Part shown: positions 1 to 64,000 of the stretch, one piece after another
Numbering within the stretch: the first letter of the stretch is position 1
Layout: every line of letters starts with the position of its first letter
Virus record (IMG/VR): IMGVR_UViG_2700988920_000001
Span: 1 to 64,000 of that record
From: a virus
Lineage: Duplodnaviria; Caudoviricetes
DNA length: 64,000 bases
Direction: 5' to 3' (one strand)
Notes under the pieces: model-generated
The model's database searches: none
Seen by the model: the letters and a program-made list of their open reading frames with translations, nothing else
What the model was told of the DNA's origin: nothing
Program-made: the position numbers and the translations under genes

Positions 1-93
1 TGAGTGCATTGATGGTGTCAGAAATCGCCACGATAAAGAGTAGCGGTCATTATCCTTTATAAGGGGTCAAAACTAACCAAAGTTTTAAATTAT

Positions 94-122
94 TTGCATT
101 CGGTTGCGTAACAGTTTAAAAT
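94..122 (+). promoter_or_regulatory. sigma70-like promoter
   Basis: TTGCAT(94-99)-17 nt-TAAAAT(117-122) upstream of ORF at 155. Confidence 0.55.
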
Positions 123-154
123 CATCTCATCATTCAATCATCCAGTAGGGACTT

Positions 155-652
155 ATGAATATTTTTCAGACTCAGCGCTGTCCTATCGAGTCAGCTCGCG
201 AACACTGCAACATCCACCGTAACAGCCAGCTTAAAGAAGGCGTACAGATGCTTTCTACGGCGCACCGCGTGCTTGACGGCGACCTAGCCGATGACCGTCT
301 ATATAAGGTTTGTCAGCCTGGCAACCGCTTTACGAAATGGGCGCGTGAGTCTGACAAGAATTATCTGTGGCTGTGGTCGTACTGCAATGAGCTTAACAAC
401 ATGTTCATTGAGCACAGCGGACGAAGCCATAAGTCGGGCGAGCTTTTAGATATTCTTAAAACGTTACCCCATAACATTTCTATTGGTGAGCTTTCGCCTG
501 TGCCTATTGCTGAATCGAGTGATACGGTGCAATACATTTACAACATCGACCCTGTGCTTGGTCATCGCGAATACTTGTGCGAGAAGTTTTGCGAGTGGCG
601 CGAGCGCGGTAAGAAATTTATTTTTGTTAATGAGCCAGCTTGGCTGGTTTAA
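155..652 (+). CDS. pyrimidine-dimer DNA glycosylase/DenV-like family protein
   Basis: N-terminal MNIF..CPIESAREHCNIH..QMLSTAHR and KWARES..NYLWL pattern typical of this phage family. Confidence 0.6.
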   Translation: MNIFQTQRCPIESAREHCNIHRNSQLKEGVQMLSTAHRVLDGDLADDRLYKVCQPGNRFTKWARESDKNYLWLWSYCNELNNMFIEHSGRSHKSGELLDILKTLPHNISIGELSPVPIAESSDTVQYIYNIDPVLGHREYLCEKFCEWRERGKKFIFVNEPAWLV

Positions 653-675
653 TATTATTTAGAGAAGGAACAACA

Positions 676-1137
676 ATGAACATCCTAACCTTACTATTCG
701 ACGTATTCACTTTCTGGGTATGCCTCGGCACCCTAGTATTTTTCATACTGAGCGTTACCGAACTGTTTACAGCGCATAGCTTTTATTCACAGTCGCATCG
801 ATTCAGCTTTATCGAAGGGCTGGTGGTAATCCCTGTCACTGTTCTGCTTTGGCCAGTGTCGCTTGCTTGCGTCTTTGATAATGTTCACCGTGTTCGACGT
901 GATGCACGTATCAGACATACCCTTTACGTCGATCAGAAGCGTCAAGATTTACACAAGCGAGCGTGTGAGTTTATGATCGCCAGAGCTTCAAATGTGGCAG
1001 CAAAAAGCATTTCTGTCGGAACCGTAACAGCAGATCATCTGTTTGAACGTACAACAAAACTAAACGCAAAAAGCATTTCTGCCGGAACCGTAACAGCAGA
1101 TCATCTGTTTGAACGTACAACAAAACTAAACCGATAA
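676..1137 (+). CDS. membrane protein with duplicated C-terminal 22-aa repeat
   Basis: AAGGA RBS before ATG 676; two hydrophobic segments; tandem repeat at C-terminus. Confidence 0.65.
   Translation: MNILTLLFDVFTFWVCLGTLVFFILSVTELFTAHSFYSQSHRFSFIEGLVVIPVTVLLWPVSLACVFDNVHRVRRDARIRHTLYVDQKRQDLHKRACEFMIARASNVAAKSISVGTVTADHLFERTTKLNAKSISAGTVTADHLFERTTKLNR
1000..1131 (+). repeat. 66-bp tandem duplication (2 copies, 1 mismatch)
   Basis: 1000-1065 and 1066-1131 are identical except gtc/gcc. Confidence 0.95.
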
Positions 1138-1141
1138 ATTT

Positions 1142-1156
1142 TTGGTCTCAGACCAA
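1142..1156. promoter_or_regulatory. palindrome TTGGTCTNAGACCAA copy 1
   Basis: TTGGTCTCAGACCAA, intergenic, adjoining the RBS of 1167. Confidence 0.9.
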
Positions 1157-1166
1157 GGAGAAAACC

Positions 1167-2207
1167 ATGCGAAACGTTAATGAATCACAAGTCCGCGCTT
1201 ACCTTCTTACTCACGGCGTCATTGAAGGCCTGAAGCTAGAAGGTATCGAAATTGCGGAAATCCGCCGCTACTACAATGAAGTGGACAACTTTGTATCTAT
1301 CTTGATGGAGTACGGCACTATGCTGTCTAACTTTATCGACAAGGCTCAAGCTGAATCGGGCAAAGAGGTTGCAGGCGTTAACATCACGCTTTGTGATAGC
1401 GTCGCTCCTGCTTGGTTGGTTGGTCGCCTATTAGAGTCGGCGGAGCTGAACGCACCTTCAAAAGCGCAGTGGCACTATTTTTCTGAGAACCTGGCTAACG
1501 CTTTCTATTCTGACAAGTTGAATGCGTTCAGTAATATGGACGTTGATAAGCAGATGCGTCCTGGTCTTGAGTTTGATTGTCCTAAGGTCGAATATAGTGA
1601 GGAAGCTATTCGTTACCATTTGGATAAGTTTGGAAGTAGTTTACCAATTGGCGAAGTTCTATACTATCTGGAAAGGCTTCCAAAATCAGCCACTCACATC
1701 AATCTTCACGACCTGTCTTTTGCAGTCTATTGGCTAAAACGCGAGAACGGATCGTGGGCGCTTTGGGCTAAAGCTGGGAAAACTTTTCACGAAGAATTCG
1801 TTTGGATTAAGCCTGACTTTGTTGATGGCTGTTTTATTGACAAGCTCGTACCGCTTCGTGACCTACAAGTCCGTAAAATCCTAGGCAGCAACCAGGAAGA
1901 GCGCGAGATGATGTTTTTGCCAGAAGAAGGTCAATCTCTAACTTTTACTGAACAGAGACTAGACCCAGCTATCGAACATGAAACCTACGTTGCTCCACAT
2001 TTGTCCGAGCAGTCAGTAGAAATCAAAACAGATCGAGAGCTCAGCAAGCCTCAAATCACCAACGTTCACGAGCTGACCACTATTCGAATTGATGGCGCGG
2101 TGATCACCGTTGACTCGCTTAAAAAGACCGTCAACATCGTTAGCGAATATTGCGACCTAATCGTTAACGATCAGTTTACTGTGTCAGGTAGCGTATCAAA
2201 CTTGTAG
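1167..2207 (+). CDS. hypothetical protein
   Basis: 346-aa ORF with AGGAG RBS. Confidence 0.75.
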   Translation: MRNVNESQVRAYLLTHGVIEGLKLEGIEIAEIRRYYNEVDNFVSILMEYGTMLSNFIDKAQAESGKEVAGVNITLCDSVAPAWLVGRLLESAELNAPSKAQWHYFSENLANAFYSDKLNAFSNMDVDKQMRPGLEFDCPKVEYSEEAIRYHLDKFGSSLPIGEVLYYLERLPKSATHINLHDLSFAVYWLKRENGSWALWAKAGKTFHEEFVWIKPDFVDGCFIDKLVPLRDLQVRKILGSNQEEREMMFLPEEGQSLTFTEQRLDPAIEHETYVAPHLSEQSVEIKTDRELSKPQITNVHELTTIRIDGAVITVDSLKKTVNIVSEYCDLIVNDQFTVSGSVSNL

Positions 2208-2265
2208 TAGGCATAATTAAATAATATAATGATTCCATCAGGTGAGAGATTGCTTGATGGGATTT

Positions 2266-2280
2266 TTGGTCTGAGACCAA
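2266..2280. promoter_or_regulatory. palindrome copy 2
   Basis: TTGGTCTGAGACCAA directly after hairpin 2232-2263. Confidence 0.9.
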
Positions 2281-2311
2281 ACCACAATAACAATCCAGTA
2301 AGGACTTAATC

Positions 2312-2641
2312 ATGCAAGACGTTAATAAGATTGTCGCCGTATTGCGCGACCCTAGCCAGGCCAAGTATTACCACGGCGATTTAATGGAAGACGCGGCTGA
2401 CGCGTTGGAAGATTTGAACGAGAAAGTAGAAGAGCTTTCTGTCAAACCTGAGTCGTTGTCAGATTTCGCTGACTACGTGACAGACGCTTCTTCAGCCATT
2501 AAAGAGCATGCTTCTAAAGAAGAGAGTATGCCAAAGCTTGATCTAACGGTTAGCGGCATCCTGAAGCAGCTCAGAACTTCAGTTAAAGAGATAACTGAAG
2601 TGATCGAGTTATTGGAAAGAAATAGATCGGGGTATTTCTAA
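2312..2641 (+). CDS. hypothetical coiled-coil protein
   Basis: TAAGGA RBS; acidic helical sequence. Confidence 0.7.
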   Translation: MQDVNKIVAVLRDPSQAKYYHGDLMEDAADALEDLNEKVEELSVKPESLSDFADYVTDASSAIKEHASKEESMPKLDLTVSGILKQLRTSVKEITEVIELLERNRSGYF

Positions 2642-3042
2642 TGGCTAAACGTATCCCATTCGACTACTCGACTCTAAGAGAGCGCATCAGTAACGCTCAA
2701 ACCCTGAACGACCTTATCTGTCGAGTACCGTACGCGTCTATTCGTGATCGTTACTGCAAGCAGGACATCACCAAGGCTAAGACTCTACACGACCTAGTCA
2801 GAGACCCTAAGAAAGTCCAACAGTCCGTGTTTAAGCTCGAAGAAAAGATCCAGTTTCTATTGTGCCGTGACTGGTGGACGCTCCCTGAACTGGCTTCAGA
2901 AGTTGGCGTGCTTAAACGTCGAATCGAGTTAGCGGTAGGACGAATTAACTCTTCAGGTTATATCGTCAAACGACGCAGCCGAGTAACCCAGAACGTTGCA
3001 ATTACCGAATATCATATTATTAGCGAGAATTCCCATGATTAA
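2641..3042 (+). CDS. putative winged-helix DNA-binding protein
   Basis: C-terminal WTLPELASEVGVLKRRIELAVGRINSSGYIV resembles HTH plus wing. Confidence 0.5.
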   Translation: MAKRIPFDYSTLRERISNAQTLNDLICRVPYASIRDRYCKQDITKAKTLHDLVRDPKKVQQSVFKLEEKIQFLLCRDWWTLPELASEVGVLKRRIELAVGRINSSGYIVKRRSRVTQNVAITEYHIISENSHD

Positions 3043-3496
3043 GTCACTATTAACTTTTGCCTTATTAGCGATGTCTTTCTGTTCTGTGGCTGGCCCATGG
3101 AATGTTGCTGGAAACTTTGCCAAAACTCTAGACACCACCGGATACAACAGCGAAGCGCTTTTGTTTATCAACAAGAAAGGCGACGTCTCTATTGGCTTCA
3201 CCTTCTACGACCCTGACTGTGACGGTTACGAAGCGAAACTCAAACGTCTTCCTGTGCACTTATTCAACGGTGAGCCGATTCACTTCAAATCTCAGTGCAT
3301 CGCAGAAGACAAGATCGCTTACATTCCTACTTACGCTAACGAAGGTTGGAGTATTATGAGACAGTTTAGACAAGGCGAAGAGATGGTGTTCTCTGCCCTT
3401 GCTAAACGCTACGTTTACAAATACAACGCTGTAGGCTTTGGTGAAGCCTATGACGACATCTTTGAAAAATCCCTCAAGTATAAGGAAGATATCTGA
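3035..3496 (+). CDS. exported protein with signal peptide
   Basis: MIKSLLTFALLAMSFCSVA|G signal peptide; Cys pair in mature part. Confidence 0.65.
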   Translation: MIKSLLTFALLAMSFCSVAGPWNVAGNFAKTLDTTGYNSEALLFINKKGDVSIGFTFYDPDCDGYEAKLKRLPVHLFNGEPIHFKSQCIAEDKIAYIPTYANEGWSIMRQFRQGEEMVFSALAKRYVYKYNAVGFGEAYDDIFEKSLKYKEDI

Positions 3497-3681
3497 TGCT
3501 TTGCTACAAATTGAAGTCAACCGGAGAACGTCTGAAGCTTATTCGCAAGCGCAAGCAGGTCAGCATGTTCGAGTGCATTGACCGCCCTATGGAACTGTGC
3601 TGCAGCGGCGTTATGGCACACCCTCGCATCGTGGTGAGCGATGTTCGTTATACCGATGTTGTGGAGGAATGTAAGCAATGA
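3496..3681 (+). CDS. small hypothetical protein
   Basis: translationally coupled TGATG overlap. Confidence 0.6.
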   Translation: MLCYKLKSTGERLKLIRKRKQVSMFECIDRPMELCCSGVMAHPRIVVSDVRYTDVVEECKQ

Positions 3682-3845
3682 ACGTAGAAGCCAGAATCAA
3701 ATCCACAGGAGAGATTGTCCGTATTGTCTCGTCTTTGTACGGCAAAGTGGAAGTGCGCCACGTAAATCGCCCTAAAATTAAGCGCGACGGCAAAATGGTT
3801 TTTGTCAAAAGTCGCATGTTGTTTAGAGATATTGAGTTCCTGTAA
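3678..3845 (+). CDS. small hypothetical protein, 55 aa (not in ORF track)
   Basis: GGAGG RBS, ATGA overlap; MNVEARIKSTGEIVRIVSS...DIEFL. Confidence 0.6.
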   Translation: MNVEARIKSTGEIVRIVSSLYGKVEVRHVNRPKIKRDGKMVFVKSRMLFRDIEFL

Positions 3846-3926
3846 TCTCGCGTCACGTTTGCGTCTTCTATCAAGGAGGCGCAAAATGCACTCACCGATT
3901 GGACAACTAATCGGTAAGTGCATTTC

Positions 3927-3941
3927 TTGGTCTGAGACCAA
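3927..3941. promoter_or_regulatory. palindrome copy 3
   Basis: TTGGTCTGAGACCAA after hairpins 3858-3885 and 3886-3923. Confidence 0.9.
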
Positions 3942-3963
3942 AACAACCAGTAAGGACAAAACA

Positions 3964-4503
3964 ATGGCAACGAAATACTACAAAACTAACAAACCTGAAA
4001 TCCTGGCTCAGGTGCAGCGCATCAACAACGAGCGTGACGCGCTTAAAGAGGCTGCAGATAAAGTGGCTGAACAGTTCGACGCTAAGGCAATGACTAGAAC
4101 CAGCATGCATGGTGTGAGCTTCGGCGGTTTGGTCCTTAATAACTACGACAACGTAGATCTTTTTAAAGGTCGCACTTCACCTGATCGAGAAGATAAACAT
4201 CTGTGGACTAAGCCAGATAAAAACAACATTAGTTGGCCGCGATCTTCTATCGCTGGCAAAGAGAACAAAGCAGCACTTAAAGAGCTGACTGAGATCTACA
4301 ATGCCGCAGTAGCTTCAATCCCTAAAGTGGAGTTTGAACCGTTCTTTGAAGTGCTTGGCACTGACTGGGGCAACCTTGCTTTTTCAGGGCTCGACTGGTT
4401 CGAACAGGACGGCTCCATCTACTTCGTATCTGGCTTAGATTTCAGTGAAGTAGCTACTGAAATTTTAGGCTCTGAATACGAAACGGCAGAACGAGCTGAA
4501 TAA
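3964..4503 (+). CDS. hypothetical protein
   Basis: TAAGGA RBS before ATG 3964; possible alternative in-frame start at 3886. Confidence 0.7.
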   Translation: MATKYYKTNKPEILAQVQRINNERDALKEAADKVAEQFDAKAMTRTSMHGVSFGGLVLNNYDNVDLFKGRTSPDREDKHLWTKPDKNNISWPRSSIAGKENKAALKELTEIYNAAVASIPKVEFEPFFEVLGTDWGNLAFSGLDWFEQDGSIYFVSGLDFSEVATEILGSEYETAERAE

Positions 4504-4534
4504 TTACTTAACCCAAAACAAGGAAAATAAAACC

Positions 4535-5968
4535 ATGAATTCAACCCACGCTTTCGAGCTTATCCAAAAACTTGCTTCTACTTCTTCTAAAAAAGACAAA
4601 GAGGCTCTACTTAAAGAATTTTGGGACCAAGCTGAGAACACCACGTTCCGCTACGCCCTTCTAAAAGCGCTTGACCCGTTCATCACCTACGGCATGAGCA
4701 AGATGCCTAAAGTGAGCCCAGGCACTGAAGAGTTCAACGAAGACACCTACGCCATGCTTGAGCGTCTTAACCAACGCCAGCTCACAGGCAACGCGGCTAA
4801 GCAAGCGCTTGAAATTGAACTTGGCCGCCTTAACTTCGAGTCTGGAGAACTGCTGAAAGGTATTATCACTGGCAAACTTGGTGCTGGCGTGACTGCTGAC
4901 ACGGTTAACAAGGTTTCTCCTGGAGCCATCTTCGTGTTTAAGATGTGTTTGGCTTCTAAGTTCTCTGACTTGTCAGACAAGATCACCGAGAAACAGTGGG
5001 CTGACGGCGTAAAAGGCGAAGTTAAAGCTGACGGCGTTCGCGGTCTGTTTATGCAGATCAAGCAGTTCCACCCAGTAAGCCGTAACGGTCTGCCTCTTAA
5101 CTCTACTTCAGATATTCGCGAAGAAGTTGCACAGTTCCTTGCTGAGTTTGCCTGCTACGTTAAGTCAGAAATCATCATCAGTGAAGACTATGACGAGTGT
5201 CTCAGCGATGCCATGAACCTAGACTGCGAGTTGGTAGAAGCTAACGACGTATTCAACGACACAGTAGGCAGTGTGCGCAGCAAGGACGAGTCCAAAGCCA
5301 AAACTATTAAGGTTAAGGTTATCGACGTAATCAGTCAGGCTGAGCTAGAAGCAGGCAAGTCTTTCTATAACTACAAAATTCGTCGCGAGATCATGGAAAA
5401 GTTCTTCGCTGAACACGGTAGCTCATTCCCTAACATTTCGCTTATCCCTTGCTTCACTTTCCACAGTGAAGAAGAGACTTACGCCAAGTTTGAAGAGTTG
5501 AAGAACGCTGGCGAAGAAGGGCTTATTATTAAGCTAGACAACGGCTTCTGGGAACAAAAACGAAGCAAGGGCTGGTTAAAGATCAAAGACAAGAACTCAG
5601 CCGATCTAGTCATTAAGTCTCTAGAAGAAGGTGACGCTAACGGCAAGTATAAAGGGCTCATGGGCGCAGCAGTCTGTGACTACAGAAACTCTAAAGGCGA
5701 GACTGTCGAAGTTAAAATAGGCGGTGGTTGGTCTCTACAACAGCGCGCTGAGCTGTGGTCTGCATTCACTGGAAACCCTGTTACTTACAGCACTACAGAC
5801 AACGGTGTGACTACCGAGCACATTACAGACCCTGAAGCGTGCGAAAACCCTGTAGGTTGGCTGATCGAAGTCTCTTACCACCAGGAGACTAAGGACGGTT
5901 CGCTTCGTCACCCTAACTTTGTTCGCCGTCGTACTGATAAAAGCCCTGATGAAGGTCAAGGCGTGTAA
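4535..5968 (+). CDS. ATP-dependent DNA ligase
   Basis: motif I KADGVR, EGLIIK, WLKIK, C-terminal SLRHPNFVRRR. Confidence 0.92.
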   Translation: MNSTHAFELIQKLASTSSKKDKEALLKEFWDQAENTTFRYALLKALDPFITYGMSKMPKVSPGTEEFNEDTYAMLERLNQRQLTGNAAKQALEIELGRLNFESGELLKGIITGKLGAGVTADTVNKVSPGAIFVFKMCLASKFSDLSDKITEKQWADGVKGEVKADGVRGLFMQIKQFHPVSRNGLPLNSTSDIREEVAQFLAEFACYVKSEIIISEDYDECLSDAMNLDCELVEANDVFNDTVGSVRSKDESKAKTIKVKVIDVISQAELEAGKSFYNYKIRREIMEKFFAEHGSSFPNISLIPCFTFHSEEETYAKFEELKNAGEEGLIIKLDNGFWEQKRSKGWLKIKDKNSADLVIKSLEEGDANGKYKGLMGAAVCDYRNSKGETVEVKIGGGWSLQQRAELWSAFTGNPVTYSTTDNGVTTEHITDPEACENPVGWLIEVSYHQETKDGSLRHPNFVRRRTDKSPDEGQGV

Positions 5969-5978
5969 ATAACCAACT

Positions 5979-6153
5979 GGGTCAGCGTCAAAATTGCGCT
6001 GACCCTACGTTACTGTAAACTGACAACACTCAGAGTTTGTTTTTGTCTGAGGCTAAGGGGGCTGAGCTGTCGCATTGACTACATTACGGCTCAGTCTGCC
6101 CGGTGGCTATTGTAGGGGGAACAAAGCGGCCGGAGCTTGGTCTCAGACCAAAA
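5979..6153 (+). ncRNA. candidate structured leader RNA/ncRNA
   Basis: four consecutive predicted stems in a ~220-nt intergenic gap; see findings. Confidence 0.35.
6137..6151. promoter_or_regulatory. palindrome copy 4
   Basis: TTGGTCTCAGACCAA upstream of AphA-like gene. Confidence 0.9.
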
Positions 6154-6187
6154 GCAAATTTACCAACAAACCCAATAAGGACTCACT

Positions 6188-6730
6188 ATGAATACTATCA
6201 GCCCAACTTCTGCGCTATCTCTTCACATCATCGTTGCTGTTAAATCTGCTGGCGCCAAAGGCATCACTGGTTACGACATTCACAAGTCGCTTTCTGACTT
6301 CTGGTCACACCAGCAAGTTTACCGTGACTGTAGCCGACTGGCTAAATCTGGTTTGTTATTCCCGACCGTCAAGAACAACGACGGCAAGCCTGACTCTAAG
6401 GTCTATCTATTCTCAGAGAACGCCTTCTCTGACCTTAACAACTTCTTCGTTACCGTTATGATGCCTTTCTTCAAAGAAAAGGCGCATCTGATTACCGAAG
6501 ACTATCTTTTGGCGTATATTGAGTTTCGCAAGGCTGAAGTTATCAGCAAAGTAGTTCAGGAAATGTCTGATAAAGCGCTTCTTGAAGCACTAATCAAAGA
6601 AGAGGCTAAATGGGTTAAACTTCACTCTGAAGCCAAACAAAACGAAGCTTTGTACGCACACAAGTCTAGTGAGGCGTTTGCAAAGATGTCTATGGTTCAC
6701 TACCTAACTGGGACTGAAAATGAAAAATAA
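6188..6730 (+). CDS. AphA-like (PadR family) winged-helix transcription regulator
   Basis: TGYDI, FW-SHQQVYR and GKPDxKVY motifs match Vibrio AphA N-terminal domain as I recall it; 180 aa. Confidence 0.82.
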   Translation: MNTISPTSALSLHIIVAVKSAGAKGITGYDIHKSLSDFWSHQQVYRDCSRLAKSGLLFPTVKNNDGKPDSKVYLFSENAFSDLNNFFVTVMMPFFKEKAHLITEDYLLAYIEFRKAEVISKVVQEMSDKALLEALIKEEAKWVKLHSEAKQNEALYAHKSSEAFAKMSMVHYLTGTENEK

Positions 6731-7691
6731 AGTCGTTCACAATATCGTAGAAATGCGCGCAGATCAGGAAACTCCAGACCTAGACGTGCGCGTAACCACT
6801 TGTCGAAAAAATGAGGTTCACCCATTTGTTAACCTTATGCTGACGGAGAAAGATAAGTACGCGTCAGTCGACGTAGACACCTATCAAGACGTGTATGATA
6901 CGGCGCTTGATTGGGATACTACTGACATCGTACGCTTTACGCTTCAATGGCCTAACGGCGACACCGTCACTATTACTCGCGCGTACCTAGCCGACGTGTA
7001 CGACATGCCGTTGGTAGAATCAGTGATGGCAAGTGTTAAAGGTGAAGTGAGCGGCATGACCTACGTTCGTCAAGACACGCTGGCCACATACAAACTCTAC
7101 GCTTCAGACAAGCGCAAGAACTTGCCGAACATCAAAACCACTGAGTCGTTCATGTACCTGCTAAGCATGCAGCAAGACCTTGATTGGGAAACCATTCTGA
7201 AGTGTTACAACGAACAACCAGAAGTGAAAGAAGTGCTGTTGGAGAAGACGCCTCGATCTGAAGAACGCTTCATTCTCGACCACGCTGTACGAAAAGAGAT
7301 CAAGTTCATTGTTGACAGCTTTGGTATCAAGTCGCATATGGTAAACAGTCGAACGCTGGCTCGCCATGCGCTTCGTATTGCGCTTAAATCGGTTGTCGAC
7401 GCTATCGGCCATCAGGTTTACGGAAAAGACTACGACATTGAGAACATCTTCAATGCTGACGTACACTTCGACACTTTGGGTCTGCACACGCAAGAAAACA
7501 AGCACGGCTTCAAGTATGAGAAAGTCTATGCCGTAGATACTGGCGTCAAACTTTTCTTGGTGTTCGGCGCGTTAGATAATACTGACGCTAAATCAACATT
7601 TGTTACTCAGTTTGACCTAGACGAGTCTGATTTAGAGACTCATCAGGCTAAAGAGATTAACTTTATTTATCACAACCTTACAGGCAACTAG
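6720..7691 (+). CDS. hypothetical protein
   Basis: 323-aa ORF in operon. Confidence 0.75.
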   Translation: MKNKVVHNIVEMRADQETPDLDVRVTTCRKNEVHPFVNLMLTEKDKYASVDVDTYQDVYDTALDWDTTDIVRFTLQWPNGDTVTITRAYLADVYDMPLVESVMASVKGEVSGMTYVRQDTLATYKLYASDKRKNLPNIKTTESFMYLLSMQQDLDWETILKCYNEQPEVKEVLLEKTPRSEERFILDHAVRKEIKFIVDSFGIKSHMVNSRTLARHALRIALKSVVDAIGHQVYGKDYDIENIFNADVHFDTLGLHTQENKHGFKYEKVYAVDTGVKLFLVFGALDNTDAKSTFVTQFDLDESDLETHQAKEINFIYHNLTGN

Positions 7692-7693
7692 AT

Positions 7694-8140
7694 ATGAAAT
7701 TAGTCCGTGAATTACTTAACTACGAACGAACAATTAACGAGCTTGAGTGCCTTATTTTTACGGCAAACTCTACAATTGATCGACGCGGTAACCTAGTAAT
7801 GGGAGCAGGGAACGCCCTAGCATGCAAAGATGCGTTCCCGTTCGTCTCTAACGAGCTAGGTGACCAGATTGAGCACCTTTCCGAATTCAACCTACACGAA
7901 GTTCACGTAGATCGGGGTACTGTCATGGCCTTCCAGACAAAGATTAACTGGAAGCACAAGACTCCGCTGTACTTGTTAAAAAACTCAATCGCAGCCCTGA
8001 AAGAAAAGGCGGAAACTGAGTGTGATCGAGTTTTCCACCTGCCTTGCCCAGGTGTAAATAACGGAGGCATGTCCGTAGAAAAAGTCATGCCGTTACTAGA
8101 GTGCCTGCCTGATAACGTGATCGTTTACTTGGCAGAATAA
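7694..8140 (+). CDS. macrodomain (ADP-ribose binding/Appr-1-p processing) protein
   Basis: TANS...VMGAGNA..KDAFP, FQTKINWK, LPCPGVNNGGM. Confidence 0.75.
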   Translation: MKLVRELLNYERTINELECLIFTANSTIDRRGNLVMGAGNALACKDAFPFVSNELGDQIEHLSEFNLHEVHVDRGTVMAFQTKINWKHKTPLYLLKNSIAALKEKAETECDRVFHLPCPGVNNGGMSVEKVMPLLECLPDNVIVYLAE

Positions 8141-8169
8141 CAAACCTTATCAACTAAAAAGGAAATACC

Positions 8170-9336
8170 ATGTTTCTAAAACAATTCATCGCATACCGCT
8201 TCTCTCGTGAACTAGAGCTAAATCTAACCCAACTTGAACAGCAACTTAAAGAGTTCATGTTTGTCCCTTGTGGCTCTCAAGACAAACAAAAGTTTGGCTG
8301 GGTAGAACCTACTGGCGCACTAGGCGGTGACGCTTTTGTTCACTCCGCTGACGGCAACATCCTTCTTACTGCTAAGAAGCAGATCAAGTTGATGCCTAGC
8401 GACACTATCAACCAGAAACTTAACGAAAAAGTTAAGAAGATCGAAGAAGTGGAAGGCCGTCCACTTAAGAAAAAAGAGAAAGACAATATCAAAGATGAAA
8501 TCATCCAAGATATGTTGCCTCAAGCGTTTACTCGCGACTCTTACGCTAACGTACTGATCTTAACTTCGCTAAACATGATCTTGGTTGACGTTTCAAGCCA
8601 CACAAAAGCAGAAGAAGTCCTCTCTCTTCTACGCAAAACAATGGGCTCGCTTCCGGTTGTTCCTGCGATTGGCGCTAGCGCATTCGAAACGTTGGTCACT
8701 GGCTGGATTAAAGAAGGCGCTTCCCCTGCTCGATTCAGTATGCTTGACGAAGTTGTACTTAAATCAGTCACTTCTGATGGTGGTACCGCTAAGCTTGCAC
8801 ACCAAGACCTAGCATCCGAAGAAGTGAAACAACACCTTGAAGCGGGCAAAGTTGCGACTAAGTGTGCATTTGACTGGCAAGGTCGTATGAAGTACTTGAT
8901 GTCTGACGCGTTTGTCGTGTCTAAGATCAAGTGGGCGGACGAGCTTAAAGACCAAAACGACGACATCCCTCGCGAAGAGCAACTAGCTCGATTCGACGCT
9001 GACTTCGCTCTGGCTTGTGGTGAGCTTCGTGTGTTCTTGGTTGAGATGTTCGACTCTTTCGGCGGCTTCCCTAAAGAAGCAGAACAGAAAGACGGTAAAG
9101 CTGACTTCGAAGAGATGTGTACTCACATCGAACTTCTAGAAGAAGCTCGTGATTACGTTGTTAAGTCTAATCGCGCTACGGTTACAGGTCTTCAACGTCA
9201 GTTCAAGATCGGCTACAACCAGGCTTACCGCATCATGGAAGCGCTTGAGAAATGCTGGATTGTTTCTGAGCCTAAGCAGAATGGTGGTCGTGAGATTTTG
9301 GTTTCAGACCAAAAAGGTGAAAGCAATGAAAATTAA
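8170..9336 (+). CDS. rdgC: RdgC recombination-associated protein with C-terminal FtsK-gamma domain
   Basis: PCGSQDKQKFGWV, PQAFTR, MGSLPVVP, ARFDADF; C-terminal LQRQFKIGYNQAYRIMEALE..IVS...GGREIL. Confidence 0.88.
   Translation: MFLKQFIAYRFSRELELNLTQLEQQLKEFMFVPCGSQDKQKFGWVEPTGALGGDAFVHSADGNILLTAKKQIKLMPSDTINQKLNEKVKKIEEVEGRPLKKKEKDNIKDEIIQDMLPQAFTRDSYANVLILTSLNMILVDVSSHTKAEEVLSLLRKTMGSLPVVPAIGASAFETLVTGWIKEGASPARFSMLDEVVLKSVTSDGGTAKLAHQDLASEEVKQHLEAGKVATKCAFDWQGRMKYLMSDAFVVSKIKWADELKDQNDDIPREEQLARFDADFALACGELRVFLVEMFDSFGGFPKEAEQKDGKADFEEMCTHIELLEEARDYVVKSNRATVTGLQRQFKIGYNQAYRIMEALEKCWIVSEPKQNGGREILVSDQKGESNEN
9298..9312. promoter_or_regulatory. palindrome, one-mismatch copy
   Basis: TTGGTTTCAGACCAA, 13 nt before ATG 9326. 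Confidence 0.65.
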
Positions 9337-9862
9337 TAAGATTGATCTAAGTGACTCTATCATACTAGACACGGAAACAACCGGGTTAGATTCAAAAGCC
9401 CGTATTGTAGAGATCGCGCTAATATGTGGTGCAACGGGTAAAGTTCTGTATGAGTCTCTGGTAAACCCTATGTGCAAAATACCGTACCATGCAGGGAAAG
9501 TTCACGGTATAACTGACGCAGAAGTATCCGACGCGCCTACTTTTGATAAAGTCTGGGACGAAATAAAGGGTCTGTTCGAAGGTAAGGTAACTGTGATTTA
9601 TAACTCAGATTACGACTACCGACTGATTGAACAGTCTCTAAGCGACTTCGATTACCCTGTCAAAAACTTGGTTCACTTCATTCGTCCGGTTTGCGCTATG
9701 AAGTGGTACTCAAAGTTTTATGGGTCAGGCCGCTGGCAGGGCCTATCAAAAGCCTGCGAACAGCAAGATGTAAACGCGTCAGACCTTAAAGCTCACCGAG
9801 CTGCCGCTGACTGTGAAATGACTCGACGCCTGATTAACGCTGTAAACCTAAAAATAATCTAA
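9326..9862 (+). CDS. DEDDh 3'-5' exonuclease (DnaQ-like)
   Basis: ILDTETTGL, YNSDYD, AHRAAADC. Confidence 0.9.
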   Translation: MKINKIDLSDSIILDTETTGLDSKARIVEIALICGATGKVLYESLVNPMCKIPYHAGKVHGITDAEVSDAPTFDKVWDEIKGLFEGKVTVIYNSDYDYRLIEQSLSDFDYPVKNLVHFIRPVCAMKWYSKFYGSGRWQGLSKACEQQDVNASDLKAHRAAADCEMTRRLINAVNLKII

Positions 9863-9867
9863 ACTAT

Positions 9868-9894
9868 AAAGGCCGATCATGTGATCGGCCTTTT
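9868..9894 (+). terminator. intrinsic terminator
   Basis: AAAGGCCGATCA-tg-TGATCGGCCTTTT. Confidence 0.75.
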
Positions 9895-9958
9895 GCATTT
9901 CTGCAATTTCATACCAAACTTAACAGGAGATTCTTAACAGCTAGGGGGGAAGCATGTT

Positions 9959-10321
9959 ATGTCAGAATTTCCGCGACGTTACGTCATATCAGGCGAAACG
10001 AAGATAGGCAAAGTCTACTCAGTAGACGGCAAAATGTCGACAGCCTACAACGAGCTCTATTTCCACATCCAATTCTTTTCTGACGAAGCGATGACTCAAG
10101 AAGTCAGACCTTCCGCCGGGACGATAGAAATTCAAACCAGCCCAGACGGCTCAAACTTCTATAACCTGGACGTTGGTGGCAGTATCAGTCTTGCCAGTAT
10201 GTATGACCCAACCTTCACGCTCACTTCAGCCCAAGGGCCTACCGCAGACCTGCGTCTTGAGTTTCTTGGCGTAGATGTTGCTTCAGCTCCTTACTTTAAA
10301 GCTTGCGTAGAGAGGTACTGA
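9959..10321 (+). CDS. hypothetical beta-rich protein (fibre cassette)
   Basis: ORF after terminator, first of three coupled genes. Confidence 0.65.
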   Translation: MSEFPRRYVISGETKIGKVYSVDGKMSTAYNELYFHIQFFSDEAMTQEVRPSAGTIEIQTSPDGSNFYNLDVGGSISLASMYDPTFTLTSAQGPTADLRLEFLGVDVASAPYFKACVERY

Positions 10322-10323
10322 CC

Positions 10324-11514
10324 ATGGGATACCCACCAGTAGGTAAGGGAAGAGGCGGTACAGCGCCAGCAGGAAGAGGACAGCCTGGGCCTCCAGGCCA
10401 TGACGGCATCACTCCACGAATAGGGTCGAACGGTCACTGGTTCATTGGCAATACCGATACAGGCGTAAGCGCTAAAGGAGACACGGACGACAGGGCAATA
10501 ATCTCCGTATCTCAGACAGGAAACACGCTTACGTTTACGCACGGAGACGGAGCCAAACACACGGTTTCGTTCACTCCAGGGTCTGATATTGACCCAACAC
10601 AATTAAAATCAGAGATAGAGCGTACCGAGCTTGTCATGGCGCAGGACGGCAAAGACATAGTCGCGCTCAAGAAAAGCTTGGGAGACTTGACTCACCACGT
10701 AGACAGCCTAACTGGGGTATATAGTTACCGAGGACAGACGCCTCCGACCAGTTACCCTGCAGATCTAAAGTCTGCTTACTTCATCAACCTGCACAACAGT
10801 AACGGTCCTCAGACTATGTATATCCCTGATGAACAGAGCTTAGGCAATGACGGCACAGTTCTGTTCATAAATAACGAAAACGACACAGCACCAATCAACG
10901 TAAACTCTTACCCTGGTATAGCACTAGACAACGCCTCTAACGCCATAGTCGGACCTCTCCAATTCCATATGTGGGTTAAACACGGCAATGACTGGATTAC
11001 GGCGGCCACGGGTTACATACCCTCTAGCTTAGACGATGTGATCCATCGAGTGGCCGCCACCATGACAGGGCAACTTCACACCAAAAATCAGATAGTAGAC
11101 ATAGACAACCAATGGCTTGCTAACCCTACTACTCAATCGACGCTAGATAAAATCATGACTCAACTTGGTTACACAAAGGGCAGCGGTGGCGGAACTCAAC
11201 CTCACCCGTCAACCGTAAAAGTGCACTACGGTACATCAGACGGCTATCCGGCCGACTTCACTGGCGAAGTCGGCGAGTTTGCTCCTCACCAAAATCTAGT
11301 AGTCAACCATCTTGACCAAAACCCTAAGCATGTGTGGATAGCTGTTCCAGCATCTATGAAGTCTAAAGTAGTCGGTGTAGTAGCTAACAACGGCATGCCT
11401 GCGCAGTGGGGAAGCCAAGACATTAGTGTTAAAGGCGAACAGTGGACTGTGTTTTTAAGTCCTACGCCTCTAGCAGACGACCATATCTCTTTCAGCATTA
11501 AGTGGAGTGTATAA
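10324..11514 (+). CDS. putative virion fibre/decoration protein with short collagen-like motif
   Basis: GRGQPGPPGHDGITPRIGSNGHWFIGNTDTGV motif, then coiled coil and beta-rich domains. Confidence 0.55.
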   Translation: MGYPPVGKGRGGTAPAGRGQPGPPGHDGITPRIGSNGHWFIGNTDTGVSAKGDTDDRAIISVSQTGNTLTFTHGDGAKHTVSFTPGSDIDPTQLKSEIERTELVMAQDGKDIVALKKSLGDLTHHVDSLTGVYSYRGQTPPTSYPADLKSAYFINLHNSNGPQTMYIPDEQSLGNDGTVLFINNENDTAPINVNSYPGIALDNASNAIVGPLQFHMWVKHGNDWITAATGYIPSSLDDVIHRVAATMTGQLHTKNQIVDIDNQWLANPTTQSTLDKIMTQLGYTKGSGGGTQPHPSTVKVHYGTSDGYPADFTGEVGEFAPHQNLVVNHLDQNPKHVWIAVPASMKSKVVGVVANNGMPAQWGSQDISVKGEQWTVFLSPTPLADDHISFSIKWSV

Positions 11515-11515
11515 G

Positions 11516-13828
11516 ATGACTCAACGTACAGGCATTACAGAAATTACTGCACCAGTGGCTGCTGGTAGCCCAGATACTCCGCTGGCTGTACACTTCAACA
11601 ATGAGCAGCAGGGCGGGTTGAAGCTGTTTAACACGGAAGCCGAGATGCAGGGATTTAAGGTCAAGTTCAAATCTCGGCTGTTTGGCTCTGTCGCCATTGT
11701 CCCTGCTGACACTGGCGATCAGTTTTCTGTATATCGTTGGAACGGTACACAGACAGACGGCAGCGACGGTGATTGGGTTGAGATGAGTGCTGAAGGTTTC
11801 GACGGTATGACGTTCGTCAACGCTGACGGAAGCAGTACCACAGGCATTCAGATGTTGGCGTTAAGCGGAATCACTTTGGAAGGTAATGAGAAAGACGGCT
11901 TCACGCTAAAAGTTTCTGGTGGAGCTGGAGGAGGCGTCACCTTTGAAGAGCGCGTAAACTACGCGCAGTATGACAACATTAAGCGAGTTTTAGTAGGTCC
12001 ATACCTAGAGCTTAACGCCCTAAGAGACAAGCAGGGCGGACCCGCAACTGGGGTAGAGATAGGGGTAAAGCCGGACACTTTCGAGCTTAGGAAGACTCCT
12101 GGATTTTTGTCCTACGTCCAATACCCTGAACTTGTTTACGGCAAGATGAAAGATGGAAACTTCTCGCGCAAAGGGGCTATTTGGCCTGAACTGCTTAAGG
12201 TCAGCCCTGAAGGGTTCCTGCAGATAGATAGGGCCAATAAAGCAATAGGTCTACAAGACACCAATCCGCTAGACGATCCTAACGTCAGCGGAGGCAGTAA
12301 ATTTTTAGTTTGGCCATTCGTGTATCTGGAGGGTGTTGCACCTGATGACGGCTACGTAGAACTTCGTTTCGTCAAGAAAGATGACCATTCCATAGCTGAA
12401 GATATCGATGGTCATGCTATGGCAGTAAGACACAATTACAAAGCTGGTGACGTTCTAACGCCTAAACATGAGCCTTTGATGTTTACTCAGGTTATAGCTG
12501 CAAAAGGCGTTACGGAATACCAGCTAGTTATAGTGGACAACTTCGACGAGTATGTGAAGGTGCTTGACTATACTGACGGGCCTAGCGGACTGTGTATTCA
12601 AGAGTTGCGCACTACAGGTAGTTCAAGCGAAGCTCTTATTCGTGCAGAAATTGATACAGGGTTTAGCGTTAGAGTTGATAGCTACTATGTAGGGACATAC
12701 TTAGCCAGCATAAACTACCTAACTTCTATGCAAGAGCCAGCAGTGAAGGTTGACGCAGGTGAGAAGGCCAGCACTGTAGCTGGAATACAGATGCACGCTA
12801 TTACCGACCTCATGTACAGCGTAGAGCAAGGCATGATTAAAGTTAACGACTACAACGGTAACGTATGCGATTTCTATCTAGGTTTAGAGATACCTTCAGA
12901 TCTGTCAAGGGTGTTAGCGGGTGAAGGTTTAGAGGTAGAGTTGTCCCTTCAAGACAAGGATTCAGGCTGGAAGATTGGGTTCTTCTCGTACAAAGGGGAT
13001 ATGGGATCTGTACCCAACATATTTGACAGAAGAGACCAAGGATCTATCGTACTGAACAAAGGTTGGTCAGAGTGGCACTCAGGGTTCATCCCTGAAGACG
13101 CTGTGTCCGGTCTGCATACTGCACAGGAATCGGCCACCGTACCAAAAGATGCTGACTACGTCGTAATAGCTGTGTACCCTGTGTCAGCGCAGTCGCCTAT
13201 AAGCTTCAACTTGAAGGCATTTCACGTAGACGCAGCCAATCCTCACGATGACTACACGATAAATCCTATCCGTATCACTGGGCTACAGCACCTAGACTTC
13301 ATGACAGAGACGGTGAAGCTTGTGCAAGACACTCAAGGGTACGCTAGTCTGCGATACACGATAAATAACGATGATGCAGGTAACCCAATGCCTCTAGGCA
13401 TACCTGAGTCTAAGTTGAAGTTCATGCATTTAGATAAGACTAAGAACATTGTCTCTGGAAGCGGCGCTAAAGGAGGAGAAGGAGCTTTGGTGGCTGACAA
13501 CGAAATAGACGTCACCGTCAGTCAGAAGTGGCAACTGTACAATGAACAGATGTCTGCCTCTACTACAGAATTTTGGCTGATGCTGTACAAAGCAGGCGAC
13601 GGCAGTGTCTCAGAAGTCCCTAACAGTAGAACGACTTTCACGGTAGAGTCTAAACGTCCCGGCGTGGACTACTTCACCACCAACGAAGTGACGATTAATA
13701 TGGAGCCGGGGGATTACATCTATGCTAGGTCTAAGTCTGACAGCGTAGACGGCGCATACACGCAGACAACACAGGAGTCTAAGCCCCTGTGTATCACTTA
13801 CGTCACAGAGAAAGCTTTAGCCCCTTAA
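11516..13828 (+). CDS. large beta-rich putative structural/adhesin protein
   Basis: ~770 aa, Gly linkers, coupled to the preceding gene; start may be 11507. Confidence 0.5.
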   Translation: MTQRTGITEITAPVAAGSPDTPLAVHFNNEQQGGLKLFNTEAEMQGFKVKFKSRLFGSVAIVPADTGDQFSVYRWNGTQTDGSDGDWVEMSAEGFDGMTFVNADGSSTTGIQMLALSGITLEGNEKDGFTLKVSGGAGGGVTFEERVNYAQYDNIKRVLVGPYLELNALRDKQGGPATGVEIGVKPDTFELRKTPGFLSYVQYPELVYGKMKDGNFSRKGAIWPELLKVSPEGFLQIDRANKAIGLQDTNPLDDPNVSGGSKFLVWPFVYLEGVAPDDGYVELRFVKKDDHSIAEDIDGHAMAVRHNYKAGDVLTPKHEPLMFTQVIAAKGVTEYQLVIVDNFDEYVKVLDYTDGPSGLCIQELRTTGSSSEALIRAEIDTGFSVRVDSYYVGTYLASINYLTSMQEPAVKVDAGEKASTVAGIQMHAITDLMYSVEQGMIKVNDYNGNVCDFYLGLEIPSDLSRVLAGEGLEVELSLQDKDSGWKIGFFSYKGDMGSVPNIFDRRDQGSIVLNKGWSEWHSGFIPEDAVSGLHTAQESATVPKDADYVVIAVYPVSAQSPISFNLKAFHVDAANPHDDYTINPIRITGLQHLDFMTETVKLVQDTQGYASLRYTINNDDAGNPMPLGIPESKLKFMHLDKTKNIVSGSGAKGGEGALVADNEIDVTVSQKWQLYNEQMSASTTEFWLMLYKAGDGSVSEVPNSRTTFTVESKRPGVDYFTTNEVTINMEPGDYIYARSKSDSVDGAYTQTTQESKPLCITYVTEKALAP

Positions 13829-13846
13829 CACCAAAATGCTTCTCAA

Positions 13847-13890
13847 AATGCAAATAGAGGTTTGCCGTTGTGCAAGCCTCTATTTGCATT
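13847..13890. terminator. long inverted repeat (terminator/processing site)
   Basis: 14-bp perfect arms AATGCAAATAGAGG / CCTCTATTTGCATT. Confidence 0.6.
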
Positions 13891-13953
13891 AAACAAAATT
13901 ATTGGTATGCGCATTGCTTGTTTTATCGAGGCTAACCAATAGGAGGAACAGCC

Positions 13954-14427
13954 ATGAAATATTTATTAACGATGATCTTGTGTGCGTTTAGTTCGTTAGG
14001 CCTTTCAGCAACCACTGCGGTGTATAACTCGACAACTAACGGCACACTAACTTCGGCGATGAACTCAAACAAGGTAACTGTGGGTGCCTCGTCTGAATCC
14101 GCCACTCAGAATGGCGTTTCAAGCACAAACACCGCCACGGAGAATATGCTTACCGATACAACAACTACGGTAACAGGTGCGTTCTCATCCACACGTAGTG
14201 AAGTGCATTCTGGCGGCCTAGTTGTTGGGTCTTTATCTAATACAGGCAGTAACGCCACAGCCGTAAATGGGACCACAACAGGTACTGTGGTCAACACTTT
14301 TACAGAGACTTACTCTGACTCTAACGGTGCTTACAGCAACTCTAGCACGTCCACCGACTCGTTAAGCGGAACTAACACCTCTGCGTATACCGAGTCTTAC
14401 ACGTATTCAGAGTCTTACGTTAAGTAG
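13954..14427 (+). CDS. exported Ser/Thr/Asn-rich protein
   Basis: AGGAGG RBS; signal peptide; low-complexity beta-alternating sequence. Confidence 0.7.
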   Translation: MKYLLTMILCAFSSLGLSATTAVYNSTTNGTLTSAMNSNKVTVGASSESATQNGVSSTNTATENMLTDTTTTVTGAFSSTRSEVHSGGLVVGSLSNTGSNATAVNGTTTGTVVNTFTETYSDSNGAYSNSSTSTDSLSGTNTSAYTESYTYSESYVK

Positions 14428-14435
14428 GTGACACC

Positions 14436-14864
14436 ATGAAAAGGGCAACCATATTGCTATTGTTGCCTTTCTTTGCTTCAGCAGAGTCGGTAAGCAATAG
14501 CGAATCATCTTCTTACAGCTCAGGTGCCAACATAAACAACCAGACTGTAATTAACGAATCAAGCTCTTACCTGATAGAGGATGTAAGATGCCCAGTACCA
14601 ACGTTAGGTCTGGTAGGCGGCACAAGTCAGGTTACAAGGGGAAGTAAGACAACCCAAAATCACATAGGAGTGGGTCTAACAATACCCCTACTTTCAGGTA
14701 AGTGCGACGAAGCTGTAAGGCTCAAGATCAGAAAAATGGAGTTTGATTTGGCAGACAGAGAAAGACTCCTAACTATTAAAGAACAGTCGCATATAATTAA
14801 GATGCTGGATTCTTGTAATAAACTAGGGATGAGTAAGTATGAATGTAACGAACTTATTGATTAG
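14436..14864 (+). CDS. exported protein with four Cys
   Basis: MKRATILLLLPFFASA|E signal peptide; C-terminal helix. Confidence 0.7.
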   Translation: MKRATILLLLPFFASAESVSNSESSSYSSGANINNQTVINESSSYLIEDVRCPVPTLGLVGGTSQVTRGSKTTQNHIGVGLTIPLLSGKCDEAVRLKIRKMEFDLADRERLLTIKEQSHIIKMLDSCNKLGMSKYECNELID

Positions 14865-15024
14865 CTTACTAGTGCTTACTGGCTGCACGATTAATTTGCA
14901 AATAGACACTGATTACGCTTCGCAAAATGCAAGTGACGGAGCTATATCCGAAACCGTACAAGCAGAAGCGACCACAACACCAACCGTAGACGTCACCGCC
15001 GACATACAAGGAGAAGGACTATGA
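14839..15024 (+). CDS. small lipoprotein
   Basis: lipobox LTG-C at residue 16; overlaps the previous gene. Confidence 0.65.
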   Translation: MNVTNLLISLLVLTGCTINLQIDTDYASQNASDGAISETVQAEATTTPTVDVTADIQGEGL

Positions 15025-15242
15025 CCATACTATCGCCAGACGTCGAAATGGTTATCGACGTGATTCGAGAGATCGATCCAAAGTACAATTTGTCTGAAAA
15101 CTTAATAGGTAACTGCATGCGAGACGCCATTGGCAACTACTCTCAGGCAGCAAGAACCTTGTGTGTAGGGCAGAACGACGACTTCTGCCGTGGCGTGCTT
15201 CTAACGCTCCACCTACACCACATTGGTGCACTCAATAAATAA
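15021..15242 (+). CDS. hypothetical protein
   Basis: AGGA RBS, ATGA overlap. Confidence 0.6.
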   Translation: MTILSPDVEMVIDVIREIDPKYNLSENLIGNCMRDAIGNYSQAARTLCVGQNDDFCRGVLLTLHLHHIGALNK

Positions 15243-15302
15243 TGGTACAGAGTTTGCACCTATGAGATCGGGGATGGGGTTCAGTAGCTGCAAACTTGAT
15301 GT

Positions 15303-15332
15303 TTGGTCTAAGACCAAGTTTAATGGTATAAA
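15303..15332 (+). promoter_or_regulatory. palindrome copy 5 overlapping -35 of a putative extended -10 promoter
   Basis: TTGGTCTAAGACCAA 15303-15317; TGnTATAAA 15324-15332. Confidence 0.7.
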
Positions 15333-15363
15333 TGATTGACTAATCGCATACCGGAGATTGCAA

Positions 15364-15738
15364 ATGGCTACTGAACTTCCGCATCGCTACACGTTAGTTG
15401 TAGCTTTACAAATTGGCTCTCAAGCTGACATGGTTAAAGGCATGGCCGAGTTATCAAAAATTCTGCCTGAACACATCGAAGCTGACGAAAAAGGCTGGAA
15501 AGTTAACAACATCAACCCTGAATTTGTAGACAAAGTGAAGGCTGTCTTCAAAGAAGATAAAGTGAAGCTGACTGAAGACTTCGAGATCAACTTCATGTTC
15601 TATCTTGGCTGGGTTGTTGGTAAACGTATGACTACGCTAGTCTTGAGCCACGAAGAGCCTGAGCACCACTTCAACTCTACGCCTTGGAAGTGGGCTGGAC
15701 ACAAGGTGGCGAAGAATGAAAGTAGCAACGACAGTTAA
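15364..15738 (+). CDS. hypothetical protein
   Basis: GGAG RBS. Confidence 0.7.
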   Translation: MATELPHRYTLVVALQIGSQADMVKGMAELSKILPEHIEADEKGWKVNNINPEFVDKVKAVFKEDKVKLTEDFEINFMFYLGWVVGKRMTTLVLSHEEPEHHFNSTPWKWAGHKVAKNESSNDS

Positions 15739-15808
15739 TCTCATAGCAAGCGTGATGACAGGGTTGTATTTCACTATGTTTATTGTTAGTATTACCTCGT
15801 CCTACTGA
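15716..15808 (+). CDS. 30-aa hydrophobic peptide
   Basis: MKVATTVNLIASVMTGLYFTMFIVSITSSY, AGGTGG upstream. Confidence 0.35.
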   Translation: MKVATTVNLIASVMTGLYFTMFIVSITSSY

Positions 15809-15945
15809 CAGGACTCCTTGTATTTCGCTTGTTTTGAAGCAAGACACTGCGGCTTTTACTTTACCCGGCTTTATGCCGGGTTCTTTTTGTCTTAAATATA
15901 CCTAATGGAGTACAATTGTTTGGCCCTAGCAGGGCTGGAGTTGTT

Positions 15946-16206
15946 ATGTTTGAACGCATTACCATAGCTGGACTGCACAGCAGCCCTAAGACCTTCAAGT
16001 ACGGCACAATCGTGCGAATTCTTAGAAAGAACGGAGCCAAGCCGTTAGACTTATTCAGAGTAGAGAGAGAAATGTACGAGCACGGCCGATCTACTTTTAA
16101 AAAGTTCACGTTAACTGACTCAAGTGTTAAAGTTCTACCTAAGTCCAATCATTCTTCCAGGAGAAAATCATGGCTAAACCTGCCAGTATTAACCTCTCAA
16201 CAGTGA
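15946..16206 (+). CDS. basic hypothetical protein
   Basis: GGAG RBS before ATG 15946. Confidence 0.5.
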   Translation: MFERITIAGLHSSPKTFKYGTIVRILRKNGAKPLDLFRVEREMYEHGRSTFKKFTLTDSSVKVLPKSNHSSRRKSWLNLPVLTSQQ

Positions 16207-18629
16207 AGCGCGGCGACACCTATATGGTGGACTTCTTCTTTACCGATACCGACGGAACGACAGACATTTCTGCTGTCACTATCGACGCTCAGGCAAGAAG
16301 AGAGATTGACGGAGCTTTGTGGTTTGACCTAAAGCCTAAAGTCGTTGACGCGTCAAAGGGGCACTTTAGAATCCACCTTACCGGAGACGAGACCAGAGCA
16401 ATAACAGAATCCCCTGTTAACTCGTTCTCAGGTATTTACGACATTCAGTTCAGTTGGCAAGGCCCATCTGAAATATACGTGTCTACCATTATCGACGGCT
16501 CTATTTCAATCTCTAAAGATGTCACTCAGCCAGTTTCGCTTATGAACACTGGGTCTAATCCTGGCGCGCCTACCCCTGCCGCGGATCAGACTGTAAACGT
16601 CTACTTCAGTCTCGATCCTGGCACGCCTAATTACAGTGACGTGGTAACTGCCGAAGAATTGACTCCAGTGCAGTATCAAATTGCAGCTTCGATGGGTTTA
16701 GCTAACGTCAATGTAATCGATGAAGTTGGCGAAGCGGTTGCGCTTACCAAAAAGTATCGAGATGAAGCAGCAGCTATCGTTACTGGCGGTACTGCAACCG
16801 TCGATCCGGAGCCAGGTAAGATCCCGTTAGCAGACGAAAAAGGTAAGATTCGCGAAGGGTGGCTTCCTGATGTAGCAGTATTTTCCTCGAAGTCTGCCGT
16901 TACCGCAGTGCAAACTCTAGCACATGAACAGTTTGCCGCTTCAGGGTTTATCAATTACGGCAAGAACATTGTAGCCAGCTTGTTCCCTACCATTAACGAG
17001 GGTTTGAATTGTCGTATCGACGCACCAGATATGCTGCTAATGGGTCGTGTCGTCACTAGTCAGCAAGGAGGTTCTTCAAAGACAGCTTACCCTGTCGTAG
17101 CCGTTGCAGGTTTCGTGGTTAAGATTTTAGGCGTTAACGATCGACCTTCTATTACAGGCGCGAGGGTTAAATTCCCAAAATCACCGGACGGTACGGTTAC
17201 TTACAATAAGTCAACGGGAGAGTCAGTAACACACGCCGACCAATCAGCCGCTTTCTTATCGGCGGACGCTGACCCTAGTGTAGAGGTTGTTACCAATCGA
17301 GTTGATGTGTATGGGTTTGAGTTCGGCAAACGAGAAATAAACCAATCCAAACCGTTTCTGTACCTATGCGGGTGTAACCAATCACAAGCTACATCCATTG
17401 ACGGTATAGATACCGTTGTAGGAGACAATAACCCGGTATTCGATGGTGACACTTCTGTAGGTAAAGGGGTTAATCTATTGAACGCAGACACCGAGCAAAG
17501 GATCCGATTAGTTAACAACCCCGACAACAATGTTTGGGTAGAAGGTGACACTATCTACCAGTTTGATGTTCAGCAAATAACTATTGCTGGCCCAGGTAAC
17601 GGAGACTGGAAGAATATTAATCCTGCTAAAGGCGACTTTTTATTCGATGACAACAGACCTGTGCTGTCAAAAGCTGGGCTACCGTTCGTTAAGTCTTCCG
17701 AACAAGGTGTGTTTGAAGACGGTAAAGGTAACTACTTCCTAGTGTGCGGGTCAGTCCCTAGACTTAACCAAGGTGCTTTCCACCCAACATACAACCCTGA
17801 AGGTGTGTCTACATTCATGGCCGGAGGAACTTGGTCTAAACCGTACTACGCTCACAACTACATAAACTCTACTGCCAGTTGTTTTAAGTTCAACCCTTCC
17901 GATTCATTGGAAGACGGATTCATTCGAACTGTTGGAGGTAAAGTCTGGGTAGGTAGCATTGAGAGCGGATCATCTGGTCACCCTAGTAATAAATCGTATG
18001 AAGTTATTTACCCTTCTGGTCAAGGAGGGGTAGTTGACTGTCGTCGATCTGCCGAAGACATGGGAAGTAGAGAGGAGGCATCTAAGATAGCAATTAAATA
18101 TGTCAATGGTTCCTACAGAGGAGAAGAACTTTACAACTCAACCACTGTTTCTGGCGAGTTTACATTTACATACACTACAGATCTGTCTGGACTAGTTACG
18201 CTGCCTAGAGAGTGTCTGGATGATACAGTAGAGTGTATCGTTGGGTCAGTACGTACAACCCTACAAGTGACTGACGGCAAGGTGACGCTACCTGACGGCG
18301 CTAAGACTGTAACGTTCACCACTAGAGCTAATGTCACAAAACCATCTAAAAATAAGCCAGTATTAAACGCATATGATGGGGTTTTAGGAGTGTTTGACGC
18401 TACAAAGAAACATACGTTGCTGGATTTTACCATAGAAAACGGAATCATATCTGACTACAACGCAGGGTCAGCTCCGTATAGTGCAAACCTCATCTATCAG
18501 ATCAGTAATAGCGGGCAAGCCTCTCTAGGTATTATTTCTGATGGAAAATATTTAGAACTCTCTACCTCTTACGGTTACACAAAGAATAAAGCTCGTGCTG
18601 GAGTACAAATACCCGGAGTCGACCTTTAA
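16170..18629 (+). CDS. tail fibre/receptor-binding protein with BppU-like N-terminus
   Basis: N-terminal VKRGDT..YDIQF..TIIDGSISISKDVT; VTGGTATVDPEPGKIPLAD linker; beta-rich C-terminus. Confidence 0.6.
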   Translation: MAKPASINLSTVKRGDTYMVDFFFTDTDGTTDISAVTIDAQARREIDGALWFDLKPKVVDASKGHFRIHLTGDETRAITESPVNSFSGIYDIQFSWQGPSEIYVSTIIDGSISISKDVTQPVSLMNTGSNPGAPTPAADQTVNVYFSLDPGTPNYSDVVTAEELTPVQYQIAASMGLANVNVIDEVGEAVALTKKYRDEAAAIVTGGTATVDPEPGKIPLADEKGKIREGWLPDVAVFSSKSAVTAVQTLAHEQFAASGFINYGKNIVASLFPTINEGLNCRIDAPDMLLMGRVVTSQQGGSSKTAYPVVAVAGFVVKILGVNDRPSITGARVKFPKSPDGTVTYNKSTGESVTHADQSAAFLSADADPSVEVVTNRVDVYGFEFGKREINQSKPFLYLCGCNQSQATSIDGIDTVVGDNNPVFDGDTSVGKGVNLLNADTEQRIRLVNNPDNNVWVEGDTIYQFDVQQITIAGPGNGDWKNINPAKGDFLFDDNRPVLSKAGLPFVKSSEQGVFEDGKGNYFLVCGSVPRLNQGAFHPTYNPEGVSTFMAGGTWSKPYYAHNYINSTASCFKFNPSDSLEDGFIRTVGGKVWVGSIESGSSGHPSNKSYEVIYPSGQGGVVDCRRSAEDMGSREEASKIAIKYVNGSYRGEELYNSTTVSGEFTFTYTTDLSGLVTLPRECLDDTVECIVGSVRTTLQVTDGKVTLPDGAKTVTFTTRANVTKPSKNKPVLNAYDGVLGVFDATKKHTLLDFTIENGIISDYNAGSAPYSANLIYQISNSGQASLGIISDGKYLELSTSYGYTKNKARAGVQIPGVDL

Positions 18630-18633
18630 TATA

Positions 18634-18663
18634 AAGGGCGTCTCATTAGACGCCCTTCTATTT
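18634..18663 (+). terminator. intrinsic terminator
   Basis: AAGGGCGTCT-catt-AGACGCCCTT plus T-rich tail. Confidence 0.65.
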
Positions 18664-18711
18664 GCTTGCTAGAATACAAAAGTCAACAGACAACTACCTT
18701 AATCAACTAAC

Positions 18712-18726
18712 TTGGTCTGAGACCAA
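18712..18726. promoter_or_regulatory. palindrome copy 6
   Basis: TTGGTCTGAGACCAA, downstream of TGcTAGAAT (18667-18675). Confidence 0.9.
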
Positions 18727-18745
18727 AACCTATAAGGACTGAACA

Positions 18746-19381
18746 ATGGCTACTGCCTCTATGAAACGTTCTGCGAAGGACGACAAAATCAATTTGTACA
18801 CAACACCGGAATGGGCAACTCAAGCGCTTATAGATACTGGCGAATTAGACGGTTGTATGTCTTTCTGGGAGCCTTGTTGCGGCATGGGACACATCTCTAA
18901 CGTCATCATTCACAATATTGAGAACCGTTGGACGCCAGGCAAGACAATCGCCTCTACTGACCTGCACGATCACGGCTATGAGTTTGGTACGCCTGACATT
19001 GACTTCCTGATGTCTAACGACATCGGTGCAGACTGTGTCATCACCAACCCACCGTTTGACCGTGTAGGGACGCACTTCTCTATGCTGAAGCATGCGCTGT
19101 CTATGCCTAACGTGAAGAAGGTGTGTTTCTTTATGCCTATGCAATTTCTTGAAACACCTTACCGTGCTAAGTGGCTGATGGATACTGAATGTCTTGTTCG
19201 CGTATGGTCGTTTGCTGATCGCGTTAAATGTTTGACCAAAGGCGATGAATCTCTGTCAAAGGACAACACAGCTAAACACTTTGCTTGGTTTGTCTTCGAG
19301 AAGAACCACTACGGTGACGCGGCTATTGGTTATCTGTTCAAGCCTGACGAAATGCGCCGAGGTAAGAAAAATGCAAAATAG
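18746..19381 (+). CDS. DNA N6-adenine methyltransferase (phage type)
   Basis: YTTPEW, WEPCCGMG, ITNPPF. Confidence 0.8.
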   Translation: MATASMKRSAKDDKINLYTTPEWATQALIDTGELDGCMSFWEPCCGMGHISNVIIHNIENRWTPGKTIASTDLHDHGYEFGTPDIDFLMSNDIGADCVITNPPFDRVGTHFSMLKHALSMPNVKKVCFFMPMQFLETPYRAKWLMDTECLVRVWSFADRVKCLTKGDESLSKDNTAKHFAWFVFEKNHYGDAAIGYLFKPDEMRRGKKNAK

Positions 19382-19892
19382 ATACTTCATGTTTAAAAGT
19401 CGTTTCATCTCTCACGAGATCATTACTCGATTCAACGAACTTAACAACGAGCGCGAAGCTATTCTGAGCAGTCTTCGAGAACAATTCGGGTTGGTAGGCT
19501 TCGTTTTTAACCCAGACGGAACGCCAAAATACCTTCTGAAAGAGTTGATGTCAGACTTCGATGAAGACCGATTTTCTCCTGGCCGTATCAACCGATCAGG
19601 TAACGACTTCTTAGGGCTAGAACCTACTGACGCTGAGATTGTCGCGGTATGTAAGAGCGCTGTGTCGATCTCTTTGTCAGAAGTTGTGTTGGATTGTCTT
19701 GAGTTTAAACCACAAACACACCTGCACGGAGAACCTTCTCCTGAGATTAAACTTGTTGAAGGTATCATCATGGTAAAAGTCATTGAGTACAACGACTTAC
19801 CCTATGACCCACCTGTCTCGTTTGTGGAAATCTCAGAGAGCCTGTACAATGCTCCTATCTTGAAGTTGTTAGAGAAACATCTAACCGAATAA
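19371..19892 (+). CDS. hypothetical protein
   Basis: GAGGT RBS before ATG 19371. Confidence 0.65.
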   Translation: MQNRYFMFKSRFISHEIITRFNELNNEREAILSSLREQFGLVGFVFNPDGTPKYLLKELMSDFDEDRFSPGRINRSGNDFLGLEPTDAEIVAVCKSAVSISLSEVVLDCLEFKPQTHLHGEPSPEIKLVEGIIMVKVIEYNDLPYDPPVSFVEISESLYNAPILKLLEKHLTE

Positions 19893-19916
19893 AATCAAAA
19901 CCTGTAAGGACTTAGC

Positions 19917-20399
19917 ATGAAGATACTCGACGCATACCACTTCGATGTCGAGGCCAGGAACGTAAACGACCAAGCTCAAAACCAACACCTTGAGTATATT
20001 TTAGGCTTGGTCGTAGGCTGTAAAGACTTAGGTGCGATAGACGCCAGCACGACAATTTACGTACCGTACGACCTTTGGGTTGTACATGGCGGAAAAGGCT
20101 GCATTACCCCTTACGGCGTACAGCTAGTCCATGGCTTAGATGAGGTGTGTACCAGTTTGGAAGGTAAGCACATCCCAAGACGAAACTTTTTGGTCCCAGA
20201 CCAAGCCTCACCCACCGGACAGATAGTACGAAAGCACTTCTGCTCTTACGCGATAAACCCGTCTGGAATGATGACAAAAATCAATGACAGACCTTATTGT
20301 GGACAACGTGGAAAAGGTGAAGAAGTTACTTATGTTCTTGACGAAGTTACTTGCCCAGAGTGTCTTATGGAGTTAAAACAGGTGAATCAATCTCATTAA
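19917..20399 (+). CDS. hypothetical protein with C-terminal Zn-finger-like motif
   Basis: H..YCG...VTCPEC; contains one-mismatch palindrome TTGGTCCCAGACCAA at 20190-20204. Confidence 0.65.
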   Translation: MKILDAYHFDVEARNVNDQAQNQHLEYILGLVVGCKDLGAIDASTTIYVPYDLWVVHGGKGCITPYGVQLVHGLDEVCTSLEGKHIPRRNFLVPDQASPTGQIVRKHFCSYAINPSGMMTKINDRPYCGQRGKGEEVTYVLDEVTCPECLMELKQVNQSH

Positions 20400-20425
20400 C
20401 CCCCAAAAAAGAAGGAGACTCACCC

Positions 20426-20836
20426 ATGGGTGACCTAACCAAGAATATTAGTAGGCACGAGGTGGCATGTAAGTGCGATGGCCGATTTGGCCCATGTAAC
20501 GCGCAAACTATGGATTGGGAAACCATCCAGGTAGTGCAGGAAGCTTGCGACCACTTCGCTAAGAAGCTAGGGCTGAACAAGGTTACGCTAATCATTAACA
20601 GCGGCTGTCGCTGCCAGCCTTACAATGACAAACCTAAATCTGAAGGTGGCGTAGGCGCGACTAAAGGTAGCTACCATAAGTTGTTCTGCGCTTTGGACCA
20701 CAAGATCACTCAGATCACACCCAAAGAATTGTATGAGTACTACATCGAAAAATACCCTGGCAAGTACGGCATCGCCTTGTACTCAAAATCTGGCTTCGTA
20801 CACTTAGACTCACGACCATATAAGGCACGTTGGTAA
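20426..20836 (+). CDS. endolysin, peptidase M15 family
   Basis: EVACKC, SGCRC..YN, SYH...ALD, FVHLDSR. Confidence 0.85.
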   Translation: MGDLTKNISRHEVACKCDGRFGPCNAQTMDWETIQVVQEACDHFAKKLGLNKVTLIINSGCRCQPYNDKPKSEGGVGATKGSYHKLFCALDHKITQITPKELYEYYIEKYPGKYGIALYSKSGFVHLDSRPYKARW

Positions 20837-20838
20837 TT

Positions 20839-21195
20839 ATGAATAAACCGCAAAGATTGATCTTAAATCTGAAGGGCGGTGATGAGGTGAGGCTTGGCGG
20901 CCTCACCCTATTGACTGTTCACGAAGTCGGTCAGCCTATGCTGAAAGCGACTATCTCAGCTCAAATCCTAAAAGGTGATGAGCACTGTATCTTCGACCAC
21001 AACGAAGACAACTGGAAAGACTTAGAGTCTCTGGATTCTGTTGTTGTTGGTCTTGGTGACCGTTTACTTATCGGTACGGTCGAAATTCTGGTAGCATCTA
21101 TCAGCAAACGATACGGCGAAGTGCGTCTGTCGTTTCAGTCATATGACGAAGAGACTGCTAAGCTTTTGAAAAACCTAAAGGAATCATTACGATGA
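20839..21195 (+). CDS. hypothetical protein, possible tandem CsrA-like fold
   Basis: two segments resembling the CsrA beta-strand pattern; see findings. Confidence 0.4.
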   Translation: MNKPQRLILNLKGGDEVRLGGLTLLTVHEVGQPMLKATISAQILKGDEHCIFDHNEDNWKDLESLDSVVVGLGDRLLIGTVEILVASISKRYGEVRLSFQSYDEETAKLLKNLKESLR

Positions 21196-21791
21196 AAAAG
21201 TCTACACCCAACAACCCTTTCGCTGGCACTGTACTAGAAGCGAAACTTGATGATCTGCCATTTACTTACCCAGAGCTTGCTATGCGCACTAACAAGCCTG
21301 GCGCAGAGATGGAAATGCCTAAAAAACTGTGGCAAGCGCTGAACACGGCTTACCCTCAAATCATGGACGCTTGTTTCAAAGCTGATCGTCTTAAATCCTC
21401 TTTGGTCTACGGCGCTAAGCTTCGAGATTTCAATTACAGTGCTTTCCCAGCACCGCAGCGCAAACTTAAGCCTAGCGAGCTAGAACTGCTTCACGCAATC
21501 CTAGGCATCATCTCAGAAGGCGGTGAGCTGCTTCAGATGTACATGGATCGTCTTAACTCTGGTCACCCAATTGACCGCACTAACGCGGTAGAAGAGATCG
21601 GCGATCTAGAGTGGTTCATGCAGCTAGCGCGTAAGTCTGTCATCTGTACGCAAGAAGAAACAATGATGATCAACATCAAAAAACTTGCTGAACGCTTCCC
21701 TGACGGCTTCTCTGAAGAAATGGCTCTAGTCCGTAACGAAGAAGCAGAGCGCAAACTTCTTGAAGAAGAAACCAAAAAGTTAGACAAATAA
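21192..21791 (+). CDS. MazG-like NTP pyrophosphohydrolase
   Basis: LGIISEGGEL...EEIGDLEWF...NIKKLAERFPDGF. Confidence 0.85.
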   Translation: MKKSTPNNPFAGTVLEAKLDDLPFTYPELAMRTNKPGAEMEMPKKLWQALNTAYPQIMDACFKADRLKSSLVYGAKLRDFNYSAFPAPQRKLKPSELELLHAILGIISEGGELLQMYMDRLNSGHPIDRTNAVEEIGDLEWFMQLARKSVICTQEETMMINIKKLAERFPDGFSEEMALVRNEEAERKLLEEETKKLDK

Positions 21792-21817
21792 CAACCAACG
21801 ATACCCGTAGAGGACTT

Positions 21818-23170
21818 ATGACTTTCAAACTTAATCAAGGCCAACTTCACGCTGAACAACGTTTACGCGAGTTTATGGCTGACCCAAACCGTCAAGTTAT
21901 CATTGTTGTTGGCCCTGGCGGTTCTGGTAAAACTCACAGTACCGCTGATTTCGTAGGCAAGAACTTTGACCAACTTAAGCCTGTGTGTCTGACTGCACCG
22001 ACAAACAAAGCCACTGGGGTACTTGGTAACTTTGCTAAGGATGTTGGTCGCTTCATCCCTACTATGACCATCTACAAGTTGTTAGGTATCGTGGTAGGTG
22101 CTGACGGTGAAGAGAAAACCACCTTCTCTGCGCACGACGGTATGCTTGATCGATTCAAGACCGTCATTCTTGATGAAGGCTCTATGGCCGGGTACGTTCT
22201 GTGTAACAAGATCCGCGACAAACTGGAAGAGAACCCATACGTCAAGATCATTGTGATGATGGACAAGTGCCAGCTTCCGCCAGTTAACGAAACCATGACT
22301 CAGTTACTTGAGTTTGGTGAAGTGATTGAGCTGACAGAAGACATGCGCTCAGGCAACGGCCCACTGCTTCAAGTTAAGCGTGCAGTGCGTGACATCACCC
22401 TTGCTCGCCTTAAAGGCAAGCTGACTAAAGAGATTTCTCACAAGTTCGAGACTCACGTAGAAGGCGAAGACCAGTCAGGTGTTCACCTGTTAACAGGTAA
22501 AGATTTCGATGACGCTATGCTAGATCAGTTCGACACTGAAGAGTATCGCAACGACCCTAATACGGTTCGAGCGCTGGCATGGACTAACAAAGAAGTTGAT
22601 CGCATGAACCGCATCATCCGAAGTCGTATCTATGGCAAAGGGTGTGAAGCGTATGTGGTTGGTGAACGCATCTGTGTTCTTACGCCTGTGCGCGGTGAGA
22701 ACGATGAGCCTATCTTAGATACTGACGAAGAAGTTACCGTCAAGTCTCTTGAAGTGGTTGATTACGTTGACTACACAGACCAAGACGCCACTGACGACGT
22801 ACGACGCACATATAAAGCTTTTCGTGCAGAGTTAGAACGCGCTAATGGTCAAGTCGTTAAGGTGCATCTGCTTCACCCTGACAGCAAACGCAAGTTCGAG
22901 CGTCGTCTTAGCTTCATTGCTGACCAATGTCACGCTAAGAAACGTCCTTGGAAGCAGTTCTGGGCATTCAAAGAAGAGTTGTTCGTCAACGCACGACCAG
23001 CGCACGCTCTGACTATACACAAGAGCCAGGGCCAGACGTTTAAGTGTGTATTCTTGAACCTCCGTGATGCCATGAACAACAAGAATAACGTTGAACGTTC
23101 TCAGCTTGTCTATGTTGGTGTGTCTCGCCCGACCACTGACCTCGTAGTTAACCTCAAAACTTTCTACTGA
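21818..23170 (+). CDS. SF1B helicase (Dda/RecD-like)
   Basis: GPGGSGKT, APTNKA, DEGSM, QLPPV, TIHKSQG, YVGVSR. Confidence 0.9.
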   Translation: MTFKLNQGQLHAEQRLREFMADPNRQVIIVVGPGGSGKTHSTADFVGKNFDQLKPVCLTAPTNKATGVLGNFAKDVGRFIPTMTIYKLLGIVVGADGEEKTTFSAHDGMLDRFKTVILDEGSMAGYVLCNKIRDKLEENPYVKIIVMMDKCQLPPVNETMTQLLEFGEVIELTEDMRSGNGPLLQVKRAVRDITLARLKGKLTKEISHKFETHVEGEDQSGVHLLTGKDFDDAMLDQFDTEEYRNDPNTVRALAWTNKEVDRMNRIIRSRIYGKGCEAYVVGERICVLTPVRGENDEPILDTDEEVTVKSLEVVDYVDYTDQDATDDVRRTYKAFRAELERANGQVVKVHLLHPDSKRKFERRLSFIADQCHAKKRPWKQFWAFKEELFVNARPAHALTIHKSQGQTFKCVFLNLRDAMNNKNNVERSQLVYVGVSRPTTDLVVNLKTFY

Positions 23171-23183
23171 TAGGTTTGTTTAA

Positions 23184-23212
23184 TTGACGGCTACTTCGTT
23201 TAGGAGTAGCCT
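23184..23212 (+). promoter_or_regulatory. sigma70-like promoter
   Basis: TTGACG-17-TAGCCT. Confidence 0.45.
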
Positions 23213-23248
23213 TATCATTCAATCATCTAATCAATAGAGGTTAATACC

Positions 23249-23536
23249 ATGAAACTACTTAAAAAAGGCTCGCCAGAGTGGAATATGCGCGTTAAACAAT
23301 CTACGTCGTACAACGAGCGAATCGACTACGAAAAAATCAAAGAAACGCTCGAAAATGCAGAAGCTGAAGACTGCATCCAAATCAATTGTCAGCACCGTCA
23401 CCGCTCTAACCTAGTAGCAGGGTTGACCCGTAAAGGACTTATTCAAAAACAAGACTACAAACTTAGCCTATCTAAAGATGAAGAAGATGAAGAGATCATC
23501 CTTATCGAAAAACTAGAGGTTAAGTCTGCCAAGTAG
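23249..23536 (+). CDS. hypothetical protein
   Basis: GAGG RBS. Confidence 0.7.
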   Translation: MKLLKKGSPEWNMRVKQSTSYNERIDYEKIKETLENAEAEDCIQINCQHRHRSNLVAGLTRKGLIQKQDYKLSLSKDEEDEEIILIEKLEVKSAK

Positions 23537-23559
23537 TCCACAGTTCAAGGAGTACAGGC

Positions 23560-26523
23560 GTGTACTTATTTTACCAACAATCAACTGAGAAAGACGACGA
23601 AGGCCGTGGAGAGAGCTGGAAAAGCCTTAAAGACTCTCCTGATGCACGCGAAGCTTTAGCTGGTAGAGAAGTCCAAATGGTCTCAATGTTGGCTATCTCT
23701 AGCACCAATGCGGACTTGGACTACGAAAGCCTCAAATATCGAGGCGACTTGTATTTCGATATTGACAACGAAAACTTAGAAATCTCAATCGCTTCCACCA
23801 TAGAGCTGGTAAAAAAGCTGGAAGAGAAGGGAGTTTACGACTACGTAATCTACCTATCAGGCAAGAAAGGGTTTCACGTCACGGTCCCTGCTAAGGTATT
23901 CAACAGCAGCAATGCGAGCGGCGTTAAGTGGCTCCCCTATATCTATGGTAAAATGGCGTTTACCCATTTCGCTGTAGAAGGTTTAGACCCGTCAGTATAC
24001 TCAGGCGGCAAAGGCAGACTTTGGCGTCAACCTAACGTCAAGCGACAGGATAACGGCCAATATAAAGTGCCTATTCGTCGCTCAGACTTAGACGGCATGA
24101 CAGTCGAGTCATACAAAGAACTTGCTTCAAAACCAAATCACGATCTACTTAGCCACCTGGAAAAGCAGGAAGTAAAACTCAACTTAGATATGGCAACGAT
24201 TTTTGAAGAAGCTGCCATTGTCGTTAAGAAAGAGATGGAAGAAAAAGAATCGTACCGTTACGAGTCTATTCCTGAACTGGAGATGTTGAGTGAAGTCCCT
24301 GGCTGTATCCAGAAACTGGTGGACGGTGAAGACGTTAAAGAAGGCGCTAACTTCAACAAAGCGGCGATGAACCTGGCTGGTTACTTAAAGTCAACCAACA
24401 AGATCGGAACTGACTTAGCAGAAGACCTAAGTGCTCGTCTGGCGTCTCACAACCATTACGGAAGTGCTTCGTACACAAACGAGCGTGCAAGACGACAACA
24501 CCTTAAAGGTGCAATTCGTCGAGCTAAGCACGATAAAGCGATGGGATGTAACCCGGCTTACATCCTTTCCTCTGTTGAACGTTGTGGGGGGTGTGTCATC
24601 TGTGACGGCACACTGGACAAACGCAAAGACAAAGGCAAGAAAAAGGGTAAAGAAGAATGGAACAACGGAGAAGCTGAAGATGGCCTCCGCCATAACATCT
24701 TCGAGCAAGGGTGTGCGTATTTAAAGCAGTACGGTCCGCGCTCAATCAAAACGTTGACGACATTCTTAATTGAACCAGAATCGGCAGATATCTACTACAA
24801 CCAAGAGATGCGAGGCTTTCGCCGTGAGTCTTTAAAGTGTGTGATCAGATACCAAGCCGGTGACGGCGAAGAAAAGACCGCTAGAGTGATCATAGAAGAG
24901 GATGCTTGGGATAGTCCCTCACTGTTCAAGAAGCAGTTTTCAGGCATCGACAACCTTGCAATCACTTGTAGCGAAGATGACCTTGCAGATTTGAGGCACC
25001 ACATTATGTCAAAGCACAATGATATCGACACGTCTATCCGTACCCAGACAATCGGTCTAGACGTAAAAGAGATACCATGTGGCGACAAAATGTCTAAGGT
25101 GCTTGTGTATACAGAGCCTGGCTACACGGCGTCTGGTAACGTGGTACGCGTTCCGGTTCATTACGAATCAGACGCACGTAGTCAGATAGTAGGCCAACCT
25201 GAAATACATAAAGCACCAGACTTGAACCCAAACGACAAAGACGACGTACGTGTCTGTAAAGACATCTTCAAAGTTAATGAAGCTTGGGTTTGCGCTACGA
25301 TGGTAGGCTGGATGTCGGCTACAGCGTTAAAGCCGCATATCACCAGCATCAATAACGAGTTCCCTTTGTTGGCTGTTACTGGTCGACCTGGTACTGGTAA
25401 GACGACTATCGCGTCACTTATGGCTGACTTGGCCGGGTGTACGTACGGACAGACTGGCGAACCAGCTTCTGCTAACTCAAGTCCCGCATTTATTGAACGT
25501 TACATTGCAACGTCTACATCAACACCACGCCTGCTAGACGAGTGTAATATGCCAGCGTTCCGGTCTAACCCTAAATTGTTGGAAACGATGAAGATGGTAT
25601 GGAACGGTCTAGAGATCGGTAAAGGCAGTGTGGCTGGCTCTTCTGCTAAAGCTGCAATTGCTACTCGCTCGATTCGAATGTCTGGCCCACTAGCATACAT
25701 CTCTGAGCAACCGCAGCAGGATGACGCACTTCGCCAACGTTCTATCGAAGTCATTATGACGATGACTTCTCACGGTACGACGCAGACAGGCGAGCATATC
25801 CCTCGCGATGAGCTTCCTAAAGATGTGCTGGAGATCGTAGATAGTTTTGAGTGGGTAACTGAACACGAACAACGCGCAAGACTTCGCGGCATTGCCAAGC
25901 TTATGATCCACCAAGCGCTTAAGACTAAGAAAAGTTGGGTGCGCGACAAGCTGAAGTATTATGCTGAAGTTATTCGCGCGGCGCGCTGTCACGGACGACA
26001 AAAGTACGGTTGGCGCATTATTCTTATGGGTCTGGACCTGTACGAGATTTCGCTAGCTGGACGCGGCATCGACGTTTCTACTGAAGTCGCTCATGCGCGT
26101 CATGTGATCATCAACCGATTGCTAGACGACAAAGTCACTGACACTGGTAACGTGAACGTTAACACTGACGTTATCAAGTTCGTAGGTGCTATGGCTGAGC
26201 GTAGTGCAGTCGCTGAGATTCGCGAGAACGACAGTAAGATACTCATTGTCCGTGACGCGGAATACACTAAGACAGACTGCCACCTCATCTTGTCGATAGA
26301 CGCGGTCTGGTATGCGATAGCTCAACAGGCTAGAACATCTGGCGTTAACCTTAAGTTTGGTCGATGTGACCAGTTCGTATCAGCGATCAAGACGGAAGAG
26401 TATTTCGTCAACTACGCTGGCGGCCTACTGACACTAGACCTTCACAAACTTAAAGAAGCTGGCGTTAATACGAACTTCTTCTACACAGACGAAGAGTTTG
26501 AAGATAAAGCTAGCGGCTGTTAG
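23560..26523 (+). CDS. AEP-type primase fused to P-loop helicase
   Basis: DLYFDID, SGKKGFHV, Cys cluster CGGCVIC, Walker A GRPGTGKT, LLDE. Confidence 0.8.
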   Translation: MYLFYQQSTEKDDEGRGESWKSLKDSPDAREALAGREVQMVSMLAISSTNADLDYESLKYRGDLYFDIDNENLEISIASTIELVKKLEEKGVYDYVIYLSGKKGFHVTVPAKVFNSSNASGVKWLPYIYGKMAFTHFAVEGLDPSVYSGGKGRLWRQPNVKRQDNGQYKVPIRRSDLDGMTVESYKELASKPNHDLLSHLEKQEVKLNLDMATIFEEAAIVVKKEMEEKESYRYESIPELEMLSEVPGCIQKLVDGEDVKEGANFNKAAMNLAGYLKSTNKIGTDLAEDLSARLASHNHYGSASYTNERARRQHLKGAIRRAKHDKAMGCNPAYILSSVERCGGCVICDGTLDKRKDKGKKKGKEEWNNGEAEDGLRHNIFEQGCAYLKQYGPRSIKTLTTFLIEPESADIYYNQEMRGFRRESLKCVIRYQAGDGEEKTARVIIEEDAWDSPSLFKKQFSGIDNLAITCSEDDLADLRHHIMSKHNDIDTSIRTQTIGLDVKEIPCGDKMSKVLVYTEPGYTASGNVVRVPVHYESDARSQIVGQPEIHKAPDLNPNDKDDVRVCKDIFKVNEAWVCATMVGWMSATALKPHITSINNEFPLLAVTGRPGTGKTTIASLMADLAGCTYGQTGEPASANSSPAFIERYIATSTSTPRLLDECNMPAFRSNPKLLETMKMVWNGLEIGKGSVAGSSAKAAIATRSIRMSGPLAYISEQPQQDDALRQRSIEVIMTMTSHGTTQTGEHIPRDELPKDVLEIVDSFEWVTEHEQRARLRGIAKLMIHQALKTKKSWVRDKLKYYAEVIRAARCHGRQKYGWRIILMGLDLYEISLAGRGIDVSTEVAHARHVIINRLLDDKVTDTGNVNVNTDVIKFVGAMAERSAVAEIRENDSKILIVRDAEYTKTDCHLILSIDAVWYAIAQQARTSGVNLKFGRCDQFVSAIKTEEYFVNYAGGLLTLDLHKLKEAGVNTNFFYTDEEFEDKASGC

Positions 26524-26524
26524 T

Positions 26525-26539
26525 TTGGTCTGAGACCAA
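26525..26539. promoter_or_regulatory. palindrome copy 7
   Basis: TTGGTCTGAGACCAA immediately after the primase stop codon. Confidence 0.9.
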
Positions 26540-26585
26540 AAGTATTTAGCCCCGTATTAGGGGCTTTAACCTGTAAGGATTAAAA

Positions 26586-27317
26586 ATGATAAAGCTAATG
26601 AATGAAGACTGTTTGTCTGCTATGAGAAAGTTAGAAGACTCTAGCGTTGACTTAGTATTGACTTCACCTCCATACAACATGAACCTTAGAATACGTAACG
26701 GGAAATATTGTTCTAGACAGATAGTCAAAGAAATCAGCACCAAGTACAAAGCGTTCGATGACAACCTTCCTATGGATAAATACTTTGAATTTAACAAGTC
26801 AGTCATCAATGAGTGCCTGAGAGTTTCTGACTTAGTGTTCTACAACGTTCAAATACTTACAGGGAATAAGCCTGCTTTGTTCCGTCTTATGGGAGAGTTT
26901 CACGATAAGCTGAAAGAAGTGATTGTTTGGGATAAGATTAACGCTCAGCCAGCCATAGGCGCTAACGTTATGAATTCTCAGTTCGAGCTTATTCTTGTGT
27001 TGCAGGACTCTTATCCTGAAAGCCGAGCGTTTAAAACAGCACAATTCGACAGAGGCACTTTGTCTAATCACTGGCAGATAAAACGTGGCAAAAAAGTGCA
27101 TAAAGAACACGGAGCTGTGTTCCCAGAAGAATTGGCTGACAGAGTGATATCTAACTTCTCAAAAGTCGGTGATGTGATCTTAGACCCATTCATGGGAACA
27201 GGAACTACTGGCGCTTCTGCGGTAAAACTTGACAGAAGTTTTATAGGCATAGAGCTAGACAAAGACTATTACGAGTTTTCTGAGCAAAGGATTCTTGGTC
27301 TGAGACCAAAGGAGTAA
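26586..27317 (+). CDS. DNA N4-C/N6-A methyltransferase (beta class)
   Basis: TSPPY before DPFMGTGTT; FIGIELD. Confidence 0.9.
27295..27309. promoter_or_regulatory. palindrome copy 8
   Basis: TTGGTCTGAGACCAA in last codons of the MTase, next to RBS of 27322. Confidence 0.9.
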
Positions 27318-27321
27318 ACTT

Positions 27322-28902
27322 ATGTACACATTGGCTCACTACTTCCGTGACGCCCAGTTGTTTGAGTTTCCTGATTGGTTCTACGGCATTCAAATGAAAC
27401 GATATGACGAGGCTTCGGCCTCGTTAGTTCCGTTGGAGCCGTGGCCTCACCAGAAGAAAGACTTAAACTTCTTATTGAGAAAAGAACGTGCAGGCCTGTT
27501 CAATGACGCAGGTGTAGGTAAAACCATTCCTATGCAGGCGTTTGGCATCTACATGTCAGCCATTGGCAATAAGACTGTATTCGCTATGCCTCCTAAGCTT
27601 CTAGGGCAGTTCGCTGAGTCCATGGTGGACACTTACCGTGGCGTCGACCAACACCTAGACATCTTCTTGCTTAACGAGAAGCAGAAAGAAGCTGAAGCTA
27701 TTGTTCAGGGCTGGATAGACAATCCTAAGTCTCGTCCTGACATCGTGATCATGTCTTACGAGATGTTCGCGTTTCTTCAGCCGATCAAAGCGTCCCCAGC
27801 CAAAGTCATCAAAAACTCAAAGACTGGCGCTGAGTACACTCGTCCTGCAGTCAAACCAAAGCGTCACCACCCACTTAAACAGGCAGGATTCAACTGTCTG
27901 GTATTCGATGAAGCGCACAAGCTGAAAGAGCCTTCTTCGGCTACACACAAGCGAGTGTGGCGTTGGATAGGTAGTTCAGAGGGTGAGACTCAATTGGTAT
28001 TGGCAACGGGTACGCCTGTTTACAACCAGCTCATCGACGCTTACGGCATTATTCGACTTCTTACCCCTTACATTTATGGGTCTAAGAAAGCGTTTGAACG
28101 TAAGCACGCAATCATCGACCACCAAAGCGATTACCGTCAGATTATCGGCTGGCAGAACGAAGAAGAGTTGCACCACAACCTTTACATTCACGGCCGCCGT
28201 GTTACTAAAGAAGAAGTGTTGAAAGATCTTCCTCCTATGATCCCGTATCAGCATGACATCCGTCTTGGTACGGCTCACAAAGAGTTGTACAAACGATTGA
28301 TGACAGAGCGAGTACTGGAGCTGGAAGAAGAGTTTATCGACGCTACCAACGCTTCGAAGTTGCGTCAGGTAGCGCTTCAGCTTATCTCTAACCCTAACAA
28401 GTTCTCTGACACACCTATCAAGAACGTTATGGATGACTGGTTAGAGAACATGTTCGAAGAGATCGGCATCTATCAGCACAAAGTGATTGTATTCGCCTAC
28501 TTCAAAGACACCGTTGCCTACTTGGTTAACAAGTACAAACACTTGAATCCTGCGGTCATTAACGGCGCAGGCGGAGACAGTGAAGAAGCGCGTATCAAGT
28601 TCTTGCGCGATCCTAGTTGCCGAGTGCTGTTCTTAAACTGGCGTTCTGGTGGTGCAGGTCTAAACCTGCAAATCAGTCCGTACGAATTGTTCTACGAAGT
28701 GCCTACCGTGCCTGGCGATTTACAGCAAGCTATCGCACGAAGTCACCGAGGCGGTCAGACTCAAGGGGTGCACGTTCACATCCCTCGCGTCTTCAGTACC
28801 GTAGCGAATAAGTCACTTAACCAACTTTTATCTAAGCAGCTTAAAAACAATGAGGTTGTGAAAGATAAACACAAATTACTTGCAGAATTACTTGGAAAAT
28901 AA
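27322..28902 (+). CDS. SNF2-like SF2 helicase
   Basis: DAGVGKT, FDEAH, ATGTP, GAGLNLQ, QAIARSHRGGQ. Confidence 0.88.
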   Translation: MYTLAHYFRDAQLFEFPDWFYGIQMKRYDEASASLVPLEPWPHQKKDLNFLLRKERAGLFNDAGVGKTIPMQAFGIYMSAIGNKTVFAMPPKLLGQFAESMVDTYRGVDQHLDIFLLNEKQKEAEAIVQGWIDNPKSRPDIVIMSYEMFAFLQPIKASPAKVIKNSKTGAEYTRPAVKPKRHHPLKQAGFNCLVFDEAHKLKEPSSATHKRVWRWIGSSEGETQLVLATGTPVYNQLIDAYGIIRLLTPYIYGSKKAFERKHAIIDHQSDYRQIIGWQNEEELHHNLYIHGRRVTKEEVLKDLPPMIPYQHDIRLGTAHKELYKRLMTERVLELEEEFIDATNASKLRQVALQLISNPNKFSDTPIKNVMDDWLENMFEEIGIYQHKVIVFAYFKDTVAYLVNKYKHLNPAVINGAGGDSEEARIKFLRDPSCRVLFLNWRSGGAGLNLQISPYELFYEVPTVPGDLQQAIARSHRGGQTQGVHVHIPRVFSTVANKSLNQLLSKQLKNNEVVKDKHKLLAELLGK

Positions 28903-28911
28903 CGTCACGGT

Positions 28912-28940
28912 TTGACTTCCTTGTGTGCTGAGAGTAATAT
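28912..28940 (+). promoter_or_regulatory. sigma70-like promoter
   Basis: TTGACT-17-TAATAT. Confidence 0.65.
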
Positions 28941-29050
28941 GTACCCATACCGCGATGATTGAATGATTTGATGATTCGCGATATCAACTGAAACTGAAAT
29001 TGTAACTGTTAATTGTTATCTGATACCTAACCTGAAAAGAGGAAATTATC

Positions 29051-30040
29051 ATGGGTCTAGTAAAATCATCTGCTCCTGAAGAAATGGAAACTGTCGAAAC
29101 TAACGAAGTATCTGAAACTGAAACGGCTGAAGTTTCTGCCGAGCAAGTTAACGAAGTTATTGCTCAAGCGCAGGAAGAAGAAGTGTCAACTGAAACTGAA
29201 GTAGCAACTGAGCCTGAAACAGAAGAACCTGTTGAAGAAGTATCAACTGAGCCTGAAACTGAAACGGCTGAAGAGCCTGTGCAAGAAGAAGTTGAAGAAG
29301 TGTCTGAACCTGAAATTGTAGAAGAGAAGAAAATGGAATCTAAACCTAAACCTAAAGCCGAAGAAAAGAAAGAAGTGAAATCGACTGAAGTTGCTGTAAG
29401 CGAAACTAAGTCTACTGCAGTAGCAAAAGCTGACAACAAGCAGGTTGCGGCTAGCCAAGTTATCCAGCAAGCTGAAGACGATGGCTTCGGTGGTCTTGAA
29501 CTAGGCTTCGGCTCATTCGCGATTATCAAACTAGATAACAGCGGTCAGTTCATGGACTCGGACGATAACGAACTTGGTACGCTAATTCGCGCATCTGTTC
29601 AACAGTCGACAGCGTCTTACCTTTACGTACAAGAAGGCAACGACGACAGCCCAGCAGTTTATTCATACGACGGTGTGAACCTAACAGCAGAAACTGAAGA
29701 CGGTGACAAAACTGTCGAGCAAGTTAAAATGCGTTGGGTAGACGAAGGCTACGATATGGAATGTCGTAAGTACCTAGAAGTTGTTGCGACAATCGCAGAA
29801 GATCATGACGACATCATCGACGGTGAAGTTCCTGAAGGACTGCTAGACTACGAAGGCGAGACAGTGATGCTTCGTCTACCGCCAGCGTCTATTAAGACAT
29901 TCTCTGGCAAAGTAGCAACGCTTAAGATGCAGAACAAGCCGCTACGTGGTGCGGTAATGGACTTCAAAGTAGGCAAACAACGTAAGACAAACAACGGCAA
30001 AGCGAAATACTTCCCATGGAAGATCAGCCTAGTTAAGTAA
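29051..30040 (+). CDS. putative ssDNA-binding protein with long acidic N-terminal region
   Basis: lies between helicase and polymerase; Glu/Thr/Pro repeats followed by a beta-rich domain. Confidence 0.45.
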   Translation: MGLVKSSAPEEMETVETNEVSETETAEVSAEQVNEVIAQAQEEEVSTETEVATEPETEEPVEEVSTEPETETAEEPVQEEVEEVSEPEIVEEKKMESKPKPKAEEKKEVKSTEVAVSETKSTAVAKADNKQVAASQVIQQAEDDGFGGLELGFGSFAIIKLDNSGQFMDSDDNELGTLIRASVQQSTASYLYVQEGNDDSPAVYSYDGVNLTAETEDGDKTVEQVKMRWVDEGYDMECRKYLEVVATIAEDHDDIIDGEVPEGLLDYEGETVMLRLPPASIKTFSGKVATLKMQNKPLRGAVMDFKVGKQRKTNNGKAKYFPWKISLVK

Positions 30041-30053
30041 TTTGTTCTACATT

Positions 30054-30068
30054 TTGGTCTCAGACCAA
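30054..30068. promoter_or_regulatory. palindrome copy 9
   Basis: TTGGTCTCAGACCAA directly before terminator. Confidence 0.9.
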
Positions 30069-30069
30069 G

Positions 30070-30096
30070 AGGCGGCCAATGTGCCGCCTTTTCTTT
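30070..30096 (+). terminator. intrinsic terminator
   Basis: AGGCGGC-caatgt-GCCGCCT-TTTCTTT. Confidence 0.75.
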
Positions 30097-30121
30097 ACAA
30101 ACTCCTGAAAGGAACTAATAA

Positions 30122-33100
30122 ATGTCTAAATTCAAACCAGCAATATCACAACCGCTAGTTCACGTTGACCAGTGGGCTATCCTAGATTACCAAGCACTGC
30201 TAAAACACACGCACAACATGGGGCAAGACCCTGACTGTGTTTACGGCAGCGTAACAGGTAAAGAAATCAACTCGGCACAACACACAGTACGCGCTTTCCT
30301 TGATGCGTACATTCTGCCGATCCTAGACAACGGCTTCACACCTCGCCAAATCCTAGTAGCTCACGACGACGGTCACGCTTACCGTTCTAAACTGCTTCCT
30401 GCGTACAAAGAGAAGCGTGATCAACGTAAGAACGACGAAACTGTCACTGACCCTGAGATTTTCCAAGAGCTGAACAAAGCTAGCGACTCAATCAAGCGCA
30501 TCCTGGCTTACTTAGGTTGTACTCAGGCTCGTGTTAAAGGCGTTGAAGGTGACGACATCATCGCCCACTTCTGCAAGCTGCCAGGCCTTAAACAGGTATA
30601 CACAGTGGACGCCGACTTACTTCGTCTAACCGCTGAAGACACGATGGTCATTCTCAAAAACAAACCTATCTTCCTACAAGATTTGGACGTTGAGAATCTG
30701 CCTAAGAACATGCACAAGTTCATCGAACCGTTCATGAAAGGCGACAACTGCAAAGTTAAAAACCCATTCAAGTACCTCACTTTGTATAAATCAATCGTTG
30801 GTGACTCATCTGACGAATACAAAGGCGTACCTCAGATGGGCGACAAAGCTTGGGCTGACTTGGTTGAAACGTTCGATTTCGACGGTCTAGACGAGCTGAT
30901 CAGCATTGTCGAAGACAAAGACTGGAAGAAGCTGGACTCTTACGTGAAACATTACGAAGAGACCGCAAACGGTAGCAAAGCGCACAAGCTTCTTAAGAAA
31001 TTGCACGACGAAGCAGGTCCATGGCGAACTTGCTGGACTGTTGCTGAGCTTCACCCTGAGCTGTGTTACAAGCCATTCAATAAAAAGCTTACTCAGATCG
31101 ACTGGTTCAAACGTGTTCCGAATCGAGCGCGCATCGTTAAGTTGCTTGAAGACAACTACTGCCCTGAGTTCTTAGAAGACCTAGAGCAGTTCTTACCTGT
31201 TGAGTGGCTAATCGACGCTTCTAACTTCGAAGAGTCTGATATTGACGAGTTCCGTGAAATCTGCGAACAGTCGCCACACATCAGCTTCGACTACGAAGGT
31301 GCAACTGATAACCAAGACTGGATCAACACACTTCTAAACAGCACCAGCATGAAGTCGTATGTAGATGTTCTTGGCCAAGGCGTAACTGGCGTGTCGTTCA
31401 ACTTCGGTAACAACTTGCAATACACTTGTTACTTGACGATCGACCACAAGAACAGCCACAACCTGCCAATCAAAGTGGTTCGTAAGTTCTTTGAGGCTAT
31501 CCCTAAAGATAAAATTCGCGTCGCGCACAACTCTCAGTTCGAAGAAGTTCTAACCTTCACCAACTTGGACGGATACGTGATGCCTATCGGCACTGTTCAC
31601 GATACGGCGATCATGTCTACGTATGACGACGAGAACAAAGAATCTCACGGTCTGAAAGCGTTAAGTAAGACGCTTCTTGGCTACAACCAGGCTTCGTATG
31701 AAGACACCTTGGCACAGGCTGGCGCTACTAACATGCGCGAACTGACTGCATGCCAGGTGCTTAAATACGGCCTTGACGACTCGACGGTAACAGGTCACTT
31801 ATACGATTTGTTCCGTATCAGTCTGTACCTTCAAGATATGATGGACTTCTACGTATCTAACGAGCCTTACGTAAACCACCGTCTAGCGATGTCGTTTATC
31901 CAAGGTACTGACATCGACTGGGAACGTCAGAAAGAAATTCAGGAAGAAGACGAACGCGATATCGAAGAGTCTATGTCTGAGCTTCGTGAGATTCTCGAAG
32001 AGCACTGTAGCAATGTAAACCGAGAAGCAGCAGAAGCGTTTTTCAACGAAGAGAAGAAGTTCCTTGAAGCGTCTGCACGAGACAAGTACGGCAAGATGGA
32101 TCGCGCTAAAGTTATCTCTCGCGCCGATGCCGTAGCGTCAGAAATCGAAAAGATGGACATCGCTGACGACACTTACATGGACATCGCTAACTCGATTCGC
32201 GCCAAAGTCCCTCAAGCCAAGAGCAAGAAAGACAAAGAAGCGCGTGAAGAAGAGATTAAAAACCTCGATCACAAAGTCCTTATCGCATGGATTGTTAAGT
32301 TTGACCTACATAAAGCGCTGAACAAGAACATTGAAGACTCTGTCTACGTCAAGTACGTCAAGACAGTGCACTCAGCAGAGTTCGCTCCTTCAGTGAAAAA
32401 CCTAGACACGGTGGCTGAGAAACTTGGTCTTCCTCTTCCTGGCACAGCGGCGAAAGGCAAACTTGAAGCGTGGGAAGCGTCTGTGCGTGAAATCGACTTT
32501 GAAGCCGAGATCGACAAGTATGACGAGTTCAATGACGATCAGAAGAAGTTCATCGACTTGCTGGCTAAAGCGCGTAATCACTTCAAACCTGATCAGCGCG
32601 GTCACGAAGACTACCAAGCGTTCCAGTCTTTCTGCTGCAACTTGTTAGGCATTGAAGGCAAAGTGTCTTACTCCGGCACTGAACTGAACTTAGGTTCGCC
32701 AAACCAGATGAAAGGTTTGCTGTACTGCATGCTAGGCCTTCCAGTTCGACTACGAGGCAAACCTAGCCCTGGCCGTACAAGCTTAGGGTTCTGGGAAGGT
32801 TCACCTGCTACCGACGCTCTGGCGCAGGATACGGCGCTTGCTGAAGACATCACAGTCAATCCAGAACGTCACTGGCAAGAGCGCGTAATCAACCTTATTA
32901 AGAAGGTGACCGAATGTAATACTCGCATGAGTTTGTACCACAATAGCTACCCTTACTTGGCGCACCCTCGTGATGGTAAATTGCACCCTAACGTTCGTAA
33001 CTGTGGCACTGTAACTCGACGCCCAACTGGCTCGCAGCCAAACATTCTTCAAGTTTCTAAACACCAGAAGAAAGGCGCGATGCGTGGTATCTACATTCCG

Positions 33101-34090
33101 CCTCGCGGTTACTGTGTAGTCCCTATCGACTTTGCAGGCCAAGAGCTTCGTATTCAGGCGTCAGAGACGAAGGATAAAAACCTATTGCAGGTTTATCTAG
33201 GTGAAGAGCTTGCAGGTCAGTACCTGCGTGGTGAAGTGTTAGACATTACGTACGACATGGTAAAAGACAAGAAGGACTTGAAAGACCTGCACAGCATGAC
33301 TGCTTCAGGTATCACAGAGCACTTCGGTCTTGATGAAGCGGGTAAACTTGTACCTGGTGGTCAGCACATTAAATGGACTCCGCCTACGTACGAAGAATAT
33401 GTTGAAGCGCATAAGAACGAAGACCACGAGTACCATGATCTAGCGTCTAAGGTACGTAAACGACCAGCTAAGCAAACTAACTTCTTGCTTTCTTACGGCG
33501 GTACGTCTCAGACTCTATCGCACCGTCTGATCATCCCGGAATCAGTGGCGCAAAGTATCATGGACTCAACGTTAACGCTGTATGCTGGCATTCCAGTAGC
33601 TCAGGACGAAACGCTACACTATGCACGTATGAACGGCTTCGTTACTACGGCTTATGGTAACCGCCGTCATGCTACAGACGAGATTTTCAGTAAGTCTAAA
33701 GGTCCGGTTAACCGTCAGGTTCGTCAGCTATACAACTACCGAATCCAGGGCTGTGCGGCGGATATCCTTAAAGTGGTGCTGGCTAACTGCGAGAAGCAAG
33801 ACCTGTGGGACAAATACAATGCAATCATGGTTGCTCCTGTATATGATGAAGTTGTTGCTTACGTTCCTTTCGAACACGCTTGGGACTTTGTTCAGGACAT
33901 GCGCTCTATCATGAACTTAACACCTCCTGGTCATGCGGTTCCGATGGTAGCCGACGTGAGTGTAGGCCCTAACTGGCAAGTGCAGTACGAACTCGGCCAC
34001 CAACCGACTAAAGAAGAGTTCGACAAGTGCATGAATGAAAATGTAATCCCAGAAGCTGAAGCTATTTGGGACCGTATCGAAGCTGCTTAA
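30122..34090 (+). CDS. polA: family A DNA polymerase with 5'-3' (FEN) and 3'-5' exonuclease domains
   Basis: EGDDII, DADL, GDSSD (FEN); FDYE, AHNSQF, YGLDD (proofreading); DFAGQELR, AKQTNFLLSYG, IQGCAADI, VYDE. Confidence 0.93.
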   Translation: MSKFKPAISQPLVHVDQWAILDYQALLKHTHNMGQDPDCVYGSVTGKEINSAQHTVRAFLDAYILPILDNGFTPRQILVAHDDGHAYRSKLLPAYKEKRDQRKNDETVTDPEIFQELNKASDSIKRILAYLGCTQARVKGVEGDDIIAHFCKLPGLKQVYTVDADLLRLTAEDTMVILKNKPIFLQDLDVENLPKNMHKFIEPFMKGDNCKVKNPFKYLTLYKSIVGDSSDEYKGVPQMGDKAWADLVETFDFDGLDELISIVEDKDWKKLDSYVKHYEETANGSKAHKLLKKLHDEAGPWRTCWTVAELHPELCYKPFNKKLTQIDWFKRVPNRARIVKLLEDNYCPEFLEDLEQFLPVEWLIDASNFEESDIDEFREICEQSPHISFDYEGATDNQDWINTLLNSTSMKSYVDVLGQGVTGVSFNFGNNLQYTCYLTIDHKNSHNLPIKVVRKFFEAIPKDKIRVAHNSQFEEVLTFTNLDGYVMPIGTVHDTAIMSTYDDENKESHGLKALSKTLLGYNQASYEDTLAQAGATNMRELTACQVLKYGLDDSTVTGHLYDLFRISLYLQDMMDFYVSNEPYVNHRLAMSFIQGTDIDWERQKEIQEEDERDIEESMSELREILEEHCSNVNREAAEAFFNEEKKFLEASARDKYGKMDRAKVISRADAVASEIEKMDIADDTYMDIANSIRAKVPQAKSKKDKEAREEEIKNLDHKVLIAWIVKFDLHKALNKNIEDSVYVKYVKTVHSAEFAPSVKNLDTVAEKLGLPLPGTAAKGKLEAWEASVREIDFEAEIDKYDEFNDDQKKFIDLLAKARNHFKPDQRGHEDYQAFQSFCCNLLGIEGKVSYSGTELNLGSPNQMKGLLYCMLGLPVRLRGKPSPGRTSLGFWEGSPATDALAQDTALAEDITVNPERHWQERVINLIKKVTECNTRMSLYHNSYPYLAHPRDGKLHPNVRNCGTVTRRPTGSQPNILQVSKHQKKGAMRGIYIPPRGYCVVPIDFAGQELRIQASETKDKNLLQVYLGEELAGQYLRGEVLDITYDMVKDKKDLKDLHSMTASGITEHFGLDEAGKLVPGGQHIKWTPPTYEEYVEAHKNEDHEYHDLASKVRKRPAKQTNFLLSYGGTSQTLSHRLIIPESVAQSIMDSTLTLYAGIPVAQDETLHYARMNGFVTTAYGNRRHATDEIFSKSKGPVNRQVRQLYNYRIQGCAADILKVVLANCEKQDLWDKYNAIMVAPVYDEVVAYVPFEHAWDFVQDMRSIMNLTPPGHAVPMVADVSVGPNWQVQYELGHQPTKEEFDKCMNENVIPEAEAIWDRIEAA

Positions 34091-34103
34091 TTGGAGAAAT
34101 AAA

Positions 34104-34286
34104 ATGGCAGGACATACAGTACACGTAGTCAATAACGAAGACGGTAAAGTGGTAGAGACGTACCCAAATGCTAAGATTGAAATCACGCAGGGTATGCTTT
34201 ACGTGAAGAGTGCGGCAGATGATGCTATTCTGTGGTTCTCTAACACGGCCACACACTCAGCTAAAGTAGACAGCTCTGCAAGCTGA
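34104..34286 (+). CDS. small hypothetical protein
   Basis: GGAG RBS; followed by a terminator. Confidence 0.6.
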   Translation: MAGHTVHVVNNEDGKVVETYPNAKIEITQGMLYVKSAADDAILWFSNTATHSAKVDSSAS

Positions 34287-34303
34287 TAAAATTCAACCTA
34301 ACT

Positions 34304-34331
34304 AAGGCGGCCAATTGGCCGCCTTTCTTTT
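34304..34331 (+). terminator. intrinsic terminator
   Basis: AAGGCGGCCAATTGGCCGCCTTTCTTTT. Confidence 0.75.
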
Positions 34332-34346
34332 ATCTGAGAGAAAATT

Positions 34347-34880
34347 ATGCGAGTTATCCTAGAATCCCCGTTCAAATCAAACGATCCTAAGCTCTTCTTT
34401 GAGAACATGCTCTACGTTAACATGGTCGCCAGACACCTGACGATTGAGGAGGGTATGTGCCCTTTGTTCTTCCACACGTTCTACACGCAGTTCCTGGATG
34501 ACAGTAACGACAACGAACGTGCGTTAGGGCTAGACGCCAGCTTCCACCACCATGACCGTATAGACACGCGCATAATCGCCATAGACAGAGGCCTAAGCCT
34601 AGGTATGAAGTTGGGTACTGAATATGGCTTAGAGATTGGCTGCATGCCTGTTCTGTTCTCTTTAAGTGAGTCTGAATCGATTCAGAGTTGGGTAAGGGAC
34701 ATCAACGAGAATCCGTGTCCGATCAGAAGATGGAAGCAGATAGAAGCGTTTTGCGAAGAGCTGAAGCCTGTCGATGACATTGGCAACTACACCGACTACG
34801 CGGCTTCTAATCTGGAACTTAGAGAGGAAGTTTGCGACATACTAAAGCGGACATTTGCACCGCTAAACGAGCACTTATAG
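34347..34880 (+). CDS. hypothetical protein, nucleoside-deoxyribosyltransferase-like fold possible
   Basis: MRVILESPF..PLFFHTFYTQFLDD..ERALG..SLGM. Confidence 0.45.
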   Translation: MRVILESPFKSNDPKLFFENMLYVNMVARHLTIEEGMCPLFFHTFYTQFLDDSNDNERALGLDASFHHHDRIDTRIIAIDRGLSLGMKLGTEYGLEIGCMPVLFSLSESESIQSWVRDINENPCPIRRWKQIEAFCEELKPVDDIGNYTDYAASNLELREEVCDILKRTFAPLNEHL

Positions 34881-34888
34881 CAGTACAG

Positions 34889-34911
34889 AAGGCGGCCGAT
34901 TGGTCGCCTTT
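34889..34911 (+). terminator. intrinsic terminator
   Basis: AAGGCGGCCGATTGGTCGCCTTT, related to hairpins at 30070 and 34304. Confidence 0.7.
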
Positions 34912-35312
34912 CGTTTATTTATGTTTGAAGTCAGTCAAACTCCATCTACTTTGCGTTTGCAGGTTATGATCGTGGGAAAATAGAGAGCGAGTTATGTATT
35001 TACTTGGTCTGTTGTATGATCATACAAGAATCATTACTATATTATTATTATTTTATCATCTAAATATATATATATATAAATATACAAAGGACTCTCGCAG
35101 CCTAGCTATAGCTAGAAACCACTTCCCAAAAACAAAAATAATCGAAATGCAAAAATATTTTTCGGGAAATACAGTGTCGCTCCGAAAATGACTTTTACTG
35201 GCGAAGGGCAAAACGGCCTTCGCCAAAAACCCAAAAACCCGAAAATCTAGGCACACTATTTTCGTGCTGGTTTATTTTCGTTTCTGTTCATTAACATCAT
35301 TTAGAGGCAATC
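34912..35312. other. putative replication origin
   Basis: 400-bp noncoding gap with AT-rich run, palindromes and A-tracts. Confidence 0.5.
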
Positions 35313-35807
35313 ATGGCTAAGAAACAAGATGGTCGCGTAGGCTACGAATTTGAAGACAAATTGAAGAGCGTTTTCGGTGAGATCAAAAAGAAACGCCCGT
35401 TTGATTTTCATCGTTTTCTTGATACCAAAGCCGCCGGGCGTGTCGTCGCTGCTCAGTTGGCGGATTACATGATCTCTTTCAAGGATGACAAATCATGCAA
35501 TCATGTTATCATTGTAGAAGCTAAGGCGAGTGAAGAACACGAGTCTCTACGAAGCTGCGCATCTGGACATATCCTACCGCAACAAATCGGCAAGCATAAA
35601 TCTTGGTTGCGTAGTGGCGGCTCGGGTCTTTTCCTGTTCTATTGTGAGATGACTGGCGAAGTCGAAGTGTGGGACTCGAAAGATATTGTAGAAGCTCGCT
35701 CGGCTGGCAAACCTCTAGACCTAAAGAAACGTCTTGCTGTAATGGACTACTTAGATCTAGAGAATGAACTTATCAACTTTTTACATGTAGGAGTTAAGCA
35801 TGTCTAA
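35313..35807 (+). CDS. PD-(D/E)XK nuclease, Holliday-junction resolvase-like
   Basis: GYEFE, ADY, VEAK, PQQ motif arrangement. Confidence 0.65.
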   Translation: MAKKQDGRVGYEFEDKLKSVFGEIKKKRPFDFHRFLDTKAAGRVVAAQLADYMISFKDDKSCNHVIIVEAKASEEHESLRSCASGHILPQQIGKHKSWLRSGGSGLFLFYCEMTGEVEVWDSKDIVEARSAGKPLDLKKRLAVMDYLDLENELINFLHVGVKHV

Positions 35808-35970
35808 TATGTACAGTGATCGAGAGCCTGAAAAGTTTAAACAAGGTTACGAATATGGGGAGAGAATGAACCTGAACAACAAAATAGTTCCTCCAAAAGG
35901 ACTAACAGAAAAAGAAGAATCAGATTGGCAACGTGGAGTTACTGCTGCCATCTGTGATCGAATGAGCTAA
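35800..35970 (+). CDS. 56-aa protein, RMF-like pattern (not in ORF track)
   Basis: AGGAG RBS; KQGYEYG..PP..WQRG..A..DR. Confidence 0.5.
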   Translation: MSNMYSDREPEKFKQGYEYGERMNLNNKIVPPKGLTEKEESDWQRGVTAAICDRMS

Positions 35971-35986
35971 CCAATAAGGGAACACC

Positions 35987-37045
35987 ATGCTTAACCTATT
36001 TACCGATCCGCACCTAGGGTTGTCAGCACGTACCAACACGTCAGCCAGCTCAACTAAGCTACTCGATTCGAAGATTAGCCGAATTGCTGTAGGCATTACT
36101 CAGAAGTATCTAAACCTGATTTGTGCAGGCGACTTGTTCCACCGCAGCCACAACCGCGAAGACGTGATCGCTGACGGAATCAAAGTCGCGCAAGGCTGTG
36201 ACATCGTTATCGGCGGCAACCACGACAACACGAGCCGTACGGACGACAAGTCATCACTTGATATCGTGGCTAAGGTTGCTGACTCAGTCCTTATGACTGC
36301 AGTCGGCCAGGTTGAAGTTCACGCAGGTCTGCAGTTTGACTCGGGCGAGATTGTGACAATTGTCCCTCACCACTCAAACCAAGAACTGTTTGACCAAGCG
36401 ATTGAAGAGGCTTGCAAGTCAAAAGGTGACTTAGTCATTCTGCACTGCAACTTCAATAACCCGTTTGTAGACGGCATCGACACAGCGCTTAACCTGACTC
36501 CTGCACAAGCTGAACAACTGCTTAAGTCATACAGCTTCGTCGTCATTGGTCACGAGCATAATACGCGTTGGGAAATGAACAACCGTCTACTAGCTTTGGG
36601 TAACACTCACCCGACAGGCTTCAGCGACATCTCTAACAAATACGTTTGGCACTTTGACAAGACTAAAGAAAATCCTTGGTCTAAGACCAAAATTTGGGAT
36701 AAGTCGACAGGCTTTATGTGTCTGACCGCTTCTGACATCTTCGACCTACCAGAGTCAGAGTTTCTAATCGAAGACGGTGCCACACCACCTAGCTTCGTTG
36801 ACATCGTCGGCGACTTGCCAGCAGAAGACATGCCTGCACTCGCTCACCGTATCGGTCTGATTTGGAAGCACTGGAATCCGTTCATGGTGCGCAACCAGGT
36901 TAACGCGGTAACAGAGAAAACTGAGTCTCTGATGGAAGAAGGTTACAAGATCGAAGACTTCAGCTCTAAGATCATGGACGGCCTGCAAGAGTCGCCTGAG
37001 TTGTTGGTGAAGTTTAAATCTGAACTTGAGAAGGTTGGAGAGTGA
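35987..37045 (+). CDS. SbcD/Mre11-like metallophosphoesterase nuclease
   Basis: DPHLG, GDLFH, GNHD, GHEH. Confidence 0.88.
   Translation: MLNLFTDPHLGLSARTNTSASSTKLLDSKISRIAVGITQKYLNLICAGDLFHRSHNREDVIADGIKVAQGCDIVIGGNHDNTSRTDDKSSLDIVAKVADSVLMTAVGQVEVHAGLQFDSGEIVTIVPHHSNQELFDQAIEEACKSKGDLVILHCNFNNPFVDGIDTALNLTPAQAEQLLKSYSFVVIGHEHNTRWEMNNRLLALGNTHPTGFSDISNKYVWHFDKTKENPWSKTKIWDKSTGFMCLTASDIFDLPESEFLIEDGATPPSFVDIVGDLPAEDMPALAHRIGLIWKHWNPFMVRNQVNAVTEKTESLMEEGYKIEDFSSKIMDGLQESPELLVKFKSELEKVGE
36676..36690. promoter_or_regulatory. palindrome copy 10 (intragenic)
   Basis: TTGGTCTAAGACCAA inside the SbcD-like CDS. Confidence 0.8.
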
Positions 37046-37806
37046 TGAAATATATGGGAAGCAAGGCGAGAATAGCAAAGGACATCTTACCGATAATCCT
37101 TGAGGGAAGAAAGCCGGGTCAATATTACGTTGAACCATTCGGAGGTGGCGCGAACTCGATATGTGAAGTTGACAATCCTAGAATTTATAACGACGTAAAT
37201 GACCTTATTGTTGCATGTCTAAAAGAGGTTTCTAATGGGTGGATTCCTCCTGTTGACATAGATAGAGATTTTTACTCCGAGTGCCGTGACAAGTTTAAAA
37301 CTGGCATTTATTCAGAAGAAGAAGAGCACGTTATAGGCTACGTAGGCATTAACGGATCTTATGGTGGCAGATGGTTCGATGGGGGGTATGCCGGAATAAC
37401 TACAACGAGAGAGGGTAAAATAAGAAACTACCCAGAAGAGGCGTGGAGAAACGTCATGGCGCAAGCCCCCAAGCTTGCTGGTGTAGAATTCCACAGTGGT
37501 TGCTACCTAACTCTGGAAATTCCAGCAAAATCGATAATTTATTGCGATCCACCATACAAGGGAACTAAGGAGTATAAATTTGCGGTAAACTCAGGATTTA
37601 ATTCTGATGAATTTTGGCAGTGGTGTCGAGATATGACTAAAGTAGGCCACTCTGTTTTTGTTAGTGAGTACGAAGCCCCAGAAGATTTTGTTTGCGTGTG
37701 GGAGAAAGGGTTAAGTAGCAGTCTTAGAGCTAACGGCGTGATAAAGGGAGACAAGAAGTCATTAGAGAGACTGTTTATTTACCAGCCTAAAGGGGTAGAA
37801 GAGTGA
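37042..37806 (+). CDS. DNA adenine methyltransferase (D12/Dam-like class)
   Basis: KYMGSK, EPFGGG, YCDPPY. Confidence 0.88.
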   Translation: MMKYMGSKARIAKDILPIILEGRKPGQYYVEPFGGGANSICEVDNPRIYNDVNDLIVACLKEVSNGWIPPVDIDRDFYSECRDKFKTGIYSEEEEHVIGYVGINGSYGGRWFDGGYAGITTTREGKIRNYPEEAWRNVMAQAPKLAGVEFHSGCYLTLEIPAKSIIYCDPPYKGTKEYKFAVNSGFNSDEFWQWCRDMTKVGHSVFVSEYEAPEDFVCVWEKGLSSSLRANGVIKGDKKSLERLFIYQPKGVEE

Positions 37807-38069
37807 TGGAAAAGAAAACAATCGTATCAGCTACTTGCCCTAGACTTGGCGAACGCTTCAACGGTCTGACAAAAGGGTTCAAAGGCTACAAAGACGGTCA
37901 CCACATTTCTACTAACATCGTTATTGAGATGGACATTCTTGAGCGCTGGGTTAAGACCAAGACTGGCAGTAAGTATTACTACGAGCGATGGGACCCGAGA
38001 AATCATGAGTTTCTTGGCGATGATGAGTTCTGCGCTTTCTGTGGTAAAGACAAAGAATCTCATTCATAG
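37803..38069 (+). CDS. hypothetical protein
   Basis: coupled ORF; ISTN..VKTKTGSKY. Confidence 0.6.
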   Translation: MMEKKTIVSATCPRLGERFNGLTKGFKGYKDGHHISTNIVIEMDILERWVKTKTGSKYYYERWDPRNHEFLGDDEFCAFCGKDKESHS

Positions 38070-38076
38070 GTAAACT

Positions 38077-38241
38077 ATGGAAAAGCCAAAAATAACCGCT
38101 AGTGAGGCCAAGAGAAACAGAATACTCGCAGAGACAAAGCGACTTACTGGACTAGGCCTCACTGCAGATCAAATAGCGCGTGAGTTAGGGGTTAAACGAA
38201 ATCTCATCTTGCGTCTTAAAGACTTAACCAATAAGGACTGA
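38077..38241 (+). CDS. small HTH DNA-binding protein (not in ORF track)
   Basis: AGGT RBS; GLTADQIARELGVKRNLI is a classic HTH. Confidence 0.65.
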   Translation: MEKPKITASEAKRNRILAETKRLTGLGLTADQIARELGVKRNLILRLKDLTNKD

Positions 38242-38243
38242 TC

Positions 38244-38702
38244 ATGAAATACCTAGCAAACGGCGTATACAAAGTTAAAGTTACTGACGAAGACGGCGAC
38301 GTAACTGAAATGTTGTCTGAGCTTTCAGACGGCTGTTGGTATGTTTTCGGTAATGACGTAGGCATAGACGAGGAAAACGTGCAAGTCATTTGCCGTATCC
38401 ACTGGGAAACACCAGAAGACAGTTTCTGTATCACCCCTGAACACCCTCGCGCGCAATTCATTGTTGCAGAGATAGACGGCAAAGAAGACCTGCCATACGC
38501 TAAAAACCTGTCTCATATTAATCTAGCTACTCATGAGATATCAGTTTGGTGTGAGAACGGACACCTGACCTACGAAGACAAGGACGGCAACAAAGAAGAA
38601 CACTTAGGCGTAGAACACGTCACGTTTTCCCCTAAACAGTTCAAGGCGTATGATCGTGATACTGGAATCATCTACGCGGAGTGGAATCACTATGAAGCCT
38701 GA
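38244..38702 (+). CDS. hypothetical protein
   Basis: TAAGGA RBS. Confidence 0.7.
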   Translation: MKYLANGVYKVKVTDEDGDVTEMLSELSDGCWYVFGNDVGIDEENVQVICRIHWETPEDSFCITPEHPRAQFIVAEIDGKEDLPYAKNLSHINLATHEISVWCENGHLTYEDKDGNKEEHLGVEHVTFSPKQFKAYDRDTGIIYAEWNHYEA

Positions 38703-38826
38703 AACTTATCTAACCATCGCAGCGGTAGCGACAATATCCGCAATCTTATTCTTTGTAGCCAAAGAGTACGCTGACTGTTCAGGTCAGCTTGTTCGCTCAG
38801 CACTTTGGTTCACTTGCATCTTGTGA
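38692..38826 (+). CDS. small membrane protein
   Basis: MKPETYLTIAAVATISAILFFVAKEYADCSGQLVRSALWFTCIL. Confidence 0.5.
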   Translation: MKPETYLTIAAVATISAILFFVAKEYADCSGQLVRSALWFTCIL

Positions 38827-38832
38827 GGACTT

Positions 38833-39048
38833 ATGAAAGTTAAACTAATGGCCGCGTGTAATCACGCGGCAGTTATCTATCTGCTACTTCCTTTTATGAT
38901 TAGCTGTGCGTCTGCGTTGTTATGTGTGTTTGTGTCAGAAAAGCTACCATACATAGATATGATCGAAGCTATCCTGGTTGTGGCAGTTATCCGTTTCTCT
39001 AAATTAGAGTTAGAGATTAGAAAATTATTGGAAACCAACGAGGACTAA
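38833..39048 (+). CDS. small membrane protein
   Basis: GAGGA RBS; two hydrophobic segments. Confidence 0.55.
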   Translation: MKVKLMAACNHAAVIYLLLPFMISCASALLCVFVSEKLPYIDMIEAILVVAVIRFSKLELEIRKLLETNED

Positions 39049-39050
39049 CC

Positions 39051-41180
39051 ATGATAACCGCAATCCGCACTAACAACTTCAAGAAGCTAGAGAACTTCTC
39101 AGCCTCTTTCAAAGATGGCACCAACCTAGTGTTTGGCGAAAACGGCGAAGGCAAATCAACCTGCTTCGACGCTATTCGCTTTGCGCTGTTTGGCTCAAAA
39201 GGCGTTGCAGGCACAGTAGACAGTCTGACCACCTGGAACAAAGACAAAATGTGGGTAGAGCTGGACATCAACGGCCACACTATCCGTCGCACCTCTTCAA
39301 ACTGTAAGATCACCAAAGACGACGAGGTTGTCGCTTCTGGTAACGCACCGTCGATCAAGTACGTTGAAGACATGCTGTCTTGTTCAGTAAAAGACTTTGA
39401 CTTGCTGTATATGTCGAAGCAGAACGAGACGGCAGGGCTAATCACCTTCGGCGCTACTGAGCTTAACCGTAAAGTTGAAGAGTATGCAGGCGTAGCCGTG
39501 ATCGACAAGATCATTAAAGCGCTTGGCAGCGAAATCAACGGTTGTCAGATTGCTCTTCAAAGTTTTGAGTTTGAGCCAGTGGACGAACTGAAAGAGAAAG
39601 AAGCCAAGCTCAGCGCTGAGATTGCGTCGCTTCGTCCTATCTACGCCCAATTGACAGAGAAGATGAAGACGCTCAGTGAAGAAGCTAACGCCCTGGCGCA
39701 GAAGCTGAAAGATGACCGCAACTTCAATCGAGAGCAAGACGCTATCGCTGCACAGGCTTCAGATCACAACAGCAAGGTAGAAAAACTACAGGCTCAGATC
39801 GAAACGCTTAAGTCTTACTTAGACAAAGCTAACGATAAGCTGCTAGAAGCCAAGGAAGTCGACGCTGATGAACTTGCTTCAGTAAAAGCAGATTTGGACA
39901 AGGTGAAAGCGCTCAACCACGAGCTTTCTCGCTTACCAGTAGCGTCAGATTTAGCGAAAGAGCTAGAAGCAACTAAAGACTACCTTGAGCAACTTAAAGT
40001 CTATGAGGCTGGCGTTCCTGCGTTATTATCGGCAGTAGAAAAAGCTCAAGCAGTGTATGACGAAGCTCGTGACGCGAATGCTAAAGCGCTGAGTGATTAC
40101 AAGAAAGCGTGCAAAGAAGCTGAAGACGGTGTGTGCTATGGATGTAATCGTCCGTTAGAAGGTCACGATCCTGAAACGGCTAAGGTTCACGCCGAAGAAA
40201 AAGCTAAAGCGCTGAACAGCACTAAGTCAGAGATGACTACGGCAAAATCTGAACTTGATGACGCCACGGCCAAACTCAACGCGCACTACAAGACTAACCC
40301 TGGCAACGGTTGGGAAGAGAAAGTAGCACAGCTAGAAGCTAAGATCGAAACGACTAAGCTGAATCGAGAGTCGCTAGAGAAGCGTCTAAGCGGCCTGGGT
40401 CTGGAAGAAACGCTTGAGAGTAAGTTAACTCAGATGCGATCTGACCAGAAAGAGTACTCTTTAGCAATCGGTGCGGTGAACTCGGCGCAGGAAGACCTAG
40501 ACTCAGCCAATGTTCGCATGGACAAGCTGAGAGCGATGAACGTAGAGCAACCACAACCTAAGCGCGATACGGCAGAAGACGAGAATAAGCTGACTAAGCT
40601 CAACGCCGATCTTAACGACGCTATCACTAAGCAAGGTGAAGCGAAGACAGAAGGCGTGAAGGCTAAAGAGCGTTTAACGTCTGTTCAGAATCAGTTGTCT
40701 GGCGCTGAAGCCAACAACAAGAAAATGGCCGAACTAGAGAAACAACTAGATTTGGCTAAGCAATTACGCAAGTACCTGAACGAAGAGCGTGTCAAGTTTA
40801 TGGAAGGTGTGTGGCGCACTATCTTAGGTACAGCATCACACTTTATCAACAAGTCGACTGACGGTTGGATCACCTCAGTTGGACGTAACGATAAAGGCGA
40901 TTTCACATTTACGGAGAATAACTATGAAGCGGTGGCGAAAGAAAGCGCTAGCGGCGCACAGAAAGCGTTTATTGGTACAGCGATTAAAGTCGGACTAGCT
41001 CAAGCTAAGATGGGCTCATCGGCCATGATCATGCTGGACGAACCTACAGCGGATATGCGTGATGACCGCGCTTCTCAGTTGGCGGCAGGCTTAATGATGT
41101 TGCCAGGTCAGAAGATTATGATCACTCACCGTGATTCTGAGCGCATGATCGCGCAGAATATCATTCACGTAGGCGAGTAA
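39051..41180 (+). CDS. SbcC/Rad50-like ATPase
   Basis: GENGEGKST, coiled coil with CYGC Zn hook, SGAQ, LDEPT, ITH. Confidence 0.92.
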   Translation: MITAIRTNNFKKLENFSASFKDGTNLVFGENGEGKSTCFDAIRFALFGSKGVAGTVDSLTTWNKDKMWVELDINGHTIRRTSSNCKITKDDEVVASGNAPSIKYVEDMLSCSVKDFDLLYMSKQNETAGLITFGATELNRKVEEYAGVAVIDKIIKALGSEINGCQIALQSFEFEPVDELKEKEAKLSAEIASLRPIYAQLTEKMKTLSEEANALAQKLKDDRNFNREQDAIAAQASDHNSKVEKLQAQIETLKSYLDKANDKLLEAKEVDADELASVKADLDKVKALNHELSRLPVASDLAKELEATKDYLEQLKVYEAGVPALLSAVEKAQAVYDEARDANAKALSDYKKACKEAEDGVCYGCNRPLEGHDPETAKVHAEEKAKALNSTKSEMTTAKSELDDATAKLNAHYKTNPGNGWEEKVAQLEAKIETTKLNRESLEKRLSGLGLEETLESKLTQMRSDQKEYSLAIGAVNSAQEDLDSANVRMDKLRAMNVEQPQPKRDTAEDENKLTKLNADLNDAITKQGEAKTEGVKAKERLTSVQNQLSGAEANNKKMAELEKQLDLAKQLRKYLNEERVKFMEGVWRTILGTASHFINKSTDGWITSVGRNDKGDFTFTENNYEAVAKESASGAQKAFIGTAIKVGLAQAKMGSSAMIMLDEPTADMRDDRASQLAAGLMMLPGQKIMITHRDSERMIAQNIIHVGE

Positions 41181-41190
41181 ATTAATGGGT

Positions 41191-41205
41191 TTGGTCTGAG
41201 ACCAA
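41191..41205. promoter_or_regulatory. palindrome copy 11
   Basis: TTGGTCTGAGACCAA, symmetry extends to GGTTTGGTCT-G-AGACCAAACC. Confidence 0.9.
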
Positions 41206-41226
41206 ACCTTTATTTTTGGAGACACT

Positions 41227-41874
41227 ATGAAAACAAGACTAATTGGACTAACTGGCCTGGCCGGACATGGCAAAACAGACGTAGCGAACCTACTGGCAGA
41301 AAAGACAGGCTTCATGAAAATCGCTCTTGCCGATCCAGTAAAACGTGCAGCAGCAGGTATTTACGGACTGCCTGTAGAAGTGTTCTATGAAGGTGGAAGT
41401 CAGAACCCAGAATTCTGCCGCAACACTACAGTTATCGAACCTTACGGCCTGACAGTACGTCAGATGATGCGCGGAGTTGGCGACGCTATGAAGACGCAAC
41501 ACGGGGGCGACTTCTGGATTAACATCACCAAGTGTGAGGTCCAACGTCACCTGGAAGCAGACCCTAATATCGCTGGCTTCATCATCGAAGATGTTCGCTA
41601 CGATAAAGACAATCCTTGGGGACCGTCAGGCAGTGAGTACGACGCGGTAAAATCTTGGGGTGCTAAAATCATCCACGTAGACGCTGCTGATCGTATTGGT
41701 CGTACTGATGTTCACAACTCTCACTGCTCAGAGAAAGGAGTTAACCGACTTGAAGATGACATCGTTATCGACAATAATGGCGCTCTAGACAATTTACCAG
41801 GCATCATCGACATGATTGTGTCTGACCTTCGACTAAACACCCAACCAGTTACACAGGAAACACAAAATGACTAA
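41227..41874 (+). CDS. deoxynucleoside monophosphate kinase
   Basis: IGLTGLAGHGKT, ALADPVK, IEDVRY, HCSE. Confidence 0.85.
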   Translation: MKTRLIGLTGLAGHGKTDVANLLAEKTGFMKIALADPVKRAAAGIYGLPVEVFYEGGSQNPEFCRNTTVIEPYGLTVRQMMRGVGDAMKTQHGGDFWINITKCEVQRHLEADPNIAGFIIEDVRYDKDNPWGPSGSEYDAVKSWGAKIIHVDAADRIGRTDVHNSHCSEKGVNRLEDDIVIDNNGALDNLPGIIDMIVSDLRLNTQPVTQETQND

Positions 41875-42262
41875 ATTAAAGCTAAACCCAGAACACCAAT
41901 CAGCAGTAGTAGCAGGATTTGCTGAGTTTGTTGAGACAGTTGACCTCGGAAAATATCAGTCGCTTCAGCCTAATCGCGGCCGAGTACTGATTAAAAAGTA
42001 CAAAGACGATCCGAAAGAAAACACAAGCGAAGGCGGTATCGTTCTTAGCGGCGAAACTCAAGACGCTATGGAAGTTGGCGTGGTAGTGGCAGTTGGCGAA
42101 GGTCTGCTGACAAACACAGGAGCGGCTACTGATCTAGGTTACGCACCTGGCGACGTCGTTTTCATCCCTGAACACTTCGGCCATGACTTCCAATTCGGTG
42201 CAGATCGAGAGACGGTTCTTTCAATTCTAGCTTCGGATATCATCGCCAAACTGAAACAGTAA
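41867..42262 (+). CDS. GroES-like co-chaperonin
   Basis: LQP..GRVLIK, EGGIVL, GVVVAVGEG, GDVV, DIIAKL. Confidence 0.85.
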   Translation: MTKLKLNPEHQSAVVAGFAEFVETVDLGKYQSLQPNRGRVLIKKYKDDPKENTSEGGIVLSGETQDAMEVGVVVAVGEGLLTNTGAATDLGYAPGDVVFIPEHFGHDFQFGADRETVLSILASDIIAKLKQ

Positions 42263-42294
42263 TTGCGATCTAAGTATAAAGTGCTAAATTTATG

Positions 42295-42321
42295 GCCCCG
42301 ACGTAACAGTCGGGGCTTTTT
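42295..42321 (+). terminator. intrinsic terminator
   Basis: GCCCCGAC..GTCGGGGC-TTTTT. Confidence 0.8.
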
Positions 42322-42382
42322 CGTATGTCAGACCTGTGTAAGAATAGTGTCGCCCCTACAATGCAGACGGAGGTAGTTTTAT

Positions 42383-42754
42383 ATGGGTGGTGAAAACGAT
42401 TCACAAGAACTTGCCATCGTTCGCAATGATTTGAAGCACTTAGGAAGAAACCACGACAAGTTAGGACAGAAGGTTGACAGCATAGACGAGAAGATTGAGA
42501 AAATTTTCTCTTATATGGCTGCTCAGCAAATCCTTAACGAAAACGCAGAGAAAGAGCGAGAGCGTATATTCAAAGCGTCTACCATGTTGCCAGTGGCTAT
42601 CCTAACTTCAGTTATTTCGAGCGGAGTTAGTTACTTAATGACCAAAGCACCAACCCAGAATGCACCCACCCCACAAAGTCAAACGTACATTATCCCCAAC
42701 AGAGAACAGAAGCAGTTCGACGAGCTGCGAGTGCAAACTAATGAAGGCCCGTAA
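42383..42754 (+). CDS. coiled-coil plus single-TM protein, holin-like candidate
   Basis: GGAGG RBS; heptads, then MLPVAILTSVISSGVSYLM. Confidence 0.4.
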   Translation: MGGENDSQELAIVRNDLKHLGRNHDKLGQKVDSIDEKIEKIFSYMAAQQILNENAEKERERIFKASTMLPVAILTSVISSGVSYLMTKAPTQNAPTPQSQTYIIPNREQKQFDELRVQTNEGP

Positions 42755-42766
42755 AGGGCCTTTTTT
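42744..42766. terminator. terminator at convergence of the two arms
   Basis: AAGGCCC-gtaaa-GGGCC-TTTTTT. Confidence 0.7.
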
Positions 42767-42767
42767 A

Positions 42768-43901
42768 TTAGTAGTCGTCAAAGTAATCTGTGCCGTATAT
42801 AAACGGTTGACCTAGGTCATCTCCGGTAGTTCCAAACCACCCAAACCTTGTGATGGTTACAGAAGGTGCAGTATTTACTCTTGATAATGTGCCAGAAGTC
42901 CACGTACCGTCTTGTTGCAGCCATACAGAAGTAGGCAGTGCTTCGTTCTCTATGACGGATATGCCGAGGTCTCTTCCTATCAACATAGGGTGGTTTGACA
43001 TGTCCTGAGCGCTAAGCTTGTCCCCGGCGGCTTCTCCCATTTTATTAGCTGAAGGCGGATTACCTGGCACTGTTGGAGTTGGGTTTGTTAGTGTACGTCT
43101 AGTTATCAACGGAGGCCTTGAAGTGTGCATTATGCACTCTCCTCTTCGGTTGTATAACGCCATACCGTAGCCTGACACAGGGTCAGGATTTTTAGCGAAT
43201 GCAGCTAATCTAACCACTCCTGATCTAGGAGTAGTCTCATTTAGCCAATTGTTAGAAGTCCAGTCTGTATTCCAGTACCCGCCAGTACGGTAAAGACTTA
43301 TATGCCACGTCCCTCCGCTTGAGAACACATAAGTAGATAGACAGTTGTAGCCACTATCAGACACAAAAACAACAGGAGCCGGGCTCGAAGTAGATAAGCC
43401 TGTGTTATACGTTTTAGATTTTCCGGCTCCGATCGACCTGTCTGTGAACTTGAACACCAGAGCTGCGACACTAGAGTCTTGGTTAATGGCTGCGTTAATG
43501 CCAGCAGGGTCATTCATCACGGCCAGGCCGTAACCACTTATAGAGGATGGAGGGAGGGTAGCAAATATATAGAACCTGATCGTTTTACCAAGATTAGGGC
43601 TAGATGAAGAGATGTATCGCCAAGTAGCCATAGCCACGTTTACTGTATTCCCTTCTACCCAGCAACGAACGCTGTACATGTCTAGGTTTGATCCGCTTCC
43701 TCCGTTTGTTTTAGAAGTTTGTGTATCTGCATACGCGTACAGTTTTGCCCCAGAAGGAACATTAGCCATAGTTACCGAGGTAGGGGTTTTGTCAGATCTA
43801 GTAACAAAATCAACGTACCCTAAATACACAGGAGGGTACCAGCCAGAAGATATGTCTATGTCAGGGTATCCGTCAAAGTTTATTTTAAGTCCGTAACTCA
43901 T
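42768..43901 (-). CDS. tail tip/receptor-binding accessory protein
   Basis: repeated (S/G)YG(L/M) modules; lies downstream of central tail protein. Confidence 0.55.
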   Translation of the reverse strand: MSYGLKINFDGYPDIDISSGWYPPVYLGYVDFVTRSDKTPTSVTMANVPSGAKLYAYADTQTSKTNGGSGSNLDMYSVRCWVEGNTVNVAMATWRYISSSSPNLGKTIRFYIFATLPPSSISGYGLAVMNDPAGINAAINQDSSVAALVFKFTDRSIGAGKSKTYNTGLSTSSPAPVVFVSDSGYNCLSTYVFSSGGTWHISLYRTGGYWNTDWTSNNWLNETTPRSGVVRLAAFAKNPDPVSGYGMALYNRRGECIMHTSRPPLITRRTLTNPTPTVPGNPPSANKMGEAAGDKLSAQDMSNHPMLIGRDLGISVIENEALPTSVWLQQDGTWTSGTLSRVNTAPSVTITRFGWFGTTGDDLGQPFIYGTDYFDDY

Positions 43902-46900
43902 GATAATTTTCCAAGTACTACACGAAGTAGACTACCTTCGTAAACTCGAACAGCGTCCGCAGTTATCTCTAGCCTGCTGCCAGTCTTTCCGTGATTAAGT
44001 CTAAGTCTGTCGGTGTCGATAGTTCCGTCAGTGCCTATTCTGGTATGGTGACCTTCATACGGCGCGCCACTTTCTGGACCAAACAAACCTTTACCACCTT
44101 TTACTGTAGAGCCTATAACCTCAACGCCTTCAACCGTACCGCCTTTAATTACAGGGGAGGTGATCAGAGAGTTAGCTCTTATCTCATTAGCGACTATAAT
44201 GCCGCTGCCTACTTTAACGATTGAAGGAGAGTAGATGTGGGTATCAACTATGTTAGCGTTAGGCCAAGTAATGCTTTGGAGTGCTAGTGTCCTAGCGTCA
44301 GCCCCTAGCTTTATGACGTAAGTTGAGTTAATGGCTTTAGGTACTGAGTTTACGTCTGCAGAAGCTCCCACTATATATGAGACTAAATGGCGCCAACCGT
44401 TTACAACTGAGCCAGCCCAGAAGTCTGGGCTCGGGGTAGTGTCTGCTTTTGCTAGCGTGTCAAAGTGGTATCTGTCTGAGACTACCTCAGAGTTAGCAGA
44501 GTTATATGCTTTCAGTCTGAGGGCGGTTTTAACTCCCTGAGATGTCTGACCGCTGTAGTAAGAGAACCGAACTTCGTATATAGCGTTGTGGTCTACTGTG
44601 AACTTATCAGACTTAAGCTCTCTGTACGCTGTCGGACTGTTTACAAACTTAAGGGTTCTGGCTTTCTTTCCGTTAAGACTTATTGCTTCTGATAAGACTG
44701 CGCTAGGAGGTAAGAGCCATCCTCTAGTATCACCAAACTCACTGAAGTTATTGATAGGTGAGACTACTGTTACCGCTATCTTGTCTGCTGTGATAGCATT
44801 TGCAGCTATTTTCTCTGCTGTGATTGCTCCGGCAAGAATCTTACTGGCGGTGATGGCGTTAGCGGCTATCTGTGTTGCAGTAACAGCACCAGCGGCTATC
44901 TTTGCTGTAGTCACTGCGTTAGCTATTATCTTGTCAGAAGTCACTGCATTGGCAGTTAGTTTAGGTGTGCTGATAGCGCCGTCAGCTATGTTAGTACCGG
45001 TGACTTTGTCTCCTGGCTTAAACAAAACATCGCTAGGCTTAACCAAATCAGCGGAGCCGTCAGGAAGCTTACCCTGTGCGAGATTGTCTAAAATGTCTTG
45101 GTCTTCGGGAGAAATGAACTCGCCAATACGGATGAACGTGTAATCAAGAGGATTTAAACTAGGGGTTTCAGTACCTTTATTGTATGCACGCCCTTCAAAG
45201 TGGTGGATAGCCGGATTGTAAGTCTTGCTTATGTCTGCCCCAAATGCATCAGAGGCATAAACAACCCAGGTATACTGCCCAGGTATCTGATCTTTAATAA
45301 AGTCGTAGATGTCATCTGGGTTGTCTGTAGTCTTAGCGGAGTAAGGTCCGTACAACTCTGAGAACGTGGCGCTATTAGTCACCTGAACATAATACTTGTA
45401 AGCCGTATTAGGTATTAATCCCACATCAACATAAGTTACGCCTTGACCTAAGAGTGTGACGTCTGTAGGGCTTGGGTTGTTGACGTTATTAGCTCTGTAA
45501 AACAAGAACGTAGTGTTGCTAGGGAGTATGCCGCTAACTTTAGGGATGATGTTCATCTCAAAGTTGTCAGCTTCGAACACTACGTTAGTGATAGGTTTAG
45601 TAGAACCAATATCTGCTTGTATAGATACAGGAGCTGAAGGCGCTCCGTAAATATTGTAACCAATTACGGTTATGTTGTAGTCAGACTTAGGCATGTTATC
45701 CAAGTAAAGTTCTAAAGCTTTCCCTGGCTGGTATTTGAATATTTGTCCGTCAGTAGACGTGACAACAACTTCAAATTCTCTAACATTGTCTATATCAGGA
45801 TGAGACCAAAGAAGAAGACCATCATAGACACCATCGTCCAAGAACGGCTGGAAGATCAGATTTTGCACAGGGTGGCAGAATTTAGGGTCAGGTATGTTAG
45901 TTGACGGTGGTTTAGGGGTAACAACAGCCACTGCATCATCAAATATTTCTGCCGCAGTCTGTTTAAGAACCAACTCGATACCTTTACCGTCTGTCAACTT
46001 CCAAGAGGCAACTTCGAACTCTAACTGGTCATATCCAAACTCTTTCTCGTCGAAGCGTACAGGAAGACCAGCGTTGAACTTAAACCCTCTCAAGTTCATA
46101 GGGACTGTGACAGTTAGACCATATCTGTTCTCTTTAAGTACGATGTTAGCGAGGCGATAAGCCTGATGTGGGTTTAGGACGTACTCAAGGTCTAAGTCTT
46201 TTGTAAGCTCTTCTCCGTCTTCTGCCACGTAATCAGGGTGGGTCACAGGCTCAAAGTCTACTTGTTGGTAGAAGTTGTTAGGGTCTAAATGCTGCCCTTT
46301 CACCGTATTTATTCGATCGCCTAACGGGGTATCTGGGACTATTTGTATAGGACCGTTAAGGTCTGAAAGCTTTACAACTTGGTCTTGCGGTGCTGGTCCT
46401 CTGTACGCTGCAACGTGCAAATGGTACTGGCCGTTGGTGTACAACAACTTACCTCCGCATGCAGCAAGCATCTTGTTCATGATGTTTTCGTACGACTCGT
46501 CAAAGTCGTAGATGCCGTCTATTGCGTAGCGGATAGGGACAGCAGGAGTAGGTGCAGAAGGATCATCAGGATCTGGCGCAGGCTGCTCAGAGTACATCAG
46601 TTCGCCACAAACTGAATATGCGTCTCTGAATGATAGTGTGTTGATCTCACTCTCTTTAGCTCTGAAGTGATGACGAAGAAAGTGGTATACCACAGCAGCG
46701 GCATTGTTTGTGAAGCCTTTAAACATAGGAGTGTCAAGCTTCATCCCTTGCACCAAACACTTTATATTAGGCAGGCCGTTAGGGAAGTGCTCAGCGCTAT
46801 GGCGCAGTGCTACATGCACAAAAGTTACACCTTTGCCTACCATTTTATCCGTCCATGACGGGACATCGGTAAGCATCTTAGGAAGGTCGGCAACACTTTG

Positions 46901-47380
46901 CTGATCGCCTTTAATTACGTTTATCTTCCAATACTCGTGATCCCAGTTGTCTTGTTTGTCGTCACCAAAGTAAACCTCAACGACATCTTCACAAGGGTGG
47001 CACGCTAAAGGTATTACAAGGTGCAAGTACTTGTTTGTTTTGGTTACCGTACGAGTTCTTTTCTCACAATGCTTGCCGCCGTGGTAGTAAGTGCAGTGCT
47101 CGTACTCTTCCTGAACATCTATCGAGTTGCTGTACTCTTCAGCGAACAGCATAGGTCCGCCAACCATTGCAGTGCCTACTATTGCCCTGAATGGCTGGTT
47201 AGGCGATCGTATGGTCTGCTTGGCGTTTGATGGGCTTGTGCCTGGAGTTTTTGGGATGTCCATAGTAGCAACAGCATACAACCCAGCAGCGGCCATACCG
47301 ATTGCTACTGCGGTTAGAAGTGTAGCACCTGCTACCGAAGCAGCTACGCCTACGGCTACACCGATTATCACTGGTGGCAT
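43898..47380 (-). CDS. central tail fibre/tip attachment protein (J-like)
   Basis: 1160 aa; FN3-like segments; IAANAITADK-type repeats; C-terminal LRVVLGKL. Confidence 0.8.
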   Translation of the reverse strand: MPPVIIGVAVGVAASVAGATLLTAVAIGMAAAGLYAVATMDIPKTPGTSPSNAKQTIRSPNQPFRAIVGTAMVGGPMLFAEEYSNSIDVQEEYEHCTYYHGGKHCEKRTRTVTKTNKYLHLVIPLACHPCEDVVEVYFGDDKQDNWDHEYWKINVIKGDQQSVADLPKMLTDVPSWTDKMVGKGVTFVHVALRHSAEHFPNGLPNIKCLVQGMKLDTPMFKGFTNNAAAVVYHFLRHHFRAKESEINTLSFRDAYSVCGELMYSEQPAPDPDDPSAPTPAVPIRYAIDGIYDFDESYENIMNKMLAACGGKLLYTNGQYHLHVAAYRGPAPQDQVVKLSDLNGPIQIVPDTPLGDRINTVKGQHLDPNNFYQQVDFEPVTHPDYVAEDGEELTKDLDLEYVLNPHQAYRLANIVLKENRYGLTVTVPMNLRGFKFNAGLPVRFDEKEFGYDQLEFEVASWKLTDGKGIELVLKQTAAEIFDDAVAVVTPKPPSTNIPDPKFCHPVQNLIFQPFLDDGVYDGLLLWSHPDIDNVREFEVVVTSTDGQIFKYQPGKALELYLDNMPKSDYNITVIGYNIYGAPSAPVSIQADIGSTKPITNVVFEADNFEMNIIPKVSGILPSNTTFLFYRANNVNNPSPTDVTLLGQGVTYVDVGLIPNTAYKYYVQVTNSATFSELYGPYSAKTTDNPDDIYDFIKDQIPGQYTWVVYASDAFGADISKTYNPAIHHFEGRAYNKGTETPSLNPLDYTFIRIGEFISPEDQDILDNLAQGKLPDGSADLVKPSDVLFKPGDKVTGTNIADGAISTPKLTANAVTSDKIIANAVTTAKIAAGAVTATQIAANAITASKILAGAITAEKIAANAITADKIAVTVVSPINNFSEFGDTRGWLLPPSAVLSEAISLNGKKARTLKFVNSPTAYRELKSDKFTVDHNAIYEVRFSYYSGQTSQGVKTALRLKAYNSANSEVVSDRYHFDTLAKADTTPSPDFWAGSVVNGWRHLVSYIVGASADVNSVPKAINSTYVIKLGADARTLALQSITWPNANIVDTHIYSPSIVKVGSGIIVANEIRANSLITSPVIKGGTVEGVEVIGSTVKGGKGLFGPESGAPYEGHHTRIGTDGTIDTDRLRLNHGKTGSRLEITADAVRVYEGSLLRVVLGKLS

Positions 47381-47784
47381 TACTCAACCCTCCAAGTACA
47401 GATCACTTTATCCATAGTCAGTGCAACCATGCCGTTTTCTCCCATAGCCCAAGCGCGAGTACTAAACAAAATAGCCAAAGACTCACCAGCTTCAGTTTTA
47501 ACCAAGGCTAGATCGCCGCGCCCGGCTTCTTCTACTGGTATTTCAGTCATCATAGTGTCAATTGTTGACTTTATATCGCCTTGGCCGTAAGTTTTTAGCG
47601 CTCGCTTGGATCCAAGAAGAGTTTTGTATTTTCCACGGAAATCTTCAGCGATGTCAAAGCCTGCATACAAATTAACGATGTCTGCAACGGCAAGGCAGCA
47701 GTCTTTCTTTCCCCACTCGAAAGGGATATTGGAATGTTCTTTTATTTGGTCTGCAATAACTCTAGGCCAGTTTTGAATTCTCAT
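47380..47784 (-). CDS. tail-associated NlpC/P60-like protein
   Basis: PFEWGKKDCCL, RGDLA. Confidence 0.7.
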   Translation of the reverse strand: MRIQNWPRVIADQIKEHSNIPFEWGKKDCCLAVADIVNLYAGFDIAEDFRGKYKTLLGSKRALKTYGQGDIKSTIDTMMTEIPVEEAGRGDLALVKTEAGESLAILFSTRAWAMGENGMVALTMDKVICTWRVE

Positions 47785-48371
47785 TATTGATCTTCTCTCG
47801 GAACAAGTGGAACACTTTGCTTATCGCTTCCCCAGTAAAGGTCTCGTTCTGACATTTGAGCTACGTACTGACAGAAGTAGTCTCCAGGATTTATCGACCT
47901 GAAGCTCTCGTCTGTGTATCGTTCAGGTCTGCTTTTAGCCCAGTCCGCCGTTTTGCTTACAGCCTGAACTAAAACTTCTTCATTTCCGTATCGGCTTATA
48001 GCTACAGAAGATACCCTGCCTTGGAAGTATGAAGCTGCGTTGATAAGTTGACCTTTGCCATCTAGAGCACCGTAAAACAGTTCAACTTCTCTGTTTATAA
48101 CGTTTTTAGTCACAACCTCAGTAAGTGTCTTAGGGTCTATGCCTGACAACCCTAAAGTCACTGAGTGTGAACCTATGTTAGAGTCTGAGGTTACATCACC
48201 TACTTTACCGAAGTAGCCTACGCCTGACCATATCTTATTATTAAAGCTTATGTCGCCAATACCAGTGTGGGCGTAAACAGCCCCGCCAGGCCAATCTATG
48301 TAGACCAGCCTGACAGGTTCAACAACTTCTTGCTCTAGAGCATTAAGTAAGTCTTGATCGATTAAGTACAT
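47784..48371 (-). CDS. minor tail/baseplate hub protein
   Basis: synteny; W.GVG..G, RYTDE...PGD. Confidence 0.65.
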   Translation of the reverse strand: MYLIDQDLLNALEQEVVEPVRLVYIDWPGGAVYAHTGIGDISFNNKIWSGVGYFGKVGDVTSDSNIGSHSVTLGLSGIDPKTLTEVVTKNVINREVELFYGALDGKGQLINAASYFQGRVSSVAISRYGNEEVLVQAVSKTADWAKSRPERYTDESFRSINPGDYFCQYVAQMSERDLYWGSDKQSVPLVPREDQ

Positions 48372-48976
48372 CAGTTAACTACCTCCAAACACTCGAAGCT
48401 GAAACCGTTACTCATGTCACGACTGCTTCGTTTACCCTGCTTGTCGTCTTTTAGTCGACAGATCACACTAAAGTCGTCATAAACTACGGACGCGTTATTT
48501 GCTGGAGCTCTTAGCATTCGCGGCTGGAACTCCAGCTGAGCCTTACCTAAAGAATCTGATCTTACTTCCACAGTAATCATGTGTAGACGGTCTGAAATCT
48601 TAACGTAATCTCCAGGCTTGAATATTACGCGATTAGTAGGGCAATCCTTTATTTTGCATATATTCCCTACGTTATCGCTGCCATCTACAGTAGGCCTGCC
48701 GCTTATGGACCCTCTACGCTCAAAAAAGGCAAAGTCTTTTGCGTAGAACTTACCAACTACACCTTTAAGTGACACTAGAAATGCCTGTAGATCTTTGGCT
48801 TGGTCTTGTTCTAGATCGTCGTAAGAGAATTTTAGGACCCAGCGTTCGCCGGGTCTTCGTTCTATCTGCTCTGAGTTGTCGTATGGAGACTGGTAAATAG
48901 TGTTGTTAAACTCTAAATTCATCTCCATAGACGTAGGGTATAGGTCATCAGGCAAATATCTTATTGGGTCTGCCAC
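48371..48976 (-). CDS. distal tail protein
   Basis: follows tape measure; SPY..PGERW..FL.SLKG. Confidence 0.65.
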   Translation of the reverse strand: MADPIRYLPDDLYPTSMEMNLEFNNTIYQSPYDNSEQIERRPGERWVLKFSYDDLEQDQAKDLQAFLVSLKGVVGKFYAKDFAFFERRGSISGRPTVDGSDNVGNICKIKDCPTNRVIFKPGDYVKISDRLHMITVEVRSDSLGKAQLEFQPRMLRAPANNASVVYDDFSVICRLKDDKQGKRSSRDMSNGFSFECLEVVN

Positions 48977-48987
48977 AGCGTAGCTCC

Positions 48988-51900
48988 TTAAGTTCTTGAA
49001 ACCATTTTAGACAGCTTGGCGATCTGTCCGTTGCTTGACAAATCTTCAGCAACTTTTTGTTTGCCCATTTCAGCGGCTTCTTCCATAGCCCGGCCCAAAC
49101 GCTCTTCAAAGTCTTCGTTGCCAGTTGCATCAATCATATACTTATTATCGTATGTGATGTAATAGACGTTTCCGCCACTGTTGCCAGATACTAAGTTGTT
49201 TGATGCTTGGTTGTTTAGGATATACCCGTTGGTCTCAGGAGTGAATATCTCTCTTCCTGTTTCACCGACTAAGTAGCTCTTGCCTGCCTGTACGGGACCA
49301 CCAAATTGACGGGACCCGGAAATGTTTTCGCCAATGCCAGACGCCACACCAGTCATTAGACCAGCGGCAGCAGACGCGGCACCAGCTAGGAGCATAGTAC
49401 CAGCAGCAGCAGCCGCTGCTGCACCAAACGAGGCAATGTTAATGAACATTGCTGCAGGACCCCAAGCTGCGGCTAAACTTGGACCAAGACCAAGCATTTG
49501 AGTGAAAAACGCCAAAGATGATGCTGCACTTGCCTGCTCAGTAGCAGCAGTAGCCATATTAGATGCCTGTTTGACACCTTCATTCGCTACTTTAGCTGAA
49601 GTTACCATAGAGTCCATGGCAATCTCTTCGGTAGTGAAGATCTTCTTCATAAGATGGTTAGCGGCCATTTCTGCGCCAACTCTAACCATAGTATTTACTA
49701 CCGTCCCTAGCATCTCTCTTGAGATGTTTTTGGCCGCTTCAGTCCAGCTTTGCTCCATGAACAGAGCTTCTTCTATGTTATTGGCTACAGCTTCTGACCA
49801 GTCATCGCGCCATTTAGCCAGATGCTCATGTTGGCTGTCCCAATAAGACTGTTCAATCTCCTCCTTAGCCTCGGCAATCATGCGAGCGAACTCGACTTCC
49901 TCAAGGCCGTATTTAGCCATGATCTCTTTACGACTTTCAAGGTACTCAGATAGACGCTCCATGTCGGTAATGTACTGCATAGTACCCTTACCTTCTTCGC
50001 CAAGACCCTTACCTTTGCCGAAGTCCTTCATCATTTTGGCGAAGTCTTTCTCGGCTTCTTTGGCTTTCTTCTTCTCGTCTGTGAGTCGCTTGTTCTCATC
50101 AATAAGCTTTTGCAGCTCAGGAAGTTGCGCCTTAATTGCTTCGGTTTCTTTGATGAAAGCAGCACGCTGTTGTTCGGACAGCATGTTAAACGCTGAAGTA
50201 GATTGGAAGTTCTCTCTGCGCGCAATAGCGTTACGGTACTGAGCAAGAGTGTTTTCTTCAGACGCCTGTTTGTTGCCTTTTAGTTTCTCGTTAGCTACTT
50301 CAAGCTTGGTTGCGAACTCTTTAACCTCTTTGGCGTGCTTTCCGAAACCCTCGGCTTTCATCATGTCTTCTTGCAGAGACAACACAAGTTTGCTCTGTTC
50401 AGCGTTGAGCTTGTCAGTCTGAGCAATTATCTGTTCGTTAAGCTGAGCTTGTTTACGAAGAAGCTCAGCATACGCTTTAGTGTCAGAAGCTGTGCCAGTG
50501 TTAATGTCCTTTATTTTCTGCATCTCTGTGGCGAGTTTTGCAGTTTCGTTGGCGAACTTCTGATTTAGTTGGAGGCGAGCCGAGTCGACGTTAGCGATCT
50601 GCGCCTTTAACGCTTCCTCTTTGGTTATTAGATTTAACTTAGCTTGGTACTCGATATTCTCGTTCTTCATGCTGAGAATGGTCTGAGCACGCGTAGACTC
50701 AGCAGCAAGAGAGTTATCTTTAAGAATCTCAGTTTCTAGTCGAGCAAACTCAAGGTTGCGTCGGTTGAACTCTTCTTTGCGTTTAAGTTCGGCTACTTGC
50801 TCTTCAGTGAGAGTTACACCGATACCCAATTCATTGTTTGTTGCTTTAGCCGTTTCAAAGAATTTAGAGAAAGTTTCTTCCGCTTTAGGTGTCCCTGTGC
50901 CAGCGTTGCCAGCGTCAGCACCAATATCAGCAGCAATCTTAGAGAACGAAGCGCCTCCTGCCATGTCAGCTTCTGTCTTGAACATTGGCAAGAACATCAG
51001 GTACATGTCTCGTTCAGCTTTACGGAAGTTCTCGTACTGCTCGACTACCCATCCTATATTATCGGCCAGGAACTTAGCAGAGTGAGAGGCGGTGACAATG
51101 GCCTGGCTTACGCTGTCAAAGAAGAAGTCTAGATCGTTGTCGACTAGTTCCATGATTGCGTAGTTTAGTTTTTTAACTGCTGGCTGCGCCTTCTCGAAGG
51201 CATCGATCATCTTGGATTGGATTTTAGAGTTGATGATCTGCCACTGACCTGATGTTGATGTAGCCATGAAGTCCGCCATCGCCTTGCCAGCGCCGTCAAC
51301 AGAGGTCTTAAGTCGGTTGGTCTCTCTTACGATGTCCTTCAAGTTAGCTTGGAAAGCGATCATTGCTGGTGCAGCACGAACGCCAAAGATAGATACGATG
51401 TCGGCAGTAGTAGCGCCAGCTTTCTCTAACTCTTGCATGATTTCTGTTAGAGAGTACATGTCGCCTTCTGTGTCACGAACGCTAACGCCTAGATCACGTA
51501 GTACAGAAGCTACTTTGTCGGTTGGTTCTAACAAGTTCACATACGCACGACGAAGAGCAGTACCAGCACGAGAACCTTTAATACCTACGTTGTGGAAGGT
51601 TTCCAGGGCGGCTACGGTCTCTTCGATGCTTCCGCCAGCAGCATGCGCAACAGGAGCAACGTAAGACAGAGACTTAGACATCTCTTTGATGGTTGAGTTA
51701 GAGTTGGTGATTGCAGCAGCAAGAATGTCGGTAACACGAGTAGCGTTCTTCAGAGACTCAGCCGTAGACGCGATAGACATACTAAAGCCAAGCATGACGT
51801 TAGTCATGATGTCGGCAGACTCGTAGACGTCAATCATACCGATCTGAGCTAATTGCAATGAAGGTGTCAGTGCGCCAATGGCTTGCTGAGCATTCAGACC

Positions 51901-53109
51901 AGCCATACCAAGAGCGACCATACCTTCAGCCGCCTGTACTGCGGTGAATACGGTTACCTTAGAAGCGTGCAGAGCAGCATCAGCCATCTGATTTTGAGTG
52001 TTGATGATGGATTCGGCAGTAGATACATACAGGTTACCGTTCTTCTCGTAAGCCTCGCCCATTTGTCCGGTTACAGCGTAAATACGGTACATAGACTTCT
52101 CAAACTCAGCACCTACTAGAACAGTTTGTTGCATAGAAGATACAAACGCGTAAGTGGCTGTAGCTGCTATGATGGTGCCACTGGTGTAGATGCCGAACGA
52201 CAGACTGAGCGCAGACATACCAGCACGGAACATAGCAGTTGCGTTGTTAGCTCGTCCCATTGCACGAGTGTTACCGTCTAGCTCGGCAGTGCCTTTCTTC
52301 TTCTGGTTGATCAGTGCGGTGTAACTGTTGGTGTTCTTGGCGTAAACAGCACGAGACTGAGACAGCGCTTTATTGTAACGAGAAATTTGAGCTTCTTGCT
52401 TGGTGTAGTAGTCTGTCCAAGCTTTGCTACGTTTTCGAGCTTCTTCAATTTCAAACTTGGTTTCTTGCTCAGCGATCTTTTTCATCTGAGCTGCCATCAT
52501 TTGACGCTTAGATTGCGCTGAAGCAGTCCAGGTATCTTGAGATTGTTTTAGGAAGTTGGTGTAGCGAGCAATCTGAGTCTCTTGTTTCTTATAGTAGTCG
52601 GTCCAGTCGCGCTGACGCTTGTCTATCGCAGACTTCTCTTCTGCCACAAGTTGAGCGTTGACAGTTTTTGCTTGAGCGAATCGAGCTTTATTTGCTGCTT
52701 CCTGAGCCGCTGCAAGCTCCATGGCTTCTTTCTTGAGCTGCTGGTTAGCCCTCACCATGTCTTGCGTTGCAGATCCGTACGTGCCTCGCCACGCGTTAAC
52801 TTTGTGAGAGTTGTTCTCAATGCTTCTGTCAAGTTGATCGAAGAAGCGTTTAACACTGGTCTCGCTTTGACGAGAGTCTTTCTCTACTTGCTTGGTGGCT
52901 TTCTCTGATACAGAAGCGACTTGCTGCATAGACTTAGATATGCTGGTCTGAGCTTCAGCAACTTTTCTAAGTTCTTCGATGGCTTTTGATGATGGGATTA
53001 GACTTTTAGAAGCTTCGCTGGCAGCCGCCGTCATCTTCTCTAGTCTTGATATGAGGGATTCTACTTTCTGTTCAGCAGAAGCAGAGTTGAAATCTAAATT
53101 AAAGCTCAC
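48988..53109 (-). CDS. tail tape measure protein
   Basis: 1373 aa helical; TP901-type core GIKGSRAGTALR; C-terminal GGPV..YLVGE.GREIF. Confidence 0.92.
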   Translation of the reverse strand: MSFNLDFNSASAEQKVESLISRLEKMTAAASEASKSLIPSSKAIEELRKVAEAQTSISKSMQQVASVSEKATKQVEKDSRQSETSVKRFFDQLDRSIENNSHKVNAWRGTYGSATQDMVRANQQLKKEAMELAAAQEAANKARFAQAKTVNAQLVAEEKSAIDKRQRDWTDYYKKQETQIARYTNFLKQSQDTWTASAQSKRQMMAAQMKKIAEQETKFEIEEARKRSKAWTDYYTKQEAQISRYNKALSQSRAVYAKNTNSYTALINQKKKGTAELDGNTRAMGRANNATAMFRAGMSALSLSFGIYTSGTIIAATATYAFVSSMQQTVLVGAEFEKSMYRIYAVTGQMGEAYEKNGNLYVSTAESIINTQNQMADAALHASKVTVFTAVQAAEGMVALGMAGLNAQQAIGALTPSLQLAQIGMIDVYESADIMTNVMLGFSMSIASTAESLKNATRVTDILAAAITNSNSTIKEMSKSLSYVAPVAHAAGGSIEETVAALETFHNVGIKGSRAGTALRRAYVNLLEPTDKVASVLRDLGVSVRDTEGDMYSLTEIMQELEKAGATTADIVSIFGVRAAPAMIAFQANLKDIVRETNRLKTSVDGAGKAMADFMATSTSGQWQIINSKIQSKMIDAFEKAQPAVKKLNYAIMELVDNDLDFFFDSVSQAIVTASHSAKFLADNIGWVVEQYENFRKAERDMYLMFLPMFKTEADMAGGASFSKIAADIGADAGNAGTGTPKAEETFSKFFETAKATNNELGIGVTLTEEQVAELKRKEEFNRRNLEFARLETEILKDNSLAAESTRAQTILSMKNENIEYQAKLNLITKEEALKAQIANVDSARLQLNQKFANETAKLATEMQKIKDINTGTASDTKAYAELLRKQAQLNEQIIAQTDKLNAEQSKLVLSLQEDMMKAEGFGKHAKEVKEFATKLEVANEKLKGNKQASEENTLAQYRNAIARRENFQSTSAFNMLSEQQRAAFIKETEAIKAQLPELQKLIDENKRLTDEKKKAKEAEKDFAKMMKDFGKGKGLGEEGKGTMQYITDMERLSEYLESRKEIMAKYGLEEVEFARMIAEAKEEIEQSYWDSQHEHLAKWRDDWSEAVANNIEEALFMEQSWTEAAKNISREMLGTVVNTMVRVGAEMAANHLMKKIFTTEEIAMDSMVTSAKVANEGVKQASNMATAATEQASAASSLAFFTQMLGLGPSLAAAWGPAAMFINIASFGAAAAAAAGTMLLAGAASAAAGLMTGVASGIGENISGSRQFGGPVQAGKSYLVGETGREIFTPETNGYILNNQASNNLVSGNSGGNVYYITYDNKYMIDATGNEDFEERLGRAMEEAAEMGKQKVAEDLSSNGQIAKLSKMVSRT

Positions 53110-53170
53110 GGCGTCTGTCCTCTATGTAGTCATAAAGACAGTCTACCGTGAGCTTTTAGTTTAGTCACTG

Positions 53171-53539
53171 TTAACCGTGTTTGGCTTTTCTCTTTTCTCG
53201 TTCTATGGCACGTTTGCGTTCTGCTGCCATTTCTTTAAGTACCCAAGCTTCAACGGTTGTCATCACCATACAAAATTCGTAAATCTCGTCAGGATCGTCT
53301 GACATGCATATTTCTGCTGCTGATCTTAAGTCTGAGAGTGGTAGAGGTTGTGACCCGGTTTCGTTGTGTTGTCTTCTGGCATCTAACAAATTCCATCCCC
53401 GATAATATGGAAGGATTTTGTCAGTGATAATGGGGCGGTCCTTTAAAGCTTGTGGTGTCTTGCCTCGTTTGTGCAAGTCTTCCAACATTTTAAGCTTATC
53501 AGGGCTTCCCCATTTACGCTGCCATTCGACTATTTTTTT
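53171..53539 (-). CDS. tail assembly chaperone, -1 frameshift extension (gpGT-like)
   Basis: frame open from slippery A AAA AAA (53539-53533) through MLEDLH... Confidence 0.75.
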   Translation of the reverse strand, partial: KKIVEWQRKWGSPDKLKMLEDLHKRGKTPQALKDRPIITDKILPYYRGWNLLDARRQHNETGSQPLPLSDLRSAAEICMSDDPDEIYEFCMVMTTVEAWVLKEMAAERKRAIEREKRKAKHG

Positions 53540-53979
53540 AGTTCTTCACCGATCTTCTGTGTTGCCGAGATGCGCCAGTGTTCGCGCTCATCAGACTTAC
53601 CTTTAACGAATTCGTAGATCTCGTCTACAGCCAAGTAACCTTCGGCAGCCTCAACTGAGTAAGGGACTTCGTTACCTTCTTCATCTACTACTTCTTCCCA
53701 ACCTACTAGAAGAAAACGTGCAGCAGCTTCGATGAAACCACGTTGACCTAGTTCGTCAGCCGCTTCGCCGCCAGCAGTAAGCGCTTTTTCATTTTCTTTG
53801 AAGAAGTTTGCGATGTAGTTGTTGTAGCCTTTAGAGCCACCGCGGGCAATGATGAGTTTACAGCCGCCCATAAAGTCAAACGGAATACCGTTCTTAGCTT
53901 TGTCTTCGTCTACCTTAAGACCAGCAAGGCAGAAACCAGTCGATTTAATTTTTTGGGCGCTGTTTTTAGTTGTAGTCAT
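53530..53979 (-). CDS. tail assembly chaperone (gpG-like)
   Basis: AGGAG RBS; LLVGWEEV..EVPYS; ends ELKK at slippery site. Confidence 0.8.
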   Translation of the reverse strand: MTTTKNSAQKIKSTGFCLAGLKVDEDKAKNGIPFDFMGGCKLIIARGGSKGYNNYIANFFKENEKALTAGGEAADELGQRGFIEAAARFLLVGWEEVVDEEGNEVPYSVEAAEGYLAVDEIYEFVKGKSDEREHWRISATQKIGEELKK

Positions 53980-54062
53980 GATGTAGCTCCTGATTGAATG
54001 ATTAAATAATTTAAGCATATAGCTCAGTATTTATAACCTAAATAAGGAACTTTAACAACCGC

Positions 54063-54542
54063 CTACAAACTGTAGACGGTGACAATCATGTCATCTGTGA
54101 AACCTTCGTCTTGGTTTACGCAGAATATCTTGTACAGATAGTTTTGAGATGGGTTGTTTTGGTTCTGTAAGTATACCTCCAACATAGACAAGTTGTGTGC
54201 AGAGCTTTTCTTCATCTTGTCGGTGATACTCGTGTAAGTACCTTTAGTAGCCATCACCATAACAGTAAATCTATCTGAAGTAGCAACGTCTTCTGCGGCA
54301 ATGGCGGCGCGAGACTTAGACTCAGCGATAAGCGTGTAAGGATCTGATGCTGAGTGCTCATACTGAAGCGTCCAATGCTGAACACCTGACACCACACTTC
54401 TGACAAACTTAAGCGCTCCTACATCTGAGCCTAAACCAGGCAGTTCTATGAAGTCTGCGGTATCCTCTTGAACGTCTAACAGCTTTATTGACGTTTGCTT
54501 AGAGGCAGGCAGCTTAGAACAGATTTTACTGCTTCCTATCAT
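54063..54542 (-). CDS. hypothetical protein (moron-like)
   Basis: AAGGA RBS; coupled to upstream small gene. Confidence 0.6.
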   Translation of the reverse strand: MIGSSKICSKLPASKQTSIKLLDVQEDTADFIELPGLGSDVGALKFVRSVVSGVQHWTLQYEHSASDPYTLIAESKSRAAIAAEDVATSDRFTVMVMATKGTYTSITDKMKKSSAHNLSMLEVYLQNQNNPSQNYLYKIFCVNQDEGFTDDMIVTVYSL

Positions 54543-54793
54543 CCTTTATACGCCTCCGAGTCGTCGATAAAGAACCCCCCTGAGCTAGGAGTTAGTTTAA
54601 CCATACATCCGCGAACGAACAATGTGTCTGGGTGTTCTATCTTTGTTGGGTGTGTTGTGTAATCTACTCCGTTGAAATACGAGACGGTGATAGAAGTGTT
54701 TTGGTCTGGGACCACAGCAACTTCAGGTTTAGAAACGTTTGCACCAAAATTAAGGATCACTTCTTTCTCGTAACGTGGTACTGGTCTTTTCAT
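54539..54793 (-). CDS. hypothetical protein (moron-like)
   Basis: GAGGT RBS. Confidence 0.6.
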   Translation of the reverse strand: MKRPVPRYEKEVILNFGANVSKPEVAVVPDQNTSITVSYFNGVDYTTHPTKIEHPDTLFVRGCMVKLTPSSGGFFIDDSEAYKG

Positions 54794-54829
54794 TATTACC
54801 TCTTAAGCGCTGTGGATGTGCCTTTAATG

Positions 54830-54886
<57 letters not shown>

Positions 54887-54908
54887 CTAGTTTAGATCGC
54901 GCTCTTAC

Positions 54909-55868
54909 TTATGCGTCAGTCTTAGTCCAAGTGATAGTACGAGAAGGAGACTGAGTGTCAGCGTTGGCACGGAACGCCGCTTCAATCATGATGTCACTAT
55001 CAACACCACCGATCTGATCGTCGTAAGTAGTCGCTTTACAGTTCTTCATCACCGCTTTGTAGTTAGCACCGTCTGGTGCAGTAAGCGTAATGTCGATCTC
55101 AAACTTGTCGTTAGCTTTAAAGCCTTCGTAAATCTTACGGTTAGCGAAGTAAAGAGTCAGGTTAGCAACACAACTGAAACGACCAGAAGCGTTACCAGCA
55201 CCGTAGAACTTACCTACCGCAGCTTGGCGGCGTAGGTTGTTGTTCATCTCAAGCGAACCAGCTTGGACTTCAGTTTCGATAACTGTACCAGTCTTGTCTT
55301 TGACGACAATAGTAACTGAGTTAGTGTCGAACTGATTAGACATATCTGGGTCTGTGTAAGTTGCACCAGTCTTGCCCGTAGTGGCAGGGCCTTCAACTTC
55401 AACGCCCATGATGTTAACGCTAGCGCCAACGAATGTGTTTGCGTCAAACTGAAGCGTCATTGAGTTGAACTGAGCGTCTTTGTACCATTGGTAGTAGTCG
55501 CCGTCGCCAGCTTCGAAGAAACGCTCGAACGTGAAGTAGTGCTTTGTTGCGCCGTTATAGACGTCAGCACCAGTAGCCCAAGTAGTGCCAGAAGTCTGCA
55601 TAACACCCATCAAGAACGTATCGAACCAAGCGCCGTAACAAACTTCAACCGGAATATCGCCGCCTGAAGAGCCTGTCATGATCCGTGCGTTAGAGAACTG
55701 TCGGTCTGGACGCAGAACAGCAGAGTCAGCAGACTCTAATTGCTCGCTTACGCCAATAGACGTAACAGGGATATTCAAGAACCCTGGGGTCGCTGGCACC
55801 GTATTATTTTTTGACGGCTGTCGAATAATGGAGATTCGGGCCGTTGAAGTATCCGATAAAACAGTCAT
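54909..55868 (-). CDS. major tail tube protein
   Basis: SAVLRPDR, GGDI..E, FTFER, NNLRR; synteny; followed by a terminator. Confidence 0.8.
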   Translation of the reverse strand: MTVLSDTSTARISIIRQPSKNNTVPATPGFLNIPVTSIGVSEQLESADSAVLRPDRQFSNARIMTGSSGGDIPVEVCYGAWFDTFLMGVMQTSGTTWATGADVYNGATKHYFTFERFFEAGDGDYYQWYKDAQFNSMTLQFDANTFVGASVNIMGVEVEGPATTGKTGATYTDPDMSNQFDTNSVTIVVKDKTGTVIETEVQAGSLEMNNNLRRQAAVGKFYGAGNASGRFSCVANLTLYFANRKIYEGFKANDKFEIDITLTAPDGANYKAVMKNCKATTYDDQIGGVDSDIMIEAAFRANADTQSPSRTITWTKTDA

Positions 55869-55888
55869 TGGTTTTCTCCGTCAATGAG

Positions 55889-56329
55889 TTATGGGTTTAC
55901 AGTATGCTCAAATGATACTTGTAAAACCTTAGTATTCCAACCGCCTAATTTGTAGTCTGATAGTTTTCTTACATCACGAAGAAGCGTATCGCCTACTCTG
56001 GTAGAGTGGAAATTGTCGTAAACAAAATCGGACAACTTCGCTCCACCAGTATTGGCCTGACCTTTTGGCGCGTACAACGTAAGGATGATACTGCCATAGA
56101 TTCTAGAAGCGCCTTTGCCTACGACAAGTTTACGCTTCTGATCGTCCTCAACAGAGAACGAGATGAAAGGGTATTCTTGATCGAAAGCATCTACTAGGTT
56201 AGAGACGTTGAAGTCGTCATTAACTAAATCGCCTGTATCTTCGACACAGACACGAACATGCTCTTGATTGGCTTTGCTTATAATTGCCTGTTCAATCACA
56301 CTTTTTATTTTAAGAAACTCACCAGCCAT
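55889..56329 (-). CDS. tail terminator-like protein
   Basis: synteny; G.IILTLYAPKGQ. Confidence 0.55.
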   Translation of the reverse strand: MAGEFLKIKSVIEQAIISKANQEHVRVCVEDTGDLVNDDFNVSNLVDAFDQEYPFISFSVEDDQKRKLVVGKGASRIYGSIILTLYAPKGQANTGGAKLSDFVYDNFHSTRVGDTLLRDVRKLSDYKLGGWNTKVLQVSFEHTVNP

Positions 56330-56900
56330 ACAACTCTCCTGCGCCGAATGTGGTCTTAGCGTGTCGTTTCCAATTTACATTAGGGCCACCGTTAAACCAA
56401 GCATTGAACGCGTCTTCTGCTGCCATTTGAGCAGATGGCCTCCAAATGTGCCCGGCCACAGCTTCATCTAGTTGAGCGTTTATCGCGTAGTAACCTTTGA
56501 TAGGGTTAACTAACGATACTTGAGTGATGGTTACTGTTCCCCACAACGCCCTATCTAATTCGTTAGCGTCATCGGTTAAACGCTTCAGTATGGTGCGTAT
56601 GATGTCTGATGTTTTACCCTCGCGAGTGCGCTGGTCACCTTCGTTACCGACTGGTGGTCTACCCTTCTGAAACAGAACAGGCGGCATAGACCCGTTAACC
56701 GAAATACGCCAGTTGTAAGCAGCGTTAGAAGAGTCGTGCATCATTGCGCCGCCTAAGTTCTCAGACTGCATGACAGTAGAGTGAGCGCGAGTGACAGCGG
56801 CTTGAAGACAAACTTTAGGCCCTTGTCTTAACCAGTTAGCCATTTTCTCAAGTTCTTTTCTGTTTTTACTGTCAAAGCTGCGCTGATCGAACTTAGCCAT
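56319..56900 (-). CDS. neck/tail completion protein
   Basis: synteny; HDSSNAAYNW. Confidence 0.5.
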   Translation of the reverse strand: MAKFDQRSFDSKNRKELEKMANWLRQGPKVCLQAAVTRAHSTVMQSENLGGAMMHDSSNAAYNWRISVNGSMPPVLFQKGRPPVGNEGDQRTREGKTSDIIRTILKRLTDDANELDRALWGTVTITQVSLVNPIKGYYAINAQLDEAVAGHIWRPSAQMAAEDAFNAWFNGGPNVNWKRHAKTTFGAGELYGW

Positions 56901-56901
56901 A

Positions 56902-57879
56902 TCACGCCTCCAACGTTGCTGCTATTTGAGGCTTGCTGATACGGCTTATGGTTGCTTGCAGATCTGGACTACGTTTATTGCTGCGTACGCGGTCAATTCG
57001 CCAAGTCTTACCGTTCTTGTCTTCTATGATGAGTCCGGCACGGAATTTTGAGCTGAATCGATGCTGCGCTTTGATATAGATAACCTTTTGGTTGTCTATA
57101 CCTGGGTAGCGACCTTCGTTAATGTCTCCGTCATACTCGCCTTCTGAAGCTGAGAACGGTGACACCTTAGCGTTAGTCATAAAGTCCCAAACACCGGATA
57201 CAGGATCGTAAGCAGTAACAGGCTCGATTAGCTTGTAATCTTCAATATTTTGACCTGTATCAATCAAAGTACCTGAAGCAAACCCTGAGTCGTAGAATAC
57301 TTGTCTGATGGCGTGCATCTTGCCGTTGTATTCGAACTCGCACAGTTCATTTGCTTCGTCCAATAGTGAAGGTGCAGCATAGAAAGCCATCCGACTAGAT
57401 TGTTCTCTATCACTGTACTTCTCGTTACTTGACGAAAGGTACTCGACGGCAATGTAAAACTTGCCAATAGACTTAGACACTAGAAGCATGTCATCGACGT
57501 TCTGAGGATCGGCAGGAGCCCACTTGATAACGTCTGTGTGCGCACTTGACTCGTTAGATACCGAGTGGACTACGTTCATTCTCTCGTAAACTTCTACCGC
57601 GTCTGTGTCTGTTCTACCTTGGCCTATGATGTACACTTCTTGCGTCAAGTGGTGACGAATTACCATGCTGGCTGGAAGCGTGTCGGCTGGTTTGGTGAAC
57701 AGCATTCTACGCTGTAGCGGCTTGTGAAAGTTTGGCAAGAAGCGGTCTACCACATCAAGCCTAGCGTACAGGGAAGGTGACACTTCAAAGGTGCCGTCAG
57801 CTTTAAGTATGCAAAACGGCTCAACTTTGTCTGCGTCTGCTGATTTAGATAGGCGTGCACCTCTTTGCTCTCTTTCCAC
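56902..57879 (-). CDS. head-tail joining protein
   Basis: synteny. Confidence 0.45.
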   Translation of the reverse strand: MEREQRGARLSKSADADKVEPFCILKADGTFEVSPSLYARLDVVDRFLPNFHKPLQRRMLFTKPADTLPASMVIRHHLTQEVYIIGQGRTDTDAVEVYERMNVVHSVSNESSAHTDVIKWAPADPQNVDDMLLVSKSIGKFYIAVEYLSSSNEKYSDREQSSRMAFYAAPSLLDEANELCEFEYNGKMHAIRQVFYDSGFASGTLIDTGQNIEDYKLIEPVTAYDPVSGVWDFMTNAKVSPFSASEGEYDGDINEGRYPGIDNQKVIYIKAQHRFSSKFRAGLIIEDKNGKTWRIDRVRSNKRSPDLQATISRISKPQIAATLEA

Positions 57880-57887
57880 TTTAGCAC

Positions 57888-58367
57888 CTACTGTCTAACG
57901 TTATCGAATCCAGGTTTAGAAATACCGAATATGGCCGTACCTTGCGTGGTTTCTGTTACAGGGGTGAGCGGAGTATCAATACCTAGAGCGGTACTCTTCG
58001 CCTTAGCCATCTCATCCTTCCAATCCTCAAGAACTTCTTCCCAATTTATGTTGAATCGGCTGTCAGCGTTCTCTCCGTCGCCAATTTTCTGGAAAAACGA
58101 CAAACGGCCTGACAGGGCAAGCTTGTAACAAAGGAAGTATTTTCCGTAGGCTTTAATAGCAATCTGCTGCATGGTGACTTCTTGTGTACCGGAAGTGTCG
58201 TTTAGCAGGTCCATCACTTTAGGGAACCAACCGAAGTAGTCTAGAAGCAACTCGTCATACAACCCTGAGTTCTTGATGCGTTCGTCTGCGATGTCAGTAT
58301 TATCGACACCGAGCTGGGTTTTAACCATGCTCGGTGTGATCACTGACGATAAGTCAGGTAATGCCAT
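57888..58367 (-). CDS. head-tail adaptor
   Basis: VKTQLGV; synteny. Confidence 0.5.
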   Translation of the reverse strand: MALPDLSSVITPSMVKTQLGVDNTDIADERIKNSGLYDELLLDYFGWFPKVMDLLNDTSGTQEVTMQQIAIKAYGKYFLCYKLALSGRLSFFQKIGDGENADSRFNINWEEVLEDWKDEMAKAKSTALGIDTPLTPVTETTQGTAIFGISKPGFDNVRQ

Positions 58368-58368
58368 A

Positions 58369-58845
58369 TTAGCCTTCTTTCACTTGTAGAATACCAGCTT
58401 CAATTTGGCTGATTGTCCAGGCGTCAACAATGACTTCTTTGTAATCAGAGGTGATCTTGGTGTGGTCAAACGGGTTAACCATATAACCAGCCTTGTCGCT
58501 CGCACGAACTTCTAAGGTCTTAGGCCAAACTTTCTCAGCAGGACTAAGTTCTTCATCCTTAACGACGTCTTCACCACCTTCGGTAGGTGTAGGTCCTTCG
58601 TCTGGATTAGAGTCTTCTTGCTGTTCAGCTTCGCCTTCATCGACTTGGCTTTTGGCCAAGAATTCTTTGAACTTGGTTTCTAGTGTTGCTTTTTCTACTG
58701 ATAGTTCCGCCTTCTTCTGAATAAGATCAGCTTCTTCATCGCTGTCAGCGTCTACGTCAAGTAGTTGCTGCTCTAAATCGACAAGTTGATCGTTGATCTC
58801 TTCGATTGCGTCTTGAAAGCCTTTCTCTGAACGTGGTGTACCCAT
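58369..58845 (-). CDS. acidic coiled-coil hypothetical protein
   Basis: AGGAG RBS before MGTPRSEK. Confidence 0.65.
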   Translation of the reverse strand: MGTPRSEKGFQDAIEEINDQLVDLEQQLLDVDADSDEEADLIQKKAELSVEKATLETKFKEFLAKSQVDEGEAEQQEDSNPDEGPTPTEGGEDVVKDEELSPAEKVWPKTLEVRASDKAGYMVNPFDHTKITSDYKEVIVDAWTISQIEAGILQVKEG

Positions 58846-58902
58846 GGTATAGCTCCTGTTGGTTAAATAGGTGTTGTCACTATAGAATTGTACTCTACAA
58901 CG

Positions 58903-58934
58903 AAAAAAGCCGATAGTACATACTATCGGCTTTT
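58903..58934 (-). terminator. terminator after major capsid gene
   Basis: AAAAGCCGATAGTA-ca-TACTATCGGCTTTT. Confidence 0.8.
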
Positions 58935-58952
58935 CCAACTTAGGCGAAAGTG

Positions 58953-60197
58953 TTAAGCGCCAACGTTTACAAGCTCAAAGGCCTCGTCATAGAGACGTGT
59001 CACGTGCTGACCGTAGTCCATACGCAAGGCTTGAGCACGGCGTAGAACGAAACGCTCTACAGCCTCATATGACGCGAACACGTTCACAACTTTACGAAGA
59101 GCAAAGCGTGTGTCTAGGAATAGAGACATGTCCGCACCAACAATCGCGTCGTCAATCAACAGAACTGGCACGTTGCCTAGCATGAAGTTAACAGGACGCA
59201 TTTGAGTGTTAAGACGACCGTCAGTGCCGTCATCTTGAGTCACGACAGGGCGACCAGAACGTTCTTGGTACTTCAAGTACGTGTCTAGACCCATGATTGC
59301 TGCGTTTAGGCTGCGTTTTTGGTATTCAGAGTGCAGAATCTTCAAGAACGCTTTCTGAGTTACACCGTTACCGCCGCCAGCAGAGCTATCAAACGAAGAG
59401 ATGTTCTTCGCTGTTAGCGCAGTCATGCCGTTGTCTTTGTCACCCATGATGATGGCTTTGATATCGCCTTCAACCATACGGATACGTTCACCACGAGTCT
59501 GAGCCTCTACCGCAGTAGCTACTAGATCTAGGGAAGCGTATTGAGCAGCTTCGTCAGTGATACGAATACCAATTGACTTGGTTGCGATACGGCGTGAGGT
59601 GTCAGACGCTGTGATGCTTAGCATTACTTGAGGCTCGTCATCTTGGCCGATTGGCATAGATTTAGAGTCTTCTGGTCCTGTCACATTGATGATCGGTTGA
59701 ATGTAGTGAGCGCCAGCGATTGACTCGTTTACAGCGATCATCGAGTTGAAGCCTTGTTCAACGTCTGAGTTGTCACGTTGAAGTGATGAACGAATACGGT
59801 CCATCAAGATTTCAGGGTAGAACATACGACCAGCTACCGAACCATCGTTACCGCCAGGGGCTACGATGCTGCCAGGACCGTTAGAAGTAGCGTCAAGACC
59901 CATAGCGCCTGGGGCCATGCCAGCGAATACTTGCGCCATAGAAGGCGATACGATACCACGGCTTGCGTCTGCTTTAGGGTAGATACCTACAGACTGACAT
60001 ACTTGATCAAAAGGTTGACCGTAAGTGTGGTCAGCGCCTTCTTTGCTTAGCTTGGCATTTACGTGTTGGCGTAAAGAAATGCCAGACTTCGCAGCAGCTT
60101 TATAGTCGCTCAAGTTAAGCTCAGCTTCTTTCATCTGAGCTTGACCGTTAGCGCCTTGCTGCATAAAACGAACTTTTACGTTATTTTGTTCACTCAT
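58953..60197 (-). CDS. major capsid protein
   Basis: 414 aa; after protease and decoration genes; strong codon bias; followed by a terminator. Confidence 0.8.
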   Translation of the reverse strand: MSEQNNVKVRFMQQGANGQAQMKEAELNLSDYKAAAKSGISLRQHVNAKLSKEGADHTYGQPFDQVCQSVGIYPKADASRGIVSPSMAQVFAGMAPGAMGLDATSNGPGSIVAPGGNDGSVAGRMFYPEILMDRIRSSLQRDNSDVEQGFNSMIAVNESIAGAHYIQPIINVTGPEDSKSMPIGQDDEPQVMLSITASDTSRRIATKSIGIRITDEAAQYASLDLVATAVEAQTRGERIRMVEGDIKAIIMGDKDNGMTALTAKNISSFDSSAGGGNGVTQKAFLKILHSEYQKRSLNAAIMGLDTYLKYQERSGRPVVTQDDGTDGRLNTQMRPVNFMLGNVPVLLIDDAIVGADMSLFLDTRFALRKVVNVFASYEAVERFVLRRAQALRMDYGQHVTRLYDEAFELVNVGA

Positions 60198-60243
60198 TTT
60201 CTCTATCCCTTCAATAAGTTGCTGAGCAAGTCTAACGGTTTAG

Positions 60244-60705
60244 TTAGATACGTTCAATGATAACTTTACAGTTAGCTGCAGTCTTGTCACCAAGGATTTC
60301 GTAAATGCGCCAGCGGCTCTTAGTCGCAGCTTGATCGGCAGCAACTTTTACAAGGCCTTTGATGTACGGATCAGCTACTCCGACTTTGTCGCCTAACGCA
60401 GCTTGAGCTTCAGCGACTACAAGGCTACCAACTGCCGCAGTGTTAGCAGTTTTAACCGCTACAGCAAGGCGAAGACCTTTCTTAACCGTACCGAACGGGA
60501 AGCCGTCGTTAACAGTAAACTCGCGGAAAGACTCGATCTGACCGTCGATCAGGTCGTCAGCGCCACAAAGCTCAAAAGATTTCTCTGCCAGCTTAACAAG
60601 CTTACCCAGATCGCCCATACCGACTTGATTGTCGGCAACGCCGATAGCTTCACCGTCTTTAACGTCATTTACGCCAACTTTAAGGCCGCGTTTGAATTCA
60701 GTCAT
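60244..60705 (-). CDS. head decoration/cement protein
   Basis: DLGKLVKL..IDGQI; between protease and capsid. Confidence 0.6.
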   Translation of the reverse strand: MTEFKRGLKVGVNDVKDGEAIGVADNQVGMGDLGKLVKLAEKSFELCGADDLIDGQIESFREFTVNDGFPFGTVKKGLRLAVAVKTANTAAVGSLVVAEAQAALGDKVGVADPYIKGLVKVAADQAATKSRWRIYEILGDKTAANCKVIIERI

Positions 60706-60720
60706 GAGATTAACCCCTAA

Positions 60721-62196
60721 TTATGATGGTTTATGGATTGTGCAGAACGTATTGTCTACATTTGCGGCCGAGTCACGGTTTTCAACGTTAGCCTGCGACT
60801 TTGGTCCACCAATGCTGAAAGTTTCAGAGAACATAGTATTGCTTTTCTCGTACATTTTAGCAAGAGAAGCTGCTGACAGCTCACTTGTGTCAGTAGGTGC
60901 TTGACCTAGAGCCACTTGAAGGCGTTCGATTGATGCTTGAGCGATTGGTTTTAGCGATGCTATAGCGCCTTCAGCAGCAGCAAGCTTAGTTTCCAATTGA
61001 ACAATTTTGTCTTCTAACTTGACGTTAGTGCTTGTTAGTTCGGTAACTTTAGCGAACATTTCAGAGAAACCAGCAGACGCTTCAGCCGCAGGAACTACAG
61101 CAGCAGCTTCTTCAGTCTGTTCTGTGTTTTCAGTTTCTTCTGTAGTTTCGGTGGTTTCTTCAGTTTCAGTCTCTTCAGACTCTTCCTGTTCTTCCACTTC
61201 TTCTGCTTTAACCTTTGCGCCTAGAGCAGCCGCAGCGAGTGCTGTTTCGTCTAGCACAGCTTTCTTCTTACCTTTAAGCATTTCATCACCATTACTTAGT
61301 TCAGTGGTTGAGTTTTCGGCAGCAGAAAACTGTGCCTGACCATTACTATTATCATAATTAGATGATAAGTTGGCAACAACCTTATCAAATGTTTGAATTT
61401 CGTCAATAAGGCCGAGCTGTAAACTTTCTTCTGCGAAGAAGGTTTTACCTTCTGCCCACACATCTTTTGACGCCGCAGACAATTGTGTACGACCACGTAC
61501 CATCGCGTCAATGAAAAATCCGTACAGTTTCTCAGCTTTTGACTCCGCTTCTTTGATCGCTTCTTCGCTGATAGGTTCAGCAGGGTTGCCGAGTGCTTTA
61601 TATTTACCAGCACGAACCACTTTAAGATCGATGCCCATCTTTTTGTACATTTCGCTGTAAGAAGCCATGGTAATGATCACACCGACAGACCCTTGCTCAG
61701 AAACTTTGTTAGCCGTGATTTTGCGTGCTGAAGAAGCCAACCACATGCCAGCAGAAAAAGTGAACATCGAAGTGTGCGCTTCGATAGGCTTAACGTTGCG
61801 GTCAATGTTTACCAAGAACTCTGACAAGTCACTGATACCGTGGGCAGAACCACCGCCAGTATTGATCTCCATCAAGATACTTGAAATCTCTTCGTCCATA
61901 GCCAGAGAGTGAGCCGCGTCGCGAATCTCATCATAAGACACTACGCCAAAGAAGCGATTCCAGAAGCTGTACTGGTTACTTAGCGATCCGTTGACGTGAA
62001 TGATACCAACATTACCTTCAACCTGAATAAGGTGTTTACCGATGCCAGCATGTTTGTCATCTTCATCGTCGTCATCGTCTACGCCGAAAAACGCTTTCGC
62101 GTCTTTGGTTGGGCTTTCCAAGAACGCGCTAAGCTTCATGATGCGCTCAAGGCTGTCTTGAGTTCCCAACCACATGTTATTTAAAGTCAATTTCAT
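60721..62196 (-). CDS. S49 head maturation protease with C-terminal scaffold
   Basis: INTGGG, SAGMWLAS, GSVGV, AGKYKA, GLIDEI; acidic/coiled C-terminus. Confidence 0.88.
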   Translation of the reverse strand: MKLTLNNMWLGTQDSLERIMKLSAFLESPTKDAKAFFGVDDDDDEDDKHAGIGKHLIQVEGNVGIIHVNGSLSNQYSFWNRFFGVVSYDEIRDAAHSLAMDEEISSILMEINTGGGSAHGISDLSEFLVNIDRNVKPIEAHTSMFTFSAGMWLASSARKITANKVSEQGSVGVIITMASYSEMYKKMGIDLKVVRAGKYKALGNPAEPISEEAIKEAESKAEKLYGFFIDAMVRGRTQLSAASKDVWAEGKTFFAEESLQLGLIDEIQTFDKVVANLSSNYDNSNGQAQFSAAENSTTELSNGDEMLKGKKKAVLDETALAAAALGAKVKAEEVEEQEESEETETEETTETTEETENTEQTEEAAAVVPAAEASAGFSEMFAKVTELTSTNVKLEDKIVQLETKLAAAEGAIASLKPIAQASIERLQVALGQAPTDTSELSAASLAKMYEKSNTMFSETFSIGGPKSQANVENRDSAANVDNTFCTIHKPS

Positions 62197-62206
62197 TTGT
62201 CGTCAC

Positions 62207-63655
62207 CTATTGAGAATCGCCGCCAGCCTTGCTAGGCGTGCCAGGGGTAAGAGTCTGTTCCATGCCGCCTGTATTATCTGGTTCACCGTTGTAAGTATTT
62301 GATTCACTTTTATCTAGGAATCTTGTACCAGAAAGTTTAGGCATCTCAGCTCGGTAAGGTCGGCCAAGGTCTAAACAGGCTTGTTCGTCAGAGATAATAC
62401 CAAGAGAAAGCTGGTTTAGTATACGCTGTTGACGAGTCATCTTATACGCTTCACGCTCGCTGTCAGGGCGAAGCTCAATCGGGTCCATGACAAACTTAAC
62501 GTAACCTTTGACGCCTAGAAGACGTGTAGCCAGAGTCAAAGCACGACTCATTACGTCACAAACAGGTCCTTGAATAGCTTTGGCGATCTTCAAGTAGATA
62601 AGCGTCTCAGAGTTTGCCAACGACTGAGAACCTTCGCTTCGAATACCGAGAATAGACGGAGGCGCTTTTAGTGAGGTGGCCTGCATGTTACTTACCTGTT
62701 GAAGCAGCGGCACGTAATCAGCTTTCTGTCCGCCGATGTCAGCGACGTCAACGTCCATACTGTCGTAAACCACCACACCATCTTCAGGACGTAACTCTGA
62801 CACAGCACGTTGTACTTGGCTCTGTACGTCTGTCATGTACGCCATCATTTTAGACTCATCGTCACGCACTTCTTCAGAGGCTGACGCACGTACCTTGTCA
62901 GAATTTAAGGTAACCACTAGTCGACTGTGACCAGAGCGGAACACTACGCGACGCATGTCGTCAATGAAATCGTTGTTCTGGAAGGTGTCGATCAGAGATG
63001 ACTTATACATAGGAGTCGCGTAAGTTTCGTTAGCACCTAAGTTAAGTTCACTGATAAAGAAGTTGGCAATATCAAGCTCAATGTCGTTACCGCCACCTGC
63101 TGAAGGTTTTTGCTTAGGGAAGACCATTCCGTCATCCTTCTGCACGTACGTCAGAGTTTCGTAAGCAACAGACTGAAGACGATCAGGAAGGCCAGACTTA
63201 TCAAGCACAAGCTCAGCCGCCACCGCACCAGACACGGCAGCTTCGCGCAAAGACGTCTCAACAAATTGACGTACAGTAGGCTTCTTGTTGAATTTCTTGG
63301 TGTAGTCGTTCAACGTGTCCATGCGTGCGATAATTTGGTTGGCTACGTTAGTCACATCCTGACTAAATTCGCCTGTTACACTGTCATATCCTACTGCGCG
63401 AAAGTTAGTAAGCGCCAAATGCACAATAGAGAACACAGCATTACTGGTGTATCGCTCATCGGTAGCCAAACGACGTATCGCTTTTACTACGTCCGTCTCC
63501 TGACGGATATCACCGATCTGTAGCGTTCGGTTTTGTTCAGTAGGTCGACGAATGTCTTGACCTGGATTGACGTTCCCTTGAGGCGGTGCAGAGACAACTT
63601 TAGTGTTGACTTTTCTAGGTAGCACCGCGTCAATGGAGTTAGGTGTTTTTGCCAT
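62207..63655 (-). CDS. portal protein
   Basis: 482 aa upstream of protease; LKAPPSILG, LSLGIISDEQA. Confidence 0.78.
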   Translation of the reverse strand: MAKTPNSIDAVLPRKVNTKVVSAPPQGNVNPGQDIRRPTEQNRTLQIGDIRQETDVVKAIRRLATDERYTSNAVFSIVHLALTNFRAVGYDSVTGEFSQDVTNVANQIIARMDTLNDYTKKFNKKPTVRQFVETSLREAAVSGAVAAELVLDKSGLPDRLQSVAYETLTYVQKDDGMVFPKQKPSAGGGNDIELDIANFFISELNLGANETYATPMYKSSLIDTFQNNDFIDDMRRVVFRSGHSRLVVTLNSDKVRASASEEVRDDESKMMAYMTDVQSQVQRAVSELRPEDGVVVYDSMDVDVADIGGQKADYVPLLQQVSNMQATSLKAPPSILGIRSEGSQSLANSETLIYLKIAKAIQGPVCDVMSRALTLATRLLGVKGYVKFVMDPIELRPDSEREAYKMTRQQRILNQLSLGIISDEQACLDLGRPYRAEMPKLSGTRFLDKSESNTYNGEPDNTGGMEQTLTPGTPSKAGGDSQ

Positions 63656-63728
63656 GGACGGTTTCTCCTGTGATAGCTTAAGAGTAGTATGCTATTTTAA
63701 CGACGTGAATTCTATAGGAGACGCAATA

Positions 63729-64000
63729 ATGTCTGCACCCGACACAGAAAATGAAGTCTTTAAACTCAACCCAATCGCCCAAGGCTTCCTAGATAGGCTT
63801 ATCTTAGCCCTAGATACAGAGGCCGCTTACGGCAACATGACTAACTGGATCGAGAAAAACACCATGCTAGAAGGGCGTGCGTTCTCGTTCAAAGATCACG
63901 AATTTCAGATTGACATCATAAACGACACTAGCCGTCGTGTCGTGGTGAGAAAATGTTCACAGGTGGGTTTGTCAGAGTGTTCTGCCCGTTTGGCGATTGG
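63729..64000 (+). CDS. terminase large subunit (GpA-like), 5' part, runs off window
   Basis: AGGAG RBS; FSFKDHEFQIDIIND..VVVRKCSQVGLSE. Confidence 0.78.
   Translation, partial: MSAPDTENEVFKLNPIAQGFLDRLILALDTEAAYGNMTNWIEKNTMLEGRAFSFKDHEFQIDIINDTSRRVVVRKCSQVGLSECSARLAI

Follow-up and report, generated by a model that had tools for sequence, protein, structure and literature searches.

Cluster O mycobacteriophages, the Corndog group, carry a 17-bp repeat, TGTTCGGNNNCCGAACA, for which a dimeric binder has been suggested by the authors, while its transcriptional role is called unclear and its function is left unknown (PMC4351075). In T4-type phages, small early genes are bordered by conserved stem-loop motifs, the PeSLs (promoter-early stem-loops), which are presented as exchange points between otherwise unrelated sequences, causing genes to be inserted, deleted and replaced (PMC4122927). 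The palindrome considered here occurs in a Vibrio siphovirus with a genome of 77,837 bp, and was followed through a 64-kb window, that is, the whole stretch of 64,000 nucleotides that was analysed. A preliminary description had listed eleven perfect and two one-mismatch copies, and all of them were recovered at the positions given, with none expected: an exact search of the window finds every one of the 11 perfect copies of TTGGTCTNAGACCAA, dinucleotide-preserving shuffling of the window gives zero copies in all 100 shuffles, and the one-mismatch copies are TTGGTTTCAGACCAA at 9298 and TTGGTCCCAGACCAA at 20190. With up to two mismatches there are 15 matches in the window against 0.30 expected, the two-mismatch look-alikes at 49479 and 54701 both lying in the minus-strand arm. 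Beyond the window, the plus-strand early region has a 12th perfect copy at genome position 77239. The copies in the window, and the gene cassette that two of them enclose, are as follows.

1142..1156: perfect copy, centre C; between genes, separated by 4 nt from the preceding stop (ORF at 676-1137) and by 10 nt from the ATG that follows at 1167
2266..2280: perfect copy, centre G; intergenic, the ATG at 2312 being 31 nt on; orthologue in all three relatives
3927..3941: perfect copy, centre G; the ATG at 3964 is 22 nt downstream
6137..6151: perfect copy, centre C; 36 nt ahead of the AphA/PadR-like gene at 6188-6730
9298..9312: one-mismatch copy (C6 to T); last codons of an RdgC-like gene, encoding LVSDQ
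15303..15317: perfect copy, centre A; upstream of the gene at 15364-15738 and 60 nt downstream of the gene at 15021-15242
18712..18726: perfect copy, centre G; sits in the DNA methyltransferase leader (gene at 18746-19381)
20190..20204: one-mismatch copy (T7 to C); deep within the gene at 19917-20399
26525..26539: perfect copy, centre G; 1 nt past the primase stop, left edge of the methylase cassette
26541..27294, plus strand: methylase cassette with an N6_N4 DNA methylase gene (26586-27317) and a palindrome copy at each end
27295..27309: perfect copy, centre G; right edge of the cassette, within the final methylase codons; SNF2 helicase ATG (27322) 12 nt on
30054..30068: perfect copy, centre C; the stop of the gene at 29051-30040 lies 13 nt before
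36676..36690: perfect copy, centre A; within the SbcD-like gene at 35987-37045, encoding WSKTK
41191..41205: perfect copy, centre G; 10 nt past the SbcC-like stop, the ATG at 41227 being 21 nt on

The placement of these 13 copies was read from a newly made ORF map. Nine are fully intergenic, although intergenic sequence makes up only 6.0% of bases 1-42754 (binomial P = 6e-9); the copies at 9298 and 27295 occupy the last codons of a gene and adjoin the following ribosome-binding site, and those at 20190 and 36676 lie deep within genes. This map reproduces the split of nine, two and two reported earlier, and with it the distance of 10-53 nt from the end of the copy to a start codon for eleven copies of the window. 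The usual location has a stop codon on one side and the next ribosome-binding site on the other, with a typical spacing of 1-30 nt from the preceding stop and 8-56 nt to the following start, in an A/C-rich leader. The palindrome is concentrated in the few non-coding bases between the genes of the early/replication arm. It had also been described as confined to this arm, and this holds for the window, whose 42-64 kb structural arm has no match with zero or one mismatch, but not for the relatives, whose structural arm holds one or two copies, so that confinement is a tendency rather than a rule.

The relatives compared with the window's own phage are phiVP505, 51E28.4 and K450, within a clade of Vibrio siphoviruses of ~78-84 kb. 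A motif search of these genomes, as had been proposed, finds the same 15-mer 11 times in phiVP505 and 32 and 33 times in 51E28.4 and K450, which with the 12 copies of the own genome makes 88 perfect copies; together with 17 one-mismatch copies they form a pooled set of 105 in the four genomes. The full consensus is tTTGGTCT-S-AGACCAAa, with a length of 15-17 bp. DNA identity among the own genome, 51E28.4 and K450 is ~65-78% (blastn HSPs), and V. parahaemolyticus and V. crassostreae are named as hosts in the records of these phages, which carry the identical palindrome. At ten orthologous sites in distant genome pairs the 14 fixed positions are 98% identical, compared with 41-44% in the 30-nt flanks, though the four genomes represent three sub-lineages and the window's own, so that shared ancestry links the orthologous sites and they do not count as independent. 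Both intragenic copies are conserved in all four genomes, the one at 20190 at orthologous codons of a protein with just 39-45% identity in the distant pair, and the one at 36676 with changes at position 9 only in the distant relatives. Genome comparison shows strong purifying selection on the palindrome as an exact dyad across the Vibrio siphovirus clade. The threefold difference in copy number among lineages (12 vs 33) nevertheless means that many copies are dispensable. Elsewhere the palindrome is rare, and neither Pseudomonas phage Lana nor a pair of Vibrio phages belonging to other types carries it.

The reading we prefer, somewhat tentatively and at a little less than an even chance, is that the palindrome is a double-stranded-DNA recognition site for a symmetric dimeric protein, a putative binder probably encoded by the phage lineage. 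The dimeric binder proposed in the preliminary description stays the best reading of an element that is real, selected and dyad-symmetric. T7 and A9, on either side of the single centre base, are intact in 88 of the 105 copies, and in the 17 one-mismatch copies the changed base falls roughly symmetrically, at position 7 in eight and at position 9 in six; because the dyad extends over these two bases, which are unable to pair in a hairpin, the symmetry counts for a dimeric DNA binder. The centre base of the 88 perfect copies, on the sense strand, is C in 48, G in 30, A in 6 and T in 4, and the prevalence of C or G (78/88) fits a single C:G base pair readable in either orientation and would be odd for an RNA loop. 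The centres of the two half-sites are ~10 bp apart, one helical turn, a spacing established for HTH dimers. Two intragenic copies conserved in four genomes are likewise tolerable for a DNA site.

The main rival, which we regard as possible though unlikely, is a hairpin in RNA or single-stranded DNA, with a stem of 6-7 bp and a UNA loop, that would be read by a sequence-specific RNA-binding protein or an endoribonuclease and would serve to process or stabilise each gene's part of the polycistronic early/middle transcripts, much as RNase III sites do between the early genes of T7, or as REP hairpins do. The location after stop codons and ahead of the next start, in A/C-rich leaders, suits such a role, as do at least 11 copies that have a consensus -10 box ~25-50 nt upstream and so would fall inside 5' leaders. 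The plain palindrome hairpin folds in its sequence context, but this basic form is weak (-6.0 kcal/mol). At nine of the 105 copies an extra arm of 8-12 nt, complementary to the 3' half and the centre, extends the pairing to stems of 8-12 bp (up to 13 bp folded) with -19 to -20 kcal/mol, and two of the nine arms compensate variant positions; these arms may, on the other hand, be by-products of template switching at the palindrome. Variants at stem positions are G:U-compatible on the sense strand in five cases and incompatible in two, counts in which orthologous copies are non-independent. Across the 105 copies the stem sequence never covaries, which means that selection does not act on pairing alone. 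Dyad symmetry also persists at T7/A9, where pairing around one base is impossible, and the like preference for C and G at the centre would not be expected of a loop-reading protein. Cleavage at the two conserved copies deep in ORFs would destroy the message. The RNA runs consist of contigs at a flat depth of 3-5x and therefore yield no transcript ends. The extra arms always lie upstream in the sense of transcription, a strand asymmetry for which a symmetric DNA binder does not account.

The surroundings of the copies bear, partly for and partly against, on the reading as a DNA site, and on how a bound protein might act. A sigma-70-like site is found within 90 nt upstream of 16 of 96 plus-arm copies, against 5.6 +/- 2.3 for random positions, while the other 80 have no promoter-like site nearby; no -10 element stands at a constant distance from the palindrome and no flanking signal occupies a fixed position, for which reason classical operator action cannot be general and a fixed-spacing promoter element was rejected. 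The flanks of the stem in the 105 copies are T-rich on the 5' side and A-rich on the 3' side, with no U-run after the hairpin, and an intrinsic terminator was rejected on account of the A's rather than T's that follow the stem; some copies have separate terminator hairpins after them. Among individual sites, copy 2266 has a promoter-like TTGTAG-17-TATAAT and a 15-bp hairpin (2231-2264) upstream of it, and copy 18712 is preceded by a promoter-like TAGACG-17-TAGAAT as well as by a terminator hairpin (18634-18657). Right after copy 30054 come a terminator-like hairpin and U-run (30069-30097) and then a polA-like gene at 30122, a layout common to all four genomes. A degenerate second copy lies ~95 nt upstream of 6137 within a conserved 220-nt spacer, and no Rfam family was found in the window, this spacer included. 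Copy 15303 overlaps a predicted promoter-like site, read by eye as TTGGTC (-35), 18 nt and TATAAA (15327-15332), and the overlap is kept in all four genomes with a gap of 16-18 nt between TTGGTC and TATAAA(T). On the preferred reading of a dimeric DNA binder, the bound protein would modulate transcription of the early/replication arm: at 15303 it might occlude the conserved promoter, and at the other sites, which lie between cistrons or a short way downstream of promoters, it could form a roadblock, the outcome being an arm-wide and probably temporal control.

Comparison of the genomes further shows that palindrome copies act as recombination joints, places of gene-cassette swapping, in line with an idea already raised in the preliminary description. 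The methylase cassette, flanked by two copies, is absent from phiVP505, 51E28.4 and K450, each of which has a single copy at that locus; directly after copy 9298 starts an RNase_T-family exonuclease gene that is missing from phiVP505, and at the 41191 locus it is phiVP505 that has an additional gene, inserted just downstream of the palindrome. Homology with phiVP505 starts 8 nt upstream of copy 1142, and the contig of a strain variant (run X1) departs from the window sequence at exactly 3926, the edge of copy 3927. Of 64 HSP ends, 4 lie within 25 nt of a palindrome centre (random mean 0.58), and of 46 in the other comparison, 7 do (random mean 1.08), an enrichment at the palindrome edges that is partly a positional side-effect, as gene borders are in any case where such ends would tend to fall. 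Since the same 15-17 bp recurs at gene borders, the copies serve as short homologies for the gain, loss or exchange of cassettes. These joints, a copy number ranging from 11 to 33 among lineages and the similar behaviour described for Cluster O mycobacteriophages (PMC4351075) would also suit a palindrome that is mainly a recombination or mobility element without a regulator of its own, either maintained for cassette exchange between co-infecting relatives, as has been proposed for the PeSLs of T4-type phages, or selfish and REP-like, with a hairpin-acting enzyme to spread it. We consider this improbable: ten orthologous sites, two of them within genes, are 98% identical amid diverged surroundings, usefulness in exchange alone would neither hold 14 of 14 bases nor require a palindrome, and no recombinase or transposase is common to the four genomes, a 'transposase' being annotated in 51E28.4 only.

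A binder supplied by the host, namely a conserved Vibrio transcription factor, possibly of GntR/HutC or FadR type, exploited by the phage, seems more doubtful still. A genus-wide factor would explain the same sequence in phages of V. parahaemolyticus and V. crassostreae, and no binder was found among the phage proteins scanned. The half-sites TGGTCT/AGACCA resemble those of the dyad-symmetric GntR-family operators (DasR/NagR dre sites, FadR boxes), but the spacing appears to differ from these by 1-2 bp, which would rotate the half-sites. The resemblance to GntR-family operators, noted from the outset, finds no counterpart in the phage, as Pfam scans of ~60 phage proteins gave no GntR-family protein. 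A host regulon site would have no need of 12-33 copies, and 399 of 401 bacterial genomes (one class, in a set that may hold no Vibrio) lack the palindrome, the other two having a single copy.

Two of the genes considered as a source of a phage-encoded binder are the following.

6188..6730, plus strand: AphA/PadR-like regulator gene, the earlier lead candidate for the binder, now judged unlikely
15021..15242, plus strand: gene for P0002, a 73-aa four-helix protein and a weak lead for the putative binder

The three candidates named earlier fared poorly in the comparison. The wHTH protein at 2641 and the small HTH protein at 38077 have no homologue in 51E28.4 and K450 (tblastn, E <= 1e-5), and are not supported as binders because these phages carry 32-33 copies. 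The protein at 6188 is the only recognisable regulator conserved across the phages; it is 29-34% identical to its 51E28.4/K450 orthologues, and its SHQQVYR segment, which we take to be the recognition helix, is invariant in six of six aligned proteins, including two from Vibrio phages with no copy at up to two mismatches (D65 over 50,000 of 52,228 bp). The presence of the site does not track the regulator's recognition segment, and a PadR/AphA operator is judged unlikely. Among the arm's small proteins without an assigned function, P0002 is conserved best (68-72% identity in distant relatives), and it has no family or fold match; the other conserved small phage proteins likewise gave no match to a DNA-binding family or fold.

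Several dispersed elements invite comparison. Mycobacteriophage stoperators and the P1 C1 operators are dispersed repressor sites, some of them far from promoters, and stoperators are thought to block elongating RNA polymerase; both are asymmetric and oriented and belong to temperate phages with a known repressor. The suggested likeness to stoperators stands as to the many dispersed sites, but it is a loose analogy only, since the Vibrio site is a perfect dyad, whose sense-strand centre is C 48 vs G 30, and the phage proteins scanned included no recognisable integrase or immunity repressor. REP/BIME palindromes also occur in many copies in transcribed spacers just past stop codons, but REPs have greater length, imperfect symmetry and a link to RAYT transposases, and no RAYT-type enzyme was seen in the Vibrio phage. 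The closest analogues are the PeSLs of T4-type phages and the Cluster O palindromes. Like PeSLs, the Vibrio palindrome lies at joints of gene insertion, deletion and replacement between close relatives; PeSLs, however, are composites of promoter and terminator, a class to which a short exact palindrome with a promoter-like site at 16/96 copies, A's instead of a U-run after the stem and no fixed flanking signal does not belong. The Cluster O repeat differs in its unrelated sequence, phage family and Gram-positive-type host, in its centre of three free bases, mostly AAA/TTT, as against one base, mostly C/G, with conserved T and A beside it, and in genomes described as very similar, compared with ~65-78% DNA identity here (PMC4351075). 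Common descent was rejected on the grounds of different sequences and of different phage groups according to the records, which makes the two elements analogues rather than homologues. The likeness is nonetheless extensive, as the Cluster O repeat is described as having invariant inverted arms of 7 bp with a short variable centre between them, over 30 copies in each genome, most of them in the short gaps between genes of one transcription arm and some intragenic, an orientation without meaning, a host without the repeat, and two copies flanking segments where relatives have one (PMC4351075); in the Vibrio siphoviruses, too, invariant arms of ~7 bp, tens of copies in the spacers of one arm and indels between copies are found together.

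The window is part of a single 77,837-bp contig whose closest database records are 82-85 kb Vibrio phages, and whole genomes were compared with a near relative, phiVP505_23LXQ (phiVP505; 89% identity across 92% of a 12-kb query), and a distant pair, 51E28.4 and K450. Primases 68-69% identical occur in a phage set from V. crassostreae and oyster-farm seawater, and no intermediate relatives were found in IMG/VR or metagenomes, only helicases of 25-27% identity. According to an annotated relative, the minus-strand arm comprises tail and head genes; the plus-strand arm comprises replication and repair functions, with the following products:

Plus strand: family-A DNA polymerase with a 5'-3' exonuclease domain
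Plus strand: large primase; SNF2-type helicase; Dda-like helicase
Plus strand: ATP-dependent ligase
Plus strand: RdgC-like protein; SbcC/SbcD-like proteins
Plus strand: three DNA methyltransferases; MazG-like protein; endolysin

The methyltransferase gene at 18746-19381 (phrog_799) is conserved in all four genomes, that at 26586-27317 (N6_N4) is a cassette gene and that at 37042-37806 (D12 class) is shared with phiVP505 alone.

An exact search of the window for the 15-bp palindrome TTGGTCTNAGACCAA returned 11 perfect copies, each where the preliminary description had placed it, and the pattern had 0 occurrences across 100 dinucleotide-preserving shuffles. When up to two mismatches were allowed, 15 window matches were found against 0.30 expected, including the two one-mismatch copies of that description, and the copies other than the 11 are as follows:

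9298 and 20190: one-mismatch copies
49479 and 54701: poor look-alikes (two or fewer mismatches) in the minus-strand arm
77239: twelfth perfect copy, in the plus-strand early region beyond the window

Placement was scored on an ORF map made for this analysis, in which nine of the 13 window copies lie entirely between genes (the non-coding share of bases 1-42754 is 6.0%; P = 6e-9), two fall within the last codons of a gene, adjoining the next ribosome-binding site, and two lie deep within genes. A start codon follows the end of 11 copies by 10-53 nt, and the map thus agrees with the preliminary description on both the placement and the start codons. Several features accompany individual copies. 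The twelfth perfect copy is adjoined by a partial direct copy, TTGGTCTGAGC (genome 77228-77253), and this junction string recurs at another locus (3926) in a contig of X1, one of four public RNA runs (X1-X4) containing contigs of a near-identical phage. Copy 1142 is directly preceded, as seen in translation, by a C-terminal tandem duplication of a 22-residue peptide (AKSIS.GTVTADHLFERTTKLN, twice) in ORF 676-1137 (window 1000-1137). The 220-nt spacer 5968-6188 before the AphA-like gene, whose outline is conserved in all four genomes, contains a terminator-like hairpin, a G-rich block and, about 95 nt upstream of the perfect copy, a degenerate one; it has no Rfam match. In the distant pair the preceding gene sometimes takes its stop codon from the centre of the motif (TGA or TAA), its reading frame closing 9 nt inside the motif at these positions (in the orientation of the analysis):

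51E28.4: 18859 and 21598
K450: 29627

The motif is far ahead of every other palindrome in all four genomes in a blind count of palindromes with arms of 5-7 bp and spacers of 0-7 bp, and its copies are distributed as follows.

Copies of the motif per genome
Window's genome: 12 perfect; 16 with two or fewer mismatches
phiVP505: 11 perfect; 16 with two or fewer mismatches
51E28.4: 32 perfect; 39 with two or fewer mismatches
K450: 33 perfect; 39 with two or fewer mismatches

Alignment of the 105 copies that carry no more than one mismatch gives a longer consensus, tTTGGTCTsAGACCAAa, with T at -1 in 71 and A at +1 in 83 of them, beyond which no positional information was detected within 60 nt on either side. 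Ten copies can be traced, by their neighbouring genes, through all four genomes, and between distant pairs identity is 98% over the 14 fixed positions of these copies, against 41-44% in the 30-nt flanks; two of the ten are intragenic, in genes whose proteins are 39-45% (19917-20399) and 74-76% (SbcD-like) identical. Since the sequence is conserved while its flanks and the proteins of the genes that contain it have diverged, the motif sequence itself is, by this comparison, under strong selection, beyond a mere ability to fold. No copy with up to two mismatches was found in Pseudomonas phage Lana, a distant relative of the same architecture, or in two other types of Vibrio phage (D65 and 431E45.1). 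A single copy was present in two of 401 bacterial genomes of one class, the reversed control pattern being present in eight, and a pattern scan of IMG/VR yielded at least 80 stretches, all of those among the matches listed being single-copy contigs.

Several simple readings can be set aside. The motif is not an intrinsic terminator, having no U-run, with T's before the stem and A's after it, and separate proper terminator hairpins follow some copies (e.g., window 30069-30097) in a layout that is the same in all relatives. A fixed-spacing promoter element, of the MotA-box or general -35 kind, is rejected on the lack of positional information in the 60 nt downstream of the 105 copies, and an element with a fixed partner is excluded because no -10 box lies at a constant distance. 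The window contains no Rfam families or tRNAs. When its centre is C or G the motif includes GGTCTC, and the methyltransferase 18746-19381 has a weak match, below the cut-off (E 0.027), to the Alw26I/Eco31I/Esp3I methylase family; outside the motif GGTCTC is not clearly avoided, with 20-29 copies against roughly 25-40 expected.

A double-stranded DNA site recognised by a symmetric dimer is the reading that we tentatively adopt, at slightly less than even confidence. T7 and A9, conserved in 88 of the 105 copies, flank one central base and are therefore unable to pair in a hairpin, and the single changes in the other 17 copies fall at position 7 in eight and at position 9 in six. The centre of the 88 perfect copies is mostly C (48) or G (30), rarely A (6) or T (4), a pattern that a C:G pair read in either orientation gives and that is difficult to account for in an RNA loop. 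One copy (15303 in the window) overlaps a promoter-like site in each of the four genomes, its left half supplying TTGGTC 16-18 nt upstream of a conserved TATAAA(T). An overlap with a promoter is the classical place of an operator. A sigma-70-like site lies within 90 nt upstream of 16 of the 96 plus-arm copies, against 5.6 +/- 2.3 at random positions, and most of these 16 sites have a perfect TATAAT, with a predicted start roughly 25-50 nt before the motif. The motif might instead act as a transcribed hairpin, a reading that appears rather unlikely, given that T7 and A9 keep their dyad symmetry though unpairable and that a C/G centre is odd for an RNA loop; what speaks for it is that nine of the 105 copies are accompanied by a further arm of 8-12 nt able to pair with the 3' half and centre of the motif. 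These arms lie upstream in eight cases, and the ninth, in the minus-strand arm, is likewise upstream relative to transcription; five are at least 10 nt long, against about 0.04 expected by chance on our estimate, two exactly match the variant positions of their partner, and the arm-extended hairpins reach -19 to -20 kcal/mol, where the plain motif gives -6.0. Such directionality is not accounted for by a symmetric DNA-binding protein and points to a single-stranded phase, which may be a transcript or template-switching replication. Runs X1-X4 consist of assembled contigs of flat 3-5x depth, from which transcript ends are not readable and in which regions without cover carry no meaning. They are labelled RNA libraries, X1-X3 soil metatranscriptomes, and their near-identical phage has its own, diverged allele of gene 3964-4503, with about 40 differences, and has 479 other letters in place of 88 bases at 4431-4520 (window 3870-4520).

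If the motif is a protein-binding site, the binder is probably to be sought elsewhere than among the proteins first proposed. The products of 2641-3042 and 38077-38241, both put forward in the preliminary description, have homologues in phiVP505 only and none in 51E28.4 or K450, the two genomes richest in copies. The third protein proposed, the AphA-like product of 6188, is present in all four genomes, and its AphA/PadR-like identity is supported (PDB 1yg2, E = 7e-9); it fares poorly as the binder, being 29-34% identical to its orthologues in 51E28.4 and K450, and its SHQQVYR segment, which we take to be the recognition helix from PadR/AphA structures, is unchanged in two further Vibrio phages lacking the motif. 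Those two phages, D65 and 431E45.1, each carry TGTACA-N6-TGTACA twice and no other recurring palindrome, and this might be the operator of their own AphA/PadR-like regulator. No GntR-family domain was found among about 60 phage proteins scanned with Pfam, and AphA-like proteins had one match among 400 bacterial genomes, in a genome of 2.6 Mb. Two annotated candidates were weighed: the product of the first gene of the window, 155-652 ('DNA binding protein' in PHROGs), is rejected, resembling pyrimidine-dimer DNA glycosylases in the ESM Atlas (feature score 0.96, structure TM 0.87) despite having no Pfam match at E <= 0.01, and 15364-15738 ('HTH domain' in the phiVP505 annotation) is without family, PDB or Atlas support. 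Small proteins conserved in all four genomes include the products of 9959-10321, 14839-15024, 15021-15242, 15364-15738, 23249-23536 and 42383-42754. The product of 23249-23536 (P0003) gave a single-sequence model too poor for use (pLDDT 54). Among the conserved small uncharacterised proteins, the 73-aa product of 15021-15242 (P0002) stands out: it keeps 68-72% identity in the distant relatives, is modelled as a four-helix protein (pLDDT 81), giving us the impression of a Fis-like helix-turn-helix, and has its gene 60 nt upstream of the copy that overlaps the promoter. Searches of PDB and BFVD gave no significant fold match, and Pfam gave none at E <= 10; this putative binder is therefore a lead and no more.

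Copies of the motif also coincide with joints between genomes. The N6_N4 methylase gene 26586-27317 is bounded by copies 26525 and 27295; in phiVP505, 51E28.4 and K450 the gene is missing and a single copy occupies the place, the flanks aligning exactly on the motif. A scan of genome contigs with this methylase gave 13 loci, all non-Vibrio. An RNase_T-family exonuclease gene after copy 9298 is absent from phiVP505, which in turn has an extra gene directly past its counterpart of copy 41191, and the X1 contig leaves the window exactly at 3926, the base preceding a copy. BLAST segment ends lie within 25 nt of a motif centre in four of 64 cases between the window's genome and phiVP505 (random mean 0.58; largest of 2000 trials 4) and in seven of 46 between 51E28.4 and K450 (random mean 1.08; largest 6). 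Such ends tend to fall at gene borders in any case, and the apparent enrichment is therefore supportive rather than decisive.

It may be speculated, at long odds, that a dedicated, lineage-specific system uses the palindromes as its DNA sites, a small dimeric protein, with the four-helix product of 15021-15242 as a candidate, controlling the arm and defining cassette junctions. Such a protein would bind up to 33 gene borders in a lytic phage and would switch the whole early/replication arm off or on, as a 'stoperator' network outside lysogeny, and its sites would define standard junctions for cassette exchange, with a modularity like that of integrons but no integrase. Exact palindromes dispersed over gene borders are known from a few phage groups and their function is not established. 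The present case is unusually clean, with the same 15-mer kept intact in genomes that share only about 65-78% DNA identity, and its orthologous placement, its one promoter copy, natural insertions bounded by copies and tractable Vibrio hosts make the question of transcription control, RNA processing mark or modular gene exchange directly testable. For annotation, the motif is a marker of gene borders and mosaic joints in this phage clade.

In the literature searched, no phage paper was found for the motif string. The motif belongs to a known, unexplained kind, the dispersed phage palindromes, with stoperators, P1 C1 operators, GntR operators and REP elements as looser analogies. The closest described likeness is the 17-bp palindrome of Cluster O mycobacteriophages, which is similar in anatomy, copy number and intergenic bias, in having no orientation, and in indels of two copies versus one (PMC4351075). 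That palindrome is absent from its host, as the Vibrio phage motif may also be, and its function remains unexplained (PMC4351075). The PeSLs of T4-type phages are composites of promoter and terminator, unlike the motif, and the likeness to them lies in a role in modular shuffling (PMC4122927).

Follow-up and report, generated by a model that had tools for sequence, protein, structure and literature searches.

A PadR-type regulator gene and a repeated palindrome in Vibrio siphophages, and their possible connection

The regulator gene and the palindromes of the window

The window analyzed here, that is, the whole stretch of DNA of 64,000 nt, belongs to a phage record of 77.8 kb that CheckV rates as 100% complete. 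Its plus strand contains, at 6188..6730, an ATG-initiated ORF of 180 amino acids whose translation includes ITGYDIHKSLSDFWSHQQVYRDCSRLAKSGLLFPTVKNNDGKPDSKVY, in agreement with the frame and the motifs quoted in an earlier sequence-only reading of this DNA. The gene has a leader of 219 nt and its own Shine-Dalgarno sequence, and TAAGGAC is found again ahead of several genes of the same module, while its stop codon overlaps the start of the downstream gene, 6720..7691, by 11 nt. The same reading had placed a copy of a palindrome 36 nt upstream of the gene, and the copy is indeed there. The gene, its parts and the palindromes of the window with up to one mismatch are the following:

1142..1156, no strand: palindrome, exact, 10 nt 5' of the ATG of 1167..2207 (motif scan)
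2266..2280, no strand: palindrome, exact, right after a terminator-like hairpin (2231-2264) and 31 nt 5' of the ATG of 2312..2641
3927..3941, no strand: palindrome, exact, 22 nt 5' of an ATG opening a 179-aa frame
6137..6151, no strand: palindrome TTGGTCTCAGACCAA, 36 nt 5' of the regulator ATG, candidate operator for autoregulation (motif scan)
6177..6181, plus strand: Shine-Dalgarno AAGGA, 6 nt 5' of the regulator ATG (sequence reading)
6188..6730, stop codon counted in, plus strand: PadR subfamily 1 regulator gene (phrog_13512), very probably a distant AphA paralog (ORF list, phrog_13512, PDB, AF2, Foldseek)
6212..6415, plus strand: N-terminal part of the regulator, 40% identical to AphA here (secondary structure, pLDDT 93-97)
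6422..6718, plus strand: C-terminal all-helical domain of the regulator, residues 79-177, presumed to serve dimerization or as effector domain, fast-evolving (AF2, hhalign, identities)
9298..9312, no strand: palindrome with one mismatch, TTGGTTTCAGACCAA, 13 nt 5' of an ATG
15303..15317, no strand: palindrome, exact, 46 nt 5' of the in-frame ATG at 15364 (124 aa of ORF 15358..15738)
18712..18726, no strand: palindrome, exact, 19 nt 5' of the ATG of 18746..19381
20190..20204, no strand: palindrome with one mismatch, within ORF 19917..20399
26525..26539, no strand: palindrome, exact, 46 nt 5' of the ATG of 26586..27317
27295..27309, no strand: palindrome, exact, 12 nt 5' of the ATG of the SNF2-type helicase gene 27322..28902
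30054..30068, no strand: palindrome, exact, 53 nt 5' of the ATG of 30122..34090
36676..36690, no strand: palindrome, exact, within ORF 35987..37045
41191..41205, no strand: palindrome, exact, 21 nt 5' of the ATG of 41227..41874

The palindrome, TTGGTCT-N-AGACCAA, occurs in 11 exact copies in the window, together with two copies carrying one mismatch and two carrying two; at up to two mismatches, 0.30 matches were expected from 100 shuffles, none of which reached 15. The whole genome holds 12 copies of the palindrome, and 12 of the 14 copies with up to one mismatch lie 10-53 nt 5' of a start codon equipped with a Shine-Dalgarno-like motif. The symmetry extends to the flanks, with Y at -1 and R at +15, and among the repeated inverted repeats of the genome the palindrome is the only conspicuous one. 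The copy at 18712..18726 is preceded by a terminator-like hairpin (18634-18657) as well as by a promoter-like site (18647-18675), and the homolog of ORF 15358..15738 in phage phiVP505_23LXQ is annotated as helix-turn-helix. Two promoter functions were considered for the palindrome and set aside: that of a phage RNA polymerase promoter, as the large unknown ORFs yielded no polymerase (they had no match in Pfam, the one of 773 aa looking tail-fiber-like or FN3-like), and that of a sigma-70 promoter, as most copies are without a usable -10 element. Promoter-like sites in positions 1-20000 are not above chance (22, as to 25.8 expected), and a literature search for the 15-mer palindrome returned 0 matches.

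The phage looks virulent and is one of the ~80-kb Vibrio siphophages. Neither a tyrosine integrase nor a serine recombinase (resolvase) was found across the 77.8-kb record, which makes a lysogeny-repressor role unlikely for the regulator, and this candidate role was dropped. Near-identical sequence is present in three metatranscriptome runs from one study and in one small single-cell RNA run; as these matches are contigs whose depth is flat along the entire 20 kb, transcription and RNA ends are not visible there.

Family, fold and relation to AphA

The regulator matches the phrog_13512 profile over its full length (E 2.8e-55, 187.9 bits; residues 8-179 on positions 4-176 of the 178 of the profile). 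This family, described as 'transcriptional regulator', includes YP_007111862.1 of Vibrio phage vB_VpaS_MAR10. When compared with the PDB by phmmer, the protein has AphA (1yg2) as its first match (E 6.9e-9), followed by the PadR-family entries 8ioi and 5x11. Against the family identity stands the score for the Pfam PadR family, PF03551, which at 14.2 bits (E 0.044; 15.5 bits in the DNA search) is under the cut-off of 27 bits, and in NCBIfam no family was matched; the relatives P0003-P0005 do have PF03551 assigned in a precomputed table. The AF2 model of the regulator (pLDDT 84.5) consists of a winged helix-turn-helix (wHTH) and a helical C-domain; an earlier model, from a five-row alignment (pLDDT 59), was poor and was set aside. 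Residues 11-80 are modeled at pLDDT 93-97, with helices at 9-24, 28-34 and 41-53 and wing strands at 57-62 and 70-75, while the C-domain has helices at 79-97, 104-113, 116-126 and 129-177, at pLDDT 62-95. The top Foldseek matches to the model, both at probability 1.00, are PadR of B. subtilis with its operator DNA (5x11; best match, E 9e-5), the prototype of subfamily 1, and Rv1176c (8ioi).

PadR and the phage protein are 19-24% identical. In the part of PMC5728393 available to us, base contacts in PadR are assigned to His38, Ser39, Gln40 and Tyr42, to which H41, Q42, Q43 and Y45 of the regulator correspond, all four being identical in AphA. From the HMMER alignment to 5x11 and the residue table in that part of the paper, two of the three signature residues (Tyr20, Tyr42 and Lys67) are matched: Tyr20 and Tyr42 are kept as Y29 and Y45, both invariant among 134 subfamily relatives, whereas Ser70 occupies the position of Lys67, with the equivalent of Lys68 retained as K71. 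Loss of Lys67 in PadR lowers affinity 65-fold, as given in the same portion of PMC5728393. The invariant residues of the family (G28, Y29, Y45 and P68) are retained in the regulator.

We also compared the regulator with AphA, its best sequence match among solved structures. The AphA orthologs of Vibrio, Photobacterium, Grimontia and Enterovibrio carry TGYDITKEFS..FWKASHQQVYRELNK..EGKPDRKVY and measure 179-193 aa, in agreement with the motifs and the similar length given for Vibrio AphA in the earlier reading. AphA, like the 180-aa phage protein, has the two-domain, colinear architecture of PadR subfamily 1; their wHTH domains are 39-49% identical, over residues 13-88 of the phage protein in the listed matches to Vibrio genomes, and TGYDI, SHQQVYR and GKPD.KVY are common to both. 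BLASTP against AphA of V. cincinnatiensis gave 40% identity over 81 aa (E 6e-17), in the N-terminal part only, and hhalign a colinear alignment across 142 columns (probability 99.8%, E 1.2e-27); judged by these sequence comparisons, the similarity is far above chance. The C-terminal half is about 7% identical to that of AphA over 97 aligned positions, which bears out the divergence that had been noticed there, and the two C-domains are colinear in hhalign at low per-column confidence. As a query, the regulator has a match in 196 of 201 Vibrio genomes. The list of 150 matches (with 61 more beyond it) contains 149 that cover the N-terminal part only, from residue 12/13 to 76/101 at 36-49% identity, and one that extends over residues 19-139 at 32%. 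The AphA locus was fetched from four genomes (L075, L078, L085 and L086), and in each of them the sole match falls inside it; it is in these four Vibrio genomes only that the aphA identity of the match was checked at the locus.

Nevertheless, the two proteins differ in several respects. AphA orthologs are at least 84% identical to one another, according to the portion of PMC3440409 at hand, as to 40% over 81 aa for the phage protein; moreover, the alpha2-alpha3 loop of the latter is two residues shorter, its wing reads NNDGKPDSK and not PQEGKPDRK, and its gene is phage-borne rather than located at the chromosomal aphA locus. In a careful tree of 55 rows, hand-picked from both sides of a quick tree of 140 rows, AphA sits in clades on starred branches (100/98, 24 rows; 99/97, 30 rows) with no phage protein inside, and the quick tree gives the same picture. 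Forcing the clade of the window together with AphA was rejected by the AU test on the 55 rows (delta lnL 28.7, p 0.030), the tested group having been defined after the first tree had been seen. The regulator is thus placed by the phylogeny outside the AphA clade and, on this sequence-based ground, is not an AphA ortholog. A placement of this kind had been named in the earlier reading as one of two signs against its proposal. The proposal of a phage-encoded AphA homolog therefore holds in the broad sense of a common PadR subfamily 1 architecture, but not in that of orthology, and we regard the gene with high confidence as a phage-borne PadR subfamily 1 transcription factor of phrog_13512, a distant paralog of AphA and not a captured copy of it.

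The recognition helix had also been described as essentially intact. The motif residues are present, but they are not specific to AphA: H41, Q42, Q43 and R46 reach 90% conservation or more in the 134 subfamily representatives, dozens of which have SHQQVYRE or GKPDRKVY, and the HQQ.YR motif occurs in Rv1176c as well. As HQQ.YR is subfamily-wide, it does not imply specificity for AphA boxes. The AphA site, ATGCAA-N4-TTGCAT in the part of PMC6855506 available, is found twice in the 64,000-nt window as to 3.18 times expected, and ATATGCA-N6-TGCATAT once as to 2.15; AphA boxes are therefore not enriched in the phage, and the palindrome differs from them in both sequence and spacing.

Nor is the idea of a phage AphA homolog new, since the copy of the closest phage already carries the note 'aphA' and homologs of phrog_13512 are in print. 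In the part of PMC13670528 (Environ Microbiome 2026;21:123) accessible to us, a prophage 'AphA homolog' of phrog_13512 from Sargassum-biofilm Vibrio is described, the phage and prophage protein being about 35% identical to host AphA and in a clade apart from bacterial AphA; a C-terminal homodimer is predicted, and effects on quorum sensing or lysogeny are speculated upon. That portion of the work treats inducible prophages, unlike the phage studied here, in which no integrase was found, and links the homolog to no DNA motif. The AphA resemblance is that of a family paralog, already annotated and discussed in print.

Regulator and palindrome in related phages

All 56 phage records matched by tblastn are Vibrio phages. 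The members of phrog_13512 found so far come from Vibrio phages and, judging by name, from contigs of Vibrionaceae with sizes of about 30 and 85-95 kb. Pattern scans of 185,579 species genomes and of IMG/VR confirmed no close relatives, and the IMG/VR palindrome scan gave, among the matches listed, single-copy contigs only. From the word-index protein search, five proteins at E <= 1e-3 were obtained out of 163 candidates. The metagenome scan found 80 loci, of which 74 match the N-terminal part only and six (L250, L252, L260, L278, L298 and L309) extend into the C-terminal half at 25-35% identity; the palindrome is present in 0 of these 80 loci.

Seven palindrome phages were checked (the phage described here, phiVP505_23LXQ, K478b, 51E28.4, K120 g1, K45 and 264E42.1), with 12-39 copies each, and all seven have a PadR-like gene with a short loop and an N[NDE]GKPD[SA]K wing. 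In every case this is an intact ORF of 177-180 aa, in the same place, with its own Shine-Dalgarno sequence and a palindrome upstream, and the encoded proteins form one clade (90/92) in the 55-row tree. The palindrome lies 35-36 nt 5' of the regulator gene in four of them (the phage here, phiVP505_23LXQ, K120 g1 and 51E28.4) and 44 nt 5' of the homologous gene in K478b. Phages MAR10 and D65 have PadR-like proteins of other clades (the MAR10 copy, from a different subclade, is 29% identical to the regulator) and zero copies of the palindrome, and Pseudomonas phage PMBT3, a distant capsid relative, has neither palindrome nor gene. The capsid group comprises 23 Vibrio phage records. MAR10 has another start-associated repeat, CCTAAGTGCCTAGGAGGTTT, which occurs 9 times. 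Of the 33 palindromes of K120 g1, read along the same strand as the PadR-like gene, 26 have C as their central letter and 5 have G, while A and T occur once each.

The phage has 57 of its 97 ORFs in common with K478b, 6 with MAR10 and 1 with D65. With so many ORFs in common with K478b, any shared protein could bind the palindrome, and common descent confounds the co-occurrence of gene and palindrome. At 32% identity, as to 45-84% for most, the regulator ranks with the five least conserved of the 57 proteins common with K478b; its wHTH is 48-53% identical between palindrome phages, no closer than that of D65 (48%), which has no palindrome, and its C-domain is 14-20% identical to sister-phage copies. 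Two better-conserved candidates for binding the palindrome are 155..652 (phrog_624, 'DNA binding protein', 62% identical in K478b) and 15358..15738 (54%, with helix-turn-helix annotation in a relative), for which neither PDB nor Pfam gave a match.

PadR binds as a dimer to a two-fold symmetric site of 18 bp with a TG...CA core, a core that the phage palindrome has as well, and is released by phenolic acids. The PadR site given in the available part of PMC5728393, CNTGNA-N6-TNCANG, reduces to TG-N10-CA, as does the AphA site, whereas the phage palindrome reduces to TG-N9-CA.

Possible roles of the regulator

As our best, though tentative, explanation we propose a dimeric, self-regulating repressor that would act on early and middle genes of the phage through the palindrome, for which we infer dimer formation, binding and repression. 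The dimer would bind Y-TTGGTCT-N-AGACCAA-R in the leaders of what are presumably early and middle genes, those of replication and recombination, one of the copies being that ahead of its own start. Bound between the promoter or terminator and the ribosome-binding site, it would work as a repressor or roadblock, by which the regulator would limit its own synthesis and may shut down or time the early/middle module of a virulent phage that would use the host RNA polymerase. The N9 spacing could go with the features of the clade, namely the short alpha2-alpha3 loop and the N-[NDE]-G-K-P-D-[SA]-K wing, in which Ser stands where the family keeps a conserved Lys/Arg. Some observations speak against binding to the palindrome. 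The palindrome is invariant while the wHTH varies between phages, Ser70 replaces the Lys67 equivalent, and the spacing is 1 bp below that of both characterized sites; moreover, the central letter is strand-biased in K120 g1, which is not predicted for a symmetric dimer on duplex DNA. H41, Q42 and Q43, being the same as in AphA, favor an AphA- or PadR-like half-site over a new one. In addition, the copies at only 10-13 nt from a start codon have to be part of the transcript, which would make an RNA hairpin (6-bp stem, 3-nt loop) an equally simple explanation for the palindrome.

Such a hairpin, working in leader stability, processing or translation control, or else a site for another protein, is what the palindrome would be if the regulator were of the ordinary PadR type, local or responsive to an effector, and had another operator, for instance for 6720..7691, a possibility that we consider somewhat unlikely. 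It would suit the typical subfamily 1 protein, which in the part of PMC5728393 available is a local repressor released by an effector, and the 11-nt overlap with the next gene; an RNA element, in turn, would agree with the transcribed copies, with the several palindromes that come directly after terminator-like hairpins and with the strand bias in K120 g1, and the repeat of MAR10 indicates that leader repeats exist without the palindrome. The two better-conserved DNA-binding candidates offer an alternative binder. However, a hairpin with a stem of 6 bp and a loop of 3 nt is weak as an RNA element, and perfect two-fold symmetry over 15-17 bp, with the central base left free, is classically the mark of a DNA-binding dimer; in addition, the genome is without a second prominent inverted repeat, and the position of the palindrome 5' of the regulator gene is kept in five phages. 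The low conservation and the absence of the conserved basic wing residue could also be those of a passenger gene drifting without function in this phage; yet the ORF is intact, in the same place and preceded by Shine-Dalgarno sequence and palindrome in all seven related phages, its invariant residues are retained and its wHTH is modeled confidently, which leaves this reading very improbable.

A host-directed AphA mimic, a role suggested in the earlier reading, was weighed as well, in which the protein would bind chromosomal AphA-type boxes, or titrate or pair with AphA, and so distort or lock the low-cell-density program (qrr, opaR/luxR, surface and defense genes). In its favor are the matches in 196 of 201 Vibrio genomes, N-terminal only in 149 of the 150 listed, like those at the checked AphA loci, and the identity of all four base-contact equivalents with AphA. 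The presence of the family in Vibrio phages as unrelated as MAR10 and D65, with all 56 records from Vibrio phages, would suit a host-linked function, and the fast C-domain would be in keeping with an arms race or with a switch of partners. Against it, the protein falls outside the AphA clade, its wing and alpha2-alpha3 loop are unlike AphA in every palindrome-phage copy, and HQQ.YR is not a mark of AphA-box specificity; with a C-domain about 7% identical to that of AphA, a heterodimer is not expected. The chance-level number of AphA boxes in the phage speaks against phage targets only, and not against host ones. Altogether, we hold the mimic to be unlikely. That the regulator occupies or competes at host AphA-type sites, moving Vibrio into or out of the low-cell-density program for the benefit of the phage, is in our estimation distinctly improbable, and the palindrome could, in that case, simultaneously serve the phage's own genes. 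The genes that the regulator controls are more likely to be those of the phage than those of the host.

Quorum sensing in vibrios governs phage receptors and defenses, and there is broad interest in phages that eavesdrop on it or disturb it. If the regulator did act on AphA targets, host takeover would have a new route, and if it did so at host sites, a lytic phage would be commandeering the master regulon of quorum sensing by means of a diverged DNA-binding domain copied from the very regulator of that regulon. What is added here, and can be tested, is that ~80-kb Vibrio siphophages carry 12-39 palindrome copies before non-structural genes, always together with one regulator subclade. Should the link between regulator and palindrome hold, it would provide a defined operator, TG-N9-CA, to compare with the AphA and PadR sites and, to our knowledge, the first case of a phage developmental program under a global regulator of the PadR type; a literature search on phage-encoded PadR regulators and their operators found nothing relevant. 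Short, conserved start-associated sequences, repeated just 5' of many translation starts, are also a feature of Cluster K mycobacteriophages. Compared with these, the repeat described here is a perfect palindrome, is confined to the non-structural module and is co-inherited with a PadR-type regulator.

The regulator gene, its protein and the phage

The open reading frame (ORF) that a sequence-only reading had described as a phage AphA homologue contains exactly the residues quoted there, preceded by the palindrome copy that had been placed 36 nt upstream. It is part of a non-structural module, between ligase and exonuclease genes:

4535..5968, ATP-dependent DNA ligase, flanking the regulator gene on one side
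6137-6151, palindrome TTGGTCTCAGACCAA, 36 nt ahead of the regulator ATG
6 nt ahead of the regulator ATG, Shine-Dalgarno sequence AAGGA
6188..6730, + strand, regulator ORF, 180 aa
8170..9336, recombination-associated exonuclease, flanking the regulator gene on the other side

Against Pfam PadR the protein scored 14.2 bits (cut-off 27), and an NCBIfam search returned no match; phrog_13512 ('transcriptional regulator') spans its full length (E 2.8e-55). V. cholerae AphA was the top match in a PDB sequence search (1yg2, E 6.9e-9, residues 13-87), followed by the PadR-family entries 8ioi and 5x11. An AlphaFold2 model from a 134-row alignment (pLDDT 84.5) has a winged helix-turn-helix (wHTH) at pLDDT 93-97 and then four helices reaching residue 177; its top Foldseek matches were B. 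subtilis PadR on its operator (5x11) and M. tuberculosis Rv1176c (8ioi), and AphA was not among the best 50. Moreover, profile-profile comparison with the AphA alignment was colinear over 142 columns (probability 99.8%, E 1.2e-27). Together, the PHROG and PDB matches, the fold and this colinearity identify the protein as a PadR regulator of subfamily 1 whose architecture resembles that of AphA.

The regulator gene overlaps the next ORF (6720-7691, 323 aa) by 11 nt. That ORF belongs to no Pfam or PHROG family, is kept in the Vibrio phages phiVP505_23LXQ (68%) and K478b (41%), and is possibly a co-regulated partner. Next to it, 7694-8140 encodes 148 aa matching phrog_335 ('phosphatase', E 1.5e-20); its counterpart is absent from phiVP505_23LXQ, K478b, Vibrio phage vB_VpaS_MAR10 (MAR10) and D65, and it is an accessory gene inserted just behind the regulator's operon. 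On the ligase side, 4065-4520 (the last part of ORF 3802..4503 plus the intergenic stretch leading to the ligase gene) shows about 40 substitutions in RNA-library contigs from two studies, and in two metatranscriptome runs of one study (X1 and X3) 88 nt are swapped for 479 other letters; it is a variable cassette in strains otherwise identical. RNA-library contigs from two studies cover the regulator region near-identically and at flat depth, so that transcription cannot be read from them. X1-X3, three metatranscriptome runs of one study labelled 'soil metagenome', contain this marine-type Vibrio phage in near-identical form over positions 1-20000, with 27/28, 51/54 and 53/54 contigs at a level of at least 99%.

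The source record, whose positions 1-64000 form the window, measures 77,837 bp, with a completeness rating of 100%. Among named phages it is closest to phivp505_B and phiVP505_23LXQ of V. parahaemolyticus (78% nucleotide identity across 68% of a 5-kb query). Searches of the record revealed neither an integrase nor a resolvase, the phiVP505_23LXQ annotation lists neither, and no phage RNA polymerase turned up among the large ORFs of unknown function. The phage therefore looks virulent and reliant on the host polymerase, which makes a role as temporal regulator plausible and one as lysogeny repressor unlikely. Elsewhere in the genome, 28 consecutive A residues (T on the structural-gene strand) at 54833-54860, between ORFs 54539..54793 and 54909..55868, could be a genuine homopolymer or an assembly artefact. 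Two neighbouring ORFs at 10303-13828, of 403 and 773 aa, have matches to phrog_32509 and to the 1496-position profile phrog_10818 (its C-terminal half); the 773-aa protein has a tail-fibre-like or FN3-like look, yet lies inside the rightward 'non-structural' module.

Relation to AphA

AphA orthologues for comparison were taken from named Vibrionaceae genomes, and the AphA motifs given in the sequence-only reading are indeed present in them. Regulator and AphA share 40% identity across 81 aa (BLASTP), dropping to about 7% for the C-terminal half, in line with the divergence noted there. Searching exhaustively with a profile gave 789 relatives (E <= 1e-3), and about 20 representatives outscore the first one of the AphA clade (P0025, E 1.6e-12). 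The 'intact recognition helix', taken as a mark of AphA, turns out to be a trait of the subfamily, as SHQQVYRE and GKPDRKVY are present in dozens of representatives and H41, Q42, Q43 and R46 each show conservation of 90% or more among 134 of them.

In the genus Vibrio, the regulator query matched 196 of 201 genomes, with a second match in 15. Among the 150 matches listed (61 more were unlisted), the best reached E 5.8e-12 and 149 were restricted to the N-terminal region, beginning at residue 12-22 and ending at 76-101, with 36-49% identity; the odd one covered residues 19-139 at 32%, and none was a full-length or high-identity copy. In the four genomes with a previously fetched AphA locus, which are those where the locus was confirmed, the single match sits within it. 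On this evidence, AphA appears to be the nearest Vibrio chromosomal counterpart of the regulator.

Both a quick tree (140 rows) and a careful one (55 rows, hand-picked from both sides of the first) recovered the AphA orthologues as a tight clade, inside larger clades (support 100/98* and 99/97*) that are both free of phage proteins. The regulator is joined, in order, by its phiVP505 homologue (99/97*), two metagenomic proteins (98/88*) and the K478b type (90/92), and the MAR10 and D65 types branch apart from this group. The few named phage-side relatives are Vibrio and Photobacterium proteins; contig size is about 85-95 kb for two of them, with one of these contigs labelled plasmid, and about 30 kb for the one from V. 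scophthalmi. Forcing the regulator clade together with AphA cost 28.7 log-likelihood units (p-AU 0.030, a somewhat optimistic value because the group was defined after the first tree had been seen). Hence the regulator is an AphA-like PadR paralogue and, clustering outside the AphA clade, not AphA itself; such clustering is an outcome that the sequence-only reading had named as speaking against its own proposal. The earlier observation is confirmed, and its interpretation partly supported.

An AphA-like phage regulator is not new. The phiVP505_23LXQ homologue, 74% identical, is annotated 'transcriptional regulator' with the note 'aphA', and a 2026 paper (PMC13670528) describes a prophage-encoded 'AphA homolog' of phrog_13512, set against MAR10 YP_007111862.1, about 35% identical to host AphA and in a separate viral clade, with a predicted C-terminal homodimer and speculation on quorum sensing and a lysogenic switch. 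An earlier paper from the same group lists viral aphA under biofilm genes (PMC11295528).

A palindrome shared by a group of Vibrio siphophages

The palindrome TTGGTCT-N-AGACCAA occurs in the window as 11 exact copies and 2 with one mismatch (13 copies, 1142-41205), and a twelfth exact copy lies at record position 77239. At up to two mismatches, 15 were observed against 0.30 expected, and none of 100 shuffles reached 15. Copies with no more than one mismatch are all confined to the rightward-transcribed part of the genome; 12 of 14 are 10-53 nt ahead of a start codon that has a Shine-Dalgarno-like motif in front of it, and several stand directly behind terminator-like hairpins. The symmetry extends by one base (Y at -1, R at +15), beyond which the flanks show no other conservation.

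The element is also found in phiVP505_23LXQ (15 copies, at most one mismatch), K478b (39, at most two) and, as exact copies, in the Vibrio phages 51E28.4 (32), K120 g1 (33), K45 (33) and 264E42.1 (31). There are none in MAR10, D65 or Pseudomonas phage PMBT3, nor in the AphA and metagenome loci fetched. A single group of ~80-kb Vibrio siphophages thus has the element throughout its genomes, at 12-39 copies per phage, and nearly all copies are placed 10-53 nt ahead of where a non-structural gene begins. The seven palindrome phages all have a PadR-like gene, each from the same subclade, and PMBT3 lacks one. In four of the seven a palindrome stands 35-36 nt upstream of this gene, and in K478b 44 nt upstream.

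Candidate targets of the regulator

Binding of the palindrome by the regulator is a possibility that we favour tentatively, somewhat short of an even prospect. Perfect two-fold symmetry with a free centre would suit such a site, and so would co-inheritance with the gene and the conserved copy ahead of it. The TG...CA core also fits the PadR family, although its spacing is TG-N9-CA, compared with TG-N10-CA in the sites reported in two studies, CNTGNA-N6-TNCANG for B. subtilis PadR (PMC5728393) and ATGCAA-N4-TTGCAT for the AphA ChIP-seq motif (PMC6855506). In addition, the DNA-contacting parts of the palindrome-phage proteins have peculiarities that could reflect a site of their own, namely an alpha2-alpha3 loop shorter by two residues and a common wing, N-[NDE]-G-K-P-D-[SA]-K.

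Several observations count against binding. The seven palindrome phages form one lineage, so that co-occurrence may reflect descent alone; 57 of 97 window-phage ORFs have a match in K478b, 6 of 97 in MAR10 and 1 of 97 in D65. Of the 57 proteins common with K478b, the regulator ranks in the bottom five for conservation (32%), and wHTH identity is 48-53% between palindrome phages vs 48% to D65, beside an invariant palindrome; two other DNA-binding candidates of the window phage are better conserved. Moreover, the regulator has Ser70 at the position aligned with PadR Lys67, a signature residue of the family; according to PMC5728393, losing this lysine lowered affinity 65-fold. Palindromes 10-13 nt from a start codon necessarily lie within the mRNA, which speaks against a DNA site. 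By our own count of the 33 copies in K120 g1, the central base on the strand of the PadR-like gene is C in 26, and the other copies have G (5), A (1) or T (1). This hints at a strand-specific constraint, and such a bias is not expected if a symmetric dimer binds; K478b shows it far less (16 C, 10 G) and the window phage not at all (3 C, 6 G), and these two pooled with phiVP505 give 25 C vs 19 G.

The regulator might instead act on host targets with AphA-like specificity, which we consider improbable. In favour of this reading, its base-contact residues are identical to those of AphA, and its family is confined to Vibrio phages (56/56 records) that are otherwise unrelated. The window shows no excess of AphA boxes (2 vs 3.18 expected; 1 vs 2.15 expected), which would place the targets on the host if that specificity holds; however, the divergent wing, loop and C-terminal domain and the tree placement argue against simple mimicry or heterodimers.

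The palindrome 15-mer had no occurrence in the literature searched, and the testable link between its regulon and the regulator is the most useful new element of this work. MAR10, with a PadR-like protein of another subclade, has a different start-associated repeat, the 20-nt CCTAAGTGCCTAGGAGGTTT, in 9 copies with a Shine-Dalgarno sequence at its end.
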